Part shown: positions 1 to 64,000 of the stretch, piece by piece
Layout of the letters: each line of letters opens with the position of its first letter
Position numbering within the stretch: the first letter of the stretch is position 1
NCBI GenBank assembly: GCA_002309055.1
Contig: DBWO01000046.1
Location: forward strand, 41,865-105,864
Direction of reading: 5' to 3'
From: Ruminococcaceae bacterium UBA1236
GTDB lineage: Bacteria; Bacillota; Clostridia; Oscillospirales; Acutalibacteraceae
Length of the DNA: 64,000 nucleotides
Notes under the pieces: generated by a model
Database searches by the model: none
Told to the model about the DNA's origin: nothing
The model's input: the letters and a program-made list of their open reading frames with translations, nothing else
Program-made: the position numbers and the translations under genes

Positions 1-1962
1 AAAATACTGCGCTCTTCCCGCATCGTGGAAAGGGCGGGTGAAAACCTGCCCAAGGACCCGAAAGCATATAACGTGCAGACGGCCCTGCCCGAGGGCGGCA
101 AGCTCTTCCTCTCGTCTGACGGACTTTACAGCGCAATCGCCTGCAAGACGGGCGAGGGCAGCATAATTCTTGTGCCCGCTGAGGAGTCGCGCCTTGAAAA
201 CGCCATTGAAGAAGGCGCTTTTGAGGACACAAGAAGCGCCAAAGACAAGATAAACGATGTGCTCGAAGGCATAAAAGCAACGGGCAAAACCGTGGCAGTT
301 TACGGCAACGCGCCCAGCGCCGCGCTTATGAACGTTATAAAGAGCGTTGACCCCGAAACCTGCATTTTCGCCGGGAGCGAAAAGAAGGAAGATGAGGAAG
401 GCGCGGAGGAAGGCGGCAAGAAATACGCCGCCGAAAGGGCAAAAGAGGCCGCGGATTCTCTTGAAAGAGACATAGGCGCCTATATCTCGATGCCTGCGCA
501 GGACGGCAGCGTCACACTTGCGGTTTCGGGCCCCGAGAGCGCAAAAATAGAGGTGCTCCATCCCCTTGAAGGCGAGGATAAGAAACACCTAATGGCGGCC
601 GCTGTCGTGCGGCTTTGCGAAATGGCCGAATCCGCCGCGACCGACGGAATTCAGGTACCCACTTACAGAGATATCCGCCTTTCAAAGAAGGCGTTTATAG
701 GCGTGCTTGCCGGCATAGGCGCGGCGGCGCTTGCCTGCGTAATCGTATGCATAATTCTTTTCAGACAGGGCGCTTCCGTTTCGGAGTCGCCTGCCGAGGG
801 CTCTAACACAAGCGATTCCGCGCTTGAAATTCTCGAAGAAAGCGAAACAAGCGATTCCTTTATTACGGACCTGCTTGACAGCGCGCAGAACACAATCCTT
901 GAAACAGAGCTGAATGTTATAACATCCACATTCTTTGCCGGCGATTCGGGCGCAGGCGCGGGCTCGGGTTTCACCACAAACCCCACCTCAATCCCGGCGC
1001 TTGAAACCACAGCGGATCCCTCGCTCCTTCTCGCGAAGGATAATCTTAACGGCGAGACGAACCCCGCCACCATAGACGGCGACGTAGGCGCGGCGGCGGT
1101 TACCTCAACCACCGCAAAAGTATATAACGGCACATTTACCTTCACTGTTTACGGCTGGGGTCACGGCGTCGGAATGAGCCAGGACGGCGCCAAGGCGATG
1201 GCGGGAAAAGGCATGACTTATCAGGAAATACTCGCGGCCTATTATCCCGGCACAACGATTGTTTCGGGCGACCCCAATACCCCGATGTATGCCGAAGCCC
1301 CAAGAGCGAACGGCGAGGGCGGCATGACCCTGCTCGAGTTCCTGTGCAAAACAGTCAAGCAGGAAATCGGCGACGGCGCCCCCTTTGAGGCGCTGAAGGC
1401 ACAGGCGATATGCGCCTACACCTACGCAATGAGAAACGGCAATTTCGGCGCGGGTCAGACAATGGACTACGGCTTCAACTATAAGGGCACAAACGTTGAG
1501 CGTGCCGTTATGGAAGTGCTTCAGATAACAAGCGAGGAGCAGCAGCCCTATGCCACCTATATCACCACGGGCGGCAACTACATAAACGCGGTTTACTATT
1601 CAAACTGCGCCGGCACCACCACATCGTCCGTAAACGCATGGGGCGGCGCGAGAGTCAGCTATCTGAGAGGCGGCACAAGGAGCCCCGAAACAACCGAAGT
1701 TTCAACCGCCGAATACTCAGCGCAGGAGATGCTTTCTCTCATCAGGTCATACGCATCGAGAAACGGCCTTACCCCCAATATAAGCGATAACCCCGCCGAA
1801 TGGCTGAAAATAGTCAGCCACGACGGAGCTTACAGCAACGGTATAGGTTATGTAGATGATATCAACGTGTGCGGCATGTCAATGATAGGCAATGATTTCC
1901 GCTCAAAGCTTATGGGCGGCAAGCTGAAATCACACTGTTTCACAATCACTTACACACCCTGA
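1..1962 (+). CDS. SpoIID/LytB-domain membrane protein (circularly permuted lytic transglycosylase-like domain); probably 5'-truncated by the window edge
   Basis: Motifs GWGHGVGMSQDGAKAMA..G.TYQEILAAYYPG, KQEIG..APFEALKAQAICAYTY and YYSNCAGTT..W; TM helix AFIGVLAGIGAAALACVIVCIILF; frame is open back to base 1. Confidence 0.8.
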   Translation, partial: KILRSSRIVERAGENLPKDPKAYNVQTALPEGGKLFLSSDGLYSAIACKTGEGSIILVPAEESRLENAIEEGAFEDTRSAKDKINDVLEGIKATGKTVAVYGNAPSAALMNVIKSVDPETCIFAGSEKKEDEEGAEEGGKKYAAERAKEAADSLERDIGAYISMPAQDGSVTLAVSGPESAKIEVLHPLEGEDKKHLMAAAVVRLCEMAESAATDGIQVPTYRDIRLSKKAFIGVLAGIGAAALACVIVCIILFRQGASVSESPAEGSNTSDSALEILEESETSDSFITDLLDSAQNTILETELNVITSTFFAGDSGAGAGSGFTTNPTSIPALETTADPSLLLAKDNLNGETNPATIDGDVGAAAVTSTTAKVYNGTFTFTVYGWGHGVGMSQDGAKAMAGKGMTYQEILAAYYPGTTIVSGDPNTPMYAEAPRANGEGGMTLLEFLCKTVKQEIGDGAPFEALKAQAICAYTYAMRNGNFGAGQTMDYGFNYKGTNVERAVMEVLQITSEEQQPYATYITTGGNYINAVYYSNCAGTTTSSVNAWGGARVSYLRGGTRSPETTEVSTAEYSAQEMLSLIRSYASRNGLTPNISDNPAEWLKIVSHDGAYSNGIGYVDDINVCGMSMIGNDFRSKLMGGKLKSHCFTITYTP

Positions 1963-2522
1963 TTGTTATTGTTTCCGGCGTTCAGAAAGCGCTTCTCGGT
2001 TTCGGCGTCAATGAGGTTGCAGATTATATCGGCGATTTCATAAACGGACTCGCTCATTTCGCGCTCAAACCATTTTCTGAATACGCCGAGCACGGCTCCG
2101 AGATAAAATGAAGCTATATACTCGTTTTCCGCGTTTCCCGTTATTTCGGGGAATGCGGAAAATATTTTTTTGGTAAGCTCCATCATGAGCCGCTCGCTCT
2201 GCCCCGCCTTCACCGCGGCGAGAGCCACCGTATAGTTGCCCTGAAGGAACAGCCCCACCTGCACAATCATATCGTGAAGCGAGGAATACCTGTGCGAGGA
2301 GAGATTTTCGGTAAGCTCACCGCCCACATCAAGCAGGTAATGCACAAAAATATCTTCCTTGCTGTTGTAATTTCTGTAATAGGCCATTCTGGAAAGGCCC
2401 GCCTTGTTGGTGATTTCCGTTATGGAGATTTCATCATACGGCTTTTCCTCCATAAGCATAACAAGGGCCATTGCCATATATTTCCTTGTCAGCGACAGAT
2501 CCTCTCTGTTTATGCCTCCCAT
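1950..2522 (-). CDS. TetR/AcrR family transcriptional regulator
   Basis: N-terminal HTH ISITEITNKAGLSRMAYYRNYNSKEDI; ATG at 2522 with GAGGTG RBS; divergent from the ABC gene. Confidence 0.92.
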   Translation of the reverse strand: MGGINREDLSLTRKYMAMALVMLMEEKPYDEISITEITNKAGLSRMAYYRNYNSKEDIFVHYLLDVGGELTENLSSHRYSSLHDMIVQVGLFLQGNYTVALAAVKAGQSERLMMELTKKIFSAFPEITGNAENEYIASFYLGAVLGVFRKWFEREMSESVYEIADIICNLIDAETEKRFLNAGNNNNQGV

Positions 2523-2662
2523 AAAAACACCTCTGTTCCGTATAATAATGAATATATTACCTGTTATTATGCCTTCACGCGGCAAAAGCGCGAACAAAAC
2601 AGCACGATTTGTAACGTTTTACGGCTATTTTTCTTATCTTATTGATTTGTTCATATTTTCCC

Positions 2663-2691
2663 GTTACAATTGTAACAGTTACAAATGTAAC
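2663..2691. promoter_or_regulatory. Tandem palindromic operator, probably bound by the TetR protein
   Basis: Perfect palindrome GTTACAATTGTAAC (2663-2676) followed by near-perfect GTTACAAATGTAAC (2678-2691), between the divergent TetR and ABC genes. Confidence 0.75.
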
Positions 2692-2725
2692 AGAAAGAAA
2701 GCAAAAAGTCAAGCAGGAGGGAACA

Positions 2726-5700
2726 ATGCTTAAACTTGTTGATATAGTAAAAGAATACCCTACGGGGGATGACAAAGTCGTTGCGCTGAAGGGCGTTTCG
2801 GTCGAATTCCGCAAGAGCGAGTTTGTGTCCATACTCGGCCACTCGGGCTGCGGCAAAACCACGCTCCTCAACATCATCGGCGGCCTTGATCAGTACACCA
2901 GCGGTGACCTCGTGATAGAGGGCAAATCCACAAAGGATTTCAAGGATTCGGATTGGGATAACTACCGCAATCATTCTGTCGGTTTCGTTTTCCAGAGCTA
3001 TAACCTTATTCCTCACCAGTCGGTGCTTTCAAACGTTGAGCTCGCCCTCACCCTCTCGGGTGTTTCCAAAGAGGAGAGGCGCACAAGAGCAAAGACCGCG
3101 CTTGAAAAGGTCGGCCTCGGCGACCAGCTTACAAAGCGCCCCAATCAGCTTTCCGGCGGCCAGATGCAGAGAGTCGCAATCGCGAGAGCACTTGTAAATG
3201 ACCCCGAAATATTGCTCGCGGATGAGCCCACGGGCGCGCTCGACTCCGATACAAGCATCCAGATTATGGATATCCTGCGCGAAGTCAGCGCGGACCGCCT
3301 TGTTGTTATGGTCACTCACAACCCCGAGCTCGCGGAGGAATATTCCACCAGGATAATCCGCCTTGTTGACGGGCAGATAACCAGCGACAGCATGCCTTAC
3401 AGCGAAGCGGACGAAGAGGCGGAAGAAGAAGCGCTAAGAGAAAAGAGAAAGCAGAAGGATACCAAGGCAAGAAAGCCGTCAATGTCCTTCCTCACCGCGC
3501 TTTCGCTCTCGCTCAACAACCTTATGACAAAAAAAGCGCGCACATTCCTGACCTCTTTCGCCGGCAGCATCGGCATAATCGGCATCGCGCTGATTCTTGC
3601 CCTTTCAAACGGATTCCAGGCATATATCGATTCCATTCAGCAGGAGGCGCTCACCTCCTACCCGATTATGGTGGACGCAAACACCATGGATGTCAGCTCC
3701 CTGCTCACCTCACTTTCGGGTATGAGCCCGGGCGGCACGGTTGAGGTTGACCACGACCTTGACAAGGTTTATTCAAACACGATGTCCGCCAACATGATGC
3801 AGTCGCTCTCCTCCGAGATATGGGTAAACGACCTTGAGAGCTTCAAATCGTTCCTTAAGGAAAAGGATACCGAGCTTTCCGAATATGTCAGCTCCGTTCA
3901 GTATAAATACGCGAGCGAGATGAACATTTATTATTCCGACACTTCGGAAGGCCTCAATCAGGTTTATCCCAGCCCCCTGCTCGATATGATGAGCAGTATG
4001 ATGGGCTCAATTGACCTGGGCGGATATAACATAGACTCCACCACGATGGAGACCTATCAGAGCTACTACAACTCCTGGCTCGAGCTCGTTGATAATGATG
4101 AGCTGCTCAAAAAGCAGTATGAGCTTATCAGCGGTGCGTGGCCCTCAGAATATAACGAGGTTGTGCTCGTGGTTGACAAGAATAACGAAATCAGCGACCT
4201 CGCCATTCAGGGTCTCGGCCTTATGACGGCGCAGGACCTCACCTCTTCGTTTATGAGCGTTGCGGCGGGCGAGGATGCCGAATTCAAAACCTACGAAATA
4301 AATTACGATGATATTGTCGGCAGAAAATTCAAGCTCGTGCTTGAGCCCGATTATTACAGCTATAACAAAGAGACAAAGCAGTGGGACGATATGCACAATG
4401 ATGATTACTACGTGCAGAGCGTCATAGAAAAAGCCGAGGACATAACCGTTGTCGGCATCATAAGGCCCAGTGATGAGAGCGTAATGGTCGTTACGACCGG
4501 CTCTATCGGCTACACCGCCGCCCTCAACGAGCACGTTGTTGAGGCGACAAACGAGAGAGAAATCGTGAAGCAGCAGAAGGCAAATCCCGATGTTGACGTG
4601 TTCACGGGCATCCCGTTTGCAAAGGATGAAGAAAAGGCGCAGGACAAGAAGGAAGACAAGAAAGCCGAAACCAAACCGGAAACAAAAGCGGAAAACAAAG
4701 AAGAGAAAACCGCCGCCGAATCGACAAAGGGCACGGCCTACATTGAGCCGCCCGAGGTCGGCTTTGCCTATAAATCCGGCAATGAAGAGATTACCGCGGC
4801 GCCCACCGCGCAGATGGATATAGCCGCTCTCTCCTCCCTGCCTGCGGCGAGTAAAGAGGATGTATATGCCGCGATAGACGAAAACTTCAGCGGCGAAGAG
4901 GCGGAGAAATACAAGAGAACCGTTGACCTTCTGCTAAAAACAATGCGCACCCCCGCCGAGAGGACCGAGCTCATAGGTCTGCTTGATGAAATGCTTGCCG
5001 AATATTCGCTTGAGGGTTACGGCACAATGAGCGGCGAGCAGGCGCTCAATATGTTCGGCATGCTCGATAACGGCACAAAGCTCAAGGTGCTTTACGCCAT
5101 GGCAAGCGGTCAGTTCAAAGATATGGCGGCTCCCGAGGGCGAAACGCCCGAAACACCCGCCGAGGAAAAACCCGCGGAAGAGAAGCCGGCCGAAACAAAG
5201 GAAGAAACCAAGGAGGACGCTCCCGCTGCGGAGCCCGTGCCCGAGGAGCCTGAGGAAGAAGAACCGCAGCCGTTCGCTTCAAGCTATGAGCAGGCGCTTT
5301 CAATTCTCGGTGTGGGTGATATCGCAAATCCCACTCAGATAAACATCTTCCCCAAGGATTTCGAATCAAAGGACCGCATTTCCGACCTTATAAACGAATA
5401 TAACAAAGCTCATCCGGACAGCGAGATAAAATATACCGACTACATCGGCCTTCTCCTCTCCTCGGTGACAAAGATAATCAACATAATCTCCTATGTGCTT
5501 ATAGCGTTTGTCGCAATTTCACTTGTTGTTTCTTCTATAATGATAGGCATCATCACCTACATTTCGGTGCTTGAGAGAACAAAGGAAATCGGCATACTGC
5601 GCGCAATAGGCGCTTCAAAGAGGGATGTTTCCCGGGTGTTCAACGCGGAGACCTTCATTGTGGGCCTGGTGTCCGGAGCGATAGGCATTGGCGTAACGCT

Positions 5701-5887
5701 GCTGCTGTGCATACCGATAAACATGGTGATTCAGCACGTCACCTCAATCCCGCACGTTGCGCAGCTTCCGTTTGACGGCGCCATTATCCTGATAATCATC
5801 AGCGTTGTGCTCACCCTGATTGCCGGCCTCATCCCGGCAAAGATTGCCTCGCGCAAGGATCCCGTTATCGCACTGAGAACAGAATAA
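2726..5887 (+). CDS. MacB/FtsX-type ABC transporter, fused ATPase and permease
   Basis: Walker A GHSGCGKT, LSGGQ, LADEPTGALD, C-terminal ERTKEIGILRAIGA and DPVIALRTE; GGAGG RBS before ATG 2726. Confidence 0.95.
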   Translation: MLKLVDIVKEYPTGDDKVVALKGVSVEFRKSEFVSILGHSGCGKTTLLNIIGGLDQYTSGDLVIEGKSTKDFKDSDWDNYRNHSVGFVFQSYNLIPHQSVLSNVELALTLSGVSKEERRTRAKTALEKVGLGDQLTKRPNQLSGGQMQRVAIARALVNDPEILLADEPTGALDSDTSIQIMDILREVSADRLVVMVTHNPELAEEYSTRIIRLVDGQITSDSMPYSEADEEAEEEALREKRKQKDTKARKPSMSFLTALSLSLNNLMTKKARTFLTSFAGSIGIIGIALILALSNGFQAYIDSIQQEALTSYPIMVDANTMDVSSLLTSLSGMSPGGTVEVDHDLDKVYSNTMSANMMQSLSSEIWVNDLESFKSFLKEKDTELSEYVSSVQYKYASEMNIYYSDTSEGLNQVYPSPLLDMMSSMMGSIDLGGYNIDSTTMETYQSYYNSWLELVDNDELLKKQYELISGAWPSEYNEVVLVVDKNNEISDLAIQGLGLMTAQDLTSSFMSVAAGEDAEFKTYEINYDDIVGRKFKLVLEPDYYSYNKETKQWDDMHNDDYYVQSVIEKAEDITVVGIIRPSDESVMVVTTGSIGYTAALNEHVVEATNEREIVKQQKANPDVDVFTGIPFAKDEEKAQDKKEDKKAETKPETKAENKEEKTAAESTKGTAYIEPPEVGFAYKSGNEEITAAPTAQMDIAALSSLPAASKEDVYAAIDENFSGEEAEKYKRTVDLLLKTMRTPAERTELIGLLDEMLAEYSLEGYGTMSGEQALNMFGMLDNGTKLKVLYAMASGQFKDMAAPEGETPETPAEEKPAEEKPAETKEETKEDAPAAEPVPEEPEEEEPQPFASSYEQALSILGVGDIANPTQINIFPKDFESKDRISDLINEYNKAHPDSEIKYTDYIGLLLSSVTKIINIISYVLIAFVAISLVVSSIMIGIITYISVLERTKEIGILRAIGASKRDVSRVFNAETFIVGLVSGAIGIGVTLLLCIPINMVIQHVTSIPHVAQLPFDGAIILIIISVVLTLIAGLIPAKIASRKDPVIALRTE

Positions 5888-5904
5888 TCCGGCTCTGCCG
5901 TTTT

Positions 5905-5941
5905 CACCGGCGTGATTCGTCACGCCGGTGTTTTGTTTTTT
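5905..5941 (+). terminator. Rho-independent terminator
   Basis: caccggcgtga-ttcg-tcacgccggtg followed by a T tract. Confidence 0.85.
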
Positions 5942-6084
5942 CGCGGCGGCATAAAACAGCTCAATAAGTGCTAAACTATGTTGAATTTATATAGTTATTA
6001 TGTTATAATAAAAATATATATATGCAATTTTGCACGAATTTCGCGCAAACCGGTAAAAAATAAAATTTTCGGAGAGGGAACATT

Positions 6085-6780
6085 ATGAAAATTGCAATCT
6101 GTGACGATGAAAAAGTTGCGCGCGAAAATGTTGTTACATTGCTCGAGGATTATTCTCACGACAGAAAGCTCGACATTCCCTATGAGGTTTTTGAAAGATA
6201 TCCGGACCTCGAAAAGAAGATTGACGAGTTCAACATTTTCCTGATGGATTACGAAACGCCTGAGATTGACGGCCTGTCTTTCGCCCGCATGATAAGGGAA
6301 AGATACGGCGAGGAAAAGGCCATCATTTTCATCACGTCTTACGAAACTGTTGTTTATGACGCTTATGAAGTGAGGGCTCTGAGATATATTCTCAAGCCGG
6401 TAAACAAGGAGAAGTTTTATGAGGCGCTCGACGCCTACCTTGCCACGAATGTTGTCACCAAGCGTCTCACCGTGAGGCAGGACGGTCAGGTTGAGGCAAT
6501 TGAAAGCAAGGATATCGAATACATTGAGGCGAGCGGAAAAGAAATAATCTTTCACCTGGATGACGGCGAAACCGTCACCTGCCGCGACACGCTCGAGGCA
6601 ACCGAGCAGAAGCTTGACGGCTTCGGGTTTTTCCGCGTTCACCGCAAGTTCCTTGTGAATCTCAAAAAAGTGGCGAGCTATATGAACAACTATGTGGTGC
6701 TCAAAAGCGGCGAAAGCATAGAGATGAGCACGCGCAAGTATGCCGAGTTTCGCCTGGCTCTGATGAAAAACGGTGACTGA
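6085..6780 (+). CDS. LytTR-family (AgrA-like) response regulator
   Basis: Receiver MKIAICDDE...FLMD...YILKP; LytTR motif FFRVHRKFLVNL. Confidence 0.95.
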   Translation: MKIAICDDEKVARENVVTLLEDYSHDRKLDIPYEVFERYPDLEKKIDEFNIFLMDYETPEIDGLSFARMIRERYGEEKAIIFITSYETVVYDAYEVRALRYILKPVNKEKFYEALDAYLATNVVTKRLTVRQDGQVEAIESKDIEYIEASGKEIIFHLDDGETVTCRDTLEATEQKLDGFGFFRVHRKFLVNLKKVASYMNNYVVLKSGESIEMSTRKYAEFRLALMKNGD

Positions 6781-8059
6781 TATGAATATTATCGATCTTA
6801 TAATCTGTCTCGTTTCGCTGGCGGTTTATTCCGTCACCTTCGCGAGCGTGTTCTTTTGCCTGCCCGGCTACAAAACAAGGCGGAGCAAGGTGCCGTGCAT
6901 CATTGCGGGGGCCGTGTTCATCGCGCTCACGGTGCTCATAAACTTCGCTGTGCCGAAGGATGACCTGTATTCCGTTTTTGATATTATTCTCACGGTGCTG
7001 TCGTTTGTAACGCCTTACCTGGTGTTCGTTGCCAAAAAGAAGCTTGCTTTCCTCGGCTTCGGCAGTGTGGTGATGATATCGTTTGATTATATCAAAGCTT
7101 TTATCTTCTCGATTTTCCCGAAGCTGGAATTCACGGACCGCCGCGAGGCGCTTATCTGCTGCGCCATTTACACGGTTGTGCTCGTGCTCCTGCTCGTTTT
7201 CCGCAAAAAGATTGCCTCAAGAATACCCGACGGCTTTATCGAGGGAATCCACCCCGTGCTTTACCTTGTGATATTCCTCGCGTTCTTCGCAAACGTCACC
7301 AAATCTATGCTCGGGGTTGATGATGTTTATGACCCGGCGCTTTCAAAGGTGCTTGATTCCCTTTCGTCCGGCCTGATAATTCTTGCCATTATCTGGCTTA
7401 TCACGCGCTACTTCCTCGCTTCCGCGAAGCAGAAAGAGAGCGAAATGCAGCTTGAAATGGAGCTTAATCACTACGAGGAGCTCATTCAGAAAAACAAGGA
7501 CCTCAGGGAGTTCCGCCACGACTATGTGAATAACCTCAACGGCATACGCCACCTTATCGAGGGCAACGATATCGACGGCGCTGTCAGGTTTATTGATGAA
7601 AAAACCGGCGAATCCGAAAAAGCCAAAATCAAATACGCCACGGGCAACTACCTTGCGGACGCCATTATCTCCGAAAAGGCAAAGGCCGCGGAGGCGCTCG
7701 GCATATCAATTGATTTCAAAGGCATCATTCCGCCGCAGGGCATCAAAAACAGTGACCTTTGCACAATTCTCTCAAACACGCTTGATAATGCCGTGAGAGC
7801 GTGCGAGAGCATAGCGCCCTGCACAATTAAAATTGATTCATCCGACAGGCGCGGGGGCGTGATTATCACCGTTTCAAACCCCGTGAAGGAAAAGGTTGTT
7901 ATAAAGAACAACTCAATAAAGACCACAAAATCCGATAAGGAAAACCATGGAATAGGTATCGGCAACGTTAAAAAGACAGCCGAAAAATATTCCGGCAGCG
8001 TCACTCTCAGCTGCACAGACAGCGAGTTTTCAATTGAAATTGCGCTCATCACCGATTAG
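6773..8059 (+). CDS. AgrC-like multi-TM sensor histidine kinase (GHKL)
   Basis: About 6 N-terminal TM segments; H-box FRHDYVNNL; N-box SNTLDNAVRA; G-box TTKSDKENHGIGIGNV; overlaps the regulator stop codon. Confidence 0.93.
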   Translation: MTDMNIIDLIICLVSLAVYSVTFASVFFCLPGYKTRRSKVPCIIAGAVFIALTVLINFAVPKDDLYSVFDIILTVLSFVTPYLVFVAKKKLAFLGFGSVVMISFDYIKAFIFSIFPKLEFTDRREALICCAIYTVVLVLLLVFRKKIASRIPDGFIEGIHPVLYLVIFLAFFANVTKSMLGVDDVYDPALSKVLDSLSSGLIILAIIWLITRYFLASAKQKESEMQLEMELNHYEELIQKNKDLREFRHDYVNNLNGIRHLIEGNDIDGAVRFIDEKTGESEKAKIKYATGNYLADAIISEKAKAAEALGISIDFKGIIPPQGIKNSDLCTILSNTLDNAVRACESIAPCTIKIDSSDRRGGVIITVSNPVKEKVVIKNNSIKTTKSDKENHGIGIGNVKKTAEKYSGSVTLSCTDSEFSIEIALITD

Positions 8060-8125
8060 CGTTCATACCGTTTTTTGTGCCGTTCATACCGGATTGCGCA
8101 AAAACGGCTTTAATAGATTTATAAT
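8060..8125 (+). promoter_or_regulatory. LytTR-type direct-repeat box plus -10 element (copy 1)
   Basis: CGTTCATACCG at 8060-8070 and 8081-8091 (21-bp period); TATAAT at 8120-8125. Confidence 0.8.
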
Positions 8126-8157
8126 CAAGCCAACCGTAAATGAAAGGATTGAAAGTC

Positions 8158-8832
8158 ATGAAAAAAGCATTATCTCTGTTTCTCGCGTTAGTTATTGCCG
8201 CGCTTTGCCTTGTGCCTGCTTTTGCTCAGGATGAGCAGAAGGAAATGGCAAAGTACGAAATCAGCGAAGGCGTTTACGTTCTGCCCGAAAGCGTAACGGT
8301 AATAAAAGAGGGCGATTTTGAGGGCCTTAACGCCAAAGCAGTGCTGATAACAGCCAAAACCATAGACATTTCCCAGTTTGCGGGTCTTAATGACGCCGTG
8401 ATCATTCTGCCGGATTCGGCAATGTCAAGCGCAGGCACGGACGCAAAATACGATGCGGCAAAAGCCGCGAAAGACTGGTTTGCATACGATGTTTTCGAAA
8501 TTTTCGGCAAAACCATTCTCACGCTTTTATACAATCCTCAGATAGACGCGCAAACCTGCGCCTGGTATGACAAACTCATTGAGAACGTAAGACCCGATTT
8601 TGTCCTTTTCAATTCGCTTGACGGTGAGGAGTTTTATGCCCTCGGCTCCGTTACCGGCTCGGACATCGCAAACGGCACCTTCGGCAGAGACGCCAACCCC
8701 GGCTTTTTCCGCGGCCTTATTCTGAACTTCTGCCTGAGTGAGCTTGAGGCAAAGGATACTTTCAGCAAGCACCCGGGCGGCAAAAGCGGCAATTTCCTTG
8801 TTTCGCTTTTCCGCAGTTTATTCAAAAAATAA
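8158..8832 (+). CDS. Secreted protein with a TpLRR-like fragment and a C-terminal amphipathic helix
   Basis: Signal peptide MKKALSLFLALVIAALCLVPAFA; LPESVTVIKEGDF; ends GNFLVSLFRSLFKK. Confidence 0.75.
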   Translation: MKKALSLFLALVIAALCLVPAFAQDEQKEMAKYEISEGVYVLPESVTVIKEGDFEGLNAKAVLITAKTIDISQFAGLNDAVIILPDSAMSSAGTDAKYDAAKAAKDWFAYDVFEIFGKTILTLLYNPQIDAQTCAWYDKLIENVRPDFVLFNSLDGEEFYALGSVTGSDIANGTFGRDANPGFFRGLILNFCLSELEAKDTFSKHPGGKSGNFLVSLFRSLFKK

Positions 8833-8851
8833 TTGAGGAGGAAACAACGTT

Positions 8852-10618
8852 ATGAAACGAACCACTAAAATCATTTCCTGCCTGATGGCGGTTGCGGTTA
8901 TGCTCGCGTGCTTCCCGGTTTGCGGCGTTTTCGCATCGGACCCCCAGGGGCAGGATGATGCGATTGCGGCAGACGGGCTTGAATTCGATATCAGACCCGG
9001 CAAAAGCAATTATGCTTATTCGGAAACCGCGGCAATTAATGTCACACTGACAAATAAATATGATTTTCCTGTTGACAATGTCACCGTTTACCTTTATTCC
9101 GGCAGCTGCAAGCTCCCCAAGGGTTCAAAAAACATTTCCGAAGAAATGACTCTTGAGGCCGGCGAAAGCAAAACCGTCACTTTTAACGTGAAGCTCGGCG
9201 ACAGCTCCAAGCTGAACATTTTCCAGAAGATTCTTTTCTTCTTCCGCAATCTTTTCAGCCCTTCGGACAGCTTTAAGCCCATTGATGAAAAAGAGAGCCT
9301 TAAATGCAGCAGTTCGTTTAATGTAAGATTCGGCCCGGCGGACTGCGCGTTTGATGTCACCGCCTATTTTACTCATAATATGCAGGTGGTGGACGAAACT
9401 CTCGAAGAGCTTCTCCAATCTCATGATTTTCAAATCACCTACAGCAATGATATTGAGAGCGCGCTGGAAATAGTTGAAAACAAGCTTGTGTCTATGGAAA
9501 ACAAGGAGCTTGTTGCCGACATTTCCTCAGACGGAAAAAGCGAAGTCTGGTTTGAATATCTGCTTGATGACGGCCAGACCGCTATAGGCGGCGTTGATTT
9601 GACCCCGCCGGAAGAGGGTAAAAATTCGCCGGCCAACGCCGTTCAGGCCGCCGGCGGCAGCAGCAACGCCCCTGCAGGCTCGATGATGTTTTTTGACGCT
9701 CTGACTTCAGAACAGGATTTCAGCAGCAGCCTGACTCTTTATAATATTATCTGCAGCAGCCTCGGAAAATATAACAGCCCGTCAGAGCATCTTTCATTCA
9801 GCTTCAGCAACTGCAAAAACCCGGATTATTATAAATCCGCCCTTGTGTGTCTGTCCGCTCACGGCGGCGTTACAGACCCTTTGAAGGCTTTTGGAGCGGA
9901 AATGCCCTATATGCTCCTTTCGGACTGCCCGAAAGGAAAGCGGGATTTTGCAAATGACATCGCAAATCATGCCGCAGGAACACTTTGGCTGCTTGACGAA
10001 AACGGAGTCGCACAACTTTTCGGCGTGCTTTTCCCGAAATTCTATGAACAAATGGATTTCAGCAACACGGTAGTCTTTATGGAAAACTGCTGCGGCTTCG
10101 GCAACAAAGGCAGCGCGGACGATGCCTTTGCCAATGTGTTTAAAGACAAAGGATGCCTTGCGGTAATCGGATTTCAATATGACGTAAACGACAATTACAG
10201 CAACAGCGTCCTTGAAAATTTCATCAGTCAGTTCCGTAACGGCGAAACACTGGCCAACGCGATTGCGGCGGCAAATGAATACGCAATAAACAACGTTTTG
10301 CATAAAACCCCCGACAGTTCAACCGGAATTCTGCAATACAGATTCAAAAACAGCGGCAGTGAAACCATATTTGACTGTGGGCCCGACGCGGGCAATCTGG
10401 CGGGCATACGCCTGAAATTTGTTGACGACAGTCTCAATGAAACATCCTCTTATCTTATTCCCGTTAAGGGCGGAACGGAACTGCACAACAGCGACATCCT
10501 CGGTTACGCAAGAAACTGCGGGGACGGATGGGACACCTATTCGCTCGCCGAAACCGTCAACTATACCGCGGCAGCGGGCGAAATCAGAGAATTCACGATT
10601 GATGTAACAAAGAACTGA
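8852..10618 (+). CDS. Secreted protein: Ig-like N-domain plus caspase/gingipain-like (clan CD fold) domain
   Basis: Signal peptide; CLSAHGG...VVFMENCCG...GCLAVIGF..V...GETLANA pattern; GAGGAGG RBS. Confidence 0.6.
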   Translation: MKRTTKIISCLMAVAVMLACFPVCGVFASDPQGQDDAIAADGLEFDIRPGKSNYAYSETAAINVTLTNKYDFPVDNVTVYLYSGSCKLPKGSKNISEEMTLEAGESKTVTFNVKLGDSSKLNIFQKILFFFRNLFSPSDSFKPIDEKESLKCSSSFNVRFGPADCAFDVTAYFTHNMQVVDETLEELLQSHDFQITYSNDIESALEIVENKLVSMENKELVADISSDGKSEVWFEYLLDDGQTAIGGVDLTPPEEGKNSPANAVQAAGGSSNAPAGSMMFFDALTSEQDFSSSLTLYNIICSSLGKYNSPSEHLSFSFSNCKNPDYYKSALVCLSAHGGVTDPLKAFGAEMPYMLLSDCPKGKRDFANDIANHAAGTLWLLDENGVAQLFGVLFPKFYEQMDFSNTVVFMENCCGFGNKGSADDAFANVFKDKGCLAVIGFQYDVNDNYSNSVLENFISQFRNGETLANAIAAANEYAINNVLHKTPDSSTGILQYRFKNSGSETIFDCGPDAGNLAGIRLKFVDDSLNETSSYLIPVKGGTELHNSDILGYARNCGDGWDTYSLAETVNYTAAAGEIREFTIDVTKN

Positions 10619-10634
10619 TAACACAGGTGAAATA

Positions 10635-13600
10635 ATGAAAATAAACAGGCTGAAAAAATTAACAGCTATTGCCGTTTCGGTGATGATTGCCCTGGGCGCG
10701 CTTAACCTCTCGCCCGGGCTGCTGCCGAACACCGCATATGCGGACGGCGAAACAAGCGGCACCTGCGGCGAAAACCTGACCTGGAGCTTTGATGATTTCA
10801 CAGGCACTCTCACCATAAGCGGCGAAGGGGAGATGGAGAATTATTCAAGCGGTTCTGAAACTCCATGGTATGCATTTAAAGAGTCAATAGAACAGGTTGT
10901 TTTTGACGGTGCAATAACAAGTATCGGCGATTATGCGTTCTATCATTGCCATATGCTTGCAGAGATAACCATTCCCGACAGTGTCACAAGCATAGGCGAT
11001 TGGGCATTTGAGAACTGCTCTATGCTTACAAGCATAACCATCCCTGACAGCGTTACGGGTATTGGAAATGGGGCTTTCTATCTTTGCATTAACCTTAAAA
11101 GCGTACTCATCGGCAACGGGGTTGAAAGCATAGGTGACAAAGCATTCCAAGAATGTCACGAGCTTACAAGTATAGACATTCCCGACAGCGTTACAAGCAT
11201 AGGTGATTTTACATTCTTTGATTGCGGCGGGCTTACAAGCATAACCATACCCGGCAGCATCACAAGCATAGGTGACAGAGCATTTTCTTCTTGCAACGGC
11301 CTTGAGAGCATAACGGTTGACGCAGACAACCCGGTTTATCATTCGGCAAACAACTGCCTGATAGAAACAGAAAGCAAAACCCTTATTGCCGGCTGCAAAA
11401 ACAGCGTAATTCCCGGTGACGGCTCTGTTATAAGTATAGGCACAGAGGCTTTCCGCACCTGCACAGGGCTGACAAGTATTACCATCCCCGCCGGTGTTTT
11501 AAGCATAGGTTATCATGCATTTTGGGAATGCTACAATCTTATAAGTATTACAATAGGCAACGGAGTTGAAAGCATCGGCGACTATGCATTTGAACAATGC
11601 TTCGAGCTTGCAAGCGTAAACATTCCCGACAGTGTCACAAGTATCGGCATGAATCCCCTGTGGTCTTGCTCCGGGCTTGAGAGCATAACGGTTGATGAAG
11701 ACAACCCTGTTTATCATTCATCCGGCAATTGCCTTATAGAAACAGAAAGCAAAACACTGGTTGCCGGCTGCAAAAACAGCATTATTCCCGATGACGGCTC
11801 TGTTATAAGCATAGGGGATAGGGCATTCAGCAGTTGCGGCGGGCTTACAAGCATAACAATTCCCGCCAGCGTAACAAGCATATGCAATAGTGCGTTTGAC
11901 GGATCCGGTATTGAGGTTTTAAACATTGAAAACGGTGTCACAAGTATAGGCAGATTTGCCTTTGCGTATTGTTATTATCTGACCGAGATAGCCATACCCG
12001 CAAGCGTCGCAAGCATTGAAGAAGGCGCCTTTGCAAGCTGTGGCAAAATCAACAGCATAACTGTGGACGAAAGCAACCCCGTTTTTCATTCATATGAAAA
12101 CTGTCTTATCGAAACAGGAAGCAAAATATTAATTCGAGGATGCAAAAACAGCATTATTCCCAATGACGGCAGTGTCATGAGGATAGATGCTTATGCGTTC
12201 TCAGGCTACTCAGATATTACAAACATAATCATCCCGGACGGCGTAACAAGCATAGGTAAAGAGGCGTTCTTCAACTGTACCGAGCTTACAAGCATAACCA
12301 TTCCAGACAGCGTCACAACCATAAGTGATTGGGCATTCGAAGGTTGCTCCGATCTGACGTTTACAGATGTATATTATGCCGGCTCAGAAGAGCAGTGGAA
12401 TAATATCACAATCGGAGACAACAACGAACCTCTTCTCAAAGCCAACATTCATTACAACTCAAGCGGTACCTGCGGTGACCACCTGATGTGGATGTTTGAT
12501 GAGAACACAGGCACCCTCACCATAAGCGGCGAAGGGGATATGGAAAATTACACTGCTTCTTCGGTCGTTCCTTGGAAACCATACAAAGAAAACATAAGCA
12601 ATGTGGTTTTTAACGGCGCAATAACAAGTATCGGCGATTATGCATTTGAGGATTGCACCCAGCTCACAAGAGTAACCATCCCCGACAGTGTCACAAGCAT
12701 TGGTGATTTTGCATTCGGTCGCTGCACCGGGCTTACAAGCATAACCATCCCCGGTAGCGTTACAAGCGTAGGTCGTGGAGTGTTTTCCGGTTGCACCGGG
12801 CTTGAAAGCATATCAGTTGACGTTAATAATCTGGTTTACCACAGCACAGACAACTGTCTGATTGAAACAGCGAGCAAAAAACTTGTGGCCGGATGTAAAA
12901 ACAGCGTTATTCCCGACGATGGCAGTGTCACAAGCATAGGCAGGAGTGCCTTATCCGGCCATACAGGATTTTCAAACATAACCATTCCCGACAGTGTCAC
13001 AAGCATTGGTGATTTTGCATTCGGTGGCTGCACCGGGCTTATAAGCATAACCATTCCCGACAGCGTTACAAGTATAGGCGAACATGCATTCTACTATTGC
13101 ATTGGTCTCACAAGCGTAAGCATCCCCGACAGTATCACAAGCATAGGTGAAAGTGTATTCTCAGCCTGCACCGAGCTTACAAGTGTAATCGTTCCCAGCA
13201 GCGTCAAAAGTATAGGCTATCAGGCGTTTTTTGGATGTTCTTCACTTTTGGATGTTTACTATTCCGGTTCTGAAGAGCAGTGGAATAATATCGCACTTGG
13301 ATATAACAATGAACCTCTTCTCAGCGCCAACATTCATTTCAACTATAAACCCGTTAACCATGATATTGATTACGGCGGATTAGACAGAGGTATAAGCGAC
13401 CCGATAATAATCAATTATCCGGACGCCGCGCTCAAGCTGACAGTTACTGCCCTTACGCCGCAGGAGAACGAAGGCTTTGATGCGAATCCTTACGGATGCT
13501 CGATGAAGTTTGAGCTTGCTCCCGCAGAAGACGGAGCCGCAGTATCGGGACCCGTTGAGATACTCGTGAGCAAAGATTTTATCGGCACCAAAAGAGACAG

Positions 13601-13748
13601 CATCGTGGTTTTTCAGTATGTCACCAATGCGGACGGCACACGCTCGCGCGTGAGCTACACATTCTCAAAAAACGACAGCAGATACAGAATCACGGATAAC
13701 GGCGACGGCCGCTGGAAAATAAGCGTTTACACTATCTCCGCAGCGTAA
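10635..13748 (+). CDS. BspA-family leucine-rich repeat (TpLRR/LRR_5) surface protein
   Basis: Signal peptide; many LTSITIPDSVTSIGxxAFxxC repeats; two SGTCG..L.W.FD..TGTLTISGEG caps. Confidence 0.93.
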   Translation: MKINRLKKLTAIAVSVMIALGALNLSPGLLPNTAYADGETSGTCGENLTWSFDDFTGTLTISGEGEMENYSSGSETPWYAFKESIEQVVFDGAITSIGDYAFYHCHMLAEITIPDSVTSIGDWAFENCSMLTSITIPDSVTGIGNGAFYLCINLKSVLIGNGVESIGDKAFQECHELTSIDIPDSVTSIGDFTFFDCGGLTSITIPGSITSIGDRAFSSCNGLESITVDADNPVYHSANNCLIETESKTLIAGCKNSVIPGDGSVISIGTEAFRTCTGLTSITIPAGVLSIGYHAFWECYNLISITIGNGVESIGDYAFEQCFELASVNIPDSVTSIGMNPLWSCSGLESITVDEDNPVYHSSGNCLIETESKTLVAGCKNSIIPDDGSVISIGDRAFSSCGGLTSITIPASVTSICNSAFDGSGIEVLNIENGVTSIGRFAFAYCYYLTEIAIPASVASIEEGAFASCGKINSITVDESNPVFHSYENCLIETGSKILIRGCKNSIIPNDGSVMRIDAYAFSGYSDITNIIIPDGVTSIGKEAFFNCTELTSITIPDSVTTISDWAFEGCSDLTFTDVYYAGSEEQWNNITIGDNNEPLLKANIHYNSSGTCGDHLMWMFDENTGTLTISGEGDMENYTASSVVPWKPYKENISNVVFNGAITSIGDYAFEDCTQLTRVTIPDSVTSIGDFAFGRCTGLTSITIPGSVTSVGRGVFSGCTGLESISVDVNNLVYHSTDNCLIETASKKLVAGCKNSVIPDDGSVTSIGRSALSGHTGFSNITIPDSVTSIGDFAFGGCTGLISITIPDSVTSIGEHAFYYCIGLTSVSIPDSITSIGESVFSACTELTSVIVPSSVKSIGYQAFFGCSSLLDVYYSGSEEQWNNIALGYNNEPLLSANIHFNYKPVNHDIDYGGLDRGISDPIIINYPDAALKLTVTALTPQENEGFDANPYGCSMKFELAPAEDGAAVSGPVEILVSKDFIGTKRDSIVVFQYVTNADGTRSRVSYTFSKNDSRYRITDNGDGRWKISVYTISAA

Positions 13749-16110
13749 TCCGCGGGCGGACAGACACATTACATTATGACAAAAGGAGAACAAAAATGAA
13801 AAACTTCAAGTCATTAAAGCGCGGGCTCTGTCTGCTTCTCTCCCTGGTTATGACCGTCTCCGTTTTCTTCGGCGGAGCAGTAACCGTAAACGCGGAAACC
13901 TACAGCGGCACCTGCGGTGAAAACCTGACGTGGGAATTTGATGATTCCGCCGGCACTCTTACCATAAGCGGCAACGGGGATATGGAAGACTATGATGTGG
14001 TTGATTCTGATTCCCCATGGTTCACACATAGGGATGCAGTTACAAACATAACTTTTAATGGCAATATCACAAGCATAGGTGAATCTGCATTCTATGACTG
14101 CCCCGGGCTTACAATTGTAACCATCCCCGACAGCGTCACAAGCATAGGTGATTATGCATTCGAAAGCTGCCCCGGGCTTACAAGCGTAACCATCGGCAAC
14201 GGTGTAACAAATATAGGCGCACTCGCATTCTCAAGTTGCTCCGGGCTTACAAGCATCAATATCCCCGGCAGTGTTACAAGTATAGGTGTTAGAGCATTCG
14301 AAAGATGCCCCGGGCTTGAAAGTATAACAGTTGATGAAGGTAATCCGGTTTATCACTCATCCGGTAACTGTATGATAGAAACAGAAAGCAAAACATTGAT
14401 TGCCGGCTGCAAAAACAGCGTTATTCCCGATGACGGCTCTGTCACAAGCATAGACTATGATGCATTCTCCGGTTGCACCGGGCTTAAAAACATAACCATC
14501 CCCGACAGTGTCACAAGCATAGGAGTAGGGGCATTCGAGAATTGCACCGGGCTCACAAGCGTAACCATCCCCGACAGCATCACAAGCATTGGCAGTTTTG
14601 CATTCTACGATTGCTCCGGGCTTACAAGCATAACCATCCACGGCAGTGTCACAAGGATAGGTGATTTTGCATTCTCCGGTTGCACCGGGCTTACAAGCAT
14701 CAGTATCCCCGGCAGTGTTACAAGGATAGGTGATCACGCATTCGAAAGATGCCCCGGGCTTACAAGCATAACCATCCCCGACAGCGTCACAAGGATAGGT
14801 AGTAGTGCATTCAATGGCTGCACCGGGCTTGAGAGCATAACGGTTGATGAAGGCAACGCCGTTTATCATTCGTCCGGCAACTGCCTGATTGAAACCGAAA
14901 GCAAAACTCTTATAGCTGGATGCAAAAACAGCGTGATTCCCGATGACGGCAGTGTCACAAAGATAGGTGATTACGCATTCTCCGGCTGCACCGGGCTCAT
15001 AAGCGTAACTATACCCGACAGTGTTACAAGCATAGGCTATTCTGCGTTCTCCGGCTGCACCGGATTTACAAACATAACACTCCCGGACAGCGTAACAAGC
15101 ATTGGCAGGAGTGCATTCGACGGCACCGGATATTATAATAATTCCGCAAACTGGGAAAATAATGTTCTCTATATCGGCAATCATCTGATAAAAGCAGAAT
15201 ATACGCTCAGCGGCAGTTATGCAATTAAAGAGGGAACATTATACATGGCCGATAGTGCATTCTGGGACTGCACCGAGCTAACGGGCGTAACCATCCCCGA
15301 CAGCGTCACAATTATAAGCGAGGAGGCATTCAGCGGATGCTCCCGAATCAAATACATCGTTTTGCCGGTCAGTATCAACGAAATAAACAGCCACGCATTC
15401 GATAGATGCTCCTCCCTGAGCGATATATATTATTCAGGCTCGGAAGAGCAGTGGAACAATATCACGTTTGGAGCAAATAACAACCGTCTCATTTACGCCA
15501 ACATTCACTACAACTCAGACGGCAATTGCGGCGATCATCTTTCATGGAGCTTTGATGATTTCACCGGCACGCTGACCATAAGCGGCTACGGAGAGATGTA
15601 TGATTATTCAGACAGTCTTGCGCCGTGGGATTCATATGCATATTCCGGCATAAGCAATATTGTGTTTGACGGAGAAATCACAAGCATCGGCGATTATTCC
15701 TTTTATGATTGCAAAAAGCTCACAAACATAACCATCCCCGACAGCGTCACAAGAATAGGTGAAGGCGCATTCCGGCTTTGTTCCAATCTTGAAAGCATAA
15801 CAATACCCGACAGCGTCATAAGCATCGGACCTGATGCGTTCCTTTTCACCGAATATTATAATGATGAGTCAAATTGGGAAGACGGCGCTCTCTATATAGG
15901 AAACTATCTTATCCAGATTAATGAAGACCTCAGCGAAAATTACAGCGTGAGAGAGGGAACGATCAGCATTGCATCAGGCGCGTTCTCTTATTATCCCGGA
16001 CCTAATCCCGGCGATGAGCTCAGGTTTTGCGACTGGCTCAAAAGCGTAACCATACCCGAAAGCGTTGTCAGCATCGGGTTGAGGGCGTTTTATGAATGCT
16101 CCTCCTTGAC
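10900..16110 (+). repeat. Intragenic ~69-bp LRR-coding repeats and longer NPVYHS..NCLIET.SK.L.AGCKNS cassettes
   Basis: Recurrent gggcttacaagcataaccatccccgacagcgtcacaagcataggtgat and gccggctgcaaaaacagc blocks in both BspA genes. Confidence 0.9.
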
Positions 16111-16993
16111 AGATGTATATTATTCCTGCTCGGAAAAGCAGTGGCATATCATGATTGAAGAATACAATGAACCTCTCTTTAACGCCGCCATTCATTATAA
16201 CTTTGCCGGGCAAAAGGATATCGTTTACGAAAGCCCCGAAGGCGTGGCCCTCTATGATGACGGCAGCGCGAAGATGCCCGGCGGCAGAATTGTTGAGAAA
16301 GCCGTTGAAATAAAAGCCGACGGCGGCAACAACGTAAAATTTAATCTCACACAGCTCACTCCTCAGCAGGACGAAGGCTTCGGCGCAATCGATTACGGAT
16401 GTGTCTGCAAATTCGATCTCTCTCTCGCCGACCCGGATTCGGCTGAAATTTCCGAAGATAATCCCGCGGATATTTTCATAAAGAAAGAGTTTATCGGTTA
16501 CAGTATCGGCAGCATAGTCATTTTCCATTACCCGCAGAGCGGCGGCAGAGAGAGCTTCACGGCGACGAAGAATGACCCGAAGTTCAGAATATATGACGAC
16601 GGCGAATACTGGAAGATAACCGTAACATCCCTGAGCCCCTTCGGCATTTACAGCCTGCCCGCGCTGAGCATAAAGAGCAACCCCGGCACAAAGACCATTG
16701 ATTACGGCCAGGTGCTCCGCCTTGAGGCGCAGGCGCCCGACGGCTATGAAATCCGCTGGTTCATCGGCTCAAAGGATACCGGCAAAACGGGCGCGACTTT
16801 TGAATATGACAGCAAGAGCGGAAACGCCGATATCAGAGCCGTGCTTTATAAAGGCGGAAAACAGGTTACAACCGATGACGGCAATGAAATAAGCGCCTCC
16901 GAAACAGTAAAGGTGCGCTCCGGCTTCCTGCAGAGGCTCATCGCCTTCTTCAAATACACATTGTTCAGGATGAACAAAGTCGTTAATAACTGA
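13796..16993 (+). CDS. BspA-family LRR surface protein with a C-terminal Ig-like domain and amphipathic helix
   Basis: Paralog of 10635-13748 with the same repeats; ends VKVRSGFLQRLIAFFKYTLFRMNKVVNN. Confidence 0.93.
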   Translation: MKNFKSLKRGLCLLLSLVMTVSVFFGGAVTVNAETYSGTCGENLTWEFDDSAGTLTISGNGDMEDYDVVDSDSPWFTHRDAVTNITFNGNITSIGESAFYDCPGLTIVTIPDSVTSIGDYAFESCPGLTSVTIGNGVTNIGALAFSSCSGLTSINIPGSVTSIGVRAFERCPGLESITVDEGNPVYHSSGNCMIETESKTLIAGCKNSVIPDDGSVTSIDYDAFSGCTGLKNITIPDSVTSIGVGAFENCTGLTSVTIPDSITSIGSFAFYDCSGLTSITIHGSVTRIGDFAFSGCTGLTSISIPGSVTRIGDHAFERCPGLTSITIPDSVTRIGSSAFNGCTGLESITVDEGNAVYHSSGNCLIETESKTLIAGCKNSVIPDDGSVTKIGDYAFSGCTGLISVTIPDSVTSIGYSAFSGCTGFTNITLPDSVTSIGRSAFDGTGYYNNSANWENNVLYIGNHLIKAEYTLSGSYAIKEGTLYMADSAFWDCTELTGVTIPDSVTIISEEAFSGCSRIKYIVLPVSINEINSHAFDRCSSLSDIYYSGSEEQWNNITFGANNNRLIYANIHYNSDGNCGDHLSWSFDDFTGTLTISGYGEMYDYSDSLAPWDSYAYSGISNIVFDGEITSIGDYSFYDCKKLTNITIPDSVTRIGEGAFRLCSNLESITIPDSVISIGPDAFLFTEYYNDESNWEDGALYIGNYLIQINEDLSENYSVREGTISIASGAFSYYPGPNPGDELRFCDWLKSVTIPESVVSIGLRAFYECSSLTDVYYSCSEKQWHIMIEEYNEPLFNAAIHYNFAGQKDIVYESPEGVALYDDGSAKMPGGRIVEKAVEIKADGGNNVKFNLTQLTPQQDEGFGAIDYGCVCKFDLSLADPDSAEISEDNPADIFIKKEFIGYSIGSIVIFHYPQSGGRESFTATKNDPKFRIYDDGEYWKITVTSLSPFGIYSLPALSIKSNPGTKTIDYGQVLRLEAQAPDGYEIRWFIGSKDTGKTGATFEYDSKSGNADIRAVLYKGGKQVTTDDGNEISASETVKVRSGFLQRLIAFFKYTLFRMNKVVNN

Positions 16994-17030
16994 TCCTTTT
17001 ATTGGTTCAACATAATATCTTTCCCCGTGA

Positions 17031-17065
17031 ATCGGCCCCGGTTTTTCTACCGGGGCTGATTTTTT
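17031..17065 (+). terminator. Rho-independent terminator of the surface-protein operon
   Basis: atcggccccgg-loop-ccggggctgat followed by a T tract. Confidence 0.8.
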
Positions 17066-17066
17066 G

Positions 17067-17132
17067 CGTTCATACCGCATTTTGTCGCGTTCATACCGCC
17101 GCGCGGAAAAAGGGGTTTTTTGGGGTTATTAT
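17067..17132 (+). promoter_or_regulatory. LytTR-type direct-repeat box plus -10 element (copy 2)
   Basis: CGTTCATACCG at 17067-17077 and 17088-17098; TATTAT at 17127-17132, with the same 28-nt gap as copy 1. Confidence 0.8.
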
Positions 17133-17195
17133 GTGCTTGTAAGGAACACAAACACAAACCCGAAACTAAACGAACACAAAAAAGGAGAGATAAAA

Positions 17196-17345
17196 ATGTA
17201 TAAAATCAGCTTCACCGAATCAAAAATGACCGACAGCTACATAATGATGCTCCTCGGCGCAGGTTTCTTAAGATCCTCCAGCCCCGAGTTCAGCGGCCAA
17301 ATGTATTTTTACCGCAGCGGCAACGATGTTATCCTGCACATCTGA
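17196..17345 (+). CDS. Small protein (49 aa), putatively LytTR-regulated
   Basis: AAAGGAG RBS, ATG 17196, directly downstream of the repeat box and -10; MYKISFTESKMTDSYIMMLLGAGFLRSSSPEFSGQMYFYRSGNDVILHI. Confidence 0.65.
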   Translation: MYKISFTESKMTDSYIMMLLGAGFLRSSSPEFSGQMYFYRSGNDVILHI

Positions 17346-17457
17346 TATCCGATGACAATAGGGAAATAGCGAAAAAAGCACCGGGCGGGGAAAACTCGCG
17401 CCGGCACCGGAAGCAACCTGCGAAATGCAGAACCGGAGGACACACAACGGTATTTTG

Positions 17458-17486
17458 TTGACTTAAACGAATTATTAATATATAAT
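17458..17486 (+). promoter_or_regulatory. Sigma-A-like promoter
   Basis: TTGACT-17 nt-TATAAT upstream of the lipoprotein gene. Confidence 0.6.
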
Positions 17487-17605
17487 CATAATGCGGATAA
17501 ATAATATTGAAACATCGTATTCCGATTATGATTAGCGGCAGATTAACCGGATATCAACACGCTTTCAATTATTTAAACATATAAAAATATAAAAGGAGAG
17601 GTATT

Positions 17606-19135
17606 ATGAACAAAGGATTTATCAAAAAAACAACCGCAGCATTACTCATCATCGCAACACTTTTGACCCTTTGCTCCTGCTCATCGGGAACAGCGTCAAT
17701 CAAAAAGGGCGTTGACCTGGTCTTCACAGGCGCAAACGGCCACGCAAAAGCATCCGTCAACGCGGATTACGAAACGCTCGGCAAAAGCATCAACGCAAAA
17801 AAAGCCGCAAAGTATTATGCAAAGCTTACAAGCGCCTCCTTCGGCGGCGCTCTGACCGACGCGGTGCTCAGCGAAGAGAGTGACCCGGACCGCCTTTTCA
17901 GGACATTTTTCAGGCTGGTAATCGCCGACAACTCCAATGAGCTTAAAAACGGCGACAAGGTAACGGTCAATGTTGAAGTTTCCGAGTATATGGAAATGTT
18001 GGGCCAGACTTTCAAGGATGTTAAAAAAGGCACAGGATGCAATGTGCCCGAAACGCTTGAATTTAAGGTAAGCGGTCTTGAAGACGCCAAAGAAATTGAC
18101 GCTTTTGCAAATCTCAGCAAAATCGTTAAGTTTAAGGGTGCAAACGGCCATGCAAAAGCTTATATCGACATCGATGAGGATTACAGTGTTGCCGACGGCA
18201 CCGTAACGGTTTCATACGGCGGCTACGATAACTATCTTAAAGTCAGCGCAGGCGGCACCGATATCACATCCGTGAAGGTCACTGTTGAAGAAAACGAAAA
18301 CCTTAACAAGGGCGACAAAGTTGCTGTTTCCTTTGAAGATTCAGAATCACTCAATAACAGGCTGATGGATTACGGCTATGTTCTCAAAGCAGAAACCGCA
18401 AACGCGACCGTGCCCGATCTCGGCGAAGCAACCGAATTTGACATTCTCTCGAAGGTCAAGGATTATGTTGTTTTCCGCGGAGCCAACGGTGACGGAAAGG
18501 CCTTTATCTCGATACCCGATAAAACCGAATTCAAGCTCGGAGATATTTATTTCAAGAGACCCACATTCCGACAGGACAGCCTGGATATGATTTATGACAA
18601 CAAGGAGATAGGCGGCATCAGCTTTGAAATAGAAGAGGGCGGCACTCTGAAAGAGGGCGACAAGGTTGAACTGAAACTCAACACGGACTCCTACGCCCTT
18701 GATACCCTTGAGGAACACAATATTTACCCCAAAACAAATAAACTTGAGCTCACCGTGCCCGATCTCGGCAGCTACATAAACTCCGCCGATGAGCTTACAG
18801 CCGAAGACATCGCTTTCCTCAAAAAGCACGCGCTCGACGAAGCGGCAAAAGACCTGGATGTTCCCGTAACATTCTATGCCGTTTACTTCGGCAAAATCAA
18901 AGACAGCGCCGCGCACAAGTACAGCGGCAAGGGCGTAGTCAAGGTTATTTATTATTACGAACAGACCTTTATTATCTCAACAACAACTGTCGGCGAGAGC
19001 TACGATTATTACGACCTGTGCAAAGATTCAAAAGGCAACATATTGTTCGGCGAAACACAAACCACCGGTTGCTCATCAAGCGACACACTTGTTGAAGATT
19101 TTGACCGGAACTACACATACAGCAAATTAGGATAA
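17606..19135 (+). CDS. Lipoprotein with three internal repeats
   Basis: Lipobox-like LLTLCSC; three F.GANG..KA units, each with a L..GDKV motif. Confidence 0.75.
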   Translation: MNKGFIKKTTAALLIIATLLTLCSCSSGTASIKKGVDLVFTGANGHAKASVNADYETLGKSINAKKAAKYYAKLTSASFGGALTDAVLSEESDPDRLFRTFFRLVIADNSNELKNGDKVTVNVEVSEYMEMLGQTFKDVKKGTGCNVPETLEFKVSGLEDAKEIDAFANLSKIVKFKGANGHAKAYIDIDEDYSVADGTVTVSYGGYDNYLKVSAGGTDITSVKVTVEENENLNKGDKVAVSFEDSESLNNRLMDYGYVLKAETANATVPDLGEATEFDILSKVKDYVVFRGANGDGKAFISIPDKTEFKLGDIYFKRPTFRQDSLDMIYDNKEIGGISFEIEEGGTLKEGDKVELKLNTDSYALDTLEEHNIYPKTNKLELTVPDLGSYINSADELTAEDIAFLKKHALDEAAKDLDVPVTFYAVYFGKIKDSAAHKYSGKGVVKVIYYYEQTFIISTTTVGESYDYYDLCKDSKGNILFGETQTTGCSSSDTLVEDFDRNYTYSKLG

Positions 19136-19151
19136 CAAACCGGATATAATG

Positions 19152-19202
19152 AACCGGCCCTGCGTTGAAGGACACCCGACCTTCGCAGGGCCGGTTTTTT
19201 TG
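19152..19202 (+). terminator. Rho-independent terminator
   Basis: aaccggccctgcg...cgcagggccggtt followed by a T tract. Confidence 0.75.
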
Positions 19203-19270
19203 ATTGATTTTGCGTGTTGTGAAGTGTAAAATAAAAACATATAAGGAAAGAATGCGAAACGGAGAGAATT

Positions 19271-21217
19271 ATGAGAAACACCATTATTGAAAAAAACAGG
19301 ATAACATTCACAAGGGCAAACGAGCTCGTCAGAATAACTCCCTGCGGCAAAAACGCCCTGCGATTTGAGGCGTTTCCGGGCGGGAGAGCTTATGATGAAA
19401 ACTTTACTCTTATGCCCCGTGAAGCAAACGCGGAAATCGAGGAGCGCGGCTACTGCGTTTTTATGGAAAACGGCAGCGCAAAGCTGCAGCTTGAGGAAAG
19501 CGGCAAGGTCACCGCTTACAGCGGCGGCAGGGCGGTCCTTGAGGAAATGCCGGAGCTCGCCTTTAACAGCGGATACCGGCACTATGAGAGAAAAAACGGC
19601 TCTCTGTCCGCCCGCATCACCTTTAAAAGCAGAGAGGGCGAGCATTTTTACGGCCTGGGCCACGAAGCAAGCGGAAAATTTGACCTGAAGGGCTGCTCGT
19701 TTGACCTGAGGCACGTGAACGCAAAATGCACAATCCCGTTTGTTTATTCCTCGCTCGGTTACGGCTTTATCTGGAATAATCCCGCCGTGGGAACCGTGGA
19801 ACTCTCCGAAAACAGAACCCGCTGGAGCGCCGGCTCAACCGGCAAAATAGATTTTGTGTTTATCGCGGGAAATCCCATGGAGGTTAGCGAAACTCTTGCC
19901 GACATCACCGGGCACGCTCCGGTTATGCCTCACTGGGCAACCGGATTCTGGCAGAGCCGCCTGAGATATGAAACGCAGGAGGACTTGCTAGAGGTGGCAA
20001 GGCGCTACAAAGAAGAGAATATCCCTCTGTCGGTGATAATCTGCGATTACTTTCACTGGACGGAGCAGGGCGATTATAAATTTGACCCCCGTTACTGGCC
20101 CGATGTTAAGGCGATGACGGATGAGTTGCACGCAATGGGCACAAAGCTTGTTGTGTCAATGTGGCCCACAATCAACGAAAAATCCGAAAATTATTCTTTT
20201 ATGCGCGATAATAATATGCTGATTAAAACGCAGAGCGGTTCCGACAGAGTTTTTGATTTTTACGGCCCTCAGGCGGAAATTGACGTCACAAACCCCGCAA
20301 CGCGCAAATTCGTTTTTTCAAAGCTCAGGGAAAACTACCTTGACCGCGGCGTTGACGGGCTTTGGTTTGACGAAGCGGAGCCCGAAATACATCCCGAGGA
20401 TTTTCATAACCTGATTTTCCATATCGGCAAAGGCGATGAATACGGACTTATATATCCGTATTATTATTCCAAAATGGCATATGACGGCTTCGCGGAGATG
20501 GGCGAAACCCCCGTTGTGCTCACAAGAGCGGCTTACCTCGGCTCGCAGCAATTCGGTGCGCTTGTGTGGAGCGGCGACATCCCCTCAACCTTTGAGAGCC
20601 TTGCCGCGCAGGTGAAAGCAGGGCTTAATATGTCTGTGTGCGGAATCCCGTGGTGGAATACCGATATCGGCGGCTTCTGGGGCGGCGACACTGAAAGCGA
20701 TGAGTTCAGGGAGCTCATAGTGCGCTGGTTCCAATACGGAGTTTTTTCACCCGTTATGCGTTTGCACGGCAACAGAAACCGCCACGGCGAGAAGAAGCGC
20801 GATGTGAAGGAACCGTCCGGCGATCCGAATGAAATCTGGAGTTTCGGCGAGCGCAATTTTGCTGTTCTGAAAGACCTGGTGCTGCTTCGTGAGCGCCTGA
20901 GGCCGTATATTGAAAAGCATATGGAAATTGCCGCCGAAAAGGGATACCCCGTTATGCGTCCGATGTTTTTTGATTACCCGGGCGATGAAATCTGCTACAC
21001 CCTGGGTGAGCAGTATATGTTCGGCAGCGATATCCTTTTTGCTCCGGTAGTGAACAGAGGGCAGACCCTGAAGGATGTTTATCTGTCCGCAGGCGAATGG
21101 GTTCACACCGGAACAAAGGAAACCTACGCGCCGGGATGGCATACGGTAAAAGCGGAAATTGACAGCTTTGTCGCCTTTGTCAGAAAAGGAGCAAAAGTGC
21201 TTGACTGCTTCGCCTGA
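19271..21217 (+). CDS. Glycoside hydrolase family 31 (alpha-xylosidase/glucosidase-like)
   Basis: WFDEAEPE nucleophile motif, VWSGDI, WNTDIGGF, RLHG, PVMRPMF. Confidence 0.93.
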   Translation: MRNTIIEKNRITFTRANELVRITPCGKNALRFEAFPGGRAYDENFTLMPREANAEIEERGYCVFMENGSAKLQLEESGKVTAYSGGRAVLEEMPELAFNSGYRHYERKNGSLSARITFKSREGEHFYGLGHEASGKFDLKGCSFDLRHVNAKCTIPFVYSSLGYGFIWNNPAVGTVELSENRTRWSAGSTGKIDFVFIAGNPMEVSETLADITGHAPVMPHWATGFWQSRLRYETQEDLLEVARRYKEENIPLSVIICDYFHWTEQGDYKFDPRYWPDVKAMTDELHAMGTKLVVSMWPTINEKSENYSFMRDNNMLIKTQSGSDRVFDFYGPQAEIDVTNPATRKFVFSKLRENYLDRGVDGLWFDEAEPEIHPEDFHNLIFHIGKGDEYGLIYPYYYSKMAYDGFAEMGETPVVLTRAAYLGSQQFGALVWSGDIPSTFESLAAQVKAGLNMSVCGIPWWNTDIGGFWGGDTESDEFRELIVRWFQYGVFSPVMRLHGNRNRHGEKKRDVKEPSGDPNEIWSFGERNFAVLKDLVLLRERLRPYIEKHMEIAAEKGYPVMRPMFFDYPGDEICYTLGEQYMFGSDILFAPVVNRGQTLKDVYLSAGEWVHTGTKETYAPGWHTVKAEIDSFVAFVRKGAKVLDCFA

Positions 21218-21238
21218 CTCCGCGCATTAAAAACACAC

Positions 21239-21269
21239 AAAAGCACCTGCCCGCAGGCAGGTGCTTTTT
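21239..21269. terminator. Bidirectional terminator between convergent genes
   Basis: aaaagcacctgcc-cgca-ggcaggtgctttt. Confidence 0.85.
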
Positions 21270-21283
21270 GATGTACAGTGCTG

Positions 21284-21970
21284 TTATCTTGATTTGCCGA
21301 ACATTTTTTTGCGGGGATTTCTTGCCTTGTAGTCGGCGTCGATGTCGGCGGACCAGTTATCTGCGACGGCGCAGCCGGCTCTGAAGTTGCCCATGGTTCT
21401 GCTCACGCTCTCAAACACAACTCCGGTACCCTTGCTGTCGGCGTTGTAGTTTACGGCTCTTTCGGGAGCAATGCCGTAATGCTTCGCGGTTTCAACGGCG
21501 TCGATGTTCGCGCCGACGAAGAGGAATTCCCAGCCGTATTTCTCCTTTTCCTTCTCAACCATCTTTTTGACCTTGTCACTCGAGTAAATACGGCTCGCGT
21601 TTTCATAGCCGTCCGTTGTGATGACAAACATGGTGTGCTCGGGCACATCTTCGGGGCGGGCGTACTTATGGATGTTGGCGATGTGGTGGATTGCGCAGCC
21701 GATTGCGTCAATCAGCGCGGTGCATCCGCCTACCTGATAATCGTCATCTGTCATCTCTTTGACCTCGGAGAGGTCGACTCTGTCGTGAATCACTTCGCTC
21801 ACGGAATTGAAGAGCACGGTTGAAACGAAGCACTTGCCGTCCTGCTTCTTCTGCTTTGCTATAAGGGAATTGAAGCCGCCTATGGTGTCGCTCTCGAGCC
21901 CGGCCATTGAGCCGCTGCGGTCAAGAATGAATACAAGCTCGGTGATTCCGTTTTTTACAGTTTCTTTCAT
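21284..21970 (-). CDS. von Willebrand factor A (VWA) domain protein, cytoplasmic
   Basis: MIDAS ILDRSGSM, GCTALIDA, ITTDGYENAS, FLFVGAN; AGGAGG RBS before ATG 21970. Confidence 0.9.
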   Translation of the reverse strand: MKETVKNGITELVFILDRSGSMAGLESDTIGGFNSLIAKQKKQDGKCFVSTVLFNSVSEVIHDRVDLSEVKEMTDDDYQVGGCTALIDAIGCAIHHIANIHKYARPEDVPEHTMFVITTDGYENASRIYSSDKVKKMVEKEKEKYGWEFLFVGANIDAVETAKHYGIAPERAVNYNADSKGTGVVFESVSRTMGNFRAGCAVADNWSADIDADYKARNPRKKMFGKSR

Positions 21971-22027
21971 TGTAATAACCTCCTGAAATTTAAATGTGGC
22001 TGTTCGGTTTCTCAACCTTACAGCCAC

Positions 22028-22071
22028 ATTATATACGGATTTTTTGCCCGGGAGGTCGCCTGCGAAGCGAC
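22028..22071 (-). promoter_or_regulatory. Promoter of the VWA gene with an upstream inverted repeat
   Basis: Minus-strand TATAAT (22028-22033) and GTCGC-N7-GCGAC (22055-22071). Confidence 0.5.
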
Positions 22072-22078
22072 AAATTTT

Positions 22079-23395
22079 TCAGCTCTTTACTCCGCCGAGG
22101 AGAGGCTGATCAAATTCAAACAGCGCTTCGTTTATGGTGAATATATTATAAATACCTTTGTTTATGAAATATTCCACTATTATATCGGCCTTGTTGCTGT
22201 GCGAGAGAGCAAATCCGGCTTTTCTGAGCATTTCGTTTGTTTCCTCGGGCGGAAGCTCAAGCGCTATCGCGAAAGCAAGCACGGTGCTTTTGCTGGGCTT
22301 ATAATTGACATCTCCCCGTATTCTCGAAAACAGGCGGCGGTCGATATTAGCTTTCTTGTAGCACTGCGCGTCGGTCATATTCTTCTCATCGATTTTTCTC
22401 AGAAGCATCTGTGAAAAGCTCTCGTCAATCTCTTTGAGAATGTCCGTGAGGGCTTCTTCGCTGTCGGATTCATAAACCGCTTCGTTGAAAGTGTTGCACG
22501 GCATCTGAAATGAAGCGGGATGTGATGAAGCGCAGGGTGAAGGTGCTTCTTCAGACGCATCAAGGAGGGAAAGGTCAAATGCAGACCCGGCTTTTTCGCT
22601 CTTCTTTTTGCTTCTCTTTTCGCGCTTTTTTTCGCTCTTTTCCGGCTCGGGAGCCGCATTTTTTTCAAAATCAAATAAAACCGGCGGCCCGGATGTTCTG
22701 CTCCCGCAGTTTCCGCAATATAAATCTTCCTCTTCTATTACCGCGCCGCAGTTGCGGCAATGCTTTGCCGGAATTCTTTGGCTCTGATATGCGCCCGAAG
22801 CCGGAATGTAATTGAAAAAGGCCGGGTTGGAAGGTGTCTCGTTCATTTGCGGGCGTTCTGCGGGCCCGGGGATTATGTTTCCGCTGATATAATCGGCGAT
22901 GTCATCCCTCAGGGTTTTGCTTATGCTGTAGCCCTCTTCATCGTGCACAACAAGGTAAACGAGCATATCGCTGCCTGCGAGGAAACGCTCAATTTCTTTG
23001 ACCGCGATGTCAATTCCCTTGTCCTTCGGGAAACCGAAAGTGCCCGTGGCGATGAGCGGAAAAGCGATGCTCTGACAGCCGTTTTCCGCCGCAAGAACGA
23101 GCGAGTTTCTGTAACAGCTTTCAAGCGCGCCGTAGGAAACATAGCCGCTTTCATCCTTTTTCGGCCCTACCGTGTGAATAACATATCTGCACGGCAGATT
23201 GAATGCAGGTGTGATTTTCGCCTGCCCTTCCTCAATGGTGCCCAGCAAACGGCATTCCTCCGTAAGGGCGGGACCCGCGGCGGCGTGAATGGCATAATCG
23301 GCGCCGCCCGAGCCGCTCATAAAGGAGTCGGTCGGGTTTACGATAGCGTCACACACCATCCTCGTTATGTCGTTTCTGATAATTTCAAGCGGCAT
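22079..23395 (-). CDS. Macrodomain (O-acetyl-ADP-ribose deacetylase-like) + zinc ribbon + C-terminal XRE-like HTH protein
   Basis: DIT...DAIVNP...GSGGAD.AIH..AG, YVIHTVGP, SIAFPLIATGTFGFP; CRNC...CGNC; CYKKANIDRRLFSRI...KPSK. Confidence 0.88.
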   Translation of the reverse strand: MPLEIIRNDITRMVCDAIVNPTDSFMSGSGGADYAIHAAAGPALTEECRLLGTIEEGQAKITPAFNLPCRYVIHTVGPKKDESGYVSYGALESCYRNSLVLAAENGCQSIAFPLIATGTFGFPKDKGIDIAVKEIERFLAGSDMLVYLVVHDEEGYSISKTLRDDIADYISGNIIPGPAERPQMNETPSNPAFFNYIPASGAYQSQRIPAKHCRNCGAVIEEEDLYCGNCGSRTSGPPVLFDFEKNAAPEPEKSEKKREKRSKKKSEKAGSAFDLSLLDASEEAPSPCASSHPASFQMPCNTFNEAVYESDSEEALTDILKEIDESFSQMLLRKIDEKNMTDAQCYKKANIDRRLFSRIRGDVNYKPSKSTVLAFAIALELPPEETNEMLRKAGFALSHSNKADIIVEYFINKGIYNIFTINEALFEFDQPLLGGVKS

Positions 23396-23399
23396 TCCA

Positions 23400-24773
23400 T
23401 CACTCCCTGACAGCCGTTGCGGAATCTGTTTTCTTAATCGGATAATGCTTCTTTCTCAGATAGAAATACGCGGCGAAGTGAACAAAGAATGTAACTCCCC
23501 ACGATACGGGGTAGGAGATATAAAGAAAATCGAGCGTGCGTTTAAACGGAAGCAGGAAGAAAACCCATATGAGCCTTATGCCGCATCCGCCGAGCAGTGA
23601 TATGAGCATGGGCTGCACACTCTTGCCCATTCCCCTGAGCTGGCTTCCGCCCACATCCATAAGGGAGCAGAAGAAAAAGAAGGGCATTATGAATCTCATC
23701 CTGCCTACGGCTATGGGAACAACCGCGGCGTCACTTGTGAATATTGAGATTATCTGCGGCGAGAGAGCGAAACCTATCCAGCCGATTGTAACGCCGATTG
23801 CCGTGGCGCAGATAACGCAGATGCGGTAAACCCTGCCGATATTCTCATGTTTTCTCGCGCCCACATTCTGCGAGGTGAAGGTCATTGTCGTCTGGGCGAT
23901 GGCGTTTGTGCAGGTGTAGATGTAGCCGTCAAAGTTTGAACCGGCGGCGATGCCTGCCATGGCGCTCGAGCCGAAGGAATTTACGTTTGACTGAATGATA
24001 ACATTTGAGAATGAGAAAAGCATATTCTGCACACCGGCGGGAACGCCTATGCGCAGGATTTCCATGAGCTCCGCCTTCTGCAGTTTAAGATCTTTGATTA
24101 TAAGGCGGCATTCGCTGTCGAGGCGGCAGAGATGAATTACCGCGAAGATTGCCGCGAGAGTCTGCGAAATGACCGTGGGTATCGCCACGCCCTCAACTCC
24201 GAGATGAAATTTTATGACAAAAAGGAGGTTGAGGAGCACGTTAATAAATCCCGTTGAGGAGAGGATAACGAAGGGCGTTTTCGTGTCGCCCGTTGCCCTG
24301 ATTACAGACGCGCCGAAATTGAAAACAAGCATTGTCGGCGAGCCGAGGAAATATAGCTTGAGGTAGAGAGAGGCGAGCTTTATGACGTCCTCCGGCACCT
24401 TCATAAGGCGGAGCATTCCCGCGCTGAAGAAAAAGCCGATTGCCGCGAGCAGAGCACCCGAAATGAGTGAGATGAGCATTGCGCTGTGCACGCAGTCGTG
24501 AATTTTTGTTTCGTCTTTTTCGCCGATGTGCCTAGCCGTGACAACGCCGCTGCCCATTGAAAGACCGATAAACAGATTTACAAACAGGTTGATGAGCGAG
24601 CCCGTTGACCCTACGGCCGCGAGCGCTTCCTTGCCTACAAATCTGCCCACAACGGCGATATCAGCCGAGTGATAGAGGAGCTGCAGCAGACCCGTCAGCA
24701 TAAGGGGCACGGCAAAAACGAGGATTTTGCTCAGAAACGGTCCCGATGTCATATCGATTTCTTTTCGTTTCAC
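23400..24773 (-). CDS. MATE family efflux transporter
   Basis: DMTSGP..KIL.FA.P, AVG, RA.GD.KTP, about 12 TM segments. Confidence 0.93.
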   Translation of the reverse strand: MKRKEIDMTSGPFLSKILVFAVPLMLTGLLQLLYHSADIAVVGRFVGKEALAAVGSTGSLINLFVNLFIGLSMGSGVVTARHIGEKDETKIHDCVHSAMLISLISGALLAAIGFFFSAGMLRLMKVPEDVIKLASLYLKLYFLGSPTMLVFNFGASVIRATGDTKTPFVILSSTGFINVLLNLLFVIKFHLGVEGVAIPTVISQTLAAIFAVIHLCRLDSECRLIIKDLKLQKAELMEILRIGVPAGVQNMLFSFSNVIIQSNVNSFGSSAMAGIAAGSNFDGYIYTCTNAIAQTTMTFTSQNVGARKHENIGRVYRICVICATAIGVTIGWIGFALSPQIISIFTSDAAVVPIAVGRMRFIMPFFFFCSLMDVGGSQLRGMGKSVQPMLISLLGGCGIRLIWVFFLLPFKRTLDFLYISYPVSWGVTFFVHFAAYFYLRKKHYPIKKTDSATAVRE

Positions 24774-25012
24774 TTCTTTTTTCTCTTTTCCCTTAAGATT
24801 ATACGGCTATTTTACGCCTTTAATCGCGATTTGTAAATGCTCATTTGCACTAAATATAGAAGAAATTTGCGATATTTCCTCTGCAAAAAGGCACATATTG
24901 ATTTATAAAATTTTTCTCAAAAATAATTTGCTTTTACATAAATATATGATATAATATCTTTCAGACTTAATTTCGAGAAAGGAGTGACTGCCGGTTTACC
25001 CGGCGCTTAATT

Positions 25013-26659
25013 ATGAGAAAACGTTTCCTTGCCGCTGTGCTGAGCCTGATTATAGCTTCTCTCGCGATTGTGACCCCGGCTTACGCGTCCGAAATCACGG
25101 GTTTCAAAGCGGACGGCAACAAAATTACTGCTGAAATAGCCGTTGACAGCGGCACAAAAATAGATAAGAGCAAGGTTACCGCCACACTTGACGGCAAAAC
25201 ACTTGCTACCGACAGCGTTGAAGTCGCGGGCGGGTCCACGGAATACATCGTGATGATAGACACTTCCCTCTCACTTTCAACCGCTCACTTCGAGGCACAG
25301 AAAAAGGCTGTCACCTCGCTCTACAATTCACTGGGCGAAAAAGACAACCTCATTCTCTACACATTCGATAAAAACAACAGCAAAATCCTTGACGGCACCG
25401 AAAAGAAAGAGGATGCCCTCAAAAAGATTTCCGCTCTCAAGGCCGCAGGTCAGGACACCGCTTTTTATGAGGCGATGGTAAAACTCACCGAAGAGGCGAA
25501 AGCGAGCAAAGCCGACAATGTGGTGCCTATCGTATTCTCCGACGGCGTTGAAACGCTTGACAAGGGCGCGAAGGCAAAGGCGGAGAAAGCCCTTTCCGAA
25601 TGCCCCGTTTCCGTTTACGGCATGTACCCGAGCGTTGAATCCGAAAAGGATTCCGCGGCTCTCAATGATTTGCTCAAGAAATCGGGAGGCAGCGCCACAG
25701 CGTTCAAGCCCGATAACGTTGAAAACAAGCTTGAAACCTACGCGGACAAGAAGGCCGCCGACAAAGCGACCGTCGTTTTCACCGCGGACGGCGAAATAGC
25801 CGCCAACGACTCGGCAAAGCTCAGCATTGACCTCGGCGACGGCAAGCCCGTCACGGCAGAGGGCAAAGTGAGCGAATGGAAAGCGGATCCTTCCGAAACA
25901 AAAGAATCCGCCGAAGAGAGCTCCGGTAAGGATGAAACTTCCGAAACCGCCGAAACAGGCGAAGCAACAACAAAGCAGAGCGGCGAGGCGGAAGGCCTTG
26001 ACATTACAAAGATTCTCATCCCTGTTGCCGCCGCGCTTGTGCTGCTGCTTATAGTTCTTCTGATATTCAGAAAGAAGGGCGGCAAGAAGCCCAAGGGTGA
26101 TGAGCCCGATGCTCCCGAATCGCCCGAAACTCCCGAGGTCCCCGAAGAAACAAAACCGGAAGAGCCGGAGCCCGAAGAGGAAACTCCCGCACAGGCAGAG
26201 CCCGAAGCTTCCGCCGAGCCGGAGAATGAGGAGCCGGAGAGCGAAGCCGGTGAAACCGCGGAAAGCGAAGAGACAAATGAAGCCGAAGGCGAACAGGCAG
26301 AGAATGCCGGCGCCGAAGCGGAGCTTTCCGAAGAGGAGCAGAGAGCCAAAGATGAAGAGGCCGCCGAAGCGGAAAGAGCCGCTAAGCAGAGAGCCGAAGA
26401 AAGAGCCAAGAGAAGAGCGGCAAACCTCGAAAAGGCAAAGATAGCCGCCGAGGCGAGAGCCGCGATGCTCGCTCAGATGGGCAGTGAAAACAAAGAGGCC
26501 GCCGAGGCGAAAGCCGAGCAGAGCGCACGCGACGCGAAGAAGGCCGAAAAAGAAGCTGCCGCCGCCGCAAAAGAGCGCGCCAAGAAAGAAAAGGCGAACA
26601 GGAAAAAGATGAAGGAAGAGGGAGCAAACTTCCAGTTTTACTTCGTCGATAAAAAGTAA
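25013..26659 (+). CDS. Type I membrane protein: extracellular VWA domain, TM helix, acidic and Ala/Lys/Glu-rich cytoplasmic tail
   Basis: Signal peptide; MIDTSLS, DTAFYEA, VFSDG; TM ILIPVAAALVLLLIVLLIF followed by RKK. Confidence 0.8.
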   Translation: MRKRFLAAVLSLIIASLAIVTPAYASEITGFKADGNKITAEIAVDSGTKIDKSKVTATLDGKTLATDSVEVAGGSTEYIVMIDTSLSLSTAHFEAQKKAVTSLYNSLGEKDNLILYTFDKNNSKILDGTEKKEDALKKISALKAAGQDTAFYEAMVKLTEEAKASKADNVVPIVFSDGVETLDKGAKAKAEKALSECPVSVYGMYPSVESEKDSAALNDLLKKSGGSATAFKPDNVENKLETYADKKAADKATVVFTADGEIAANDSAKLSIDLGDGKPVTAEGKVSEWKADPSETKESAEESSGKDETSETAETGEATTKQSGEAEGLDITKILIPVAAALVLLLIVLLIFRKKGGKKPKGDEPDAPESPETPEVPEETKPEEPEPEEETPAQAEPEASAEPENEEPESEAGETAESEETNEAEGEQAENAGAEAELSEEEQRAKDEEAAEAERAAKQRAEERAKRRAANLEKAKIAAEARAAMLAQMGSENKEAAEAKAEQSARDAKKAEKEAAAAAKERAKKEKANRKKMKEEGANFQFYFVDKK

Positions 26660-26674
26660 TTATTTCCGGCTTTT

Positions 26675-26749
26675 GCATTTAAGCGAAAAACAAAAAGACA
26701 AAGTATATGTTAAAGGCTCGCAGGATTTGTTTCCTGTGAGCCTCTTTTT
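26675..26749 (+). repeat. Repeated 3' element plus terminator hairpin, copy 1
   Basis: GCATTTAAGCGAAAA...gttaaag then ggctcgcagga/tcctgtgagcc stem and T tract. Confidence 0.7.
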
Positions 26750-26888
26750 CTTGTAAGATTAAAAGGTTAGTGCTTACAAATAAGGAATAATTATATGTCT
26801 TTTTCACCGCCTTTACTCGCTCGCCGTATCTGCATACTGTCTTCGCTCGTAAAAACGGCGTTTTCATCTTAACTGCAAAAGCCCCTGC

Positions 26889-26962
26889 GCATTTAAGCGA
26901 AAAGCAAACAGATAATTAAAGTTAAAGGGCTTGTATGCGGTCTTACATACGAGCCCTTTTTT
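26889..26962 (+). repeat. Repeated 3' element plus terminator hairpin, copy 2
   Basis: GCATTTAAGCGAAAA...gttaaag then gggcttgtatg/catacgagccc stem and T tract. Confidence 0.7.
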
Positions 26963-27086
26963 AATTGTTTTTGAACTGTTTTTCAACATATTGTGTTATT
27001 CTTGACAGCGGGCAACAATATATAATATAATGTAAAATAGATTATTATACACTTGTTATATACTCTTATTCAGCAAAGGAAATCAT

Positions 27087-30000
27087 ATGGTTAAATTCAG
27101 ACGGCTCACAGCATTAATACTTTCGATTCTGCTTGTTCTTACCGCTTCTCCCTTATCTTACGCAACAGGCAGATCTGCGGAATTTGCAAACAGCGACTGC
27201 GAAGGTTACTTCGGCGGCCTGTTTTACTTTGCCTCAAATGAGGATATATCTTTCGCCTACAGAGAGACCGCAATCAACGAAGACAGAGAAGCTATTACGG
27301 AATATTACGTTGATTCAATTGCCGTTTACGGCGGATACGCTTATGTGCTGACGGGCAAAACGCTCAGAAAAATCAATGTGAATACGCTTGAGGACAGCCC
27401 TGTTTATTCCTCGCGCGCGGGCATTGACCGCTTCGCTCTCGGCGCAGGCAAAATCTATCTTCTCACCGGCGGCAGCATCACTTCGCTGAATACCGGCGGC
27501 ACGCTCACAACCGTTGTCGCCTCAGGCAAAATCATCGATTTCTGGCTTGAGAACGCCGGCACGCTCTCCTATATGACAAATGAGGATTATATCCATACCC
27601 TCGACCTTGCCTCGGGCGATGAAAACATAGTGCCGAATTACGCCACCGACCTCGGCGAAAACATACCGCTTTACAATCCTTCGGACGGCACAAATCAGCC
27701 CTCAATGGACCTGGGTTCTCTGCAGTCGAAATTCCCTGCGGGCAAGTACTGGAATCATGTCGGCTCATCAAGCAACAACCCCAACGGATACACATCATCC
27801 CCCTGCACTCATCACTCGGGCAACTGCGACTATTACGGCGGATGCGGCTGTAATTCCTTCAGTTCGGCCATTCAGTGCATGGGCTATGCTTTCAAGTGCG
27901 CCTATGATGTTTACGGCTCATATACCTCGAGCTGGAGCAGTTCATACTCAACCTCGGCGCTTGACAGCGTCAAGGCGGGCGACGTTATAAGATACAGAAA
28001 CGACGGTCACTCTATTTTTGTTACGGGCGTCAGCGGCAGCACCATAACCTATACGGACTGTAACAGCGACGGCCACTGTATAATCAAGTGGAACAGGACC
28101 ATTGACAAGTCAACTGTTAGGTCGTCATTCACTTACCTTCGCTCCGCTCCCTACGCGGCGCCCGGAAACACCTCTACAGACACGAAATATACCGTAACGT
28201 ACAATGCTAACGGCGGCAGCTGCTCGGTTAAAACCGCCACAATAAAGAGCGGCGACCCATACGGTGACCTTCCTGCGGCAGAGCGCGAGGGCTATGATTT
28301 ACTGGGGTGGTACACCTCGGCAAGCGGCGGCACTCCCGTTTCGTCAACCGATAAGGTAACCTCAAACACCACTCTCTACGCTCAGTGGAAGATTAAAACA
28401 TATTACATAACATTCGATAAAAACGGCGGCAACTACGCGCCCGATGATTTTTCAAAGGTTTACGGCGAGAGCAAAACAATCGGCACAAGGACACCGTCAA
28501 GAGACGGCTTCACCTTCGTGACATGGAATACGGCAAAGGACGGCTCGGGCACATCATACAAGCCCGGCTCGGTCTACAGCGCGAATGAGGATGCCACTCT
28601 CTACGCTATATGGAAGGGCAAATCCATTCAGATTAACCTTAACGCTAACGGCGGCACATTCAGCGGCTCAAACTATATGTCCGTTGTTTACGGCGAGCCC
28701 TACGGTGAGCTCCCGGCGCCGGAGAGAACAGGCTATGATTTCACCGGCTGGCACATAAGCTCCGAAACAGGCACTCCCGTCACATCCGAAACTATTGTTG
28801 AGGTTGCGACCTCTCACAGACTTGTTGCCTCGTGGAAGGTAAAAGTCTATACTGTCACCTATAACGCGAACGGCGGTAAAAACACGCCCGACAGTCAGAG
28901 CAAAGAATACGGCAGGAGCATAACCTTACGCTCCGATATTCCCTCAAGAGAACACTATTCTTTCACCGGATGGTACACCGCGCCCGACTCAAGCGGCACA
29001 AAGTATGAGCCCGGCACATCTTATTCAGCAAATGCCGACCTCTATCTTTTCGCCGGATGGAAGGGTGAGGAATACACCGTTAATTTCAACGTGAACGGCG
29101 GCGAGGGCACAATCGCTTCTCAGACAAAAGTTCACGGCACTACCCTGACCCTGACCTCCGTTACTCCCGAAAAAACGGGACACACATTTGTTGAATGGAA
29201 CACCAAATCCGACGGAAGCGGCAAGGGCTTCGCTTCGGGCGGAAACTACAATAACGAGGGCAACACTACCCTCTACGCGATATGGGAAATCACGAAATAT
29301 AAAGTGACATATGACGCGAACGGCGGCGAAAACGCACCCGCGGCTTCCGTGTTTGAATATGACTCATCAACCGTCATAAGCAGCACCGTTCCCACACGCA
29401 CCGGATTCAATTTCCTCGGCTGGTTCACAAACGCTGACGGCACCGGCACGCAGTACACGGCAGGCACAACCTACGCGAAGAACGAAAATCTCAAGCTTTA
29501 CGCCGCCTGGGAGAGGGAAAAATATCCCGTAACCTTTAACGCGAACGGCGGAAAAGGTGCTCCCGAAACGCAGTACAAGGAATACGAAGTCGCTCTCGCA
29601 ATTTCCGACACCGTTCCGGCAAAAGCCGGCTATGATTTCACCGGATGGAACACTCTCGCGAACGGTACGGGCAAGACATATCAGCCCGGCGAAACATACA
29701 CCGAAAACAAGGCTCTTTCCCTCTGCGCGCAGTGGGCCGCGGCAACCTACACCGTTACATTCAATTCAAACGGTTCTGCCGCCGCAGACACAACCGCAAG
29801 ATTCAAATACGGCACAGTTTATTCGTCTCTGCCCGTTATATCGAGGCGCGGATACACCTTCCTCGGCTGGTACACATCGCCTAAATCCGGCACAAAGATA
29901 AATGAGGGCGGCACTGTCAGTATCACCGCCGATTCGGTATTCTATGCCCACTGGAGCGCAAATACATACACGCTCACATTTAATCCCGCGGGCGGCGAAT

Positions 30001-31985
30001 GCGCGACGGAAAAAGTTGATGTTACATACGGCACGGCATACAGCAACCTGCCTGCCGCCTCAAAAACAGGTTTTGTTTTCGCCGGCTGGTTTGACAGCGA
30101 CGGCAACGAAATCGCCCCCGGTGCGACCGTGCTTATCACAAAAGACACTTCCGTCACGGCGAAATGGGTAAACGGCGCATACACGGTAACCCTTGACCCC
30201 GTGGGAGGCGAATGCGAAACCGTTTCTCTTTCGGCGAATTACGGCGACACGGTCAGCGGACTGCCTGTGCCCGAGAGAGCCGGATTCAATTTCGGCGGAT
30301 GGGCGGATGAAAGCGGAGCGTTAACCGGCAAAAGCTTCACGATGCCCGCGAAAAACACAGCTCTCACCGCCATATGGACTCCCGAAACTTATGCCGTAAT
30401 TCTTGACCCCGGTCAGGGCTCACTCTCCGGAAGAAGCGTTAACGTAAACTACCTTGAGCCTGTCGGCACACTTCCCAAGCCCGTGCTCGGCGGCAGTGAA
30501 TTTCTCGGCTGGTTTGCCCCGGACGGAAAAGAAATAACGGCTTCAACAGTTTATTCTTATAACAAAGCAATCACTCTCACGGCAAAATACGCCGATGTAA
30601 CCGCAGGCAGCGTAACATTCACGGCAGACGGAAACACCGTGGCAGTTGTCGCGAATTCAAAACTGCCCTCGGGTGCTCCCGCGGTGCCTTCGAAGGAGGG
30701 TTATTCCGGCAAATGGAGCGAATATGAAAAAACCGCGCAGGGCGATGTGGCAAAAGCCGTTTATACCCCCGCGGAATACACCGTGAGCTTCATAACCGGG
30801 GACAGCACCGTCACAAAACAATACGCGGCAGGCGATTATGTCACCGGCGACGGAGTCACAGCACCCGAAGGATATGTTATTAACGGCTTTGACCGTGAAA
30901 TGCCCTTTGAAATGCCCGCGGAAAACATCACCGTCACCGCGGTGCTCACTCCGCTTGAATATACAGCGATTTACATAAACGAGGGCAAAGTCTGGTCAAC
31001 GGTTAAATACACCGCTCAGTCTCTCCCCGCGGCGCGTCTCCCGTCAAAGGACGGCTATTCCGTAACGTGGGATAAAACCGGCCCCGTGCCCGGCGGTATG
31101 ACGGTATTTGCCGTTTACACGCCCGTTAACTATACAGCGACATTCAGGGCTCTCGGCAAAACCGTTGCCGAAATGAGCTTCAACATTGAAACAGAGGCAC
31201 TCAAGGAGCCCGCCGTGCCGGTTAATAACGGCTACAGCGGCAGATGGGAATCCTACACCCTCGGCGCGGAAAACATTACAGTCAATGCCGTTTACGCGCC
31301 AAACACCTACACCGTGACCTTTGTCGCAATGGACAAGGAAATTGCGAAAGTCAGCTACGCCTACGGCGCGGAAAGCATAAATGAACCTGCGGTGCCCGCG
31401 CGCGCCGGATACACCGGCTCATGGGCGAAATACACCCTCGGCTACAAGGATTCCACCGTAAACGCTCTTTACAGAGCGATTCAGTACACAGCAACCTTTG
31501 TCGCGAACGGAAAAGTGATAGCAACCGTACCCTTTACCGTGGAGAGTCCTCCCGTTGCCCCCGCCGTGCCGCAGAGGTCCGGCTATACGGCAAAGTGGAG
31601 CGACTATACGATTATGCCGTGTGATATGACAATCACGGCGAAATACATCCCGATGTCCGGAATTTACATCCTGAGTTATATGAACGAAAGAGAAATCGAT
31701 TATATGACCACGATAACTTTCAGGGCGAAAGTTTCAAACACTCCGGAAGAATATGAAATTCACTGGTTAATCAACGGCGAGGATACCGGTACGGGTAACG
31801 GCGACGGCACAGTCACAATCAAGGAGGCGCGCTCGGATTTCACCGTATGCGCTCAGATGTTTTATGACGGAGAAGGCTACGCGAAGAGTGAAACCGAAAA
31901 GGTGAATGTGAAAAACGGTTTCTTCGCCCGCCTCAACGGTTTCTTCAGAAAGCTGTTCCACAGGCTACATAATATAACGCAGTAA
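27087..31985 (+). CDS. Large surface protein: propeller-like N-domain, CHAP/NlpC-like Cys-His domain, many InlB B-repeat (Listeria-Bacteroides) domains, shared C-terminal domain
   Basis: Signal peptide; QCMGYA...KAGDVIRY..GHSIFV; repeated VTY.ANGG...P.R.GY.F.GW...LYA.W; ends VKNGFFARLNGFFRKLFHRLHNITQ. Confidence 0.88.
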   Translation: MVKFRRLTALILSILLVLTASPLSYATGRSAEFANSDCEGYFGGLFYFASNEDISFAYRETAINEDREAITEYYVDSIAVYGGYAYVLTGKTLRKINVNTLEDSPVYSSRAGIDRFALGAGKIYLLTGGSITSLNTGGTLTTVVASGKIIDFWLENAGTLSYMTNEDYIHTLDLASGDENIVPNYATDLGENIPLYNPSDGTNQPSMDLGSLQSKFPAGKYWNHVGSSSNNPNGYTSSPCTHHSGNCDYYGGCGCNSFSSAIQCMGYAFKCAYDVYGSYTSSWSSSYSTSALDSVKAGDVIRYRNDGHSIFVTGVSGSTITYTDCNSDGHCIIKWNRTIDKSTVRSSFTYLRSAPYAAPGNTSTDTKYTVTYNANGGSCSVKTATIKSGDPYGDLPAAEREGYDLLGWYTSASGGTPVSSTDKVTSNTTLYAQWKIKTYYITFDKNGGNYAPDDFSKVYGESKTIGTRTPSRDGFTFVTWNTAKDGSGTSYKPGSVYSANEDATLYAIWKGKSIQINLNANGGTFSGSNYMSVVYGEPYGELPAPERTGYDFTGWHISSETGTPVTSETIVEVATSHRLVASWKVKVYTVTYNANGGKNTPDSQSKEYGRSITLRSDIPSREHYSFTGWYTAPDSSGTKYEPGTSYSANADLYLFAGWKGEEYTVNFNVNGGEGTIASQTKVHGTTLTLTSVTPEKTGHTFVEWNTKSDGSGKGFASGGNYNNEGNTTLYAIWEITKYKVTYDANGGENAPAASVFEYDSSTVISSTVPTRTGFNFLGWFTNADGTGTQYTAGTTYAKNENLKLYAAWEREKYPVTFNANGGKGAPETQYKEYEVALAISDTVPAKAGYDFTGWNTLANGTGKTYQPGETYTENKALSLCAQWAAATYTVTFNSNGSAAADTTARFKYGTVYSSLPVISRRGYTFLGWYTSPKSGTKINEGGTVSITADSVFYAHWSANTYTLTFNPAGGECATEKVDVTYGTAYSNLPAASKTGFVFAGWFDSDGNEIAPGATVLITKDTSVTAKWVNGAYTVTLDPVGGECETVSLSANYGDTVSGLPVPERAGFNFGGWADESGALTGKSFTMPAKNTALTAIWTPETYAVILDPGQGSLSGRSVNVNYLEPVGTLPKPVLGGSEFLGWFAPDGKEITASTVYSYNKAITLTAKYADVTAGSVTFTADGNTVAVVANSKLPSGAPAVPSKEGYSGKWSEYEKTAQGDVAKAVYTPAEYTVSFITGDSTVTKQYAAGDYVTGDGVTAPEGYVINGFDREMPFEMPAENITVTAVLTPLEYTAIYINEGKVWSTVKYTAQSLPAARLPSKDGYSVTWDKTGPVPGGMTVFAVYTPVNYTATFRALGKTVAEMSFNIETEALKEPAVPVNNGYSGRWESYTLGAENITVNAVYAPNTYTVTFVAMDKEIAKVSYAYGAESINEPAVPARAGYTGSWAKYTLGYKDSTVNALYRAIQYTATFVANGKVIATVPFTVESPPVAPAVPQRSGYTAKWSDYTIMPCDMTITAKYIPMSGIYILSYMNEREIDYMTTITFRAKVSNTPEEYEIHWLINGEDTGTGNGDGTVTIKEARSDFTVCAQMFYDGEGYAKSETEKVNVKNGFFARLNGFFRKLFHRLHNITQ

Positions 31986-32032
31986 CTCCCGCGGCTTTTT
32001 CAGTTAAGCAAAAACATTTCTTATATGACTTT

Positions 32033-32063
32033 AAAGGGACTCACAAATCTGTGAGTCCCTTTT
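32033..32063. terminator. Bidirectional terminator (third, diverged copy of the 3' element)
   Basis: aaagggactcaca-aatc-tgtgagtcccttt between convergent genes. Confidence 0.8.
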
Positions 32064-32078
32064 CCTGTTTATTAATTT

Positions 32079-33536
32079 TTAATCAAGCGGTTTGCAGTAG
32101 TCCGGAAACGCGCCGATTTTCTGATCGAATTTGTTCTTTTGGGTAATCTCGGGCACGGGGACGGGATAATTACCGGTAAAGCAGCCGTCGCAGAAACAGA
32201 CATCCGCCTCGCGCGCAATCTGATGAGTTGCCTCAACGGAAAGATAGCCGAGTGAGTCAACTCCTATCGCCTTCGCGATTTCGTCAACCGAATCATATTT
32301 GCACGCGATGAGGTTGTCGCGGCTGTCAATATCCGTGCCGAAATAGCAGGGGTGCTTAAACGGCGGAGCGGACACGCGCATGTGTATCTCTTTCGCGCCC
32401 GCGTCACGCAGGAGTTTTACTATTCTCGCGCAGGTTGTGCCTCTGACAATCGAGTCATCAATCATTATGACCCTTTTGCCCATGATGTTTTCCTTCACGG
32501 CGTTGAGCTTGATTCTCACCGCATCCTCCCTCTGCGCCTGAGATGGGGCGATGAAACTGCGCCCGATATATTTGTTTTTGATAAGACCCGTGCCGTAAGG
32601 AATCCCGCTGGCCCTCGCGTAGCCGAGCGCCGCGTCAATGCCCGAATCGGGCACGCCGATAACGATATCCGCCGCCGCGGGATGCTCCGCGGCAAGGAAT
32701 TCACCGGCCCTCACTCTCGCTCTGTGCACGGGCACGCCGTCAATCACGGAGTCGGGACGGGCAAAATAAATGTATTCAAACACGCAGATGCTTGTTTTGT
32801 CCTTTTCCGCGCAGTGAGTGGTGATTGATGAAAGCCCCTCGTCGGAGATGACAAGTATTTCACCGGGCTTTATGTCTCTTATAAACTCCGCGCCTATTGT
32901 GTCAACAGCGCACGATTCGCTCGCTACGCAGTAGGCGCCGTCCGGAGTTTTGCCGAGGCACAAAGGGCGGAATCCGTTAGGGTCGCGGAAGGCGATGAGC
33001 TTTGTAGCCGTCATCACAACGCAGGAATAAGCGCCCTTGATCTCACCCATCGTTTTCTCAATCGCCTGCTCGGTGCTTTCGCACGTGAGACGGTTTGAAA
33101 CGATTGAATAAGCAATCGCCTCCGTGTCGGATGTGCCGTGGAATATCCCGCCGCTGAGTTCAAAACGCCTGCGGATTTCTCCGGAATTCACGAGATTCCC
33201 GTTGTGGCAGAGTGAAAGGTTGCCTTTTATGTGGCGAATGACAAGCGGCTGAATGTTACCCTGGTCATTTCCGCCCGTTGTTGAATAGCGCACGTGACCG
33301 ACAGCCATGTTGCCCTTGCCCAGCAGCTGCAGTTTGTCCGGCGTAAACACATCGGAAACAAGTCCGCTTCCTTTGATGTGCCTGAAAACACCGTCGTCAT
33401 TCACAGCTATGCCGCACGCCTCCTGCCCCCTGTGCTGAAGGGCGTAGAGGGCGTGATAAACGCTCTGCGCGACATAGTTTGTCCTGCTTTCGAATATGCC
33501 GAAAACACCGCATTCTTCGTGTAATGAATTGAACAT
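32079..33536 (-). CDS. purF: Amidophosphoribosyltransferase
   Basis: EECGVFG after a short propeptide, LQHRGQE, GHVRYST, VFEYIYFARPDS, IDDSIVRGTT, Fe-S cysteines PCYFG and CDGC. Confidence 0.97.
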   Translation of the reverse strand: MFNSLHEECGVFGIFESRTNYVAQSVYHALYALQHRGQEACGIAVNDDGVFRHIKGSGLVSDVFTPDKLQLLGKGNMAVGHVRYSTTGGNDQGNIQPLVIRHIKGNLSLCHNGNLVNSGEIRRRFELSGGIFHGTSDTEAIAYSIVSNRLTCESTEQAIEKTMGEIKGAYSCVVMTATKLIAFRDPNGFRPLCLGKTPDGAYCVASESCAVDTIGAEFIRDIKPGEILVISDEGLSSITTHCAEKDKTSICVFEYIYFARPDSVIDGVPVHRARVRAGEFLAAEHPAAADIVIGVPDSGIDAALGYARASGIPYGTGLIKNKYIGRSFIAPSQAQREDAVRIKLNAVKENIMGKRVIMIDDSIVRGTTCARIVKLLRDAGAKEIHMRVSAPPFKHPCYFGTDIDSRDNLIACKYDSVDEIAKAIGVDSLGYLSVEATHQIAREADVCFCDGCFTGNYPVPVPEITQKNKFDQKIGAFPDYCKPLD

Positions 33537-33544
33537 ATATAACC

Positions 33545-34282
33545 TCACAGATTGGGAGTATAAAGGTTTGCGTACGGTCTGGATGTCGCGGGCACAAGTT
33601 TTTTGAAGGGCTTGCTCATAATCTCGGCGTAATCCGCGCCGAAATAGCGGCAATAAGCTTTCACATAGGCGGAAAGCTCCTTTTCGTCTTCGGGCTCAAG
33701 CTCGCAAACAGAGATATTCTGGGCGAGGTTTGCTTTCGGGAAAGCGCCTCTGACGAATATTTTGCCGCCGTGCATTCCGGACGCGCAGTGCGGGCCGAAA
33801 AGCTTTTCACCGTGCTTCATATTAAGGCCGAGCAGGACTATTGTGCCGCCTGCCATATATTCGCCGAGGAATGCGCCCGCGTTTTCGCCGATGACAAGCA
33901 CGGGCTTCATCTGCCTGAATTCCTTCATATGAATGCCGCCGCGGCAGCAGACATTATCGCGCACAAATATCTTTCCGTCACGCATTCCGTAGCCGAGGGC
34001 ATCGCCCGAATGACCGTGAATTATTATCTCGCCGCCGCCCATTGTGTTGCCCACGGCGTCCTGCGCGCTGCCGTAAACCGTGACTCTGCCGCCGTTTAAG
34101 TAGCAAGCGAGGTCGTTGCCCGCGGTGCCGTAAATATCCAGTGATTTGCCGCTGTCAAGTCCGCAGCCGAGATACCTTTGGCCGTTGACCTCCCTGACGG
34201 CTGTTTTGTCGTCCGATTTAAGCCTGCGGTTTATTTCTTCATTTACATCCTCGTATCTGCGAAGACCGGCTGTGATACTCAT
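33545..34282 (-). CDS. Glutamate synthase C-terminal GXGXG-domain subunit (split, archaeal-type)
   Basis: GQRYLG, GTAGNDLA, GNTMGGG, FLGEYMAGG, GMHGG. Confidence 0.9.
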   Translation of the reverse strand: MSITAGLRRYEDVNEEINRRLKSDDKTAVREVNGQRYLGCGLDSGKSLDIYGTAGNDLACYLNGGRVTVYGSAQDAVGNTMGGGEIIIHGHSGDALGYGMRDGKIFVRDNVCCRGGIHMKEFRQMKPVLVIGENAGAFLGEYMAGGTIVLLGLNMKHGEKLFGPHCASGMHGGKIFVRGAFPKANLAQNISVCELEPEDEKELSAYVKAYCRYFGADYAEIMSKPFKKLVPATSRPYANLYTPNL

Positions 34283-35547
34283 TATGCCGATTCTCCTTTC
34301 AGTCTGCTCTTTCTTGTTTCTTTGTCAAACCACATAAGCGACGGTGTGCCGAGAATGTCGCCGCTGAGAGTTGTGACATCGGTTTTGTTTTCAATCAGAT
34401 TTGTATATATGCCCGCGTTTTCACTCGAGTTTATGAGCACAAAACCCACAAGGCGGTTCCCCTCAAAAATGAGGCGCTTGTAGCTCTCGCCACTTTGAAT
34501 AACGCGGTCGCTGTATTTATCGCCCGCAGCGTTTATCAGCCCGCAGGTGCAGATTCGCATGCCGTAAAAATCTATCGCGTTAACGGCGAATGTGCCGCCC
34601 GTGGCGCCTTCTCCTCCCGCCATTTGCGAGCCGGCCGCCTTGCCCTGACGCACGGCGTTTACCCACAAAGCAATTATCTTTTTGCTCCCGTCAAGCATAT
34701 CGACGGAAACAGCGCAGTCTCCTGCGGCGTAAATATCACTGTCGCTTGTGCGCATTGTGCCGGGGTCGATGATTATGCCTCTGTTCACCTCGAGCCCCGC
34801 CTTTTCGGCAAGCGAAGTTTCGGGGCGGACACCCACGGCGAGCACCAGCAGGTCGCAGGGAAGCTCCTTTCCGCTTTTAAGGACAACAGATGTTATCTTA
34901 CCACCCTTGCTTTTTGCCTCGGTGACGGTATCTCCGAGATGGAAGGTTATGTGACCTTCGGTCTCAATAAATTTTTTGACCGATTTTGATGATTTCGCGT
35001 CGAGAATTGAGGGGAGCACTCTTTCGGAAAGCTCGGCGACATCAACGCTTTTGCAGATTTTCGAGAGGCCTTCCGCCGCCTTCATGCCGATAAGACCGGC
35101 GCCGATTACGACGGCTCTTGTGTCTTTATTCGCTTTTTTCTTCAGAGCCTTTGTACAGGCGAGGTCAAGGAATGTGAGCGCGTTTTCTTTGCTCTGCGTA
35201 TTTTTCATCGGGGGCACAAACGGCTTTGAACCCGTGCAGAGACACAGCTTATCATAATGATAGGATTTACGCCCCGCTCTCACGGTCTTTTTCTTTCTGT
35301 CTATCGCGGTTACCTCGGCACCCGTCACAATCTCTATGCCCGTCTGTTTATAATATGAAGGCTTTCTTAAAAGCATATCTTTTTCAGTGACCTTGCCCTT
35401 GAGGTAATAGCTGATTGACGGTCTGCTGTAAGGCAGGTATTCCTCTTTTGTGAGCAGGATTATTCTGCCGTCCTTATCCTCTTTTCTGATTTGCTCGGCA
35501 CAGGCAAGCCCTGCCGCGGAAGCGCCGACAATAACATAATTCATCAT
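34282..35547 (-). CDS. FAD-dependent NAD(P)H oxidoreductase (probable electron donor to glutamate synthase)
   Basis: GASAAG, YSRP, GAGLIG, TSDSDIYAAGD. Confidence 0.88.
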   Translation of the reverse strand: MMNYVIVGASAAGLACAEQIRKEDKDGRIILLTKEEYLPYSRPSISYYLKGKVTEKDMLLRKPSYYKQTGIEIVTGAEVTAIDRKKKTVRAGRKSYHYDKLCLCTGSKPFVPPMKNTQSKENALTFLDLACTKALKKKANKDTRAVVIGAGLIGMKAAEGLSKICKSVDVAELSERVLPSILDAKSSKSVKKFIETEGHITFHLGDTVTEAKSKGGKITSVVLKSGKELPCDLLVLAVGVRPETSLAEKAGLEVNRGIIIDPGTMRTSDSDIYAAGDCAVSVDMLDGSKKIIALWVNAVRQGKAAGSQMAGGEGATGGTFAVNAIDFYGMRICTCGLINAAGDKYSDRVIQSGESYKRLIFEGNRLVGFVLINSSENAGIYTNLIENKTDVTTLSGDILGTPSLMWFDKETRKSRLKGESA

Positions 35548-35987
35548 TATCCTTTACCTCCGAAATCAGCATAAACAAGAGCCCTGTTGGGGCAGTTTTT
35601 AACACATGCAGGCTCGTCCTCCGTGCAGCACAAATCGCATTTCACGGCGAATTTACCTGTCTTTATGCACCCGAAGGGGCAAACGGCGAGGCAGGTCATG
35701 CAGCCGATGCACTTTTCCTCGTCAACTCGGACAATGCCCGTTTTCTTATCCTTCTGCATCGCGCCGGTTATGCATGCCTCAACACATTTCGGGTTGTCGC
35801 AGTGGCGGCAGTTTACCGCCGCGGAGAGCATTTTATCACCGCACACGGTCACTCTCGAAACCGGCTCCGGGTCCTCGTACTTATTTGCTTTTATTATATC
35901 TTTTGACTGTGAGTGAGCTGTTTTGCAATAAACCTCGCACAGGCGGCAGTTAAGGCAAAGCTCTTCTTTTGCGTACACTCTTTTCAT
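35547..35987 (-). CDS. 4Fe-4S dicluster ferredoxin-like protein
   Basis: CLNCRLCEVYC, CRHC..P.CV.AC, CIGCMTCLAVCP, KCDLC...PACV..CP. Confidence 0.93.
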   Translation of the reverse strand: MKRVYAKEELCLNCRLCEVYCKTAHSQSKDIIKANKYEDPEPVSRVTVCGDKMLSAAVNCRHCDNPKCVEACITGAMQKDKKTGIVRVDEEKCIGCMTCLAVCPFGCIKTGKFAVKCDLCCTEDEPACVKNCPNRALVYADFGGKG

Positions 35988-35999
35988 AGCTTTATCTCC

Positions 36000-37505
36000 T
36001 TATTCGCCGGCGTGTTTTATGCCGAGTATTTCAAGCTCTTTTTCGGTGAGGCCTATGCCTCTTAGCATAAGGCGGTTGCCCCTTAAGGAGTCAACCGAGT
36101 TAATACCCATGCCGCCCATTATCTCTTTGATTTCGTGATTCCACGCGTTTATGAGGTTTTCAACCCTCTCGTGCATTATATCGGGGTTAAGGCGCTTCAC
36201 AAGCTCGGGGCGCTGAGTGGCTATGCCCCAGTTGCACTTGCCCGTGTTACAGGTCTGGCACATATGACAGCCCATTGCGATAAGCGGAGCGGAGGCGCAG
36301 TAGCAGGCGTCCGCGCCCAGAGCGATTGCCTTCACTATGTCGGCGGAGCATCTGAATGAGCCGGCGGCGACAAGCGAAATGCTCGAGCGTATTCCCTCAT
36401 CGCGCAGACGCTGATCCGCCGCTGCAAGCGCGAGTTCAATCGGTATGCCCACATTGTCTCTTATTCTTGTCGGCGCCGCGCCCGTGCCGCCTCTGAAGCC
36501 GTCAATCGCTATAATATCGGCGCCCGCTCTCGCGCAGCCCGAAACGATTGCCGCAACATTGTGCACGGCGGCTATCTTGACGGAAACGGGTTTTTCGTTG
36601 TGCGTTGCCTGTTTTAATGACCATATAAGCTGACGAAGGTCCTCAATAGAGTAAATATCGTGGTGCGGGGCGGGCGAAATCGCGTCGCTCCCCTCGGGAA
36701 TCATTCTCGCGTTTGACACTTCAACGTTGACCTTTTCGCCGGGCAGATGGCCGCCTATGCCGGGCTTTGCGCCCTGGCCGATTTTTATCTCAATGAATCT
36801 TGAATTCTGAAGATATTCCTTGTGCACGCCAAATCTGCCGGAGGCAACCTGCACAATGGCGCAGTCCGTGTAATCCTTGAGGTCGGGGTGAAGACCGCCC
36901 TCGCCGGTGTTGAAGAGCGTGCCGAGGTTTTTCGCCGCCATCGCGAGCGATTTCTGCGCGTTTAATGAGATTGAGCCGAAGCTCATCGCCGAAAACATAA
37001 TCGGAGTTTCAAGGATGACCTGCGGCGGCATCTCCACAGTGGATTTGCCTTTCTTTTCAACTGTTATTTTTTCGGGCTTTCTGCCGAGGATTGTGCGAAT
37101 CTCCATCGGCTCGCGCAGGGGGTCAATCGATGGGTTTGTGACCTGCGAAGCGTTGAGGAGGATTTTATCCCAATAAACCGGGTAGGGTTTAGGTGTGCCC
37201 ATACCGGAAAGGAGCACGCCGCCCGTTGCCGCCTGACGGCAGATTTCCTGCTGATACTGCGGAGTCCAGTTGGCGTTTTCTCTGTAATCGCACACATATT
37301 TTTCAATTCTGAGAGCGCCTGTCGGGCACATATCCACACAGCGGTGGCACGCTACACAGGCGTTTGAGTTTACGAGCGCCGTTTTGCCGTCATCCGCGTA
37401 ATAATGGCACTCGTTTGAGCACTGGCGCACACAGCAGCCGCAGTTAATGCAAAGCTCCTTGTCGCGCACTACTGTGAAACGGCGGGGAATATAATTGATT
37501 GACAT
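36000..37505 (-). CDS. Glutamate synthase FMN-binding subunit with N-terminal ferredoxin
   Basis: AMSFGSIS, NTGEGG, QVASGRFG, EIKIGQGAKPGIGGHLPGEKV, ISPAPHHDIYSIEDL, CHMCQTC..C.WGIATQ. Confidence 0.95.
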   Translation of the reverse strand: MSINYIPRRFTVVRDKELCINCGCCVRQCSNECHYYADDGKTALVNSNACVACHRCVDMCPTGALRIEKYVCDYRENANWTPQYQQEICRQAATGGVLLSGMGTPKPYPVYWDKILLNASQVTNPSIDPLREPMEIRTILGRKPEKITVEKKGKSTVEMPPQVILETPIMFSAMSFGSISLNAQKSLAMAAKNLGTLFNTGEGGLHPDLKDYTDCAIVQVASGRFGVHKEYLQNSRFIEIKIGQGAKPGIGGHLPGEKVNVEVSNARMIPEGSDAISPAPHHDIYSIEDLRQLIWSLKQATHNEKPVSVKIAAVHNVAAIVSGCARAGADIIAIDGFRGGTGAAPTRIRDNVGIPIELALAAADQRLRDEGIRSSISLVAAGSFRCSADIVKAIALGADACYCASAPLIAMGCHMCQTCNTGKCNWGIATQRPELVKRLNPDIMHERVENLINAWNHEIKEIMGGMGINSVDSLRGNRLMLRGIGLTEKELEILGIKHAGE

Positions 37506-37506
37506 A

Positions 37507-38607
37507 TCAGTCCTCCCCCTTTCCGTCAAGCTCAAGAGGAATGAATACGGGGTCCGCTCCGCTCACGGACCACACCTTTTCAGGGTCCGGGCAGATGATG
37601 CGGATTGCGCTTTCCTCGCTCGCGAAATATGCCCTGCTGCCCTTTGTGGCGGCGGTGAGCGAGCGGAGTTTAAGGCGGTCGTTTACAGCGAGAAGACCCT
37701 TGTTTGAGCCGAGTATAACGGAAAACGGACCGTTTACGAGAGCGCCGCTGTAAATGGCGCGAAGGTTTGTGAAATACTCTTTTTTATCTTTGTCCATTCT
37801 GTCTATCTCATCCCATTCGGGGGCTGTGAGCACATCCGCCGCCACATTGAGAGGCAGACCGTGATGCCTTATGAGATGGTCAAAAAGGTAGGTGATAACC
37901 TCGGTGTCCGTCTGCATTGTGCACTTGTAGCCGAACTGCTCAATGTAGCGCCTGTTGGTGTCGTAACTTGAGATTTCGCCGTTGTGCACTATGGACCAGT
38001 CGAGGATATTGAAGGGGTGGGCGCCGCCCCACCAGCCGGGTGTGTTTGTGGGAAACCTGCCGTGCGCCGTCCAGAGGTAGGCGTCGTATTTGTCGAGCAT
38101 ATAAAATTCGCCCACATCCTCGGGGTAACCGACCGCTTTGAAGCATCCCATGTTTTTGCCCGATGAGAAGATGTAAGCTCCGTCAAAGGCGGAATTCACC
38201 CTCGTGACGCACTGCACCACATACTCGCCCTCGTCAAGGCGCGAGTTGTTCATTCTAACCCTGTTGACCCTGCCGAAATAGCGCCATATATCCGGCCCGT
38301 TTTCGATGGAGTCAACCTTTCTTGTGGGTATGCGCTCCGCGGCATCGATGTTGAAATGCCTGAACAAAAAGTCCTCGCACGCCTTGTGTGCCTCGCTGTT
38401 TTCATAAAAGATATGAAAAGCGTAGTCGTCCTTGTGCTCGGGGTAGATGCCGTAAGCGGCAAAGCCGCCCCCGAGTCCGTTGGAGCGGTCGTGCATGAGT
38501 GCAATTGATTTGATGATTTCGGAACCGTTTATCATGCCGCCCTTGCGGTCGATAATCGCCGCGATGGCGCAGCCGGACGGTATCCTTATCTGCCCTTCCT
38601 TCAGCAT
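37507..38607 (-). CDS. Glutamate synthase class II glutamine amidotransferase subunit
   Basis: SGCAIA, AHGRFPTNTPGWWGGAHPF, VHNGEISSY, TDTEV. Confidence 0.92.
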   Translation of the reverse strand: MLKEGQIRIPSGCAIAAIIDRKGGMINGSEIIKSIALMHDRSNGLGGGFAAYGIYPEHKDDYAFHIFYENSEAHKACEDFLFRHFNIDAAERIPTRKVDSIENGPDIWRYFGRVNRVRMNNSRLDEGEYVVQCVTRVNSAFDGAYIFSSGKNMGCFKAVGYPEDVGEFYMLDKYDAYLWTAHGRFPTNTPGWWGGAHPFNILDWSIVHNGEISSYDTNRRYIEQFGYKCTMQTDTEVITYLFDHLIRHHGLPLNVAADVLTAPEWDEIDRMDKDKKEYFTNLRAIYSGALVNGPFSVILGSNKGLLAVNDRLKLRSLTAATKGSRAYFASEESAIRIICPDPEKVWSVSGADPVFIPLELDGKGED

Positions 38608-38688
38608 ATTTTTCTCCTTTTAGCATATTCCGAAAAGCAATACAGGGGCAGTGTTAAAACTGCCCTGTCTGCTTTCTGTTCAGTTAAA

Positions 38689-40446
38689 TTAAATGTCGTC
38701 CTCGCCCTGCAGAGCGTCATAACCGCGCTCGCCGGTACGGACTTTGACAACATCGTCAACTTCATAAATGAATATTTTGCCGTCGCCGATATTGCCTGTG
38801 TAGAGCACACGCCGCGCGGCCTCCACAACATCCGAAACGGGCACGGCGGAAACCACCATCTCCAGTTTCATCTTCGGGCTGAGGTTAACCTCTTCAATCT
38901 CAACACCGCGGTATTTTCTGATGTTGTGACCTTTCTGTACGCCGCAGCCCATAACATTTGTAACGGTCATTCCCGTAACGCCGATTTCGTTCATGGCATC
39001 TTTGACCGCTTCAAAACGGGCGGGGTTAAAAACCATAACTATTTTTGTGAGCTTGGGTTTGCTTCTCGCAATATAGGACTCAACCGGCACCGCTTTTTCA
39101 ACCGGCTCGGCGGGCTCTATGGGGGCGCCTACATCTTTCGTTTCGGGCAGAACCGCTTTCAGCGAGTTTGATGTGGCGAGAGCCATGGCGGGCATAAAGT
39201 CCGCATATGCGGAGGGCAGATTGTGCTCTGTCGCGTCAAGGCCCTTGATTTCTTCCTCGGCCGAAACACGAAGGCCGTGGAATTTTTTGATTGCGAAGAA
39301 AACTATAATCATAGTGACTGCTGACCAGCCGGCAACGCTCACAAAGCCGAGCGCCTGAATGCCGAGCTGTGAGAAACCGCCGCCGTAAAAGAGACCTTTG
39401 CCGACATCGTTCGCGCCGGTTGAGAAAAGGCCTACGGCAAAGGTGCCCCAGATGCCGTTTGCCAGGTGCACAGCGCACGCGCCGACGGGATCGTCGATGT
39501 GAAGCTTCTTGTCGATAAACTCAACCGCGAGCACAACGATTATTCCGGAAACGGCGCCTATTATGATTGAACCGAGAGCGTCCGTGCAATCGCAGGAGGC
39601 GGTGATAGCCACAAGGCCCGCGAGCGAGGCGTTAAGGCTCATTGAAACATCGGGTTTACCGTCCTTTACCCAGGTGAATATCATTGTGACAACAGTCGCT
39701 ATTGACGGCGCGAGAGTTGTTGTAAGGAAGATTGAAGCGAGCTGACCGGCGCTTTTCGCCGCCGCGCCGTTAAAGCCGTACCAGGCAAACCACAGGATGA
39801 ATACGCCGAGAGCGCCCACCGTGAGGTTGTGGCCGGGAATCGCTTTGGCAATTTTTTTGCCTGTCGCCTTGTCAGTCTTGTACTTTCCTATACGGGGGCC
39901 GAGGATTGCCGCGCCTATAAACGCCGCGATACCGCCGACCATGTGAATTGCCGTTGAGCCTGCGAAATCGTGGAAGCCGAGTTTTGCGAGCCAGCCCTCG
40001 CCGTTCCACACCCAGCCTGCTTCAACGGGATAAACCACGGCGGAGATGACCGCCGAGTAAATGCAGTAGGATGAGAATTTCGTTCTCTCCGCCATAGCGC
40101 CTGAAACTATCGTTGCCGCTGTCGCGCAGAAGACGAGGTTGAAAACGAAGTTTGACCAGTCAAAGTGCGCGTAATCGGTGAAAACTCCGAGTGTCGGCAT
40201 TCCGATAAAACCGCCGAGGCACTCCTCGCCCATCATAAGGCCGAAGCCGAGCAGCACGAACATAACCGCGCCGATGCAGAAATCCATCAGGTTTTTCATT
40301 ATGATGTTTCCCGCATTTTTAGCCCTTGTAAATCCGCTTTCCACCATAGCGAAGCCGCACTGCATAAAGAAAACCAGGGCGGCGCCTATCAGGAACCAGA
40401 CATCAAAGATGCCCTGCGAAACAAGGGAGGTTGTTGTATATTCCAT
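38689..40446 (-). CDS. amtB: Ammonium transporter fused to a C-terminal PII (GlnK/GlnB-like) domain
   Basis: DFAGS..IH, WFAWYGFNG, DDPVGA..VH; C-terminal GMTVT.V.GCG.QKG...YRG, TG.IGDGKIF...VRTGE. Confidence 0.95.
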   Translation of the reverse strand: MEYTTTSLVSQGIFDVWFLIGAALVFFMQCGFAMVESGFTRAKNAGNIIMKNLMDFCIGAVMFVLLGFGLMMGEECLGGFIGMPTLGVFTDYAHFDWSNFVFNLVFCATAATIVSGAMAERTKFSSYCIYSAVISAVVYPVEAGWVWNGEGWLAKLGFHDFAGSTAIHMVGGIAAFIGAAILGPRIGKYKTDKATGKKIAKAIPGHNLTVGALGVFILWFAWYGFNGAAAKSAGQLASIFLTTTLAPSIATVVTMIFTWVKDGKPDVSMSLNASLAGLVAITASCDCTDALGSIIIGAVSGIIVVLAVEFIDKKLHIDDPVGACAVHLANGIWGTFAVGLFSTGANDVGKGLFYGGGFSQLGIQALGFVSVAGWSAVTMIIVFFAIKKFHGLRVSAEEEIKGLDATEHNLPSAYADFMPAMALATSNSLKAVLPETKDVGAPIEPAEPVEKAVPVESYIARSKPKLTKIVMVFNPARFEAVKDAMNEIGVTGMTVTNVMGCGVQKGHNIRKYRGVEIEEVNLSPKMKLEMVVSAVPVSDVVEAARRVLYTGNIGDGKIFIYEVDDVVKVRTGERGYDALQGEDDI

Positions 40447-40470
40447 TTCTTTCCTCCAAAAATCTTAAAA

Positions 40471-40510
40471 ACACCGGGAATGCTCCCCGCTGAACAGAGA
40501 GCATTCCCTG
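40471..40510 (-). terminator. Hairpin/terminator between glnA and amtB
   Basis: Minus strand gggaatgctc...gagcattccc followed by a T-rich tract. Confidence 0.55.
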
Positions 40511-40560
40511 CTAAAAGGAGCCAAGCAGTGAGTTTATATGCTCATCTGCCTGAAAGCAAA

Positions 40561-41904
40561 TTAATAGTTAATCATATATTTATCAATTTCCCACTGGCTT
40601 ACCTTTGTTCTGTACTCATCCCACTCGGCCTTCTTGCCGCTGATGTAGTTCTTGAAGGCCTGCTCGCCTATGACGGAAGCGACAAAGCTGTCATCCTCGG
40701 CCGCCTGAATTGCTTCTTCAAGTGTGCCGGGCAGGCAGTCGATGCCCTTCTGTGCAAGCTCTTTTTCGGTAAGAACAAACACGTTTTCATCGCAGGAGGG
40801 CTTGGGCGTGAGGCCTCTCTTGATGCCGTCAAGGCCTGCGGCAAGGCAAAGCGCCATTTCAAGATAGGGGTTGCAGGTCGGGTCGGGGCATCTGAGCTCA
40901 ACTCTGGTTCCCTTGCCTCTGCTCGCGGGTATTCTGATAAGGCAGGAGCGGTTTGAGGTGCTCCACACAAGGTAACTGGGAGCTTCGTAGCCGGGAACGA
41001 GTCTCTTATAAGAGTTTACGGTGGGGTTTGAGAAAACGGCTATGCCCTTGATATGCTCCATAATGCCGGCGATAAATGAATAAGCTTCTTTTGAAAGACC
41101 GAGGTCGCCTTCGGGGTCATCAAAAATGTTTTTGCCCGTGTTCACATCATAAAGGCTCATATTGGTGTGCATGCCCGAGCCGTTGATGCCGTAAATGGGT
41201 TTAGGCATAAAGGTCGCGTGAAGGCCGTGCTTTGTGGCATAAGTCTTTACAACGTGCTTGAAAGTCATAACTCTGTCCGCGGTGAGAAGGCCGTCGCCGA
41301 ACTGGAAGTCTATCTCGTGCTGACCTTCGGCAACCTCGTGATGAGAAGCCTCAATCGTGTAGCCCATATCTTCAAGCGCAAGGCAGATGTCGCGGCGGCA
41401 GTTTTCGCCGTGGTCGATGGGGTTCAGGTCAAAGTATCCTGCTTCGTCGCCCGTTTCAAGGGTGGGCTTGCCTTTTTCATCAAGCTTGAAAAGGAAGAAT
41501 TCGCACTCGGGGCCCACATTGAAGCCGTAGCCGAGTTTTTTCGCCTCATCCATCACTCTGATAAGGATGTTTCTGGGGTCGCCCTCAAACGGGGTTTTGT
41601 TATCCGATTTATATACGGAGCAGATGAGCCTGCCCGTCTGAATCTGCTGATGCTTTCTCCAGGGGACTATCGCCCAGGTGTCGTAATCCGGGTGAAGATA
41701 CATATCGCTCTCATCAATTCTTGCGAAACCGTCAACGGACGAGCCGTCAAACATTATTTCGTTGTCAAGCGCCTTTTCAAGCTGCGACACGGTGATTGCC
41801 ACATTTTTCATAATGCCGAAAAGGTCCGTAAACTGAAGTCTTACGAATTCAACGCCGTTTTCCTTTGCGCTCTTGAGTATGTCTTCTTTTGTGAGTCTGC
41901 TCAT
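40561..41904 (-). CDS. glnA: Glutamine synthetase type I
   Basis: RLQFTD, FDGSS, GPECEFFLF, HHEVA.GQHEI, ATFMPKP..GINGSGMH, NSYKRLVPGYEAP, RVELRCPDP. Confidence 0.98.
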   Translation of the reverse strand: MSRLTKEDILKSAKENGVEFVRLQFTDLFGIMKNVAITVSQLEKALDNEIMFDGSSVDGFARIDESDMYLHPDYDTWAIVPWRKHQQIQTGRLICSVYKSDNKTPFEGDPRNILIRVMDEAKKLGYGFNVGPECEFFLFKLDEKGKPTLETGDEAGYFDLNPIDHGENCRRDICLALEDMGYTIEASHHEVAEGQHEIDFQFGDGLLTADRVMTFKHVVKTYATKHGLHATFMPKPIYGINGSGMHTNMSLYDVNTGKNIFDDPEGDLGLSKEAYSFIAGIMEHIKGIAVFSNPTVNSYKRLVPGYEAPSYLVWSTSNRSCLIRIPASRGKGTRVELRCPDPTCNPYLEMALCLAAGLDGIKRGLTPKPSCDENVFVLTEKELAQKGIDCLPGTLEEAIQAAEDDSFVASVIGEQAFKNYISGKKAEWDEYRTKVSQWEIDKYMINY

Positions 41905-42070
41905 TTTATTTTCCTCCTTGAATATATGTTAATGATTTCTTACGAATGCGGATGTATCTGAATAATTATTATTACCGGGGCCTTCCCGCTTTTCCGGCGC
42001 ATTTAAGCCGGAGCTCTCCGCTTTCATATTTTCAAGCCTGCCCACATACATCCCTCCTTAAAACGCAGAA

Positions 42071-42171
42071 GGCGCCTCTTGTGCCGCTGCACAAAAGACG
42101 CCGTTGTCCGTTTGGTAAAATATAAACAACAAAAAAGAGGGGCCTCCGCCCGAAGCGGAGACCCCTTTGTC
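42071..42171 (-). promoter_or_regulatory. ANTAR-like attenuators in the glnA leader
   Basis: GAC-AAAGGG-GTC (42160-42171) and GAC-AACGGC-GTC (42097-42108) hexaloop hairpins, each overlapping the 5' arm of a longer stem. Confidence 0.65.
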
Positions 42172-42182
42172 CTGTTGCAATT

Positions 42183-42211
42183 AGACTACAACAAATTCAT
42201 TCTGTTGTCAA
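42183..42211 (-). promoter_or_regulatory. Sigma-A-like promoter of the glnA operon
   Basis: TTGACA-17 nt-TAGTCT on the minus strand. Confidence 0.65.
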
Positions 42212-42289
42212 TACGGGAGCTGAATTTTTATTAATGTTGCTCACAGTTATTCAACTTTTGCCCTGTGTTTTTACAAACGGAACAAAAAA

Positions 42290-43780
42290 TCAGGTGTAAA
42301 ACTTGATAAGATTGCCCGCTGAGCTGTTATTATACTTAACAGTGTTTCTGCCCGTTATCTTCCTGATGCAGTCCGAAAGGCGGGATAAATCATTCATCGC
42401 GGCCTTATATGTCTCGGCGTTGGTGAATTTGAGGAAGATGACCTTGTTATCCTTCTGCTTGTCGATTATCGCGGCTGCTGTGTCGTAGTCGTATGAATCC
42501 ATTTCACATCCGATATGCTTAAAGAAACTGAGCGATTCGGAGGTCGCGTCGGGGTAGGCGTAAAGTGTGTCAAATTTGTGATCCTTTGACATACGGCTCT
42601 TGGGTATGCAGAAATATTCGTAGCTTGTGCCCGAGCCGTCGCCGTCATCCCATGTGACATCCATATAGTAATATTCGCCGCCGACTTTTATGATATTCCA
42701 GGCGTGATTCTGCCCCTGGCTCTTGCCGGTTACCTGACCGCACTCATAACCGAGCTCGTGCATGATATAGACAAACGCGTTTGCGTAGCCGTCGCACACG
42801 GCCCTGCCGTTTATGAGAGCGCCGTAGGCGCAGTGAGCGAGCTGATAATCCGGGCCCGTGAGAGAGCCGAAATAGGAGGCGGTATTGTATTTAGCGTTAT
42901 CGCAAAGATAATCGTGAACATATTTTATGCGGTCGAAGTCGCTTGAATACGCGCCTGCCGCCGAAGCGACCTGCTTCGCCTTAGCGGCGAGAGTACTCTC
43001 GTATTCACTGCCGTTGCCCGAGCCGCAGAAGCTGCAGAGATTCACCTTGGCTGTGTAGCTTGTGTAGCCTTCGGCGTTTGAGTATTTGACGGAGAAGGAG
43101 CGGTCAAAGCGGCAGTATTCGGGGAAGTCGTAGCAGAAGCCGTATATTGCTCTCTCGAGCTCGTCCATAATGAAATCGGCTTCGGGCACCCTCATTGAGA
43201 AGGTGTTGCCGCCCGAAGCGGCCGAGTTGTAAAGTGTGCTGTAAGCCTCTCTTTCGCGGGAGTTCAGAAGCGTGTAGCAGAAACGGTTTTTGAAGGACGA
43301 GGTTATTGCCGCCTTCTTTGTTGTGGCGGGCGCCGCCGTTGTCGCTTTTGTTGCAGCAGCGGTTGTTGACGTAACATTAACCCGTGTCGCCCCGGATTTT
43401 GTCGTGGTCACGGCTTTTGTCGTTGTTGTCGCGGCTTTGGTCGTCGTTGCCGCCTTTGTCGTTGCCGCGGCAGTTGTTGACGGAGCCGCAGTGGTCGCGG
43501 CCGTGGTGATGGCCGATGTGAGTTCGGCAAACGCCGTGCTTGTTTCTTCGGTTGAAGTGATTATTCCGCTGTCTTCCGTTATATCCGTAACGGTTTCATC
43601 AGCGGCTGTGAAAAACGTTTCCGTTTCGGGAATGCTTTCGGGTGATATCGTTTCGCTCTGCTCTCCGGTTGTCTCTTTCGCCGAATCAAACGGGAAACAT
43701 CCGCTCAGCCCGAAGGCGAGCGCAAAAACGGTTATGAGTGCCGCCGCGGCGCGCAGTGTTTTATTTTTATATAACCTCAT
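42290..43780 (-). CDS. Lipoprotein with Thr/Ala-rich linker and transglutaminase-like cysteine protease domain
   Basis: Lipobox LSGC; AVCDGYA...NHAWNI...MDVTWDD (Cys-His-Asp triad). Confidence 0.88.
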   Translation of the reverse strand: MRLYKNKTLRAAAALITVFALAFGLSGCFPFDSAKETTGEQSETISPESIPETETFFTAADETVTDITEDSGIITSTEETSTAFAELTSAITTAATTAAPSTTAAATTKAATTTKAATTTTKAVTTTKSGATRVNVTSTTAAATKATTAAPATTKKAAITSSFKNRFCYTLLNSREREAYSTLYNSAASGGNTFSMRVPEADFIMDELERAIYGFCYDFPEYCRFDRSFSVKYSNAEGYTSYTAKVNLCSFCGSGNGSEYESTLAAKAKQVASAAGAYSSDFDRIKYVHDYLCDNAKYNTASYFGSLTGPDYQLAHCAYGALINGRAVCDGYANAFVYIMHELGYECGQVTGKSQGQNHAWNIIKVGGEYYYMDVTWDDGDGSGTSYEYFCIPKSRMSKDHKFDTLYAYPDATSESLSFFKHIGCEMDSYDYDTAAAIIDKQKDNKVIFLKFTNAETYKAAMNDLSRLSDCIRKITGRNTVKYNNSSAGNLIKFYT

Positions 43781-43804
43781 ATATATGCCTCCGGAAGTTC
43801 GGTA

Positions 43805-44155
43805 TCATTCGGTTTCGTAACCTTCGAGAGCGAGCATACTGTTTACGCTGCTGTAACCGACCGTTACATCGTGGGCCGGCATCGTGAATTCAATCACATA
43901 TCCCTTGTCCTCTTCATAGCCGGGGTTAACCCTTTCACCGTCAACATAAAACGAATAGTCTGTGTCGGTAGCTATGAAGGGGAAATAAAGCGTTACTTTC
44001 TCGCCCTCTTTATAGGCGCTTTTCGCGCCCTTGAAATTGCTTTCCTGCCCGGCGAAATCGAGCTTGTATTTCTGTGACGAGCATGCGGAAAAGATTGTAA
44101 GCATAAGCACTCCTGTAAGAATAAGCGCGAGGGCGCGGAATAAAGCTTTTTTCAT
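43805..44155 (-). CDS. Small lipoprotein, Ig-like repeat domain
   Basis: Lipobox FSAC; YKEGEKVTL...FTMPAHDVTV. Confidence 0.75.
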   Translation of the reverse strand: MKKALFRALALILTGVLMLTIFSACSSQKYKLDFAGQESNFKGAKSAYKEGEKVTLYFPFIATDTDYSFYVDGERVNPGYEEDKGYVIEFTMPAHDVTVGYSSVNSMLALEGYETE

Positions 44156-44156
44156 A

Positions 44157-45512
44157 TTATTCTTCCTCCGCTTCTTCGCGCGGCAGAATCTCAACCTTGA
44201 TGTCGTCAATACGGCGGTCCTCAAGTGTGAGAATGGTGAAATGCAGGTTTTCAAAATCAATTTCAATCGGCAGCTCGGCGCCCTCGTCGGGCAGATAGCC
44301 GAGCTTGCTGATAAGAAAGCCGGCAAGCGTGTCATAGTCGCCTTCGGGCAGGGTAACGCCCGTAAGCTCCTCTATTTCTTCAACGGATGTAGTGCCGTCC
44401 ACATTGAATGTGGTTTCGTTTATCTGCACTATATCCTCTTCTTCATCGTCGTCATATTCATCGCGGATGTTGCCTACGATTGACTCGAGCACGTCCTCTA
44501 TCGTTACTATGCCCGCTGTGCCGCCGTATTCATCAACAACCACGGCAAACTGCGTGCGGCTTTCGTTCATCTGCCTGAAAATATCAAAGCACGCCTGCGT
44601 TTCCGCCACATAGAGGGGCTTACGCATAACGCTCTCGATAGTAAGCTCCTTCGGGATTTTCTTGCCTACGTAATGGAGCAGATCCTTCGCGTAAAGCACA
44701 CCGACTATGTTGTCGGGGTCGCCTTTGTAAACGGGAATTCTCGAGTAGCCGTTTTCTACGCAGAGGTCCGCGACATCCTCGAGCGAGCTTGTCACGTCAA
44801 CCGCCACCATCTCGGTGCGGTGAGTCATAACATCGCCCGCGTTAAGGTCGTCAAACTCAAAGATGTTGTCTATCATCTCCGCCTGGCTGTTCTCTATAAC
44901 GCCCGTTTCTTCGCCGACATCAACCATCATACGGATTTCTTCTTCCGTCACGTTTTCTCTGTCCGCGTCGGGGTCAAATCCGAACAGGCGCACAACACCG
45001 TTTGTTGAGGCGGAGAGAAACCGCACGAAAGGCTTGGTGAGCCCCGCGAACGCAAGCAGAACGCCCACGACCCTGTAGGATATTTTTTCCGGTATCTGCA
45101 TTGCTATCCTTTTGGGGGCGAGCTCGCCGAGAACAAGTGAAAAATATGAAATAATGATTGTGATAACGATAACCGAAAGGGCGCTTATAAGCCCCGCCGA
45201 AACCGACGGCCATCTTTTCACAACCGCGTTCGTGATCAGCGCGGCGAAAGACGCCGATGCCGACGCCGAGGTCAGAAAGCCGGCGAGAGTGACGCCTATC
45301 TGGATTGTCGAGAGAAATCTGCTCGGGTCCTGCGTCAGTTTCGCTATCTGCGCGGCTTTCTTGTCGCCTTCTTCGGCAAGTTTTTTGATTTTGCTGTCAT
45401 TAAGTGAAATGATTGCTATCTCGCTCATCGCAAAAAACGCGTTTATGAGGATGAGCACAAGCAAAAGAATAAGTTTAAGCGCTATGGTCATAATAGACCC
45501 GGGGTCATCCAT
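44157..45512 (-). CDS. Hemolysin-family HlyC/CorC protein (CNNM domain + CBS pair + CorC domain)
   Basis: NAFFAMSEIA, IQIGVTL, GELAPK, YSRIPVY, VVDEYGGTAGIVTIED, YDTLAG. Confidence 0.94.
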   Translation of the reverse strand: MDDPGSIMTIALKLILLLVLILINAFFAMSEIAIISLNDSKIKKLAEEGDKKAAQIAKLTQDPSRFLSTIQIGVTLAGFLTSASASASFAALITNAVVKRWPSVSAGLISALSVIVITIIISYFSLVLGELAPKRIAMQIPEKISYRVVGVLLAFAGLTKPFVRFLSASTNGVVRLFGFDPDADRENVTEEEIRMMVDVGEETGVIENSQAEMIDNIFEFDDLNAGDVMTHRTEMVAVDVTSSLEDVADLCVENGYSRIPVYKGDPDNIVGVLYAKDLLHYVGKKIPKELTIESVMRKPLYVAETQACFDIFRQMNESRTQFAVVVDEYGGTAGIVTIEDVLESIVGNIRDEYDDDEEEDIVQINETTFNVDGTTSVEEIEELTGVTLPEGDYDTLAGFLISKLGYLPDEGAELPIEIDFENLHFTILTLEDRRIDDIKVEILPREEAEEE

Positions 45513-45546
45513 ACAGGATTAACTCCTTTCCGAAAATAAAAATGTG

Positions 45547-46626
45547 TTATCTCTTGACTCTCGCGTTGCCGGACCAGACACTCCATACCATGTCTTCATC
45601 CGCCGGCTGAGCGTAGTCAGTGAGAAATGTGGTTGCGAGAGCGCCGCTTGCCCAGCCGAACTGTATCCATTTTTCGCTCTCCCAGCCCTTTATAATTGCG
45701 TAGAGCAGGCCGCCCACAAAGCCGTCGCCGCCGCCTATACGGTCAAGCACTCTGATGGATCTGGGCTCAACAACCTGCCATTCGTCACCGGCAAGCATTA
45801 TGGCGCCCCACTGATGCTCGTTGGCGTTTACAACCTGCCTTAATGTGGTCGCAAAAACGCTCGCGCCGGGGTATGCCTGCCTGACTCTGCCTATCATCTC
45901 TTTGAAAGAGTCTATTTTAGCGCCGAGGTCCTTGCCGCCCGCTTCGGGGCCCTGAATGCCGAGGCAGAGCTGGAAATCTTCCTCATTGCCCACAAGGATA
46001 TCCGCGTTACCTGCTATTTCCGAGAAAATCTCAGAGAGCTCCTGCTCCCTGCCCTTCCAGAAAGTAGCTCTGTAGTTAAGATCGAATGAAATGAGAGTGC
46101 CGTATTTTTTAGCGGCTCTCGCGATTTCGAGGCAGAATCTGCCCGTATCGGGTGAAAGCGCGGCAATAAGGCCGGAAAGGTGAAGAACACCTACGCCCTC
46201 CTCGCCGAATATTCTGTCAACGTCAAAGTCGGCTATGTTAAGCGTTCTGCCCACTTCGCCCGCTCTGTCGTTTTCAACTCTGGGGCCTCTGGAGCCGCAG
46301 CCGCTGTCCGCTATATTAAACTGGTGGCGGTAGCCCCACGGGCCGCCCTTCTCAACGTCTTTACCTTCAAAGACCATGCCTCTCGCCCTTAAATCCTGCT
46401 TGATGAAAGCGGCAATCTGGCTGTCCTTGACAAAGGTGGTGAGCACCTTGACGGGAAGGCCGAGATAAGACGAGATTGAAGCTACGTTGGTTTCCGCCGA
46501 GGTAGCCTGCATTCTGAAAATGTTGCCGGAAGCAACCGGCTGACCCTCTGCCGGGCAGATGCGAACGCCCATGCTTGTGGGCACGACCATTGCCCAGGTG
46601 TAGTTATCTCTTAATTTCAGTTCCAT
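45547..46626 (-). CDS. PfkB-family sugar-acid kinase (KdgK-like; possibly gluconate kinase)
   Basis: SFDLNYR..W, GNEED, VLDRIGGGDGFVGG. Confidence 0.88.
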   Translation of the reverse strand: MELKLRDNYTWAMVVPTSMGVRICPAEGQPVASGNIFRMQATSAETNVASISSYLGLPVKVLTTFVKDSQIAAFIKQDLRARGMVFEGKDVEKGGPWGYRHQFNIADSGCGSRGPRVENDRAGEVGRTLNIADFDVDRIFGEEGVGVLHLSGLIAALSPDTGRFCLEIARAAKKYGTLISFDLNYRATFWKGREQELSEIFSEIAGNADILVGNEEDFQLCLGIQGPEAGGKDLGAKIDSFKEMIGRVRQAYPGASVFATTLRQVVNANEHQWGAIMLAGDEWQVVEPRSIRVLDRIGGGDGFVGGLLYAIIKGWESEKWIQFGWASGALATTFLTDYAQPADEDMVWSVWSGNARVKR

Positions 46627-46637
46627 TTCTTTTCTCC

Positions 46638-48089
46638 TTACGCGTTGTACTGTGTGGCTGCGGTGTTTCCGCCCTCGCCCGTCCAGTTGGTGTGGAAAAA
46701 TTCTCCTCTGGGTCTGTCTGTTCTCTCATAAGTGTGAGCGCCGAAATAGTCTCTCTGCGCCTGAAGCAGGTTAGCCGGCAGATTCTCACAGCGGTAGCCG
46801 TCGTAGTAGCCGAGAGCTGCGGTCATCGCGGGCAGGGGAATGCCGTTTGTGAGCGCCGCGGCGCAAACGCGCCTCCAGCCGGCCTGAGCCGTGTCCATAA
46901 CGCCCTTGAAATAGGGGTCAAGCAGCAGGTTTGTGAGAGCGGGATTATTATCGTAAGCCTCTTTAATCTTGCCGAGGAATACGCTTCTTATGATACAGCC
47001 GCCGCGCCACATAAGGGCGATGCCGCCGTAATTGAGATTCCAGCCGTAGGTTTTTGCGGCGGAGCGCATAAGGGTGTAACCCTGCGCGTATGAAACAATC
47101 TTTGAGGCAAACAGCGCGTTTTTGATGTCGTCAATAAACTTCGCTTTGTCGCCCTCAAACACGGGAGCGGGGCCCGAAAGCACCTTTGATGCTCCGACTC
47201 TCTCCTCTTTCATGGCAGAGAGGCAGCGTGAGAATACAGCCTCGCCGATAAGAGTGAGGGGGATACCCTCGTCAAGAGCGGCTATACCTGTCCACTTACC
47301 GGTGCCCTTCTGGCCTGCGGTATCAAGGATTTTATCAACTATGGGTTTGCCGTCCTCATCTTTATATGCGAGAATATCTCTCGTGATTTCAATAAGGTAG
47401 CTGTCAAGTTCCTCGGTATTCCATTTCGCGAATACTTCATGCATTTCGTCCGCGCTCATGCCGAGCAGGTCTCTCATAAGCTGATACGCTTCGCAGATAA
47501 GCTGCATATCGCCGTATTCGATGCCGTTATGCACCATCTTAACAAAGTGACCCGCGCCGTTTTCGCCGACCCAGTCACAGCAGGGAGTGCCGTCCTCAAC
47601 CTTCGCGCAGATGCTCTGGAATATAGGCTTTACGCTCTCCCACGCGGCGGGTGAGCCGCCGGGCATCATGCTCGGGCCCTTGAGCGCGCCCTCTTCGCCG
47701 CCGGAAACACCCGTGCCGATGTAAAGCAGGCCTTTGCTCTCGACAAAAGCGGTGCGCCTTGCGGTGTCGGGGAAATGGCTGTTGCCGCCGTCGATAATGA
47801 TGTCGCCCTCCTCAAGCAGGGGTACGAGCTGATTTATCATATCGTCAACGGCCTGACCGGCCTTTATCATCATCATAACCTTGCGGGGCTTTTCGAGCGT
47901 TGACACAAGCTCCTCAAGGGAGTAGGCGCCGACGATGTTTTTGCCCTTTGCTCTGCCGTTTATGAATTTTTCAACTTTTTCTGCCGTTCTGTTGTAAACC
48001 GTTACGGTGAAGCCCTTGCTCTCCATATTCATAACAAGATTTTCGCCCATAACCGCGAGACCGATGAGGCCTATATCCGATTTTTTCAT
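46638..48089 (-). CDS. gnd: 6-phosphogluconate dehydrogenase, NADP-dependent, decarboxylating
   Basis: GLIGLAVMG.NL, YNRT, GVSGGEEGA, KMVHNGIEYGDMQ, GQKGTGKW, QAQRDYFGAH. Confidence 0.98.
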   Translation of the reverse strand: MKKSDIGLIGLAVMGENLVMNMESKGFTVTVYNRTAEKVEKFINGRAKGKNIVGAYSLEELVSTLEKPRKVMMMIKAGQAVDDMINQLVPLLEEGDIIIDGGNSHFPDTARRTAFVESKGLLYIGTGVSGGEEGALKGPSMMPGGSPAAWESVKPIFQSICAKVEDGTPCCDWVGENGAGHFVKMVHNGIEYGDMQLICEAYQLMRDLLGMSADEMHEVFAKWNTEELDSYLIEITRDILAYKDEDGKPIVDKILDTAGQKGTGKWTGIAALDEGIPLTLIGEAVFSRCLSAMKEERVGASKVLSGPAPVFEGDKAKFIDDIKNALFASKIVSYAQGYTLMRSAAKTYGWNLNYGGIALMWRGGCIIRSVFLGKIKEAYDNNPALTNLLLDPYFKGVMDTAQAGWRRVCAAALTNGIPLPAMTAALGYYDGYRCENLPANLLQAQRDYFGAHTYERTDRPRGEFFHTNWTGEGGNTAATQYNA

Positions 48090-48937
48090 CCGAGTTTCTC
48101 CTTTGCTTTTTTTATTTCTTCAAGCACCGAATACGGGATTCTGAGGTTTCCCGTGCCCGTGCCTATGCTTATGTGGGGTTTCATTGCCGCGTGGAAATCC
48201 GTGCCGCCGGAAATCATCAGCCCGAGCTCTTTTGCCATCGCCTGATATTTTTCCTGCATTTCGGGAGTATATTCCGTGTAGTAACCCTCCACGCCGTTAA
48301 GGCCGTGCGCCTTGAGACCGGTGAGAAATTCCTTTAAAGGTTCATCCTCCATTTTGATAAGGTGCAGGTGAGCCACAAAGCTGAGGCCTCCGCACTCCTT
48401 AATAAGCTCAACCGTTTCGCCGGCCTCGAGCCTCTGCACGCCGCAGTAGGCCGCCTTGCCGTTTTCAAGATAGAGTTTGAAGCCCTCTTTCACGCTTGAG
48501 ACGTAGCCCTTCTCCATAAGGATTCTCGCGAAATGCGCCCTGCCGATTATTCCGTTGGGAGCAATCGCTCTCGCCTCGTCCATTGTTACATCAAAACCGA
48601 GCTCGTTGAGAAGGCGGCAGGTTTCCTCGTTTCTGAAGTTTCTTGTCTCCCTGCACTCCTCAAGCGTTTTGAGAAGCTTCGGGTTGTCAATATCGAGGTA
48701 GTAGGCGAGGATGTGCGTTTCAGTCGCACTCTGCACGGAAAACTCTATCGCGGGCACAACCTCAACACCGATTTTTTCGCCCTCCGCCATCGCCTCTTTG
48801 ACACCTTCAATCGAGTCGTGGTCCGAGAGCGCGATTGCGGCAAGCCCCGCTTTTTTCGCTTCCCTCACAACCTCGGCGGGCGTCATTGAGCCGTCAGATT
48901 TAACCGAATGTGTGTGTAAATCTATGTATCTTTCCAT
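48086..48937 (-). CDS. PHP-domain metal-dependent phosphoesterase (TrpH-like)
   Basis: IDLHTHS..SDG, LSDHD, GR.H.A, SGGTDFH. Confidence 0.92.
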   Translation of the reverse strand: MERYIDLHTHSVKSDGSMTPAEVVREAKKAGLAAIALSDHDSIEGVKEAMAEGEKIGVEVVPAIEFSVQSATETHILAYYLDIDNPKLLKTLEECRETRNFRNEETCRLLNELGFDVTMDEARAIAPNGIIGRAHFARILMEKGYVSSVKEGFKLYLENGKAAYCGVQRLEAGETVELIKECGGLSFVAHLHLIKMEDEPLKEFLTGLKAHGLNGVEGYYTEYTPEMQEKYQAMAKELGLMISGGTDFHAAMKPHISIGTGTGNLRIPYSVLEEIKKAKEKLG

Positions 48938-48948
48938 TGTTTACTCCT

Positions 48949-50202
48949 TCACCTTACTGTCCACAGTCCGAGCGCGGGGTTGCTGATATAAAACACCTTT
49001 TCGCCCCCGATTTCGTGATAGCCGTCCGTGAGTTTTGCCGGGTCGTATATCTTTGCCGCCTCGTCATAGGGCATATATTCAAAACCCGCGCCCCTAACCT
49101 CTTCTTCCGTGAGACGCCTTGTGCAGTAGGTGATTTTAAACTTGCCGTCGGACGAGCCGTGAATCAGATGCGCCGCGACGGAAAGGTTTGCCTTGAGGTC
49201 TTCGTTTGCCGCCGTGAGCTCAAGAATTTTTTCTCTGCCCACGTATCCGTATTTTCTTATCAGCCTGTCGTTTTCGTCATCCTCACCGAATTTGCGCACC
49301 TCGGGAGCGAGGATAATCAGCTCGCCGCCCGGGGCCATCGCCATTCTCGTTCTGTAAACGGCCTTGTTGCCGAGCCACGTGCTTTTGAATTCCCTGCCGT
49401 CAAGATAAACAACGGCTTTCTTAAACGGCTCATCGACATAGGTGAGATTTATCTCTCTGCTTAAGGCGACCGCCTGCTCAAAGGAGTCTCTCTTGTCACC
49501 GATGAAAAGGCCGTGAATGTAGGTTTCGTCACCCGAATTTGTTGTGACGGTGAGCACAAACATAAGGGGCACATCTTTGAGGAAATTCTCGTGAGCGTAG
49601 TCAAACACCTTGCGCACGGGCGAAAAATCCCTGCCCATTATTCTCTCCATGCCGTAAAAAGCGCCGAGCATGTGAGAGGAGTTAATCATACTGCTGCCGC
49701 CGCAGCCGACGAAAATATTCTTTGAGTAGTTTGCCATGCCCACCACTTCGTGAGGCACAACCTGCCCGATTGAGATTATGAGGTCATAGCCGCCCTGAAC
49801 TATGATGCGGTTTACCTCGACATCAATCTTGTCTTTTACAAGCCCTTCGGAAACCTCTGCGACATATTCGCCGGGAACCTCTCCGATTTTAACTACGTCT
49901 TTGCGCCAGTTGTGCACGATAATATTCTCAAACGGCACATCCTCGCTGAAAAACGCCCTGCACTCTTCGCGCGTCATCGGCTCGTGTGTGCCGAGGGCGG
50001 GCATAATGTCCACCTGACAGGAGTCCTTGAGCATATTGTAATATATGCGCGTTATTCTGCCCGCGCCCGAATACATTCTTGTATAGTCGGGCGGAAGCAG
50101 AAGCACTTTTTTGATCTCTTTGCCCTCAAGAGAGGCGGCAAGAGCGTTTCTGAGCTCCTCATCGGATATGTACGGTTCGCTTTTCAGCGTTATGGGCTTC
50201 AT
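48949..50202 (-). CDS. LarA-superfamily (DUF2088) hydroxyacid racemase/epimerase, likely D-mannonate/D-gluconate epimerase-like
   Basis: PPDYTR, ALGTH, VHNW, VPHEVVGMANYSKN, SSH; operon with gnd and a sugar kinase. Confidence 0.8.
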   Translation of the reverse strand: MKPITLKSEPYISDEELRNALAASLEGKEIKKVLLLPPDYTRMYSGAGRITRIYYNMLKDSCQVDIMPALGTHEPMTREECRAFFSEDVPFENIIVHNWRKDVVKIGEVPGEYVAEVSEGLVKDKIDVEVNRIIVQGGYDLIISIGQVVPHEVVGMANYSKNIFVGCGGSSMINSSHMLGAFYGMERIMGRDFSPVRKVFDYAHENFLKDVPLMFVLTVTTNSGDETYIHGLFIGDKRDSFEQAVALSREINLTYVDEPFKKAVVYLDGREFKSTWLGNKAVYRTRMAMAPGGELIILAPEVRKFGEDDENDRLIRKYGYVGREKILELTAANEDLKANLSVAAHLIHGSSDGKFKITYCTRRLTEEEVRGAGFEYMPYDEAAKIYDPAKLTDGYHEIGGEKVFYISNPALGLWTVR

Positions 50203-50415
50203 GTCCCTTTCCTCCGGTCAAGGCAGATTACACTGCATAATATTTCATGATATTCTATCATTTTAACAGGCAAAAAACAATAGTTTTGAAACGAAAAGCC
50301 GTATAATTAACAATAAATTAATTGATTTAACATAAATTATATGCTACTATTATTATGCATAATTGCACACATTATTAATCTTTTTCGGCAAAATATCAGG
50401 AAGGAGGCAGGGCTT

Positions 50416-51885
50416 ATGGCGCTGATAAAATCTCTGATTTCTTTAATAACCGCTTTTCTTTTCAGCCTGTCGCTTATGCCGGGGCCTCAGATTACGGAGA
50501 ATGTTCCGGGTAACGATACACCCGGTTTCAAATCCTTTGAGCCGGAGCTTCTCACCGCCTCACCCGCGGTTTCGGAAGTTTACTCCGCGTCATTCGGCAG
50601 CACAGCCCTTGACAGGGTTACGGGCACCGACAGCCGCAGCGGCGTCACCTTTGTGTGCGGCGTTTCAAACAAGGCGGACGGCGATTTCGCCGGCGCTGTT
50701 TCATCACGCTATCCCTACGGCTTCATCGGAAAATTCGACACCTCCGGAAACCTTATCAATGTGGCGTTTTATGCCGACAGCTCTCTTGCCGTGCACGTGA
50801 GCGATGTTTGCGCTCTCAGGAACGGCGGGGCGGTTATCTGCGGATACACATATTCAAGCGGCAACCAGAATGTTAAAACCACGGCTTTTGCCGCCGCGTA
50901 TGATTCAGATCTTGAGCTCGTGTGGCAAACCTCGCTCGAAGGCTCAAACAATGTTGAATTCAATTCAATCTCCGCCACAGCGAACGGCTTTGTTGCGGGT
51001 GGCAAGACAAACAGTATTGACGGCGACTTCGCCGGCACGGATTTCTTCGGCTCGACCGGCGCGTTCCTTATGAGATACAAGCTCACGGTAAACGCCGAAA
51101 CAGGCGATACAGAGGGCACCCTTATGTGGAGAAAGACCTTCTTCGGCGAGGGCGCGAGCGAGGTGACCGAAGTTTCCGTTGACGGAAGCAATAACATCTT
51201 CGTCATTCTCAACACAGACGCCGTTACGGGCAACTACTCCGCGTTTGACGGCCTTATTAACGGCTCGCTCGACAATGTTTTGCTCAAATATAACGGTTTA
51301 GGTATACTTCAGTGGTATTATGTGCTCGCTTCCGAGGGCAGAGACAATTTCAATTATGTAGGCGCAGATTCCTCGGGCGGATGCATCGTGGGCGGTTACA
51401 CCTTCAGAAACGGCGCGGTCGCAGGCTCAAACCTCGGCGGCACGCTTGACGGCATCACCGCCTCGGGCGGCACAGACAGTTTTGTTTTCAGGTTTTCAAC
51501 CGACGGCAAGCTCTCATGGCACAGGTCCGTTTCGGGCGCGGGTGATGACTTCATCACAAGCGTCGCTAAGGTCGGCAACAACTTTGTCGCGGGCGGGTAT
51601 TCCGACTCGCGTACAAGAGAATTCTCTGCGAATCACGGCGGCTTTGACGGCTTTGCCGATGTAATTTCATCCGACGGAAGCAGACAGCTTCAGATGATTA
51701 ATTTCGGCGGCTCAGAAAACGACAGAGTGAACGCAATGAGCGTCACAAACAATTACCTGTTCATAGGCGGTATATCCGCATCAACAGACGGATGGTTTGA
51801 CGGCAAATGTCAATACGCCTCCGTGCAACCGGGAGCGGCCGGCTCCCAGGATATAAGCGACTGCTTCGTCGCGATATACAGCTGA
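50416..51885 (+). CDS. Exported beta-propeller protein
   Basis: Repeated W.....G...D......G..S.DG.F blade-like motifs; hydrophobic N-terminus; AAGGAGG RBS. Confidence 0.7.
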   Translation: MALIKSLISLITAFLFSLSLMPGPQITENVPGNDTPGFKSFEPELLTASPAVSEVYSASFGSTALDRVTGTDSRSGVTFVCGVSNKADGDFAGAVSSRYPYGFIGKFDTSGNLINVAFYADSSLAVHVSDVCALRNGGAVICGYTYSSGNQNVKTTAFAAAYDSDLELVWQTSLEGSNNVEFNSISATANGFVAGGKTNSIDGDFAGTDFFGSTGAFLMRYKLTVNAETGDTEGTLMWRKTFFGEGASEVTEVSVDGSNNIFVILNTDAVTGNYSAFDGLINGSLDNVLLKYNGLGILQWYYVLASEGRDNFNYVGADSSGGCIVGGYTFRNGAVAGSNLGGTLDGITASGGTDSFVFRFSTDGKLSWHRSVSGAGDDFITSVAKVGNNFVAGGYSDSRTREFSANHGGFDGFADVISSDGSRQLQMINFGGSENDRVNAMSVTNNYLFIGGISASTDGWFDGKCQYASVQPGAAGSQDISDCFVAIYS

Positions 51886-51918
51886 TTAATGTAATAAACT
51901 TGTCACGGAGATGATGTT

Positions 51919-53040
51919 TTGAATAAAAACAGCAGGATATTAAAATCCGCCTCGCTTCTTCTCGCCTTCCTTTTCGTATGCCTTTGCATGACGGGCTGTG
52001 TCGGCAAAATCGAGCCGGCAACACAGGCGGACGCGCAGGATTCAACCTCGTCCGCGCCCGAAACGTCAGCAGAAGCCCGGACAACCGCATTCACGCCCGA
52101 CGAAAACTACTATGAAAACGCCGAAGGAAACAAATTCACCGCAACATGGCGTGACAGATACAGCGGCGGCAGATGCAATATGGTAATCTCACATATCGGC
52201 GGTAACTATTATGATATTTCAATCCGCTGGAAAACCAGTGAGCTGAGCAGCGTCTGCTGGTCATTCATCGGCACTTACAACGCCGGGACCGATAAAATGG
52301 ACTACACCGGTATGGAGTATGAGATTTTTCTCAACGACGAGGGCATACCCGCCGCCGAGGTAATATCAAAGGACTGCACGGGCAATTTCTTCTTTAATGA
52401 CGATGACATTCTCAAATGGTCCGAAAGAGAAAAATGCAAATTCGAGTATAAAGACGACCCCTATGAGAGCAAAGATTTTGCCGTGATTTCATCCTCGTCC
52501 GCGGAAGGCTTCGCCTATGTTATGACAGACACCGAAAACGGCGAAATAGTTAACGCCCTGCCGGACGGCGTTATGGTAAACGTTGAGAAAAACGACAGCT
52601 CATACGCTGAGATTTCCTGCGGCGACATAGACGGTTATGTTCCGGCCTCACAGCTCGCTGAGCCGGGCATAAAGTATGACAAACCCGCGGTGAAGCTTAT
52701 GTGGAAAAAGGACCTCGATAATGCGGGCGCCCCCGAATTCTCCGCCTCCGACAGCTACTACGCATCCGATGTCGCGATCATCCCGGATGAACCGCTGAAG
52801 GATTTCAAAATTCTTTCACTTGAATACACGGAGAAGGACAACGGCGACGGATTTGACATAGCGAAAGAGGAAATCTACTCGCTCGATACCCTCGATCGCA
52901 CTCTCGTCATCACTCTGCTTTTCAGAGGCACTTTGCCGAATAACGGCATCTCTTACACTGACTCTGCAGGCATCACTCACACCTACGCAGTAACGGAAAG
53001 CGGCCGTGACGGCTCCCTCGAAATCAGCAGCATAGACTGA
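51919..53040 (+). CDS. Lipoprotein with a possible SH3b-like domain
   Basis: Lipobox MTGC; ALPDG..V.V......YAEISCGDIDGYVPASQL; TTG start with GGAG RBS. Confidence 0.65.
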   Translation: MNKNSRILKSASLLLAFLFVCLCMTGCVGKIEPATQADAQDSTSSAPETSAEARTTAFTPDENYYENAEGNKFTATWRDRYSGGRCNMVISHIGGNYYDISIRWKTSELSSVCWSFIGTYNAGTDKMDYTGMEYEIFLNDEGIPAAEVISKDCTGNFFFNDDDILKWSEREKCKFEYKDDPYESKDFAVISSSSAEGFAYVMTDTENGEIVNALPDGVMVNVEKNDSSYAEISCGDIDGYVPASQLAEPGIKYDKPAVKLMWKKDLDNAGAPEFSASDSYYASDVAIIPDEPLKDFKILSLEYTEKDNGDGFDIAKEEIYSLDTLDRTLVITLLFRGTLPNNGISYTDSAGITHTYAVTESGRDGSLEISSID

Positions 53041-53052
53041 AAAGAATTAATT

Positions 53053-53082
53053 AAACCGGTCTTCCGATGAGAAGGCCGGTTT
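53053..53082. terminator. Hairpin between convergent genes
   Basis: aaaccggtcttc-cgatga-gaaggccggttt. Confidence 0.7.
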
Positions 53083-53099
53083 GCTGTTATATAAAAGGA

Positions 53100-53897
53100 T
53101 TATTTCTCGTATTTCGCGTTTTCGAGTTTGTAAATGATGCCGCCGGTTTCGCCGTTTGCGTCGGCGCTGAGGAGGTTATAGGTGACATACATTGTGTTGC
53201 CGATGAAGAAGATGTTTTCCGCCTCGTTTTCGGCGACGGGCAGTTTGCATTTGCCTATATAATTTCCGCCCGTGTCATATTTATAAATGGAGTTTTCCTG
53301 ATAGTAAACGGCGTAGATGTACTGCCCGTCGGTGTCGAGGGTCTGCCTTGTGTAGCCGTTGTCAACCATGCCGAATTCGCCCGTGACATTGAAATTCGCA
53401 TCCATCTCGACCACGGTGTAGGTCCTTGAAATGCCGGCGTAATAGAAATCGCTGCTGCCGACATATACAACGGAATAAACAGGGGAGGTTATCTGCCTTG
53501 TGCCCGTAATTTCAAGTGTATCGGGATTTACAAAAGTGAGCGTTGTGTAGTTGGGTTTATTATTGCACACAATCAGCTCTTTTGTTTTGCTGTTATATGT
53601 GATGTCGTTTGCGTGGTCGATATTCAGCTCCTCGGACACCATAACGGTTTTCATCGTGGCCGCCGCTATCTTGACTATGCGGCAGGGCACGGCTCCGTCC
53701 TCCGCTTTGGCATCAATGAGCGTCTGATAAATATAGGTGCCGTCGGTACAGCCGCCTTCAACTGTTTTGACGTTTGCAAATGCGGGCACAACGCCTACCT
53801 GAGTCATGGTCGTTTCCGGCTCTTTGTTGCCGAAAAGATTGAAAATTGACAGAAACGCCATAATAAAGGATATGATAGCCTGAAAGAAAGCCTGCAT
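53100..53897 (-). CDS. Small beta-propeller protein with an N-terminal amphipathic/hydrophobic helix
   Basis: EGGCTDG, HANDITYN, Q.L.TDG.YIY, EAENI; N-terminus MQAFFQAIISFIMAFLSIFNLFG. Confidence 0.7.
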   Translation of the reverse strand: MQAFFQAIISFIMAFLSIFNLFGNKEPETTMTQVGVVPAFANVKTVEGGCTDGTYIYQTLIDAKAEDGAVPCRIVKIAAATMKTVMVSEELNIDHANDITYNSKTKELIVCNNKPNYTTLTFVNPDTLEITGTRQITSPVYSVVYVGSSDFYYAGISRTYTVVEMDANFNVTGEFGMVDNGYTRQTLDTDGQYIYAVYYQENSIYKYDTGGNYIGKCKLPVAENEAENIFFIGNTMYVTYNLLSADANGETGGIIYKLENAKYEK

Positions 53898-54048
53898 AAT
53901 TCATCGCCTCTTTTCCGCGGATTTCATACAAAAGTCCATTTACTTTACCATATAAACAGATAAAATTCAATGACCTAAATGTAAACTTTGGGATTATTAC
54001 GCAAAGAAAATGCCGCGAGATTTTTCTCACGGCACGTTTTATAAGCTT

Positions 54049-55791
54049 TTATTCCTCTGTGAGGGCGGAGGTTTCGGGCTCTTCGGGTGTGCTTTCCGTC
54101 GGGGCGGGTTCCTCTGAAGCCGGCTCGGTCTCACGCATTGTTGTGGTTTCATCAAAGTAGCCTGAGCGGGTGCGCTCCTCCTGGGTTGTGGTGGTGGGGG
54201 AGACATAAACCCTGAGCGTTACCTTTGTGCCTACGTCATAGGACTGATTTTCGGTGAGTGAAACCATTATGACCTCGCCGTCTTTGTAGTTGCCGACGGT
54301 GGTTTCGGATTTCACAACATCAAAGCCGAGCTCGGTAAGGCGGGCATAGGCCTCGTCGTAGTTGGCGCCCGTAACGTCGGGCAGCACAATCTTCTCTTTG
54401 CCCTTGCTTACATAGAGCACAATTTCGGTGCCCTTGCTGACCATGGTGTCGGGGTCGATGCTCTGGGTGATAACGTAACCGGAGTTGACATCGGAGCTGT
54501 ATATTTCCTGGGCTTTAATTTTGAGATTGCTGTTAAAAACGGGGTTTGACTCAATGTCGTAGTAGCTTCTGCCGATGAAATTCGGCACAGCGGTCATCTC
54601 CGCGTCTTCAACGGCGGTCGTCGTCTCCTTGCCGGGCAGTACGATTCTGTCCTTGAAAACTGTCAGGGCAAGCACTGCGCATACGGCGATGCCGACAAAA
54701 GCGATGATGCCTGCGGTAAGGCCGATTACGGCTCCCGCGCTCATCTTTTTCTTCTTTTTGCCGCCCGCGGAAGCGGTGGCGTTTTTCTGCGCCTGCTGCC
54801 TGTTGTATTCAACGCCCGAGGCGGTGGCAACGGGTGAAGCGGAAAGCTCCGCTCTGAGCTGCTCAACAGTCCTCGTCCTGTCATTCGGCTGAATCTGCAG
54901 GGCGTTTATAAGGCCGTTGATAACGTATGCGGGCAGGGCCTCGGCGAATTTGCCGGGCACCATGAGCCGGTCGTTTACCGCTCTCTCCCTCGAGGGGATG
55001 GGGTCCGAGCCGATAAGCGCTCTGTAGAGCACCGCGGCGAATGCGTATATATCTGTCCACGGGCCCTGCTGAGCGTCCGCGCTGTATTGCTCGAGCGCCG
55101 CGTAGCCGTCAAAAATCTGGGGGTTGAGCTTGCCTCCCGTGCATCTCACTTCACCGATGGAGAAGCCGGTTATTTTGATTTTGCCGTCTTCGCCGATAAC
55201 GAGGGTGGAGGGGGAGATGCCGCGGTGGATTATGCCGTTTTTGTGAAGGGTGCCCAAAGTTGAGAGCGTGGGCATAAGAAGCTGTCTCGCCTTTTCCCAA
55301 GGGATGTAGCCCGTTTTGCTCCTGAGGAGGAAATCTCTTAAGGATATGCCGTCAAAGTGGTCATAGACGGCGAATGATGTGCCGTAATCCTCGAGCACGC
55401 CAGTTACGTTTATGAGAGCGGAAAGGCCGCTGAGAGTCGCGAGATTTGCCCACATTTCCTCAAACGAGCGGCGCATTTCGGCGAATGCCGCTTCGTTGCC
55501 GAGCATAACCTGCAGGTTAGGGTTGAAATCCGCCCTTGAGGTGATTGCCGCGGGGTTGAACTCGCGGATGTTCACCGCTTTTTTCGCGGCGATATCCCAG
55601 CCGATATAAGTAATGCCCTCGCCGTTTCTTTCGAGAGCTCTGCCTACAAGGTATCTGTTGGCTATAACCGTGCGCACGGGCAGGAACGGAGCCTGCTGAA
55701 CAGTGTCAACATGAAAGCCGCAGTGGGGGCATTTTTTCTCTGCGCCGATTTCGCGCATGCAGCCCATACAGAGTGAGTCTGAACTAATCAT
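54049..55791 (-). CDS. Membrane Ser/Thr kinase-like protein (probable pseudokinase) with zinc ribbon and two PASTA domains
   Basis: CMGC/CPHC; RYLVG..L...G.GITY; IIHRGISPSTL; GPWTDIY; TM helix; VPNFIG and LPDVTG PASTA starts. Confidence 0.9.
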   Translation of the reverse strand: MISSDSLCMGCMREIGAEKKCPHCGFHVDTVQQAPFLPVRTVIANRYLVGRALERNGEGITYIGWDIAAKKAVNIREFNPAAITSRADFNPNLQVMLGNEAAFAEMRRSFEEMWANLATLSGLSALINVTGVLEDYGTSFAVYDHFDGISLRDFLLRSKTGYIPWEKARQLLMPTLSTLGTLHKNGIIHRGISPSTLVIGEDGKIKITGFSIGEVRCTGGKLNPQIFDGYAALEQYSADAQQGPWTDIYAFAAVLYRALIGSDPIPSRERAVNDRLMVPGKFAEALPAYVINGLINALQIQPNDRTRTVEQLRAELSASPVATASGVEYNRQQAQKNATASAGGKKKKKMSAGAVIGLTAGIIAFVGIAVCAVLALTVFKDRIVLPGKETTTAVEDAEMTAVPNFIGRSYYDIESNPVFNSNLKIKAQEIYSSDVNSGYVITQSIDPDTMVSKGTEIVLYVSKGKEKIVLPDVTGANYDEAYARLTELGFDVVKSETTVGNYKDGEVIMVSLTENQSYDVGTKVTLRVYVSPTTTTQEERTRSGYFDETTTMRETEPASEEPAPTESTPEEPETSALTEE

Positions 55792-55955
55792 TATATGTTA
55801 ACTCCTTTAGCAAAAAGAGGTAGGTTTACCCTATTATGGGTATCTTATCAAAAGGAAAAATCTTTGTCAACGAATACTACAAATTTGTAATAATTTTCGT
55901 TATTATCATCAAAAAAGAGGCTGAAAAGTTTGGGGGTAAAATCCCGCTGCGGTAC

Positions 55956-55984
55956 TTGCAACAAGCGAAATGGGATATTATAAT
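55956..55984 (+). promoter_or_regulatory. Sigma-A-like promoter of the glg operon
   Basis: TTGCAA-17 nt-TATAAT. Confidence 0.55.
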
Positions 55985-56029
55985 ATATACTGTATAATCG
56001 CGCACATTATAGCCTACCGGAGGTCATTT

Positions 56030-57925
56030 ATGTCTAAAACCGAGAATGTGCCGCTCTATCTCTTCCACGAGGGCACAAACGCAAAAGCATATGAATATCT
56101 TGGCTCTCACTCCGAGGGCGGCTCCGCCGTTTTCAGGGTGTGGGCTCCCAACGCGCAGTGGGTCGGCGTCGCGGGCGATTTCAACGGCTGGCAGGCCGGA
56201 AACGCTCCGATGCAGAAAATCAGCGACGGCGTGTGGGAGTGCAGAGTTGAAGGCGCAAAGCGCTACGATGCTTACAAATATCTTATCACCGCGCCGGACG
56301 GTCATTCATTCTACAAGGCGGACCCGTACGCGTTTCACTGTGAAACAAGGCCGGGCACGGCATCTAAGTTTTACGACCTGCCCGAGTTTCAGTGGTCGGA
56401 TAAGGCCTGGCTCAAGAGCCGCAAGGAAAAAGATATCTATTCCTCTCCCGTAAATATTTACGAGGTGCACGCGGGCTCCTGGCAGACTTATGCAGACGGC
56501 AACAATCTGCCCTACCGCGAGCTTGCCGACCGGCTCGTACCATACGTCAAGGATATGGGCTACACACACATAGAGCTTCTGCCGGTCATGGAGCATCCGT
56601 TTGACGGCTCGTGGGGCTATCAGGTGACGGGCTATTTCGCCCCCACCTCACGCTACGGCACGCCCGAGGATTTTGCCTATCTTGTGGACACGGCTCACAA
56701 GGCGGGCATAGGTGTGATACTTGACTGGGTGCCCGCGCATTTCCCCAAGGACGCCTTCGGCCTTTATGAATTTGACGGCACTCCCTGCTATGAATACCCC
56801 GACCCGCGCAAGGGTGAGCACTATCAGTGGGGCACAAGAGTGTTTGACTACGGCAGATCCGAGGTGCGCTCCTTCCTGATGTCGAGCGCGATGTTCTGGA
56901 TTGAGAAATACCATATAGACGGCCTTCGCGTTGACGCCGTCGCCTCCATGCTTTACCTTGACTACGGCAGGGATGACGGGCACTGGATTGCGAACAAATA
57001 CGGCGGGCGCGAAAATCTTGAGGCCGTTGACTTTTTAAGAAAGCTCAACGAGGCGATATTCAGGGAGCACCCCGACGTGCTTATGATTGCGGAGGAGAGC
57101 ACATCATGGCCTATGGTTTCAAAGCCGACCTTCAGCGGCGGCCTCGGCTTCAACTTCAAGTGGAATATGGGCTGGATGAACGACTGCCTGCGTTATTTCG
57201 CGCTTGACGGCATTTTCAGAAAGTTCAATCACGACTGCCTCACATTCTCCTTCTTCTACGCCTTTTCCGAGAATTTCGTGCTTCCCATCTCGCACGACGA
57301 GGTGGTGCACGGCAAATGCTCGCTCATCAATAAAATGCCCGGCACATACGAAGAAAAATTCGCGGGAGTGCGCTCGTTCCTCGGCTACATGATGTCGCAC
57401 CCCGGCAAAAAACTTCTCTTTATGGGCAGCGAATTCGGACAGTTTATCGAGTGGAATTACAAGCAGGGGCTTGACTGGCTTCTCCTCGATTACGACGCGC
57501 ACAAACAGCTTCAGAATTATGTGAGAGCACTCAATAAATTCTATCTCGCGAATCCCGCTTTCTGGGAAGAGGATTACAGCTGGGACGGCTTCAAGTGGAT
57601 AGTGAGCGACGACAGCACGAATTCCGTTGTGGCTTACACACGAAGCGACCGCAAGGGCAACAGCATAATAGCAATCTGCAACTTTACAAACGTTATGCGC
57701 CCGGGCTACAGAATCGGCGTGCCCGGCCCCGGAACATACAGGCCCGTTTTCTCATCCGCCTCACCCGAATACGGCGGACAGGGTCTCGGCACAAGCAAGT
57801 CGGTCAAAGCGGTCAAAGTACCGATGCACGGCTACGAATACAGCATTGAGCTTGATCTGGAAGGTCTCAGTTGTATGTACATAAAGAACACTTCAAGAAA
57901 GAAATCCGCAAAGGAGGAATTATAA
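56030..57925 (+). CDS. glgB: 1,4-alpha-glucan branching enzyme
   Basis: [54 protein letters not shown]. Confidence 0.98.
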
Positions 57926-57926
57926 T

Positions 57927-59141
57927 ATGGCAAGAAAACCCGAATGCATTGCCATGCTTCTCGCAGGCGGTCAGGGCAGCCGTCTGGGCATACTCACAAA
58001 GAATATCGCCAAACCTGCCGTGCCCTACGGCGGCAAATACCGGATTATCGATTTCCCGCTCTCAAACTGCGTGAACTCCGGCATTTACACCGTAGGCGTG
58101 CTCACCCAGTATCAGCCGCTCGAGCTTAATGATTACATCGGCAACGGCGAGCCCTGGGACCTTGACAGAGCTAACGGCGGCGTGCACATCCTCTCCCCCT
58201 ATCAGCAGATAAAGGGCACCGAGTGGTACAAAGGCACGGCGAACGCTATATATCAGAATATCAACTTCATCGAAAGATATGACCCCGAATATGTGCTCAT
58301 TCTCTCGGGCGACCATATATACAAGATGGATTACGCGAAGATGCTTGATTACCACAAGGAGAAGAACGCGGACTGCACTATCGCAATGCTTGAAGTGCCC
58401 TGGGAGGAGGCAAGCAGATTCGGCCTCATGATAGTCAATGAGGACGGCAGCATCTCCGAGTTTGAGGAGAAACCCAAAAATCCCAGAAGCAACAAGGCCT
58501 CAATGGGCGTTTACATCTTCAACTGGAAGAAACTGCACAAGTATCTCGTTGAGGACGAGGCAAAAGAGGATTCCGGCAACGATTTCGGCCACGACGTTAT
58601 CCCCGCGATGCACTCAAACGGCGAAAGAATGTTTGCTTATCAGTTTGACGGCTACTGGAAGGATGTCGGCACAATCAACAGTCTTTGGGACGCGAATCTC
58701 GACCTTCTCAACCCCAATGTTGACCTCGACCTTGATGACGACAGCTGGAAAATTTATTCAAAATCTCCCGCCGCGCCGCCACATTTTGCCGGTGCGCAGG
58801 CACAGATAGAAAACAGTATGATAAATGAGGGCTGTGAGATTTGCGGCAATATCGACTTTTCGGTGCTTTTCGCGAATGTTACCGTTGAGGAGGGCGCAAA
58901 CGTCAAGTACTCAATCGTTATGCCCGGCACCACCGTTAAAAAGGGCGCGACGGTGCAGTATTCGATAGTGGCCGAAAACGCCGTTATCGAAGAGGGCGCG
59001 GTTGTAGGAAGCAGCCCCGAGGATATGGATAATATTGACGACTGGGGCGTTGCGGTCATAGGCCACGGCGTTACCATAGGCAAAGGCGCGGTTGTACCGC
59101 CCAAGGCCATGATAGACGAAGATATGGGAGGTAAGGAATAA
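57927..59141 (+). CDS. glgC: Glucose-1-phosphate adenylyltransferase
   Basis: [47 protein letters not shown]. Confidence 0.98.
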
Positions 59142-60253
59142 TGGCTGTAAACAATGTTCTGGGCATCATCTTTTCAAATGCCAGCGATGAAGCCGTGCCC
59201 GAGCTTACCTCTCTCAGGACAATGGGCTCGGTGCCCTTCGCGGGCCGCTACCGCCTTATAGATTTTCCGCTTTCCAATATGGTAAACGCGGGCATCACAA
59301 AGGTGGGCGTTATCACAAACAGCAACTACCGCTCGCTTATGGACCACATAGGCAACGGCAATTCATGGGACCTCGCGAGAAAGAGGGACGGCCTCACGCT
59401 CCTTCCTCCTTTCAGCGCTCCCACGGCGGGCATATTCAGCGGTAAGGCGGAGGCCCTTTACGGCAGTATCGGTTTCATCAGCGATTCAGGCAAGGATTAT
59501 GTTCTGCTGGCTGACTGCAACATTATCTCCGACCTGAATTACGAGGAAATGCTTAAATTCGCCGTGAGAAAGAACGCGGATATGGTTATTGCCACCGCAA
59601 ACGGTCTGCCTCCTCATCTGCCCAATATCATGCAGTATGTCGCGGATGAAAACGACAAAATCACCGAGGCGAAATACATTGATTATTTCAGCCAGGCGGT
59701 TGACCATTCCCTCAGGGTGATGCTCGTCAAGAGAACTCTGCTTGAGCGCCTTCTTCACGAGGCAAACGCCAAGAGAATACCGGACATTGAGGAGCTTATA
59801 GTCAGAAATGTGGGCAACATCAATATATACTGCTACAGGCACGAGGGATATGTAAGAGTGATTGAGTCAATCTCGTCTTACTATGAAGCGAGCCTCGACC
59901 TGCTTAACGCGGACGTGAGAAAAGCCCTGTTTGATCCGGAAAGACCCGTTTACACAAAGACGGGCGACAGAACCCCGGCAATCTACGGCATCAGCGCCAA
60001 GGCGACCAATTCACTTGTAGCCGACGGCTGCAAGATTGAGGGCGAGGTTGAAAACTGCATCCTGTTCAGAGGAGTTAAAATCGGCAAGGGCGCCAAGGTC
60101 AGAAACTCCATTATTATGCAGGATACCGTAATCGGAGATAACGCCACCATTGACTGCATAATCGCAGACAAGGACGTTACAGTGAGAAAGGGTAAAAATC
60201 TTTGCGGCGCACCAAACTATCCGGTTTATATAGGCAAGGGGATAGTAATCTGA
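59141..60253 (+). CDS. glgD: Glucose-1-phosphate adenylyltransferase, GlgD subunit
   Basis: SVPFAGRYRLIDF.LSNMVN, SLMDHIG.G..WDL; follows glgC. Confidence 0.95.
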   Translation: MAVNNVLGIIFSNASDEAVPELTSLRTMGSVPFAGRYRLIDFPLSNMVNAGITKVGVITNSNYRSLMDHIGNGNSWDLARKRDGLTLLPPFSAPTAGIFSGKAEALYGSIGFISDSGKDYVLLADCNIISDLNYEEMLKFAVRKNADMVIATANGLPPHLPNIMQYVADENDKITEAKYIDYFSQAVDHSLRVMLVKRTLLERLLHEANAKRIPDIEELIVRNVGNINIYCYRHEGYVRVIESISSYYEASLDLLNADVRKALFDPERPVYTKTGDRTPAIYGISAKATNSLVADGCKIEGEVENCILFRGVKIGKGAKVRNSIIMQDTVIGDNATIDCIIADKDVTVRKGKNLCGAPNYPVYIGKGIVI

Positions 60254-60274
60254 TACGAGAGTGAGAAAACCGAT

Positions 60275-61012
60275 ATGGCTCTTAACAAAAGGAAGACGCT
60301 GAACATCATTACCATCGCGGTCGGCGCGCTGGCCGTAATACTTGTGACGATAGTTGTTCTCGTGAAAACGGGAGTGATTTCCACATCAAGGGCGGCCGAT
60401 ACCACAACCGACGGCACAGTGCTTGTGTCCGAAGTGGTTGAACTGACATCGGTCAATGATGACGGCGAAATTGAATACTACACGATGATTAACTATTATG
60501 TTAAGCCGAGTATTTCTTCCAACCACAGTTATCCGTATGTGCCCACCACCACAAAGGCCACCACAACAAAGGAAACGAAGTATTATGTTGAAATGACCAA
60601 GTCCGAGGCGGTTACAGACGAAAACGGTGAACCCGTAACCGATGAAAACGGCGAACCGGTTGTGAACATCATAACCTACACCGTTGAAACGGACGAGAAC
60701 GGCAATGAAATAAAGGACGGCACAACGGCTACCGAAACAACGACGGAGACCACCACCGAATATGTGCAGAAAACCACATATGTCGCTAAAACGGACCCCG
60801 TCTTCAAGAGGCCTATCAAAGACATCCGCGGCAATGTTATTACCGAGCTTGTAACTCTTGACAGACCCCCGACAACCACCACCGAACCCCCGTCAATCAC
60901 ACTGCCCTCCATCACCGTGCCCTCAAGCCTGCCGAATACGCTGCCTACAGTCGTTTCGCAGGTTGCGGAGCCCGTGACGGAGCCCTCCGCTGAGAATTCA
61001 AACGCTCAATAA
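60275..61012 (+). CDS. Membrane-anchored Thr-rich hypothetical protein
   Basis: N-terminal TM helix; TDENGEPV repeats; Thr/Pro-rich. Confidence 0.7.
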   Translation: MALNKRKTLNIITIAVGALAVILVTIVVLVKTGVISTSRAADTTTDGTVLVSEVVELTSVNDDGEIEYYTMINYYVKPSISSNHSYPYVPTTTKATTTKETKYYVEMTKSEAVTDENGEPVTDENGEPVVNIITYTVETDENGNEIKDGTTATETTTETTTEYVQKTTYVAKTDPVFKRPIKDIRGNVITELVTLDRPPTTTTEPPSITLPSITVPSSLPNTLPTVVSQVAEPVTEPSAENSNAQ

Positions 61013-61037
61013 AATCAGGAAGGAACAGGTCAGCAAT

Positions 61038-62456
61038 ATGAAAGTTCTGTATGTAGCATCCGAAGCTCTCCCGTTTGCCGCGAGCGGCGGCCTTGCGGAC
61101 GTTGCGGGCTCACTGCCTGCCGCCCTGCGCAGGCGTAAAGTTGCCTGCCGCGTGGTTATGCCCCTCTACGGCTGCATAAGCGACGAGATGAGAGCGGATA
61201 TGAAGTTTATAACCAACATCATGGTGCCCGTTTCATGGCGCATGCAGTATTGCGGCATTTTTGAAACGACTTATAACGGCGTTGTCTATTATTTCATTGA
61301 CAACGAATATTATTTCAAGAGAGACACCCTCTACGGTCACTATGACGACGGCGAGAGGTTCGCTTTCTTTTCACGCGCCGTGCTGGAAATTCTGCCGTAC
61401 ATTGATTTCAAGCCAGACATCATCCACTGCAATGACTGGCAGAGTGCTCTTGTGCCCCTTTATTACAGCACAATGTACGCCCAGAGAGAGGGCTTCACGG
61501 GCATAAAGACCGTGTTCACAATTCACAATATCCAGTATCAGGGCATTTACGGCAAAGAAATTCTCGGCGACGTTTTCGGCCTCGGCGAGGAGCATATGTC
61601 GCTCATTGAATTCGGCGGCGACCTTAACCTCATGAAGGCGGGCATCGAGTGCGCCAACAAGGTTACCACCGTGAGCAACACCTATGCCTATGAGATTCTC
61701 GACCCGTGGTTCAGCCACGGTCTGCACCCGATTCTGCAGGAGAGGAGCTACAAGCTCAGCGGTATTCTCAACGGCATCGACACCGACAACTACAACCCCG
61801 AAACGGACAAGAACATCCCGTTCAATTATTCGGCGAAGGATTTCTCAAACAAAGCGAAGTGCAAAGCTGCCCTGCAGGAGAGATTTGACCTTCCCGTCAG
61901 GGAAGATGTGCCCGTAATGGCGATAATCTCACGCCTCGTTTCCCACAAGGGATTCGACCTCGTAAAGAGGATAATGTGGGATCAGCTCGCCGCGGCGGAT
62001 ATGCAGCTTATCGTGCTCGGATCGGGCGACTGGGAGTATGAGGAATTCTTCCGCTCCCTTAAGGGCGCCTTCCCCGACAAGGTCGGTCTTATGATAGGTT
62101 TCGTTCCCGACCTCGCAAGAAAGATTTATGCCGGCTCAGACCTCTTCCTTATGCCCTCAAAGAGCGAGCCCTGCGGCCTTTCGCAGATGGTCGCCCTTCG
62201 TTACGGCTCACTGCCTATAGTCAGGGAGACAGGCGGCCTCAAGGATACCATCACCGACAGCGGCGACGGCAAGGGCAACGGCTTCACCTTCAAGAGCTAT
62301 GACGCCTATGATATGCTTGACGCGATAAGAAGAGCCCTCGGCGCGTTTTACGACAAGGACCTCTTCAGGACTCTCACCGAGAGAGCTCTCAAGTGCGATA
62401 ACAGCTGGAGCAAGTCCGCCAAGGAATACATAGCCCTTTACGAATCGATCCTTTGA
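61038..62456 (+). CDS. glgA: Glycogen synthase
   Basis: SE..PFA.SGGLADV, HCNDWQ, FTIHN, ISRL..HKG, MPS..EPCGLSQM, GGL.DT. Confidence 0.98.
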   Translation: MKVLYVASEALPFAASGGLADVAGSLPAALRRRKVACRVVMPLYGCISDEMRADMKFITNIMVPVSWRMQYCGIFETTYNGVVYYFIDNEYYFKRDTLYGHYDDGERFAFFSRAVLEILPYIDFKPDIIHCNDWQSALVPLYYSTMYAQREGFTGIKTVFTIHNIQYQGIYGKEILGDVFGLGEEHMSLIEFGGDLNLMKAGIECANKVTTVSNTYAYEILDPWFSHGLHPILQERSYKLSGILNGIDTDNYNPETDKNIPFNYSAKDFSNKAKCKAALQERFDLPVREDVPVMAIISRLVSHKGFDLVKRIMWDQLAAADMQLIVLGSGDWEYEEFFRSLKGAFPDKVGLMIGFVPDLARKIYAGSDLFLMPSKSEPCGLSQMVALRYGSLPIVRETGGLKDTITDSGDGKGNGFTFKSYDAYDMLDAIRRALGAFYDKDLFRTLTERALKCDNSWSKSAKEYIALYESIL

Positions 62457-62457
62457 T

Positions 62458-63072
62458 ATGAGAACATATAAAATCCACCTCATCCGGCACGGCGAATGCG
62501 AAGGCGCCGGGGAGGGAAGATATGTAGGCCACACCGACCTTCCTCTTTCCGAGGAGGGGAGGGCGCGCTGTGCGCAGATGGCCGAAGAAAACAACTACCC
62601 CTATGCCGCTTCGGTTTTCACCTCGCCTCTTAAGAGATGCAAGGAAACCGCGGAAATCCTCTACCCCGATAAGGAGGCAACGGAATTCCCCGGGCTCATC
62701 GAATGCAATTTCGGCGAGTTTGAAAACAAGACGGCAGATGAGCTTCGCGACAATGAGAATTTCGCCGGCTGGCTCGCGGGCAGAAACGCCCCGCCCTTCG
62801 GCGAATCAAGCCCCGAATTCGGCAAAAGAGTGTGCGCGGCATTTGAAAGCCTCGCGGACGGAATGATGAAAAGCGGCGTCTTTGATGTAGCGGTCATCAC
62901 TCACGCGGGAGTTATCGCCTGCATACTCTCCGCCTACGGTCTGCCTCAGGCGTCCGTGCACGAATGGTTCACGCCGAATTGCGAGGGATTCACACTCCTT
63001 CTCGACCCCGCGATGTGGATGAGAGGCAAAAAGGCGGAAATCTATGCGAGAATTCCCGATATGGGGGAGTAA
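62458..63072 (+). CDS. Histidine phosphatase family protein
   Basis: LIRHG, SPL.RC.ETA, E..FG.FE, GES, THAG. Confidence 0.9.
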   Translation: MRTYKIHLIRHGECEGAGEGRYVGHTDLPLSEEGRARCAQMAEENNYPYAASVFTSPLKRCKETAEILYPDKEATEFPGLIECNFGEFENKTADELRDNENFAGWLAGRNAPPFGESSPEFGKRVCAAFESLADGMMKSGVFDVAVITHAGVIACILSAYGLPQASVHEWFTPNCEGFTLLLDPAMWMRGKKAEIYARIPDMGE

Positions 63073-63110
63073 AAACAAACTCCGGTTTTTGAGCATTTTG
63101 AGAAAAAATA

Positions 63111-63200
63111 TTGACATTATTATGTTAATAGTGTACAATTACGGCGAGCAAACGGCAAAGGCGTAGCGGGGAAACTGCCTCGGGTGCGCTTGCCGTTTTT
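63111..63200 (+). promoter_or_regulatory. Promoter plus attenuator (ANTAR-like loop) of GS III
   Basis: TTGACA-17 nt-TACAAT; GC-AAAGGC-GT (63155-63164) overlapping stem aaacggcaa/ttgccgttt and a T tract. Confidence 0.6.
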
Positions 63201-63226
63201 GCTTTTCAGAGAAGGAGGTTTCAGCC

Positions 63227-64000
63227 ATGGAAACAGTAACCGATTATTTCGGAAGTCTGGTTTTTGACGACAGAGTAATGAAAAAATACCTGCCGGAAGA
63301 CGTTTACCGCACCCTTAAAAGGACGATAGACGAGGGCGCAAGTCTTGATATTTCCGTTGCCAACGCGGTCGCGTCGGCGATGAAGGACTGGGCAATTTCA
63401 AACGGCGTCACTCACTACACCCATTGGTTCCAGCCTCTCACGGGAGTTACCGCCGAAAAGCACGACAGCTTTATAGTCCCGTCATCAGACGGCAGAATAA
63501 TCATGGAGTTTTCGGGCAAGGAGCTCATCAAGGGCGAGCCCGACGCTTCAAGCTTCCCCTCGGGCGGCATAAGAGCCACATTCGAAGCGAGGGGCTACAC
63601 GGCCTGGGACCCCACCTCATTTGCGTTCATAAAAGATAATACCCTCTGCATTCCCACCGCTTTCTGCGCATACACGGGTGAGGCGCTTGACAAGAAAACT
63701 CCTCTGCTCAGGAGCATGCAGGCGCTCAACAAACAGGCGCTCAGAATACTGCGTCTCTTCGGCAACACCGAGGCGAAGTGCGTGCGCTCATCCGTAGGCC
63801 CCGAGCAGGAATATTTCCTTATCGACAAGAAGCTTTATAAGCAGAGAAAAGACCTCATTTTCTGCGGCAGAACTCTTTTCGGTTCCGTTTCCTCCAAGGG
63901 ACAGGAGCTTGACGACCACTATTTCGGAGTAATCAAGCCGAGAGTTGCCGCATACATGAAAGACCTCAACGAGGAGCTCTGGAAGCTCGGTATTCTCGCA
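63227..64000 (+). CDS. Glutamine synthetase type III (3'-truncated; absent from the supplied ORF track)
   Basis: Manual translation [15 protein letters not shown]...[21 protein letters not shown]...[28 protein letters not shown]...GPEQEYF; AAGGAGG RBS. Confidence 0.95.

What the first reader, a model, noticed from the sequence alone, without database searches (positions are those of the whole stretch)
16661..31985. Shared C-terminal domain plus Phe-rich amphipathic helix on unrelated secreted proteins: candidate new sorting/anchoring system
Seen: the last ~110 aa of the BspA protein (16661-16993) and of the unrelated CHAP/InlB-repeat protein (31656-31985) align motif by motif: TIDYGQ/EIDYMT, PDGYEIRWFIGSKDTG/PEEYEIHWLINGEDTG, SETVKVRSGFLQRLIAFFKYTLFRM/TEKVNVKNGFFARLNGFFRKLFHRL. 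Neither protein shows LPxTG, SLH, dockerin, choline-binding repeats or a C-terminal TM helix. Known: portable C-terminal tags on diverse passengers mark sorting systems (sortase, exosortase PEP-CTERM, T9SS CTD). Inference: this Ig-like domain plus amphipathic helix is a lineage-specific surface-anchoring or export tag. No processing enzyme or receptor is identifiable in the window.
Basis: partly seen in the sequence, partly recalled or inferred. Interest (0 to 1): 0.82.

Follow-up and report, generated by a model that had tools for sequence, protein, structure and literature searches.

The report
Portable Ig-plus-helix surface anchor
Two unrelated proteins with predicted export signals in this likely rumen Clostridia bacterium, and 15 other proteins in its genome, end in the same uncatalogued ~110-residue module, predicted to be an immunoglobulin-like domain carrying a phenylalanine-rich two-faced helix, which likely pins them to the outer face of the cell membrane without needing a sorting enzyme.

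Summary
The two tails align (E 4e-12). The module ends 17 proteins of this genome, is found in 76 of 85 other genomes of the genus, is rare outside it, and has no Pfam or NCBIfam model of its own. It is predicted as one unit: an Ig-like stalk domain, a 13-residue Phe-rich amphipathic helix flanked by two conserved Lys/Arg, and a terminal strand (pLDDT 97). The helix, not the Ig domain, looks like the working part: it also ends exported proteins lacking the Ig, the Ig repeats without it, and E. coli PBP5's membrane anchor fits its profile. In relatives the module fills the anchor slot of cohesin proteins. Best reading: a self-inserting, PBP5-type in-plane membrane anchor made portable. No sorting enzyme or receptor was found, though none is excluded. 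Membrane binding is inferred, not shown. This scan has noted the same kind of tail before on other DNA. New variant of a known kind.

The parts
13796..16993 (+). Protein A: 1065-aa BspA-type leucine-rich-repeat surface protein with predicted signal peptide, ending in the module
   Evidence: ORF; Pfam LRR_5 E 6e-144; signal peptide by my hydrophobicity heuristic
13796..13894 (+). Predicted cleavable Sec signal peptide of protein A (about residues 1-33; cleavage site judged by eye)
   Evidence: sequence; heuristic; SignalP not available
16658..16921 (+). Ig-like beta-sandwich part of the module in protein A (residues 955-1042)
   Evidence: Ig-only profile E 8e-22; AlphaFold2 seven strands, pLDDT about 90; Ig-fold matches
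16925..16963 (+). Phe-rich amphipathic helix of protein A (residues 1044-1056; mean hydrophobicity 0.89, moment 0.56, charge +2)
16964..16993 (+). Short turn and terminal beta-strand of the module in protein A, then stop
   Evidence: strand 108-110 in the 17-sequence model, low confidence; strand 114-117 at pLDDT about 97 in the model of a paralogue's module
27087..31985 (+). Protein B: 1632-aa surface protein with predicted signal peptide, CHAP-like domain, long InlB B-repeat stalk, ending in the module
   Evidence: ORF; Pfam Flg_new E 9e-150, 12 stretches
27867..28064 (+). CHAP-like cysteine amidase core of protein B (residues 261-326), below the Pfam cut-off
   Evidence: PF05257 E 9e-4; invariant Gln-Cys, Gly-Asp, His, Asn
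31656..31916 (+). Ig-like beta-sandwich part of the module in protein B (residues 1524-1610)
   Evidence: Ig-only profile E 9e-25; alignment A1
31920..31958 (+). Phe-rich amphipathic helix of protein B (residues 1612-1624; mean hydrophobicity 0.70, moment 0.74, charge +3)
31959..31985 (+). Turn and terminal strand of the module in protein B, then stop
   Evidence: alignment A1; by homology to the model

Best explanation
The module is likely a self-inserting membrane anchor: after likely Sec export and signal-peptide removal, its predicted 13-residue amphipathic helix would lie flat in the outer leaflet of the cytoplasmic membrane and hold the passenger on the cell. Shown by sequence and profiles: C-terminal position, portability, four near-invariant Phe on one 160-degree face, Lys/Arg at the two borders of that face, no transmembrane segment. 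Predicted: Ig fold, helix and terminal strand fold as one unit, with the small-residue back of the helix against the domain and the Phe face pointing away. Inferred: the Ig domain is the last segment of the stalk and fixes the angle to the membrane; the long LRR, InlB B-repeat and Ig stalks carry enzymes, adhesins or cohesins through the wall; no dedicated enzyme is needed; the module spreads by domain shuffling.
For: Position: 18 of 18 own-genome hits within 20 aa of the stop; 58 of 58 in fetched relatives' loci within 25 aa; 39 of 40 more within 15 aa, the last running off the fetched region; 118 of 119 helix-bearing cluster representatives. Export: 37 of 42 complete relatives have a signal peptide by heuristic. 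Helix: F97, F104, F105, F109 at 90% or more; K/R 94-95% at positions 100 and 106, which sit 120 degrees either side of the hydrophobic centre; Ala/Ser/Gly 93% at 103 on the back. Helix is general, Ig is not: a strict amphipathic-helix test is met by the C-terminus of 22 of 135 signal-peptide proteins without a TM segment (15 of the 22 lack the Ig), 0 of 51 lipoproteins, 4 of 771 cytoplasmic-class ORFs (3 are broken module genes) and 2 of 2,260 internal windows. Identical Ig repeats occur in tandem with the helix only on the last (P0136, P0142). In module-negative genomes of the genus, 3 of the signal-peptide BspA proteins fetched still end in a Phe/Ile-rich helix, judged by eye. E. coli PBP5's anchor scores 17.7 bits on the helix profile, above all but 2 of 1,014 other genome ORFs, and those 2 are exported helix-only proteins; that helix attaches PBP5 to the membrane (PMC2909392, passages). 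Slot: of 120 homologues of protein B's CHAP-like region, 34 end in the module, 25 carry dockerin, 2 SLH, 1 choline-binding repeats, with 0 of those 28 carrying the module. In 6 of 17 cohesin loci fetched, a cohesin protein ends in the module and lies directly downstream of a gene ending in a dockerin (for five; L201 from frames); in the four-gene operon a sister cohesin protein ends in a TM helix with basic tail.
Against: No experiment shows membrane binding. I could not see model coordinates, so exposure of the Phe face rests on covariation of low power (Neff 185): only G107-P113 (z 6.1) exceeds the column-shuffled maximum (4.5-5.1); A103-P113 (4.5) and Y16-K100 (4.4) do not, and Y16-F109 (3.9) points to one Phe touching the domain. 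Phe is conserved more strictly than lipid insertion alone would need, which could mean a protein partner. PBP6's anchor scores only 0.7 bits on the same profile. Neither window protein passes my strict helix test (both pass the looser one). 3 of 119 module proteins also have internal dockerins, one homologue with a dockerin ends in a different amphipathic helix, and 58 of the 120 CHAP-region homologues show neither the module nor dockerin, SLH or choline-binding repeats, so the slot argument is not strict. Relatives are kin, not independent, and the fetched loci were mostly top-scoring hits. Whether one short helix can hold a 1,000-4,500-residue protein is untested.
Confidence: 0.65

Rival explanations
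1. The module is a sorting tag read by a dedicated, still unknown enzyme or membrane receptor of this lineage, which cleaves it or transfers the passenger to a wall or lipid anchor.
For: Near-strict C-terminal position; narrow lineage (76 of 85 in the genus, 8 of 150 across the family, 1 full-length match in 399 other genomes of the class); tight Phe and Lys/Arg conservation; about half the members have Leu-Pro after the helix.
Against: No invariant column in 72 sequences; Leu-Pro is absent from both window proteins; no TM helix or basic tail; no recurring neighbour among genes flanking the 18 own copies; one internal copy exists (P0247); the slot accepts unrelated helices; the genome's 4 sortases have their own small TM-tailed candidates; no exosortase found in an 82%-complete genome.
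Confidence: 0.13
2. The helix is a protein-docking element: it binds a groove on an abundant envelope protein, or other copies of itself, building a surface layer or bundles in the manner of dockerin-cohesin.
For: The helix is held rigidly on a folded domain; Phe conservation is high; small signal peptide-Ig-helix proteins exist that could be coat proteins (167 aa in this genome, 184 aa in G144).
Against: Lys/Arg at both borders and a broad hydrophobic face are the pattern of lipid-binding helices (established knowledge); helix-only tails vary widely in length and sequence; no candidate partner was found.
Confidence: 0.1
3. The module binds a wall glycopolymer or lipoglycan: the Ig domain and the basic residues grip an anionic polymer, as SLH or GW domains do, and the helix contacts its lipid part.
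For: No SLH domain found in the genome, so large wall-spanning proteins need another hold; helix charge averages +1.7; a conserved Tyr16 and Lys68 lie in the Ig part.
Against: Single copy per protein, whereas wall-binding domains are usually repeated (recalled); the Ig is dispensable and generic; conservation centres on hydrophobic helix residues.
Confidence: 0.07
4. The helix and last strand are only a structural cap that finishes the terminal Ig domain; the proteins are released or held by other domains.
For: The whole unit is predicted at uniform high confidence; a weak Y16-F109 coupling; the neighbouring BspA paralogue at 10635-13748 lacks the module altogether.
Against: Identical Ig repeats exist without the helix; such helices are enriched at C-termini of exported proteins that have no Ig, and absent from 51 lipoproteins.
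Confidence: 0.05

Closest known systems
C-terminal amphipathic membrane anchor of low-molecular-weight penicillin-binding proteins (E. coli PBP5/DacA, PBP6/DacC)
   Same: Cleaved signal peptide, a beta-sheet domain, then a short C-terminal amphipathic helix and no TM segment (PMC2909392 passages). PBP5's helix has like hydrophobicity, moment and charge (0.92, 0.65, +1 against 0.70-0.89, 0.56-0.74, +2/+3) and scores 17.7 bits on the module's helix profile.
   Different: Here the anchor is portable over at least 44 architectures among 78 proteins in a monoderm, on proteins up to 4,506 aa; the helix is followed by a strand predicted to fold back; there is no Peptidase_S11 domain, the profile matches PBP5 only over the helix (E 0.015), PBP6 scores 0.7 bits, and this genome's own DacA ends in a TM helix.
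Sortase substrates (LPxTG) and exosortase/rhombosortase C-terminal tags (PEP-CTERM, GlyGly-CTERM; features recalled)
   Same: Portable C-terminal signal on diverse exported passengers.
   Different: No TM helix or basic tail (0 of 119 reach a 19-residue hydropathy of 1.9; 10 reach 1.6), no conserved motif before the helix, no enzyme identified.
SLH- and non-SLH anchoring scaffoldins of cohesin-dockerin systems (PMC11557425 passages)
   Same: In relatives: signal peptide, one or three cohesins, stalk, then the module, next to a dockerin gene.
   Different: The anchor is none of those named in the passages read (SLH, LPxTG, LysM, C-terminal TM). This genome has no detected cohesin, and the passengers shown are LRR, InlB B-repeat, SH3 and Ig proteins, not cellulases.
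Ig-like stalk domains (I-set-like; T4-like Hoc 3shs, C. thermocellum CbhA X1 modules 3pdd/3pe9, Pfam Ig_3/I-set/Ig_7)
   Same: Seven-strand beta-sandwich: Z 8.9, rmsd 2.0 over 79 residues to 3shs; Z 9.2, rmsd 2.2 over 87 residues to 6lyc; a few members score on Ig_3, I-set or BiPBP_C.
   Different: Matches cover residues 1-95 or so, at 10-22% identity; the helix and terminal strand were barely tested by these searches.
Type IX secretion C-terminal domain (features recalled)
   Same: Ig-like domain at the extreme C-terminus of exported proteins.
   Different: No Pfam or NCBIfam T9SS tail match; no Omp85 found in the genome; the lineage is Clostridia by relatives' titles.

Membership tests
PBP5-type C-terminal amphipathic anchor (mechanism) | N-terminal Sec signal peptide | tested here: met
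   Heuristic, not SignalP: both window proteins; 13 of 17 own-genome members, the other 4 being fragments at contig ends or N runs; 37 of 42 complete relatives; 78 of 119 representatives, many of the rest looking truncated
PBP5-type C-terminal amphipathic anchor (mechanism) | Short amphipathic helix at the C-terminus, no TM segment | tested here: met
PBP5-type C-terminal amphipathic anchor (mechanism) | Helix needed and sufficient for membrane attachment | not testable with these tools
   needs fractionation or liposome binding
Low-molecular-weight PBP family (Peptidase_S11) | DD-carboxypeptidase domain and homology of the beta domain | tested here: not met
   No such domain in the window proteins; module profile matches PBP5 only over the helix, E 0.015
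Sortase substrate | LPxTG-like motif followed by TM helix and basic tail | tested here: not met
   Leu-Pro comes after the helix in about half the members and nothing hydrophobic follows
Sortase substrate | Sortase in the genome | tested here: met
   4 matches over the cut-off; presence alone links them to nothing
Exosortase / rhombosortase tags | Short motif, TM helix, basic tail | tested here: not met
Exosortase / rhombosortase tags | Dedicated intramembrane enzyme | tested here: inconclusive
   PF09721 not found in an 82%-complete genome; rhomboids not searched
T9SS C-terminal domain | Match to the T9SS tail models | tested here: not met
   0 of 17 members in Pfam and NCBIfam at E up to 1
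T9SS C-terminal domain | Outer membrane and T9SS machinery | tested here: inconclusive
   Omp85 not found, genome 82% complete; T9SS genes not searched one by one
SLH, dockerin or choline-binding anchors | Match of the module to PF00395, PF00404 or PF01473 | tested here: not met
Anchoring scaffoldin (relatives only) | Cohesin domain(s) with a cell-attachment element at the end | tested here: inconclusive
   Cohesins over the Pfam cut-off with the module at the end; attachment itself and dockerin binding untested; no cohesin in this genome
Ig-like fold | Seven-strand beta-sandwich superposing on Ig domains | tested here: met

The most novel reading that the evidence does not exclude
The module is the signal of an undescribed surface-display system of these Clostridia: the clamped Phe-rich helix is read by a dedicated receptor, insertase or transferase, or by a lineage-specific envelope lipid or polymer, and this system rather than sortase or SLH mounts most of their giant adhesins and their cohesin scaffolds.
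Probability: 0.17. Interest if true: 0.8.

Novelty: new variant of a known kind. Interest (0 to 1): 0.5.

Why it matters
If right, an in-plane amphipathic helix, known as the anchor of a few small PBPs, is a main way in which a large genus of uncultured Clostridia keeps big adhesins, hydrolases and cohesin scaffolds on the cell: up to 43 module copies per genome. A 2018 review of surface display in monoderm bacteria does not contain the words amphipathic, monotopic or in-plane in its main text (PMC5817068, word search). Such proteins would be annotated as freely secreted, and cohesin proteins ending in the module would be missed as anchoring scaffoldins. A profile of the module would be a useful new family model, and a 110-residue enzyme-independent anchor is easy to test and could serve in surface display.

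Tried and rejected
Family libraries: no Pfam or NCBIfam model for either window tail; over 17 members only scattered weak hits, best Ig_7 (2 members, E 0.004) and epsilon phenol-soluble modulin (4 members, E 0.018, taken as amphipathic likeness only). PDB by sequence: only weak Ig hits, best E 6e-4. Fold searches list no match that clearly covers the helix and terminal strand; they barely test that part. Complex prediction of two copies of the module gave no answer (score 0.01); it is not evidence either way. The ESM Atlas could not be searched, so no language-model look-alike search was made. Gene neighbourhood: no recurring partner among genes within two of the 18 copies; whole-genome phylogenetic profiling was not done. 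Outer membrane, SLH, exosortase, cohesin: none found in this 82%-complete genome; three transpeptidase-domain PBPs are present, so a wall-less cell is unlikely. A random 220 kb from three module-negative genomes held 14 signal-peptide ORFs with a stop, 0 of which met the strict helix test, too few to compare with 22 of 135. Link to loss of sporulation: the module occurs in both spo0A-positive and spo0A-negative genomes, so it does not explain presence. Literature: eight full-text searches, including four literal helix motifs, listed no paper on this module; I saw listings and abstract starts only, except passages of PMC2909392, PMC5817068 and PMC11557425; supplements were not read and subscription papers are not in the library. 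The word-index protein search with the 17-tail alignment found only 15 proteins because candidates were capped; the HMMER search replaced it, but its counts (4,441 at E 0.001; 2,220 at 1e-10) include Ig-repeat proteins with no helix (31 of the best 150), so they overstate family size.


Full report
Observation. The two ORFs are as described: protein A, 13796-16993, 1065 aa, and protein B, 27087-31985, 1632 aa. Their last 120 residues align at 27% identity, E 4e-12, and every quoted motif is in place. A is a BspA LRR protein and B an InlB B-repeat protein with a CHAP-like domain that is under the Pfam cut-off (E 9e-4) but keeps the expected conserved residues. Neither tail matches Pfam or NCBIfam.

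The family in this genome. The genome is 1.72 Mb in 55 contigs and 82% complete. A profile from the two tails, iterated over 6,602 ORFs, converged on 18 hits, all within 20 aa of the stop. Seventeen have the Ig part and the helix; one has the helix only. Thirteen of the 17 begin with a signal peptide by eye; four are fragments at contig ends or after N runs, two of them behind an ORF that has one. Passengers include LRR_5, Flg_new, DUF6273, CUB, lipase_3 and SH3_3.

Distribution. With a 72-sequence alignment 76 of 85 other genomes of the genus match, 3 of them by one weak hit, with up to 43 matches per genome. With the 17-sequence alignment 8 of 150 genomes across the family match, 4 at E below 1e-7, and 0 of 16 from other families of the order. 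In the class, 31 of 399 other genomes match but only one strongly over the full length (E 2e-16); most others cover the Ig part only, and only 11 candidates per genome were scored. Relatives with titles are mostly rumen MAGs, one named Acutalibacteraceae; the taxon is inferred from these. Among 1.84 billion cluster representatives 2,220 score E below 1e-10, a count inflated by Ig-repeat proteins: of the best 150, 119 carry the helix, 118 of them at the C-terminus, and 31 are Ig-only. In loci I fetched, mostly top hits, 58 of 58 and then 39 of 40 were C-terminal. Seventy-eight signal-peptide members fall into 44 architectures; 37 sampled from different architectures add cohesin, CHAP, papain, CAP, ricin lectin and lipase domains.

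Structure. AlphaFold2 on protein A's tail with 17 sequences gave seven strands, a helix and a doubtful last strand (pLDDT 85). With 72 sequences, on a paralogue's tail, the whole unit is confident: pLDDT 97, pTM 0.87, helix 97-108, strand 114-117. Fold searches return generic Ig domains over the first 95 residues (Z 8.9 to phage Hoc, rmsd 2.0, 79 aligned; Z 9.2 to SIRPa, rmsd 2.2, 87 aligned). The Ig part is a stalk repeat: related domains form long arrays in unrelated surface proteins, and in P0136 identical repeats stand in tandem with the helix only on the last. So the helix is not needed to complete the Ig fold.

The helix. The consensus is GFFxKxIAFFKxLFG. On a helical wheel the eight hydrophobic positions span 160 degrees; positions 100 and 106 are Lys/Arg in 94-95% and lie at the two borders; position 103 at the back is Ala/Ser/Gly in 93% (260 sequences). 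This is the pattern of lipid-surface helices (established knowledge). Covariation suggests the back of the helix packs on the returning tail (G107-P113 z 6.1, above the shuffled maximum of 4.5-5.1; A103-P113 4.5 and Y16-K100 4.4, below it), while Y16-F109 (3.9) points the other way; the test is weak. It is not a transmembrane segment: 0 of 119 reach 1.9 and 10 reach 1.6 in 19-residue hydropathy.

The helix is the general element. A strict test (moment at least 0.60, hydrophobicity at least 0.70, two Phe/Trp) is met at the C-terminus of 22 of 135 signal-peptide proteins with no TM segment, 15 of them without the Ig, against 4 of 771 cytoplasmic-class ORFs (3 are broken module genes), 0 of 51 lipoproteins and 2 of 2,260 internal windows. 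The two window proteins themselves miss this strict test and pass the looser one. In genomes of the genus without the module, three large BspA proteins still end in Phe/Ile-rich helices by eye, while four smaller signal-peptide ones and one more with a hydrophobic tail differ.

The slot it fills. Of 120 homologues of protein B's CHAP-like region, 34 end in the module; 25 have dockerin, 2 SLH and 1 choline-binding repeats, and none of these 28 has the module; 58 have none of these. Cohesins occur in 15 of 85 genus genomes. In 17 cohesin loci fetched, 6 have a cohesin protein ending in the module directly downstream of a gene ending in a dockerin (domains confirmed for a subset; L201 read from frames). 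In a conserved four-gene operon seen in 9 of these loci, one cohesin protein ends in a TM helix with a basic tail, and the last, multi-cohesin protein ends in the module (2 loci), in other amphipathic helices (6) or in neither (1). This is the layout of anchoring scaffoldins (PMC11557425, passages). Against strict exclusivity, 3 of 119 module proteins have internal dockerins.

Search for machinery. The genome has 4 sortases with a handful of small TM-tailed candidates, three PBPs, one dockerin, and no detected SLH, Omp85, exosortase or cohesin. Genes flanking the 18 copies share no recurring family. No column of the module is invariant, and one copy is internal. A dedicated enzyme or receptor is therefore unsupported, but a whole-genome profile was not run.

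Comparison with what is known. E. coli PBP5 has a cleaved signal peptide, a beta-sheet module and an 18-residue C-terminal amphipathic helix that attaches it to the outer face of the inner membrane (PMC2909392, passages). Its helix, read from the K-12 record, scores 17.7 bits on the module's helix profile, above all but 2 of 1,014 other genome ORFs; PBP6 scores 0.7. The module works like this anchor on the best reading, but is not a PBP, a sortase or exosortase substrate, a T9SS tail, SLH or dockerin. Eight paper searches listed nothing on it, and a review of monoderm surface display lacks the words amphipathic, monotopic and in-plane (PMC5817068, word search of the main text).

Earlier notes. 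Look-ups by sequence and place found nothing. By words, several unchecked AI notes on other genomes describe the same kind of tail, one an Ig-plus-helix module. They are not evidence. My anchor reading predates them; from them I took the slot argument and the PBP5 pattern as leads and tested both here. I could not confirm that their module is this family.

Verdict. A real, uncatalogued, portable C-terminal module; most likely (0.65) an enzyme-independent in-plane membrane anchor on an Ig stalk. New variant of a known kind; interest 0.5. The dedicated-system reading remains possible at about 0.17.

Noticed in passing
window 10635-13748 (+): A 1037-aa BspA paralogue just upstream of protein A shares its next-to-last domain but stops right after it and has no module; a natural pair with and without the anchor.
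   Followed up: partly
L192-L198, L207, L208 (for example L192:1730-15227): Conserved four-gene cohesin-dockerin operon in the genus: two small cohesin proteins (amphipathic hairpin tail; TM tail), a large dockerin protein, and a large multi-cohesin LRR/InlB-repeat protein. No cellulase domain in the members scanned; some copies sit beside resolvase- or mobilisation-like ORFs by eye.
   Followed up: partly
genus-wide: The 17 genomes with no spo0A match (this one included) carry more module copies than the 69 with one (median 17 against 6). Kin are not independent and genomes are incomplete, so this may be one clade.
   Followed up: partly
G000 C18:11514, C42:59937, C1:33234, C29:29495 and window 50341-51885: Several exported-looking proteins start with an unusual Phe/Ile-rich segment lacking an obvious cleavage site, and C28:29447-31282 has an amphipathic helix right after its signal peptide; the same kind of anchor may be used at the N-terminus.
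   Followed up: no
G000 C25:105440, C53:520, C26:18046, C14:3225: Four signal-peptide proteins seem to share a second, different C-terminal domain ending in a helix and a Pro/Asp-rich tail (by eye).
   Followed up: no
P0105, P0132, P0134, P0046, P0050, L096, L206: Other tail types on like passengers: a Cys/His-clasped helix, a Trp/Ile-rich hydrophobic tail after an Ig domain, and the same Phe helix on a more distant Ig.
   Followed up: no
L007:4820-5320 (G000 C1) and L076: Small proteins of 167-184 aa made only of signal peptide, the Ig domain and a doubled amphipathic helix; function unexplained.
   Followed up: no
window 16610-16642: The domain before the module in protein A ends in a strand that recalls the autoproteolytic motif of ZU5/GAIN-type domains but lacks the His (recalled, no database match).
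   Followed up: no
window 25013-26659 (+): vWA-domain protein with signal peptide, a central TM helix and a long acidic/Ala-rich cytoplasmic tail directly upstream of protein B.
   Followed up: no
P0247: One 1320-aa protein has the full module internally (912-1028), followed by further domains; possibly a fusion of adjacent genes.
   Followed up: no
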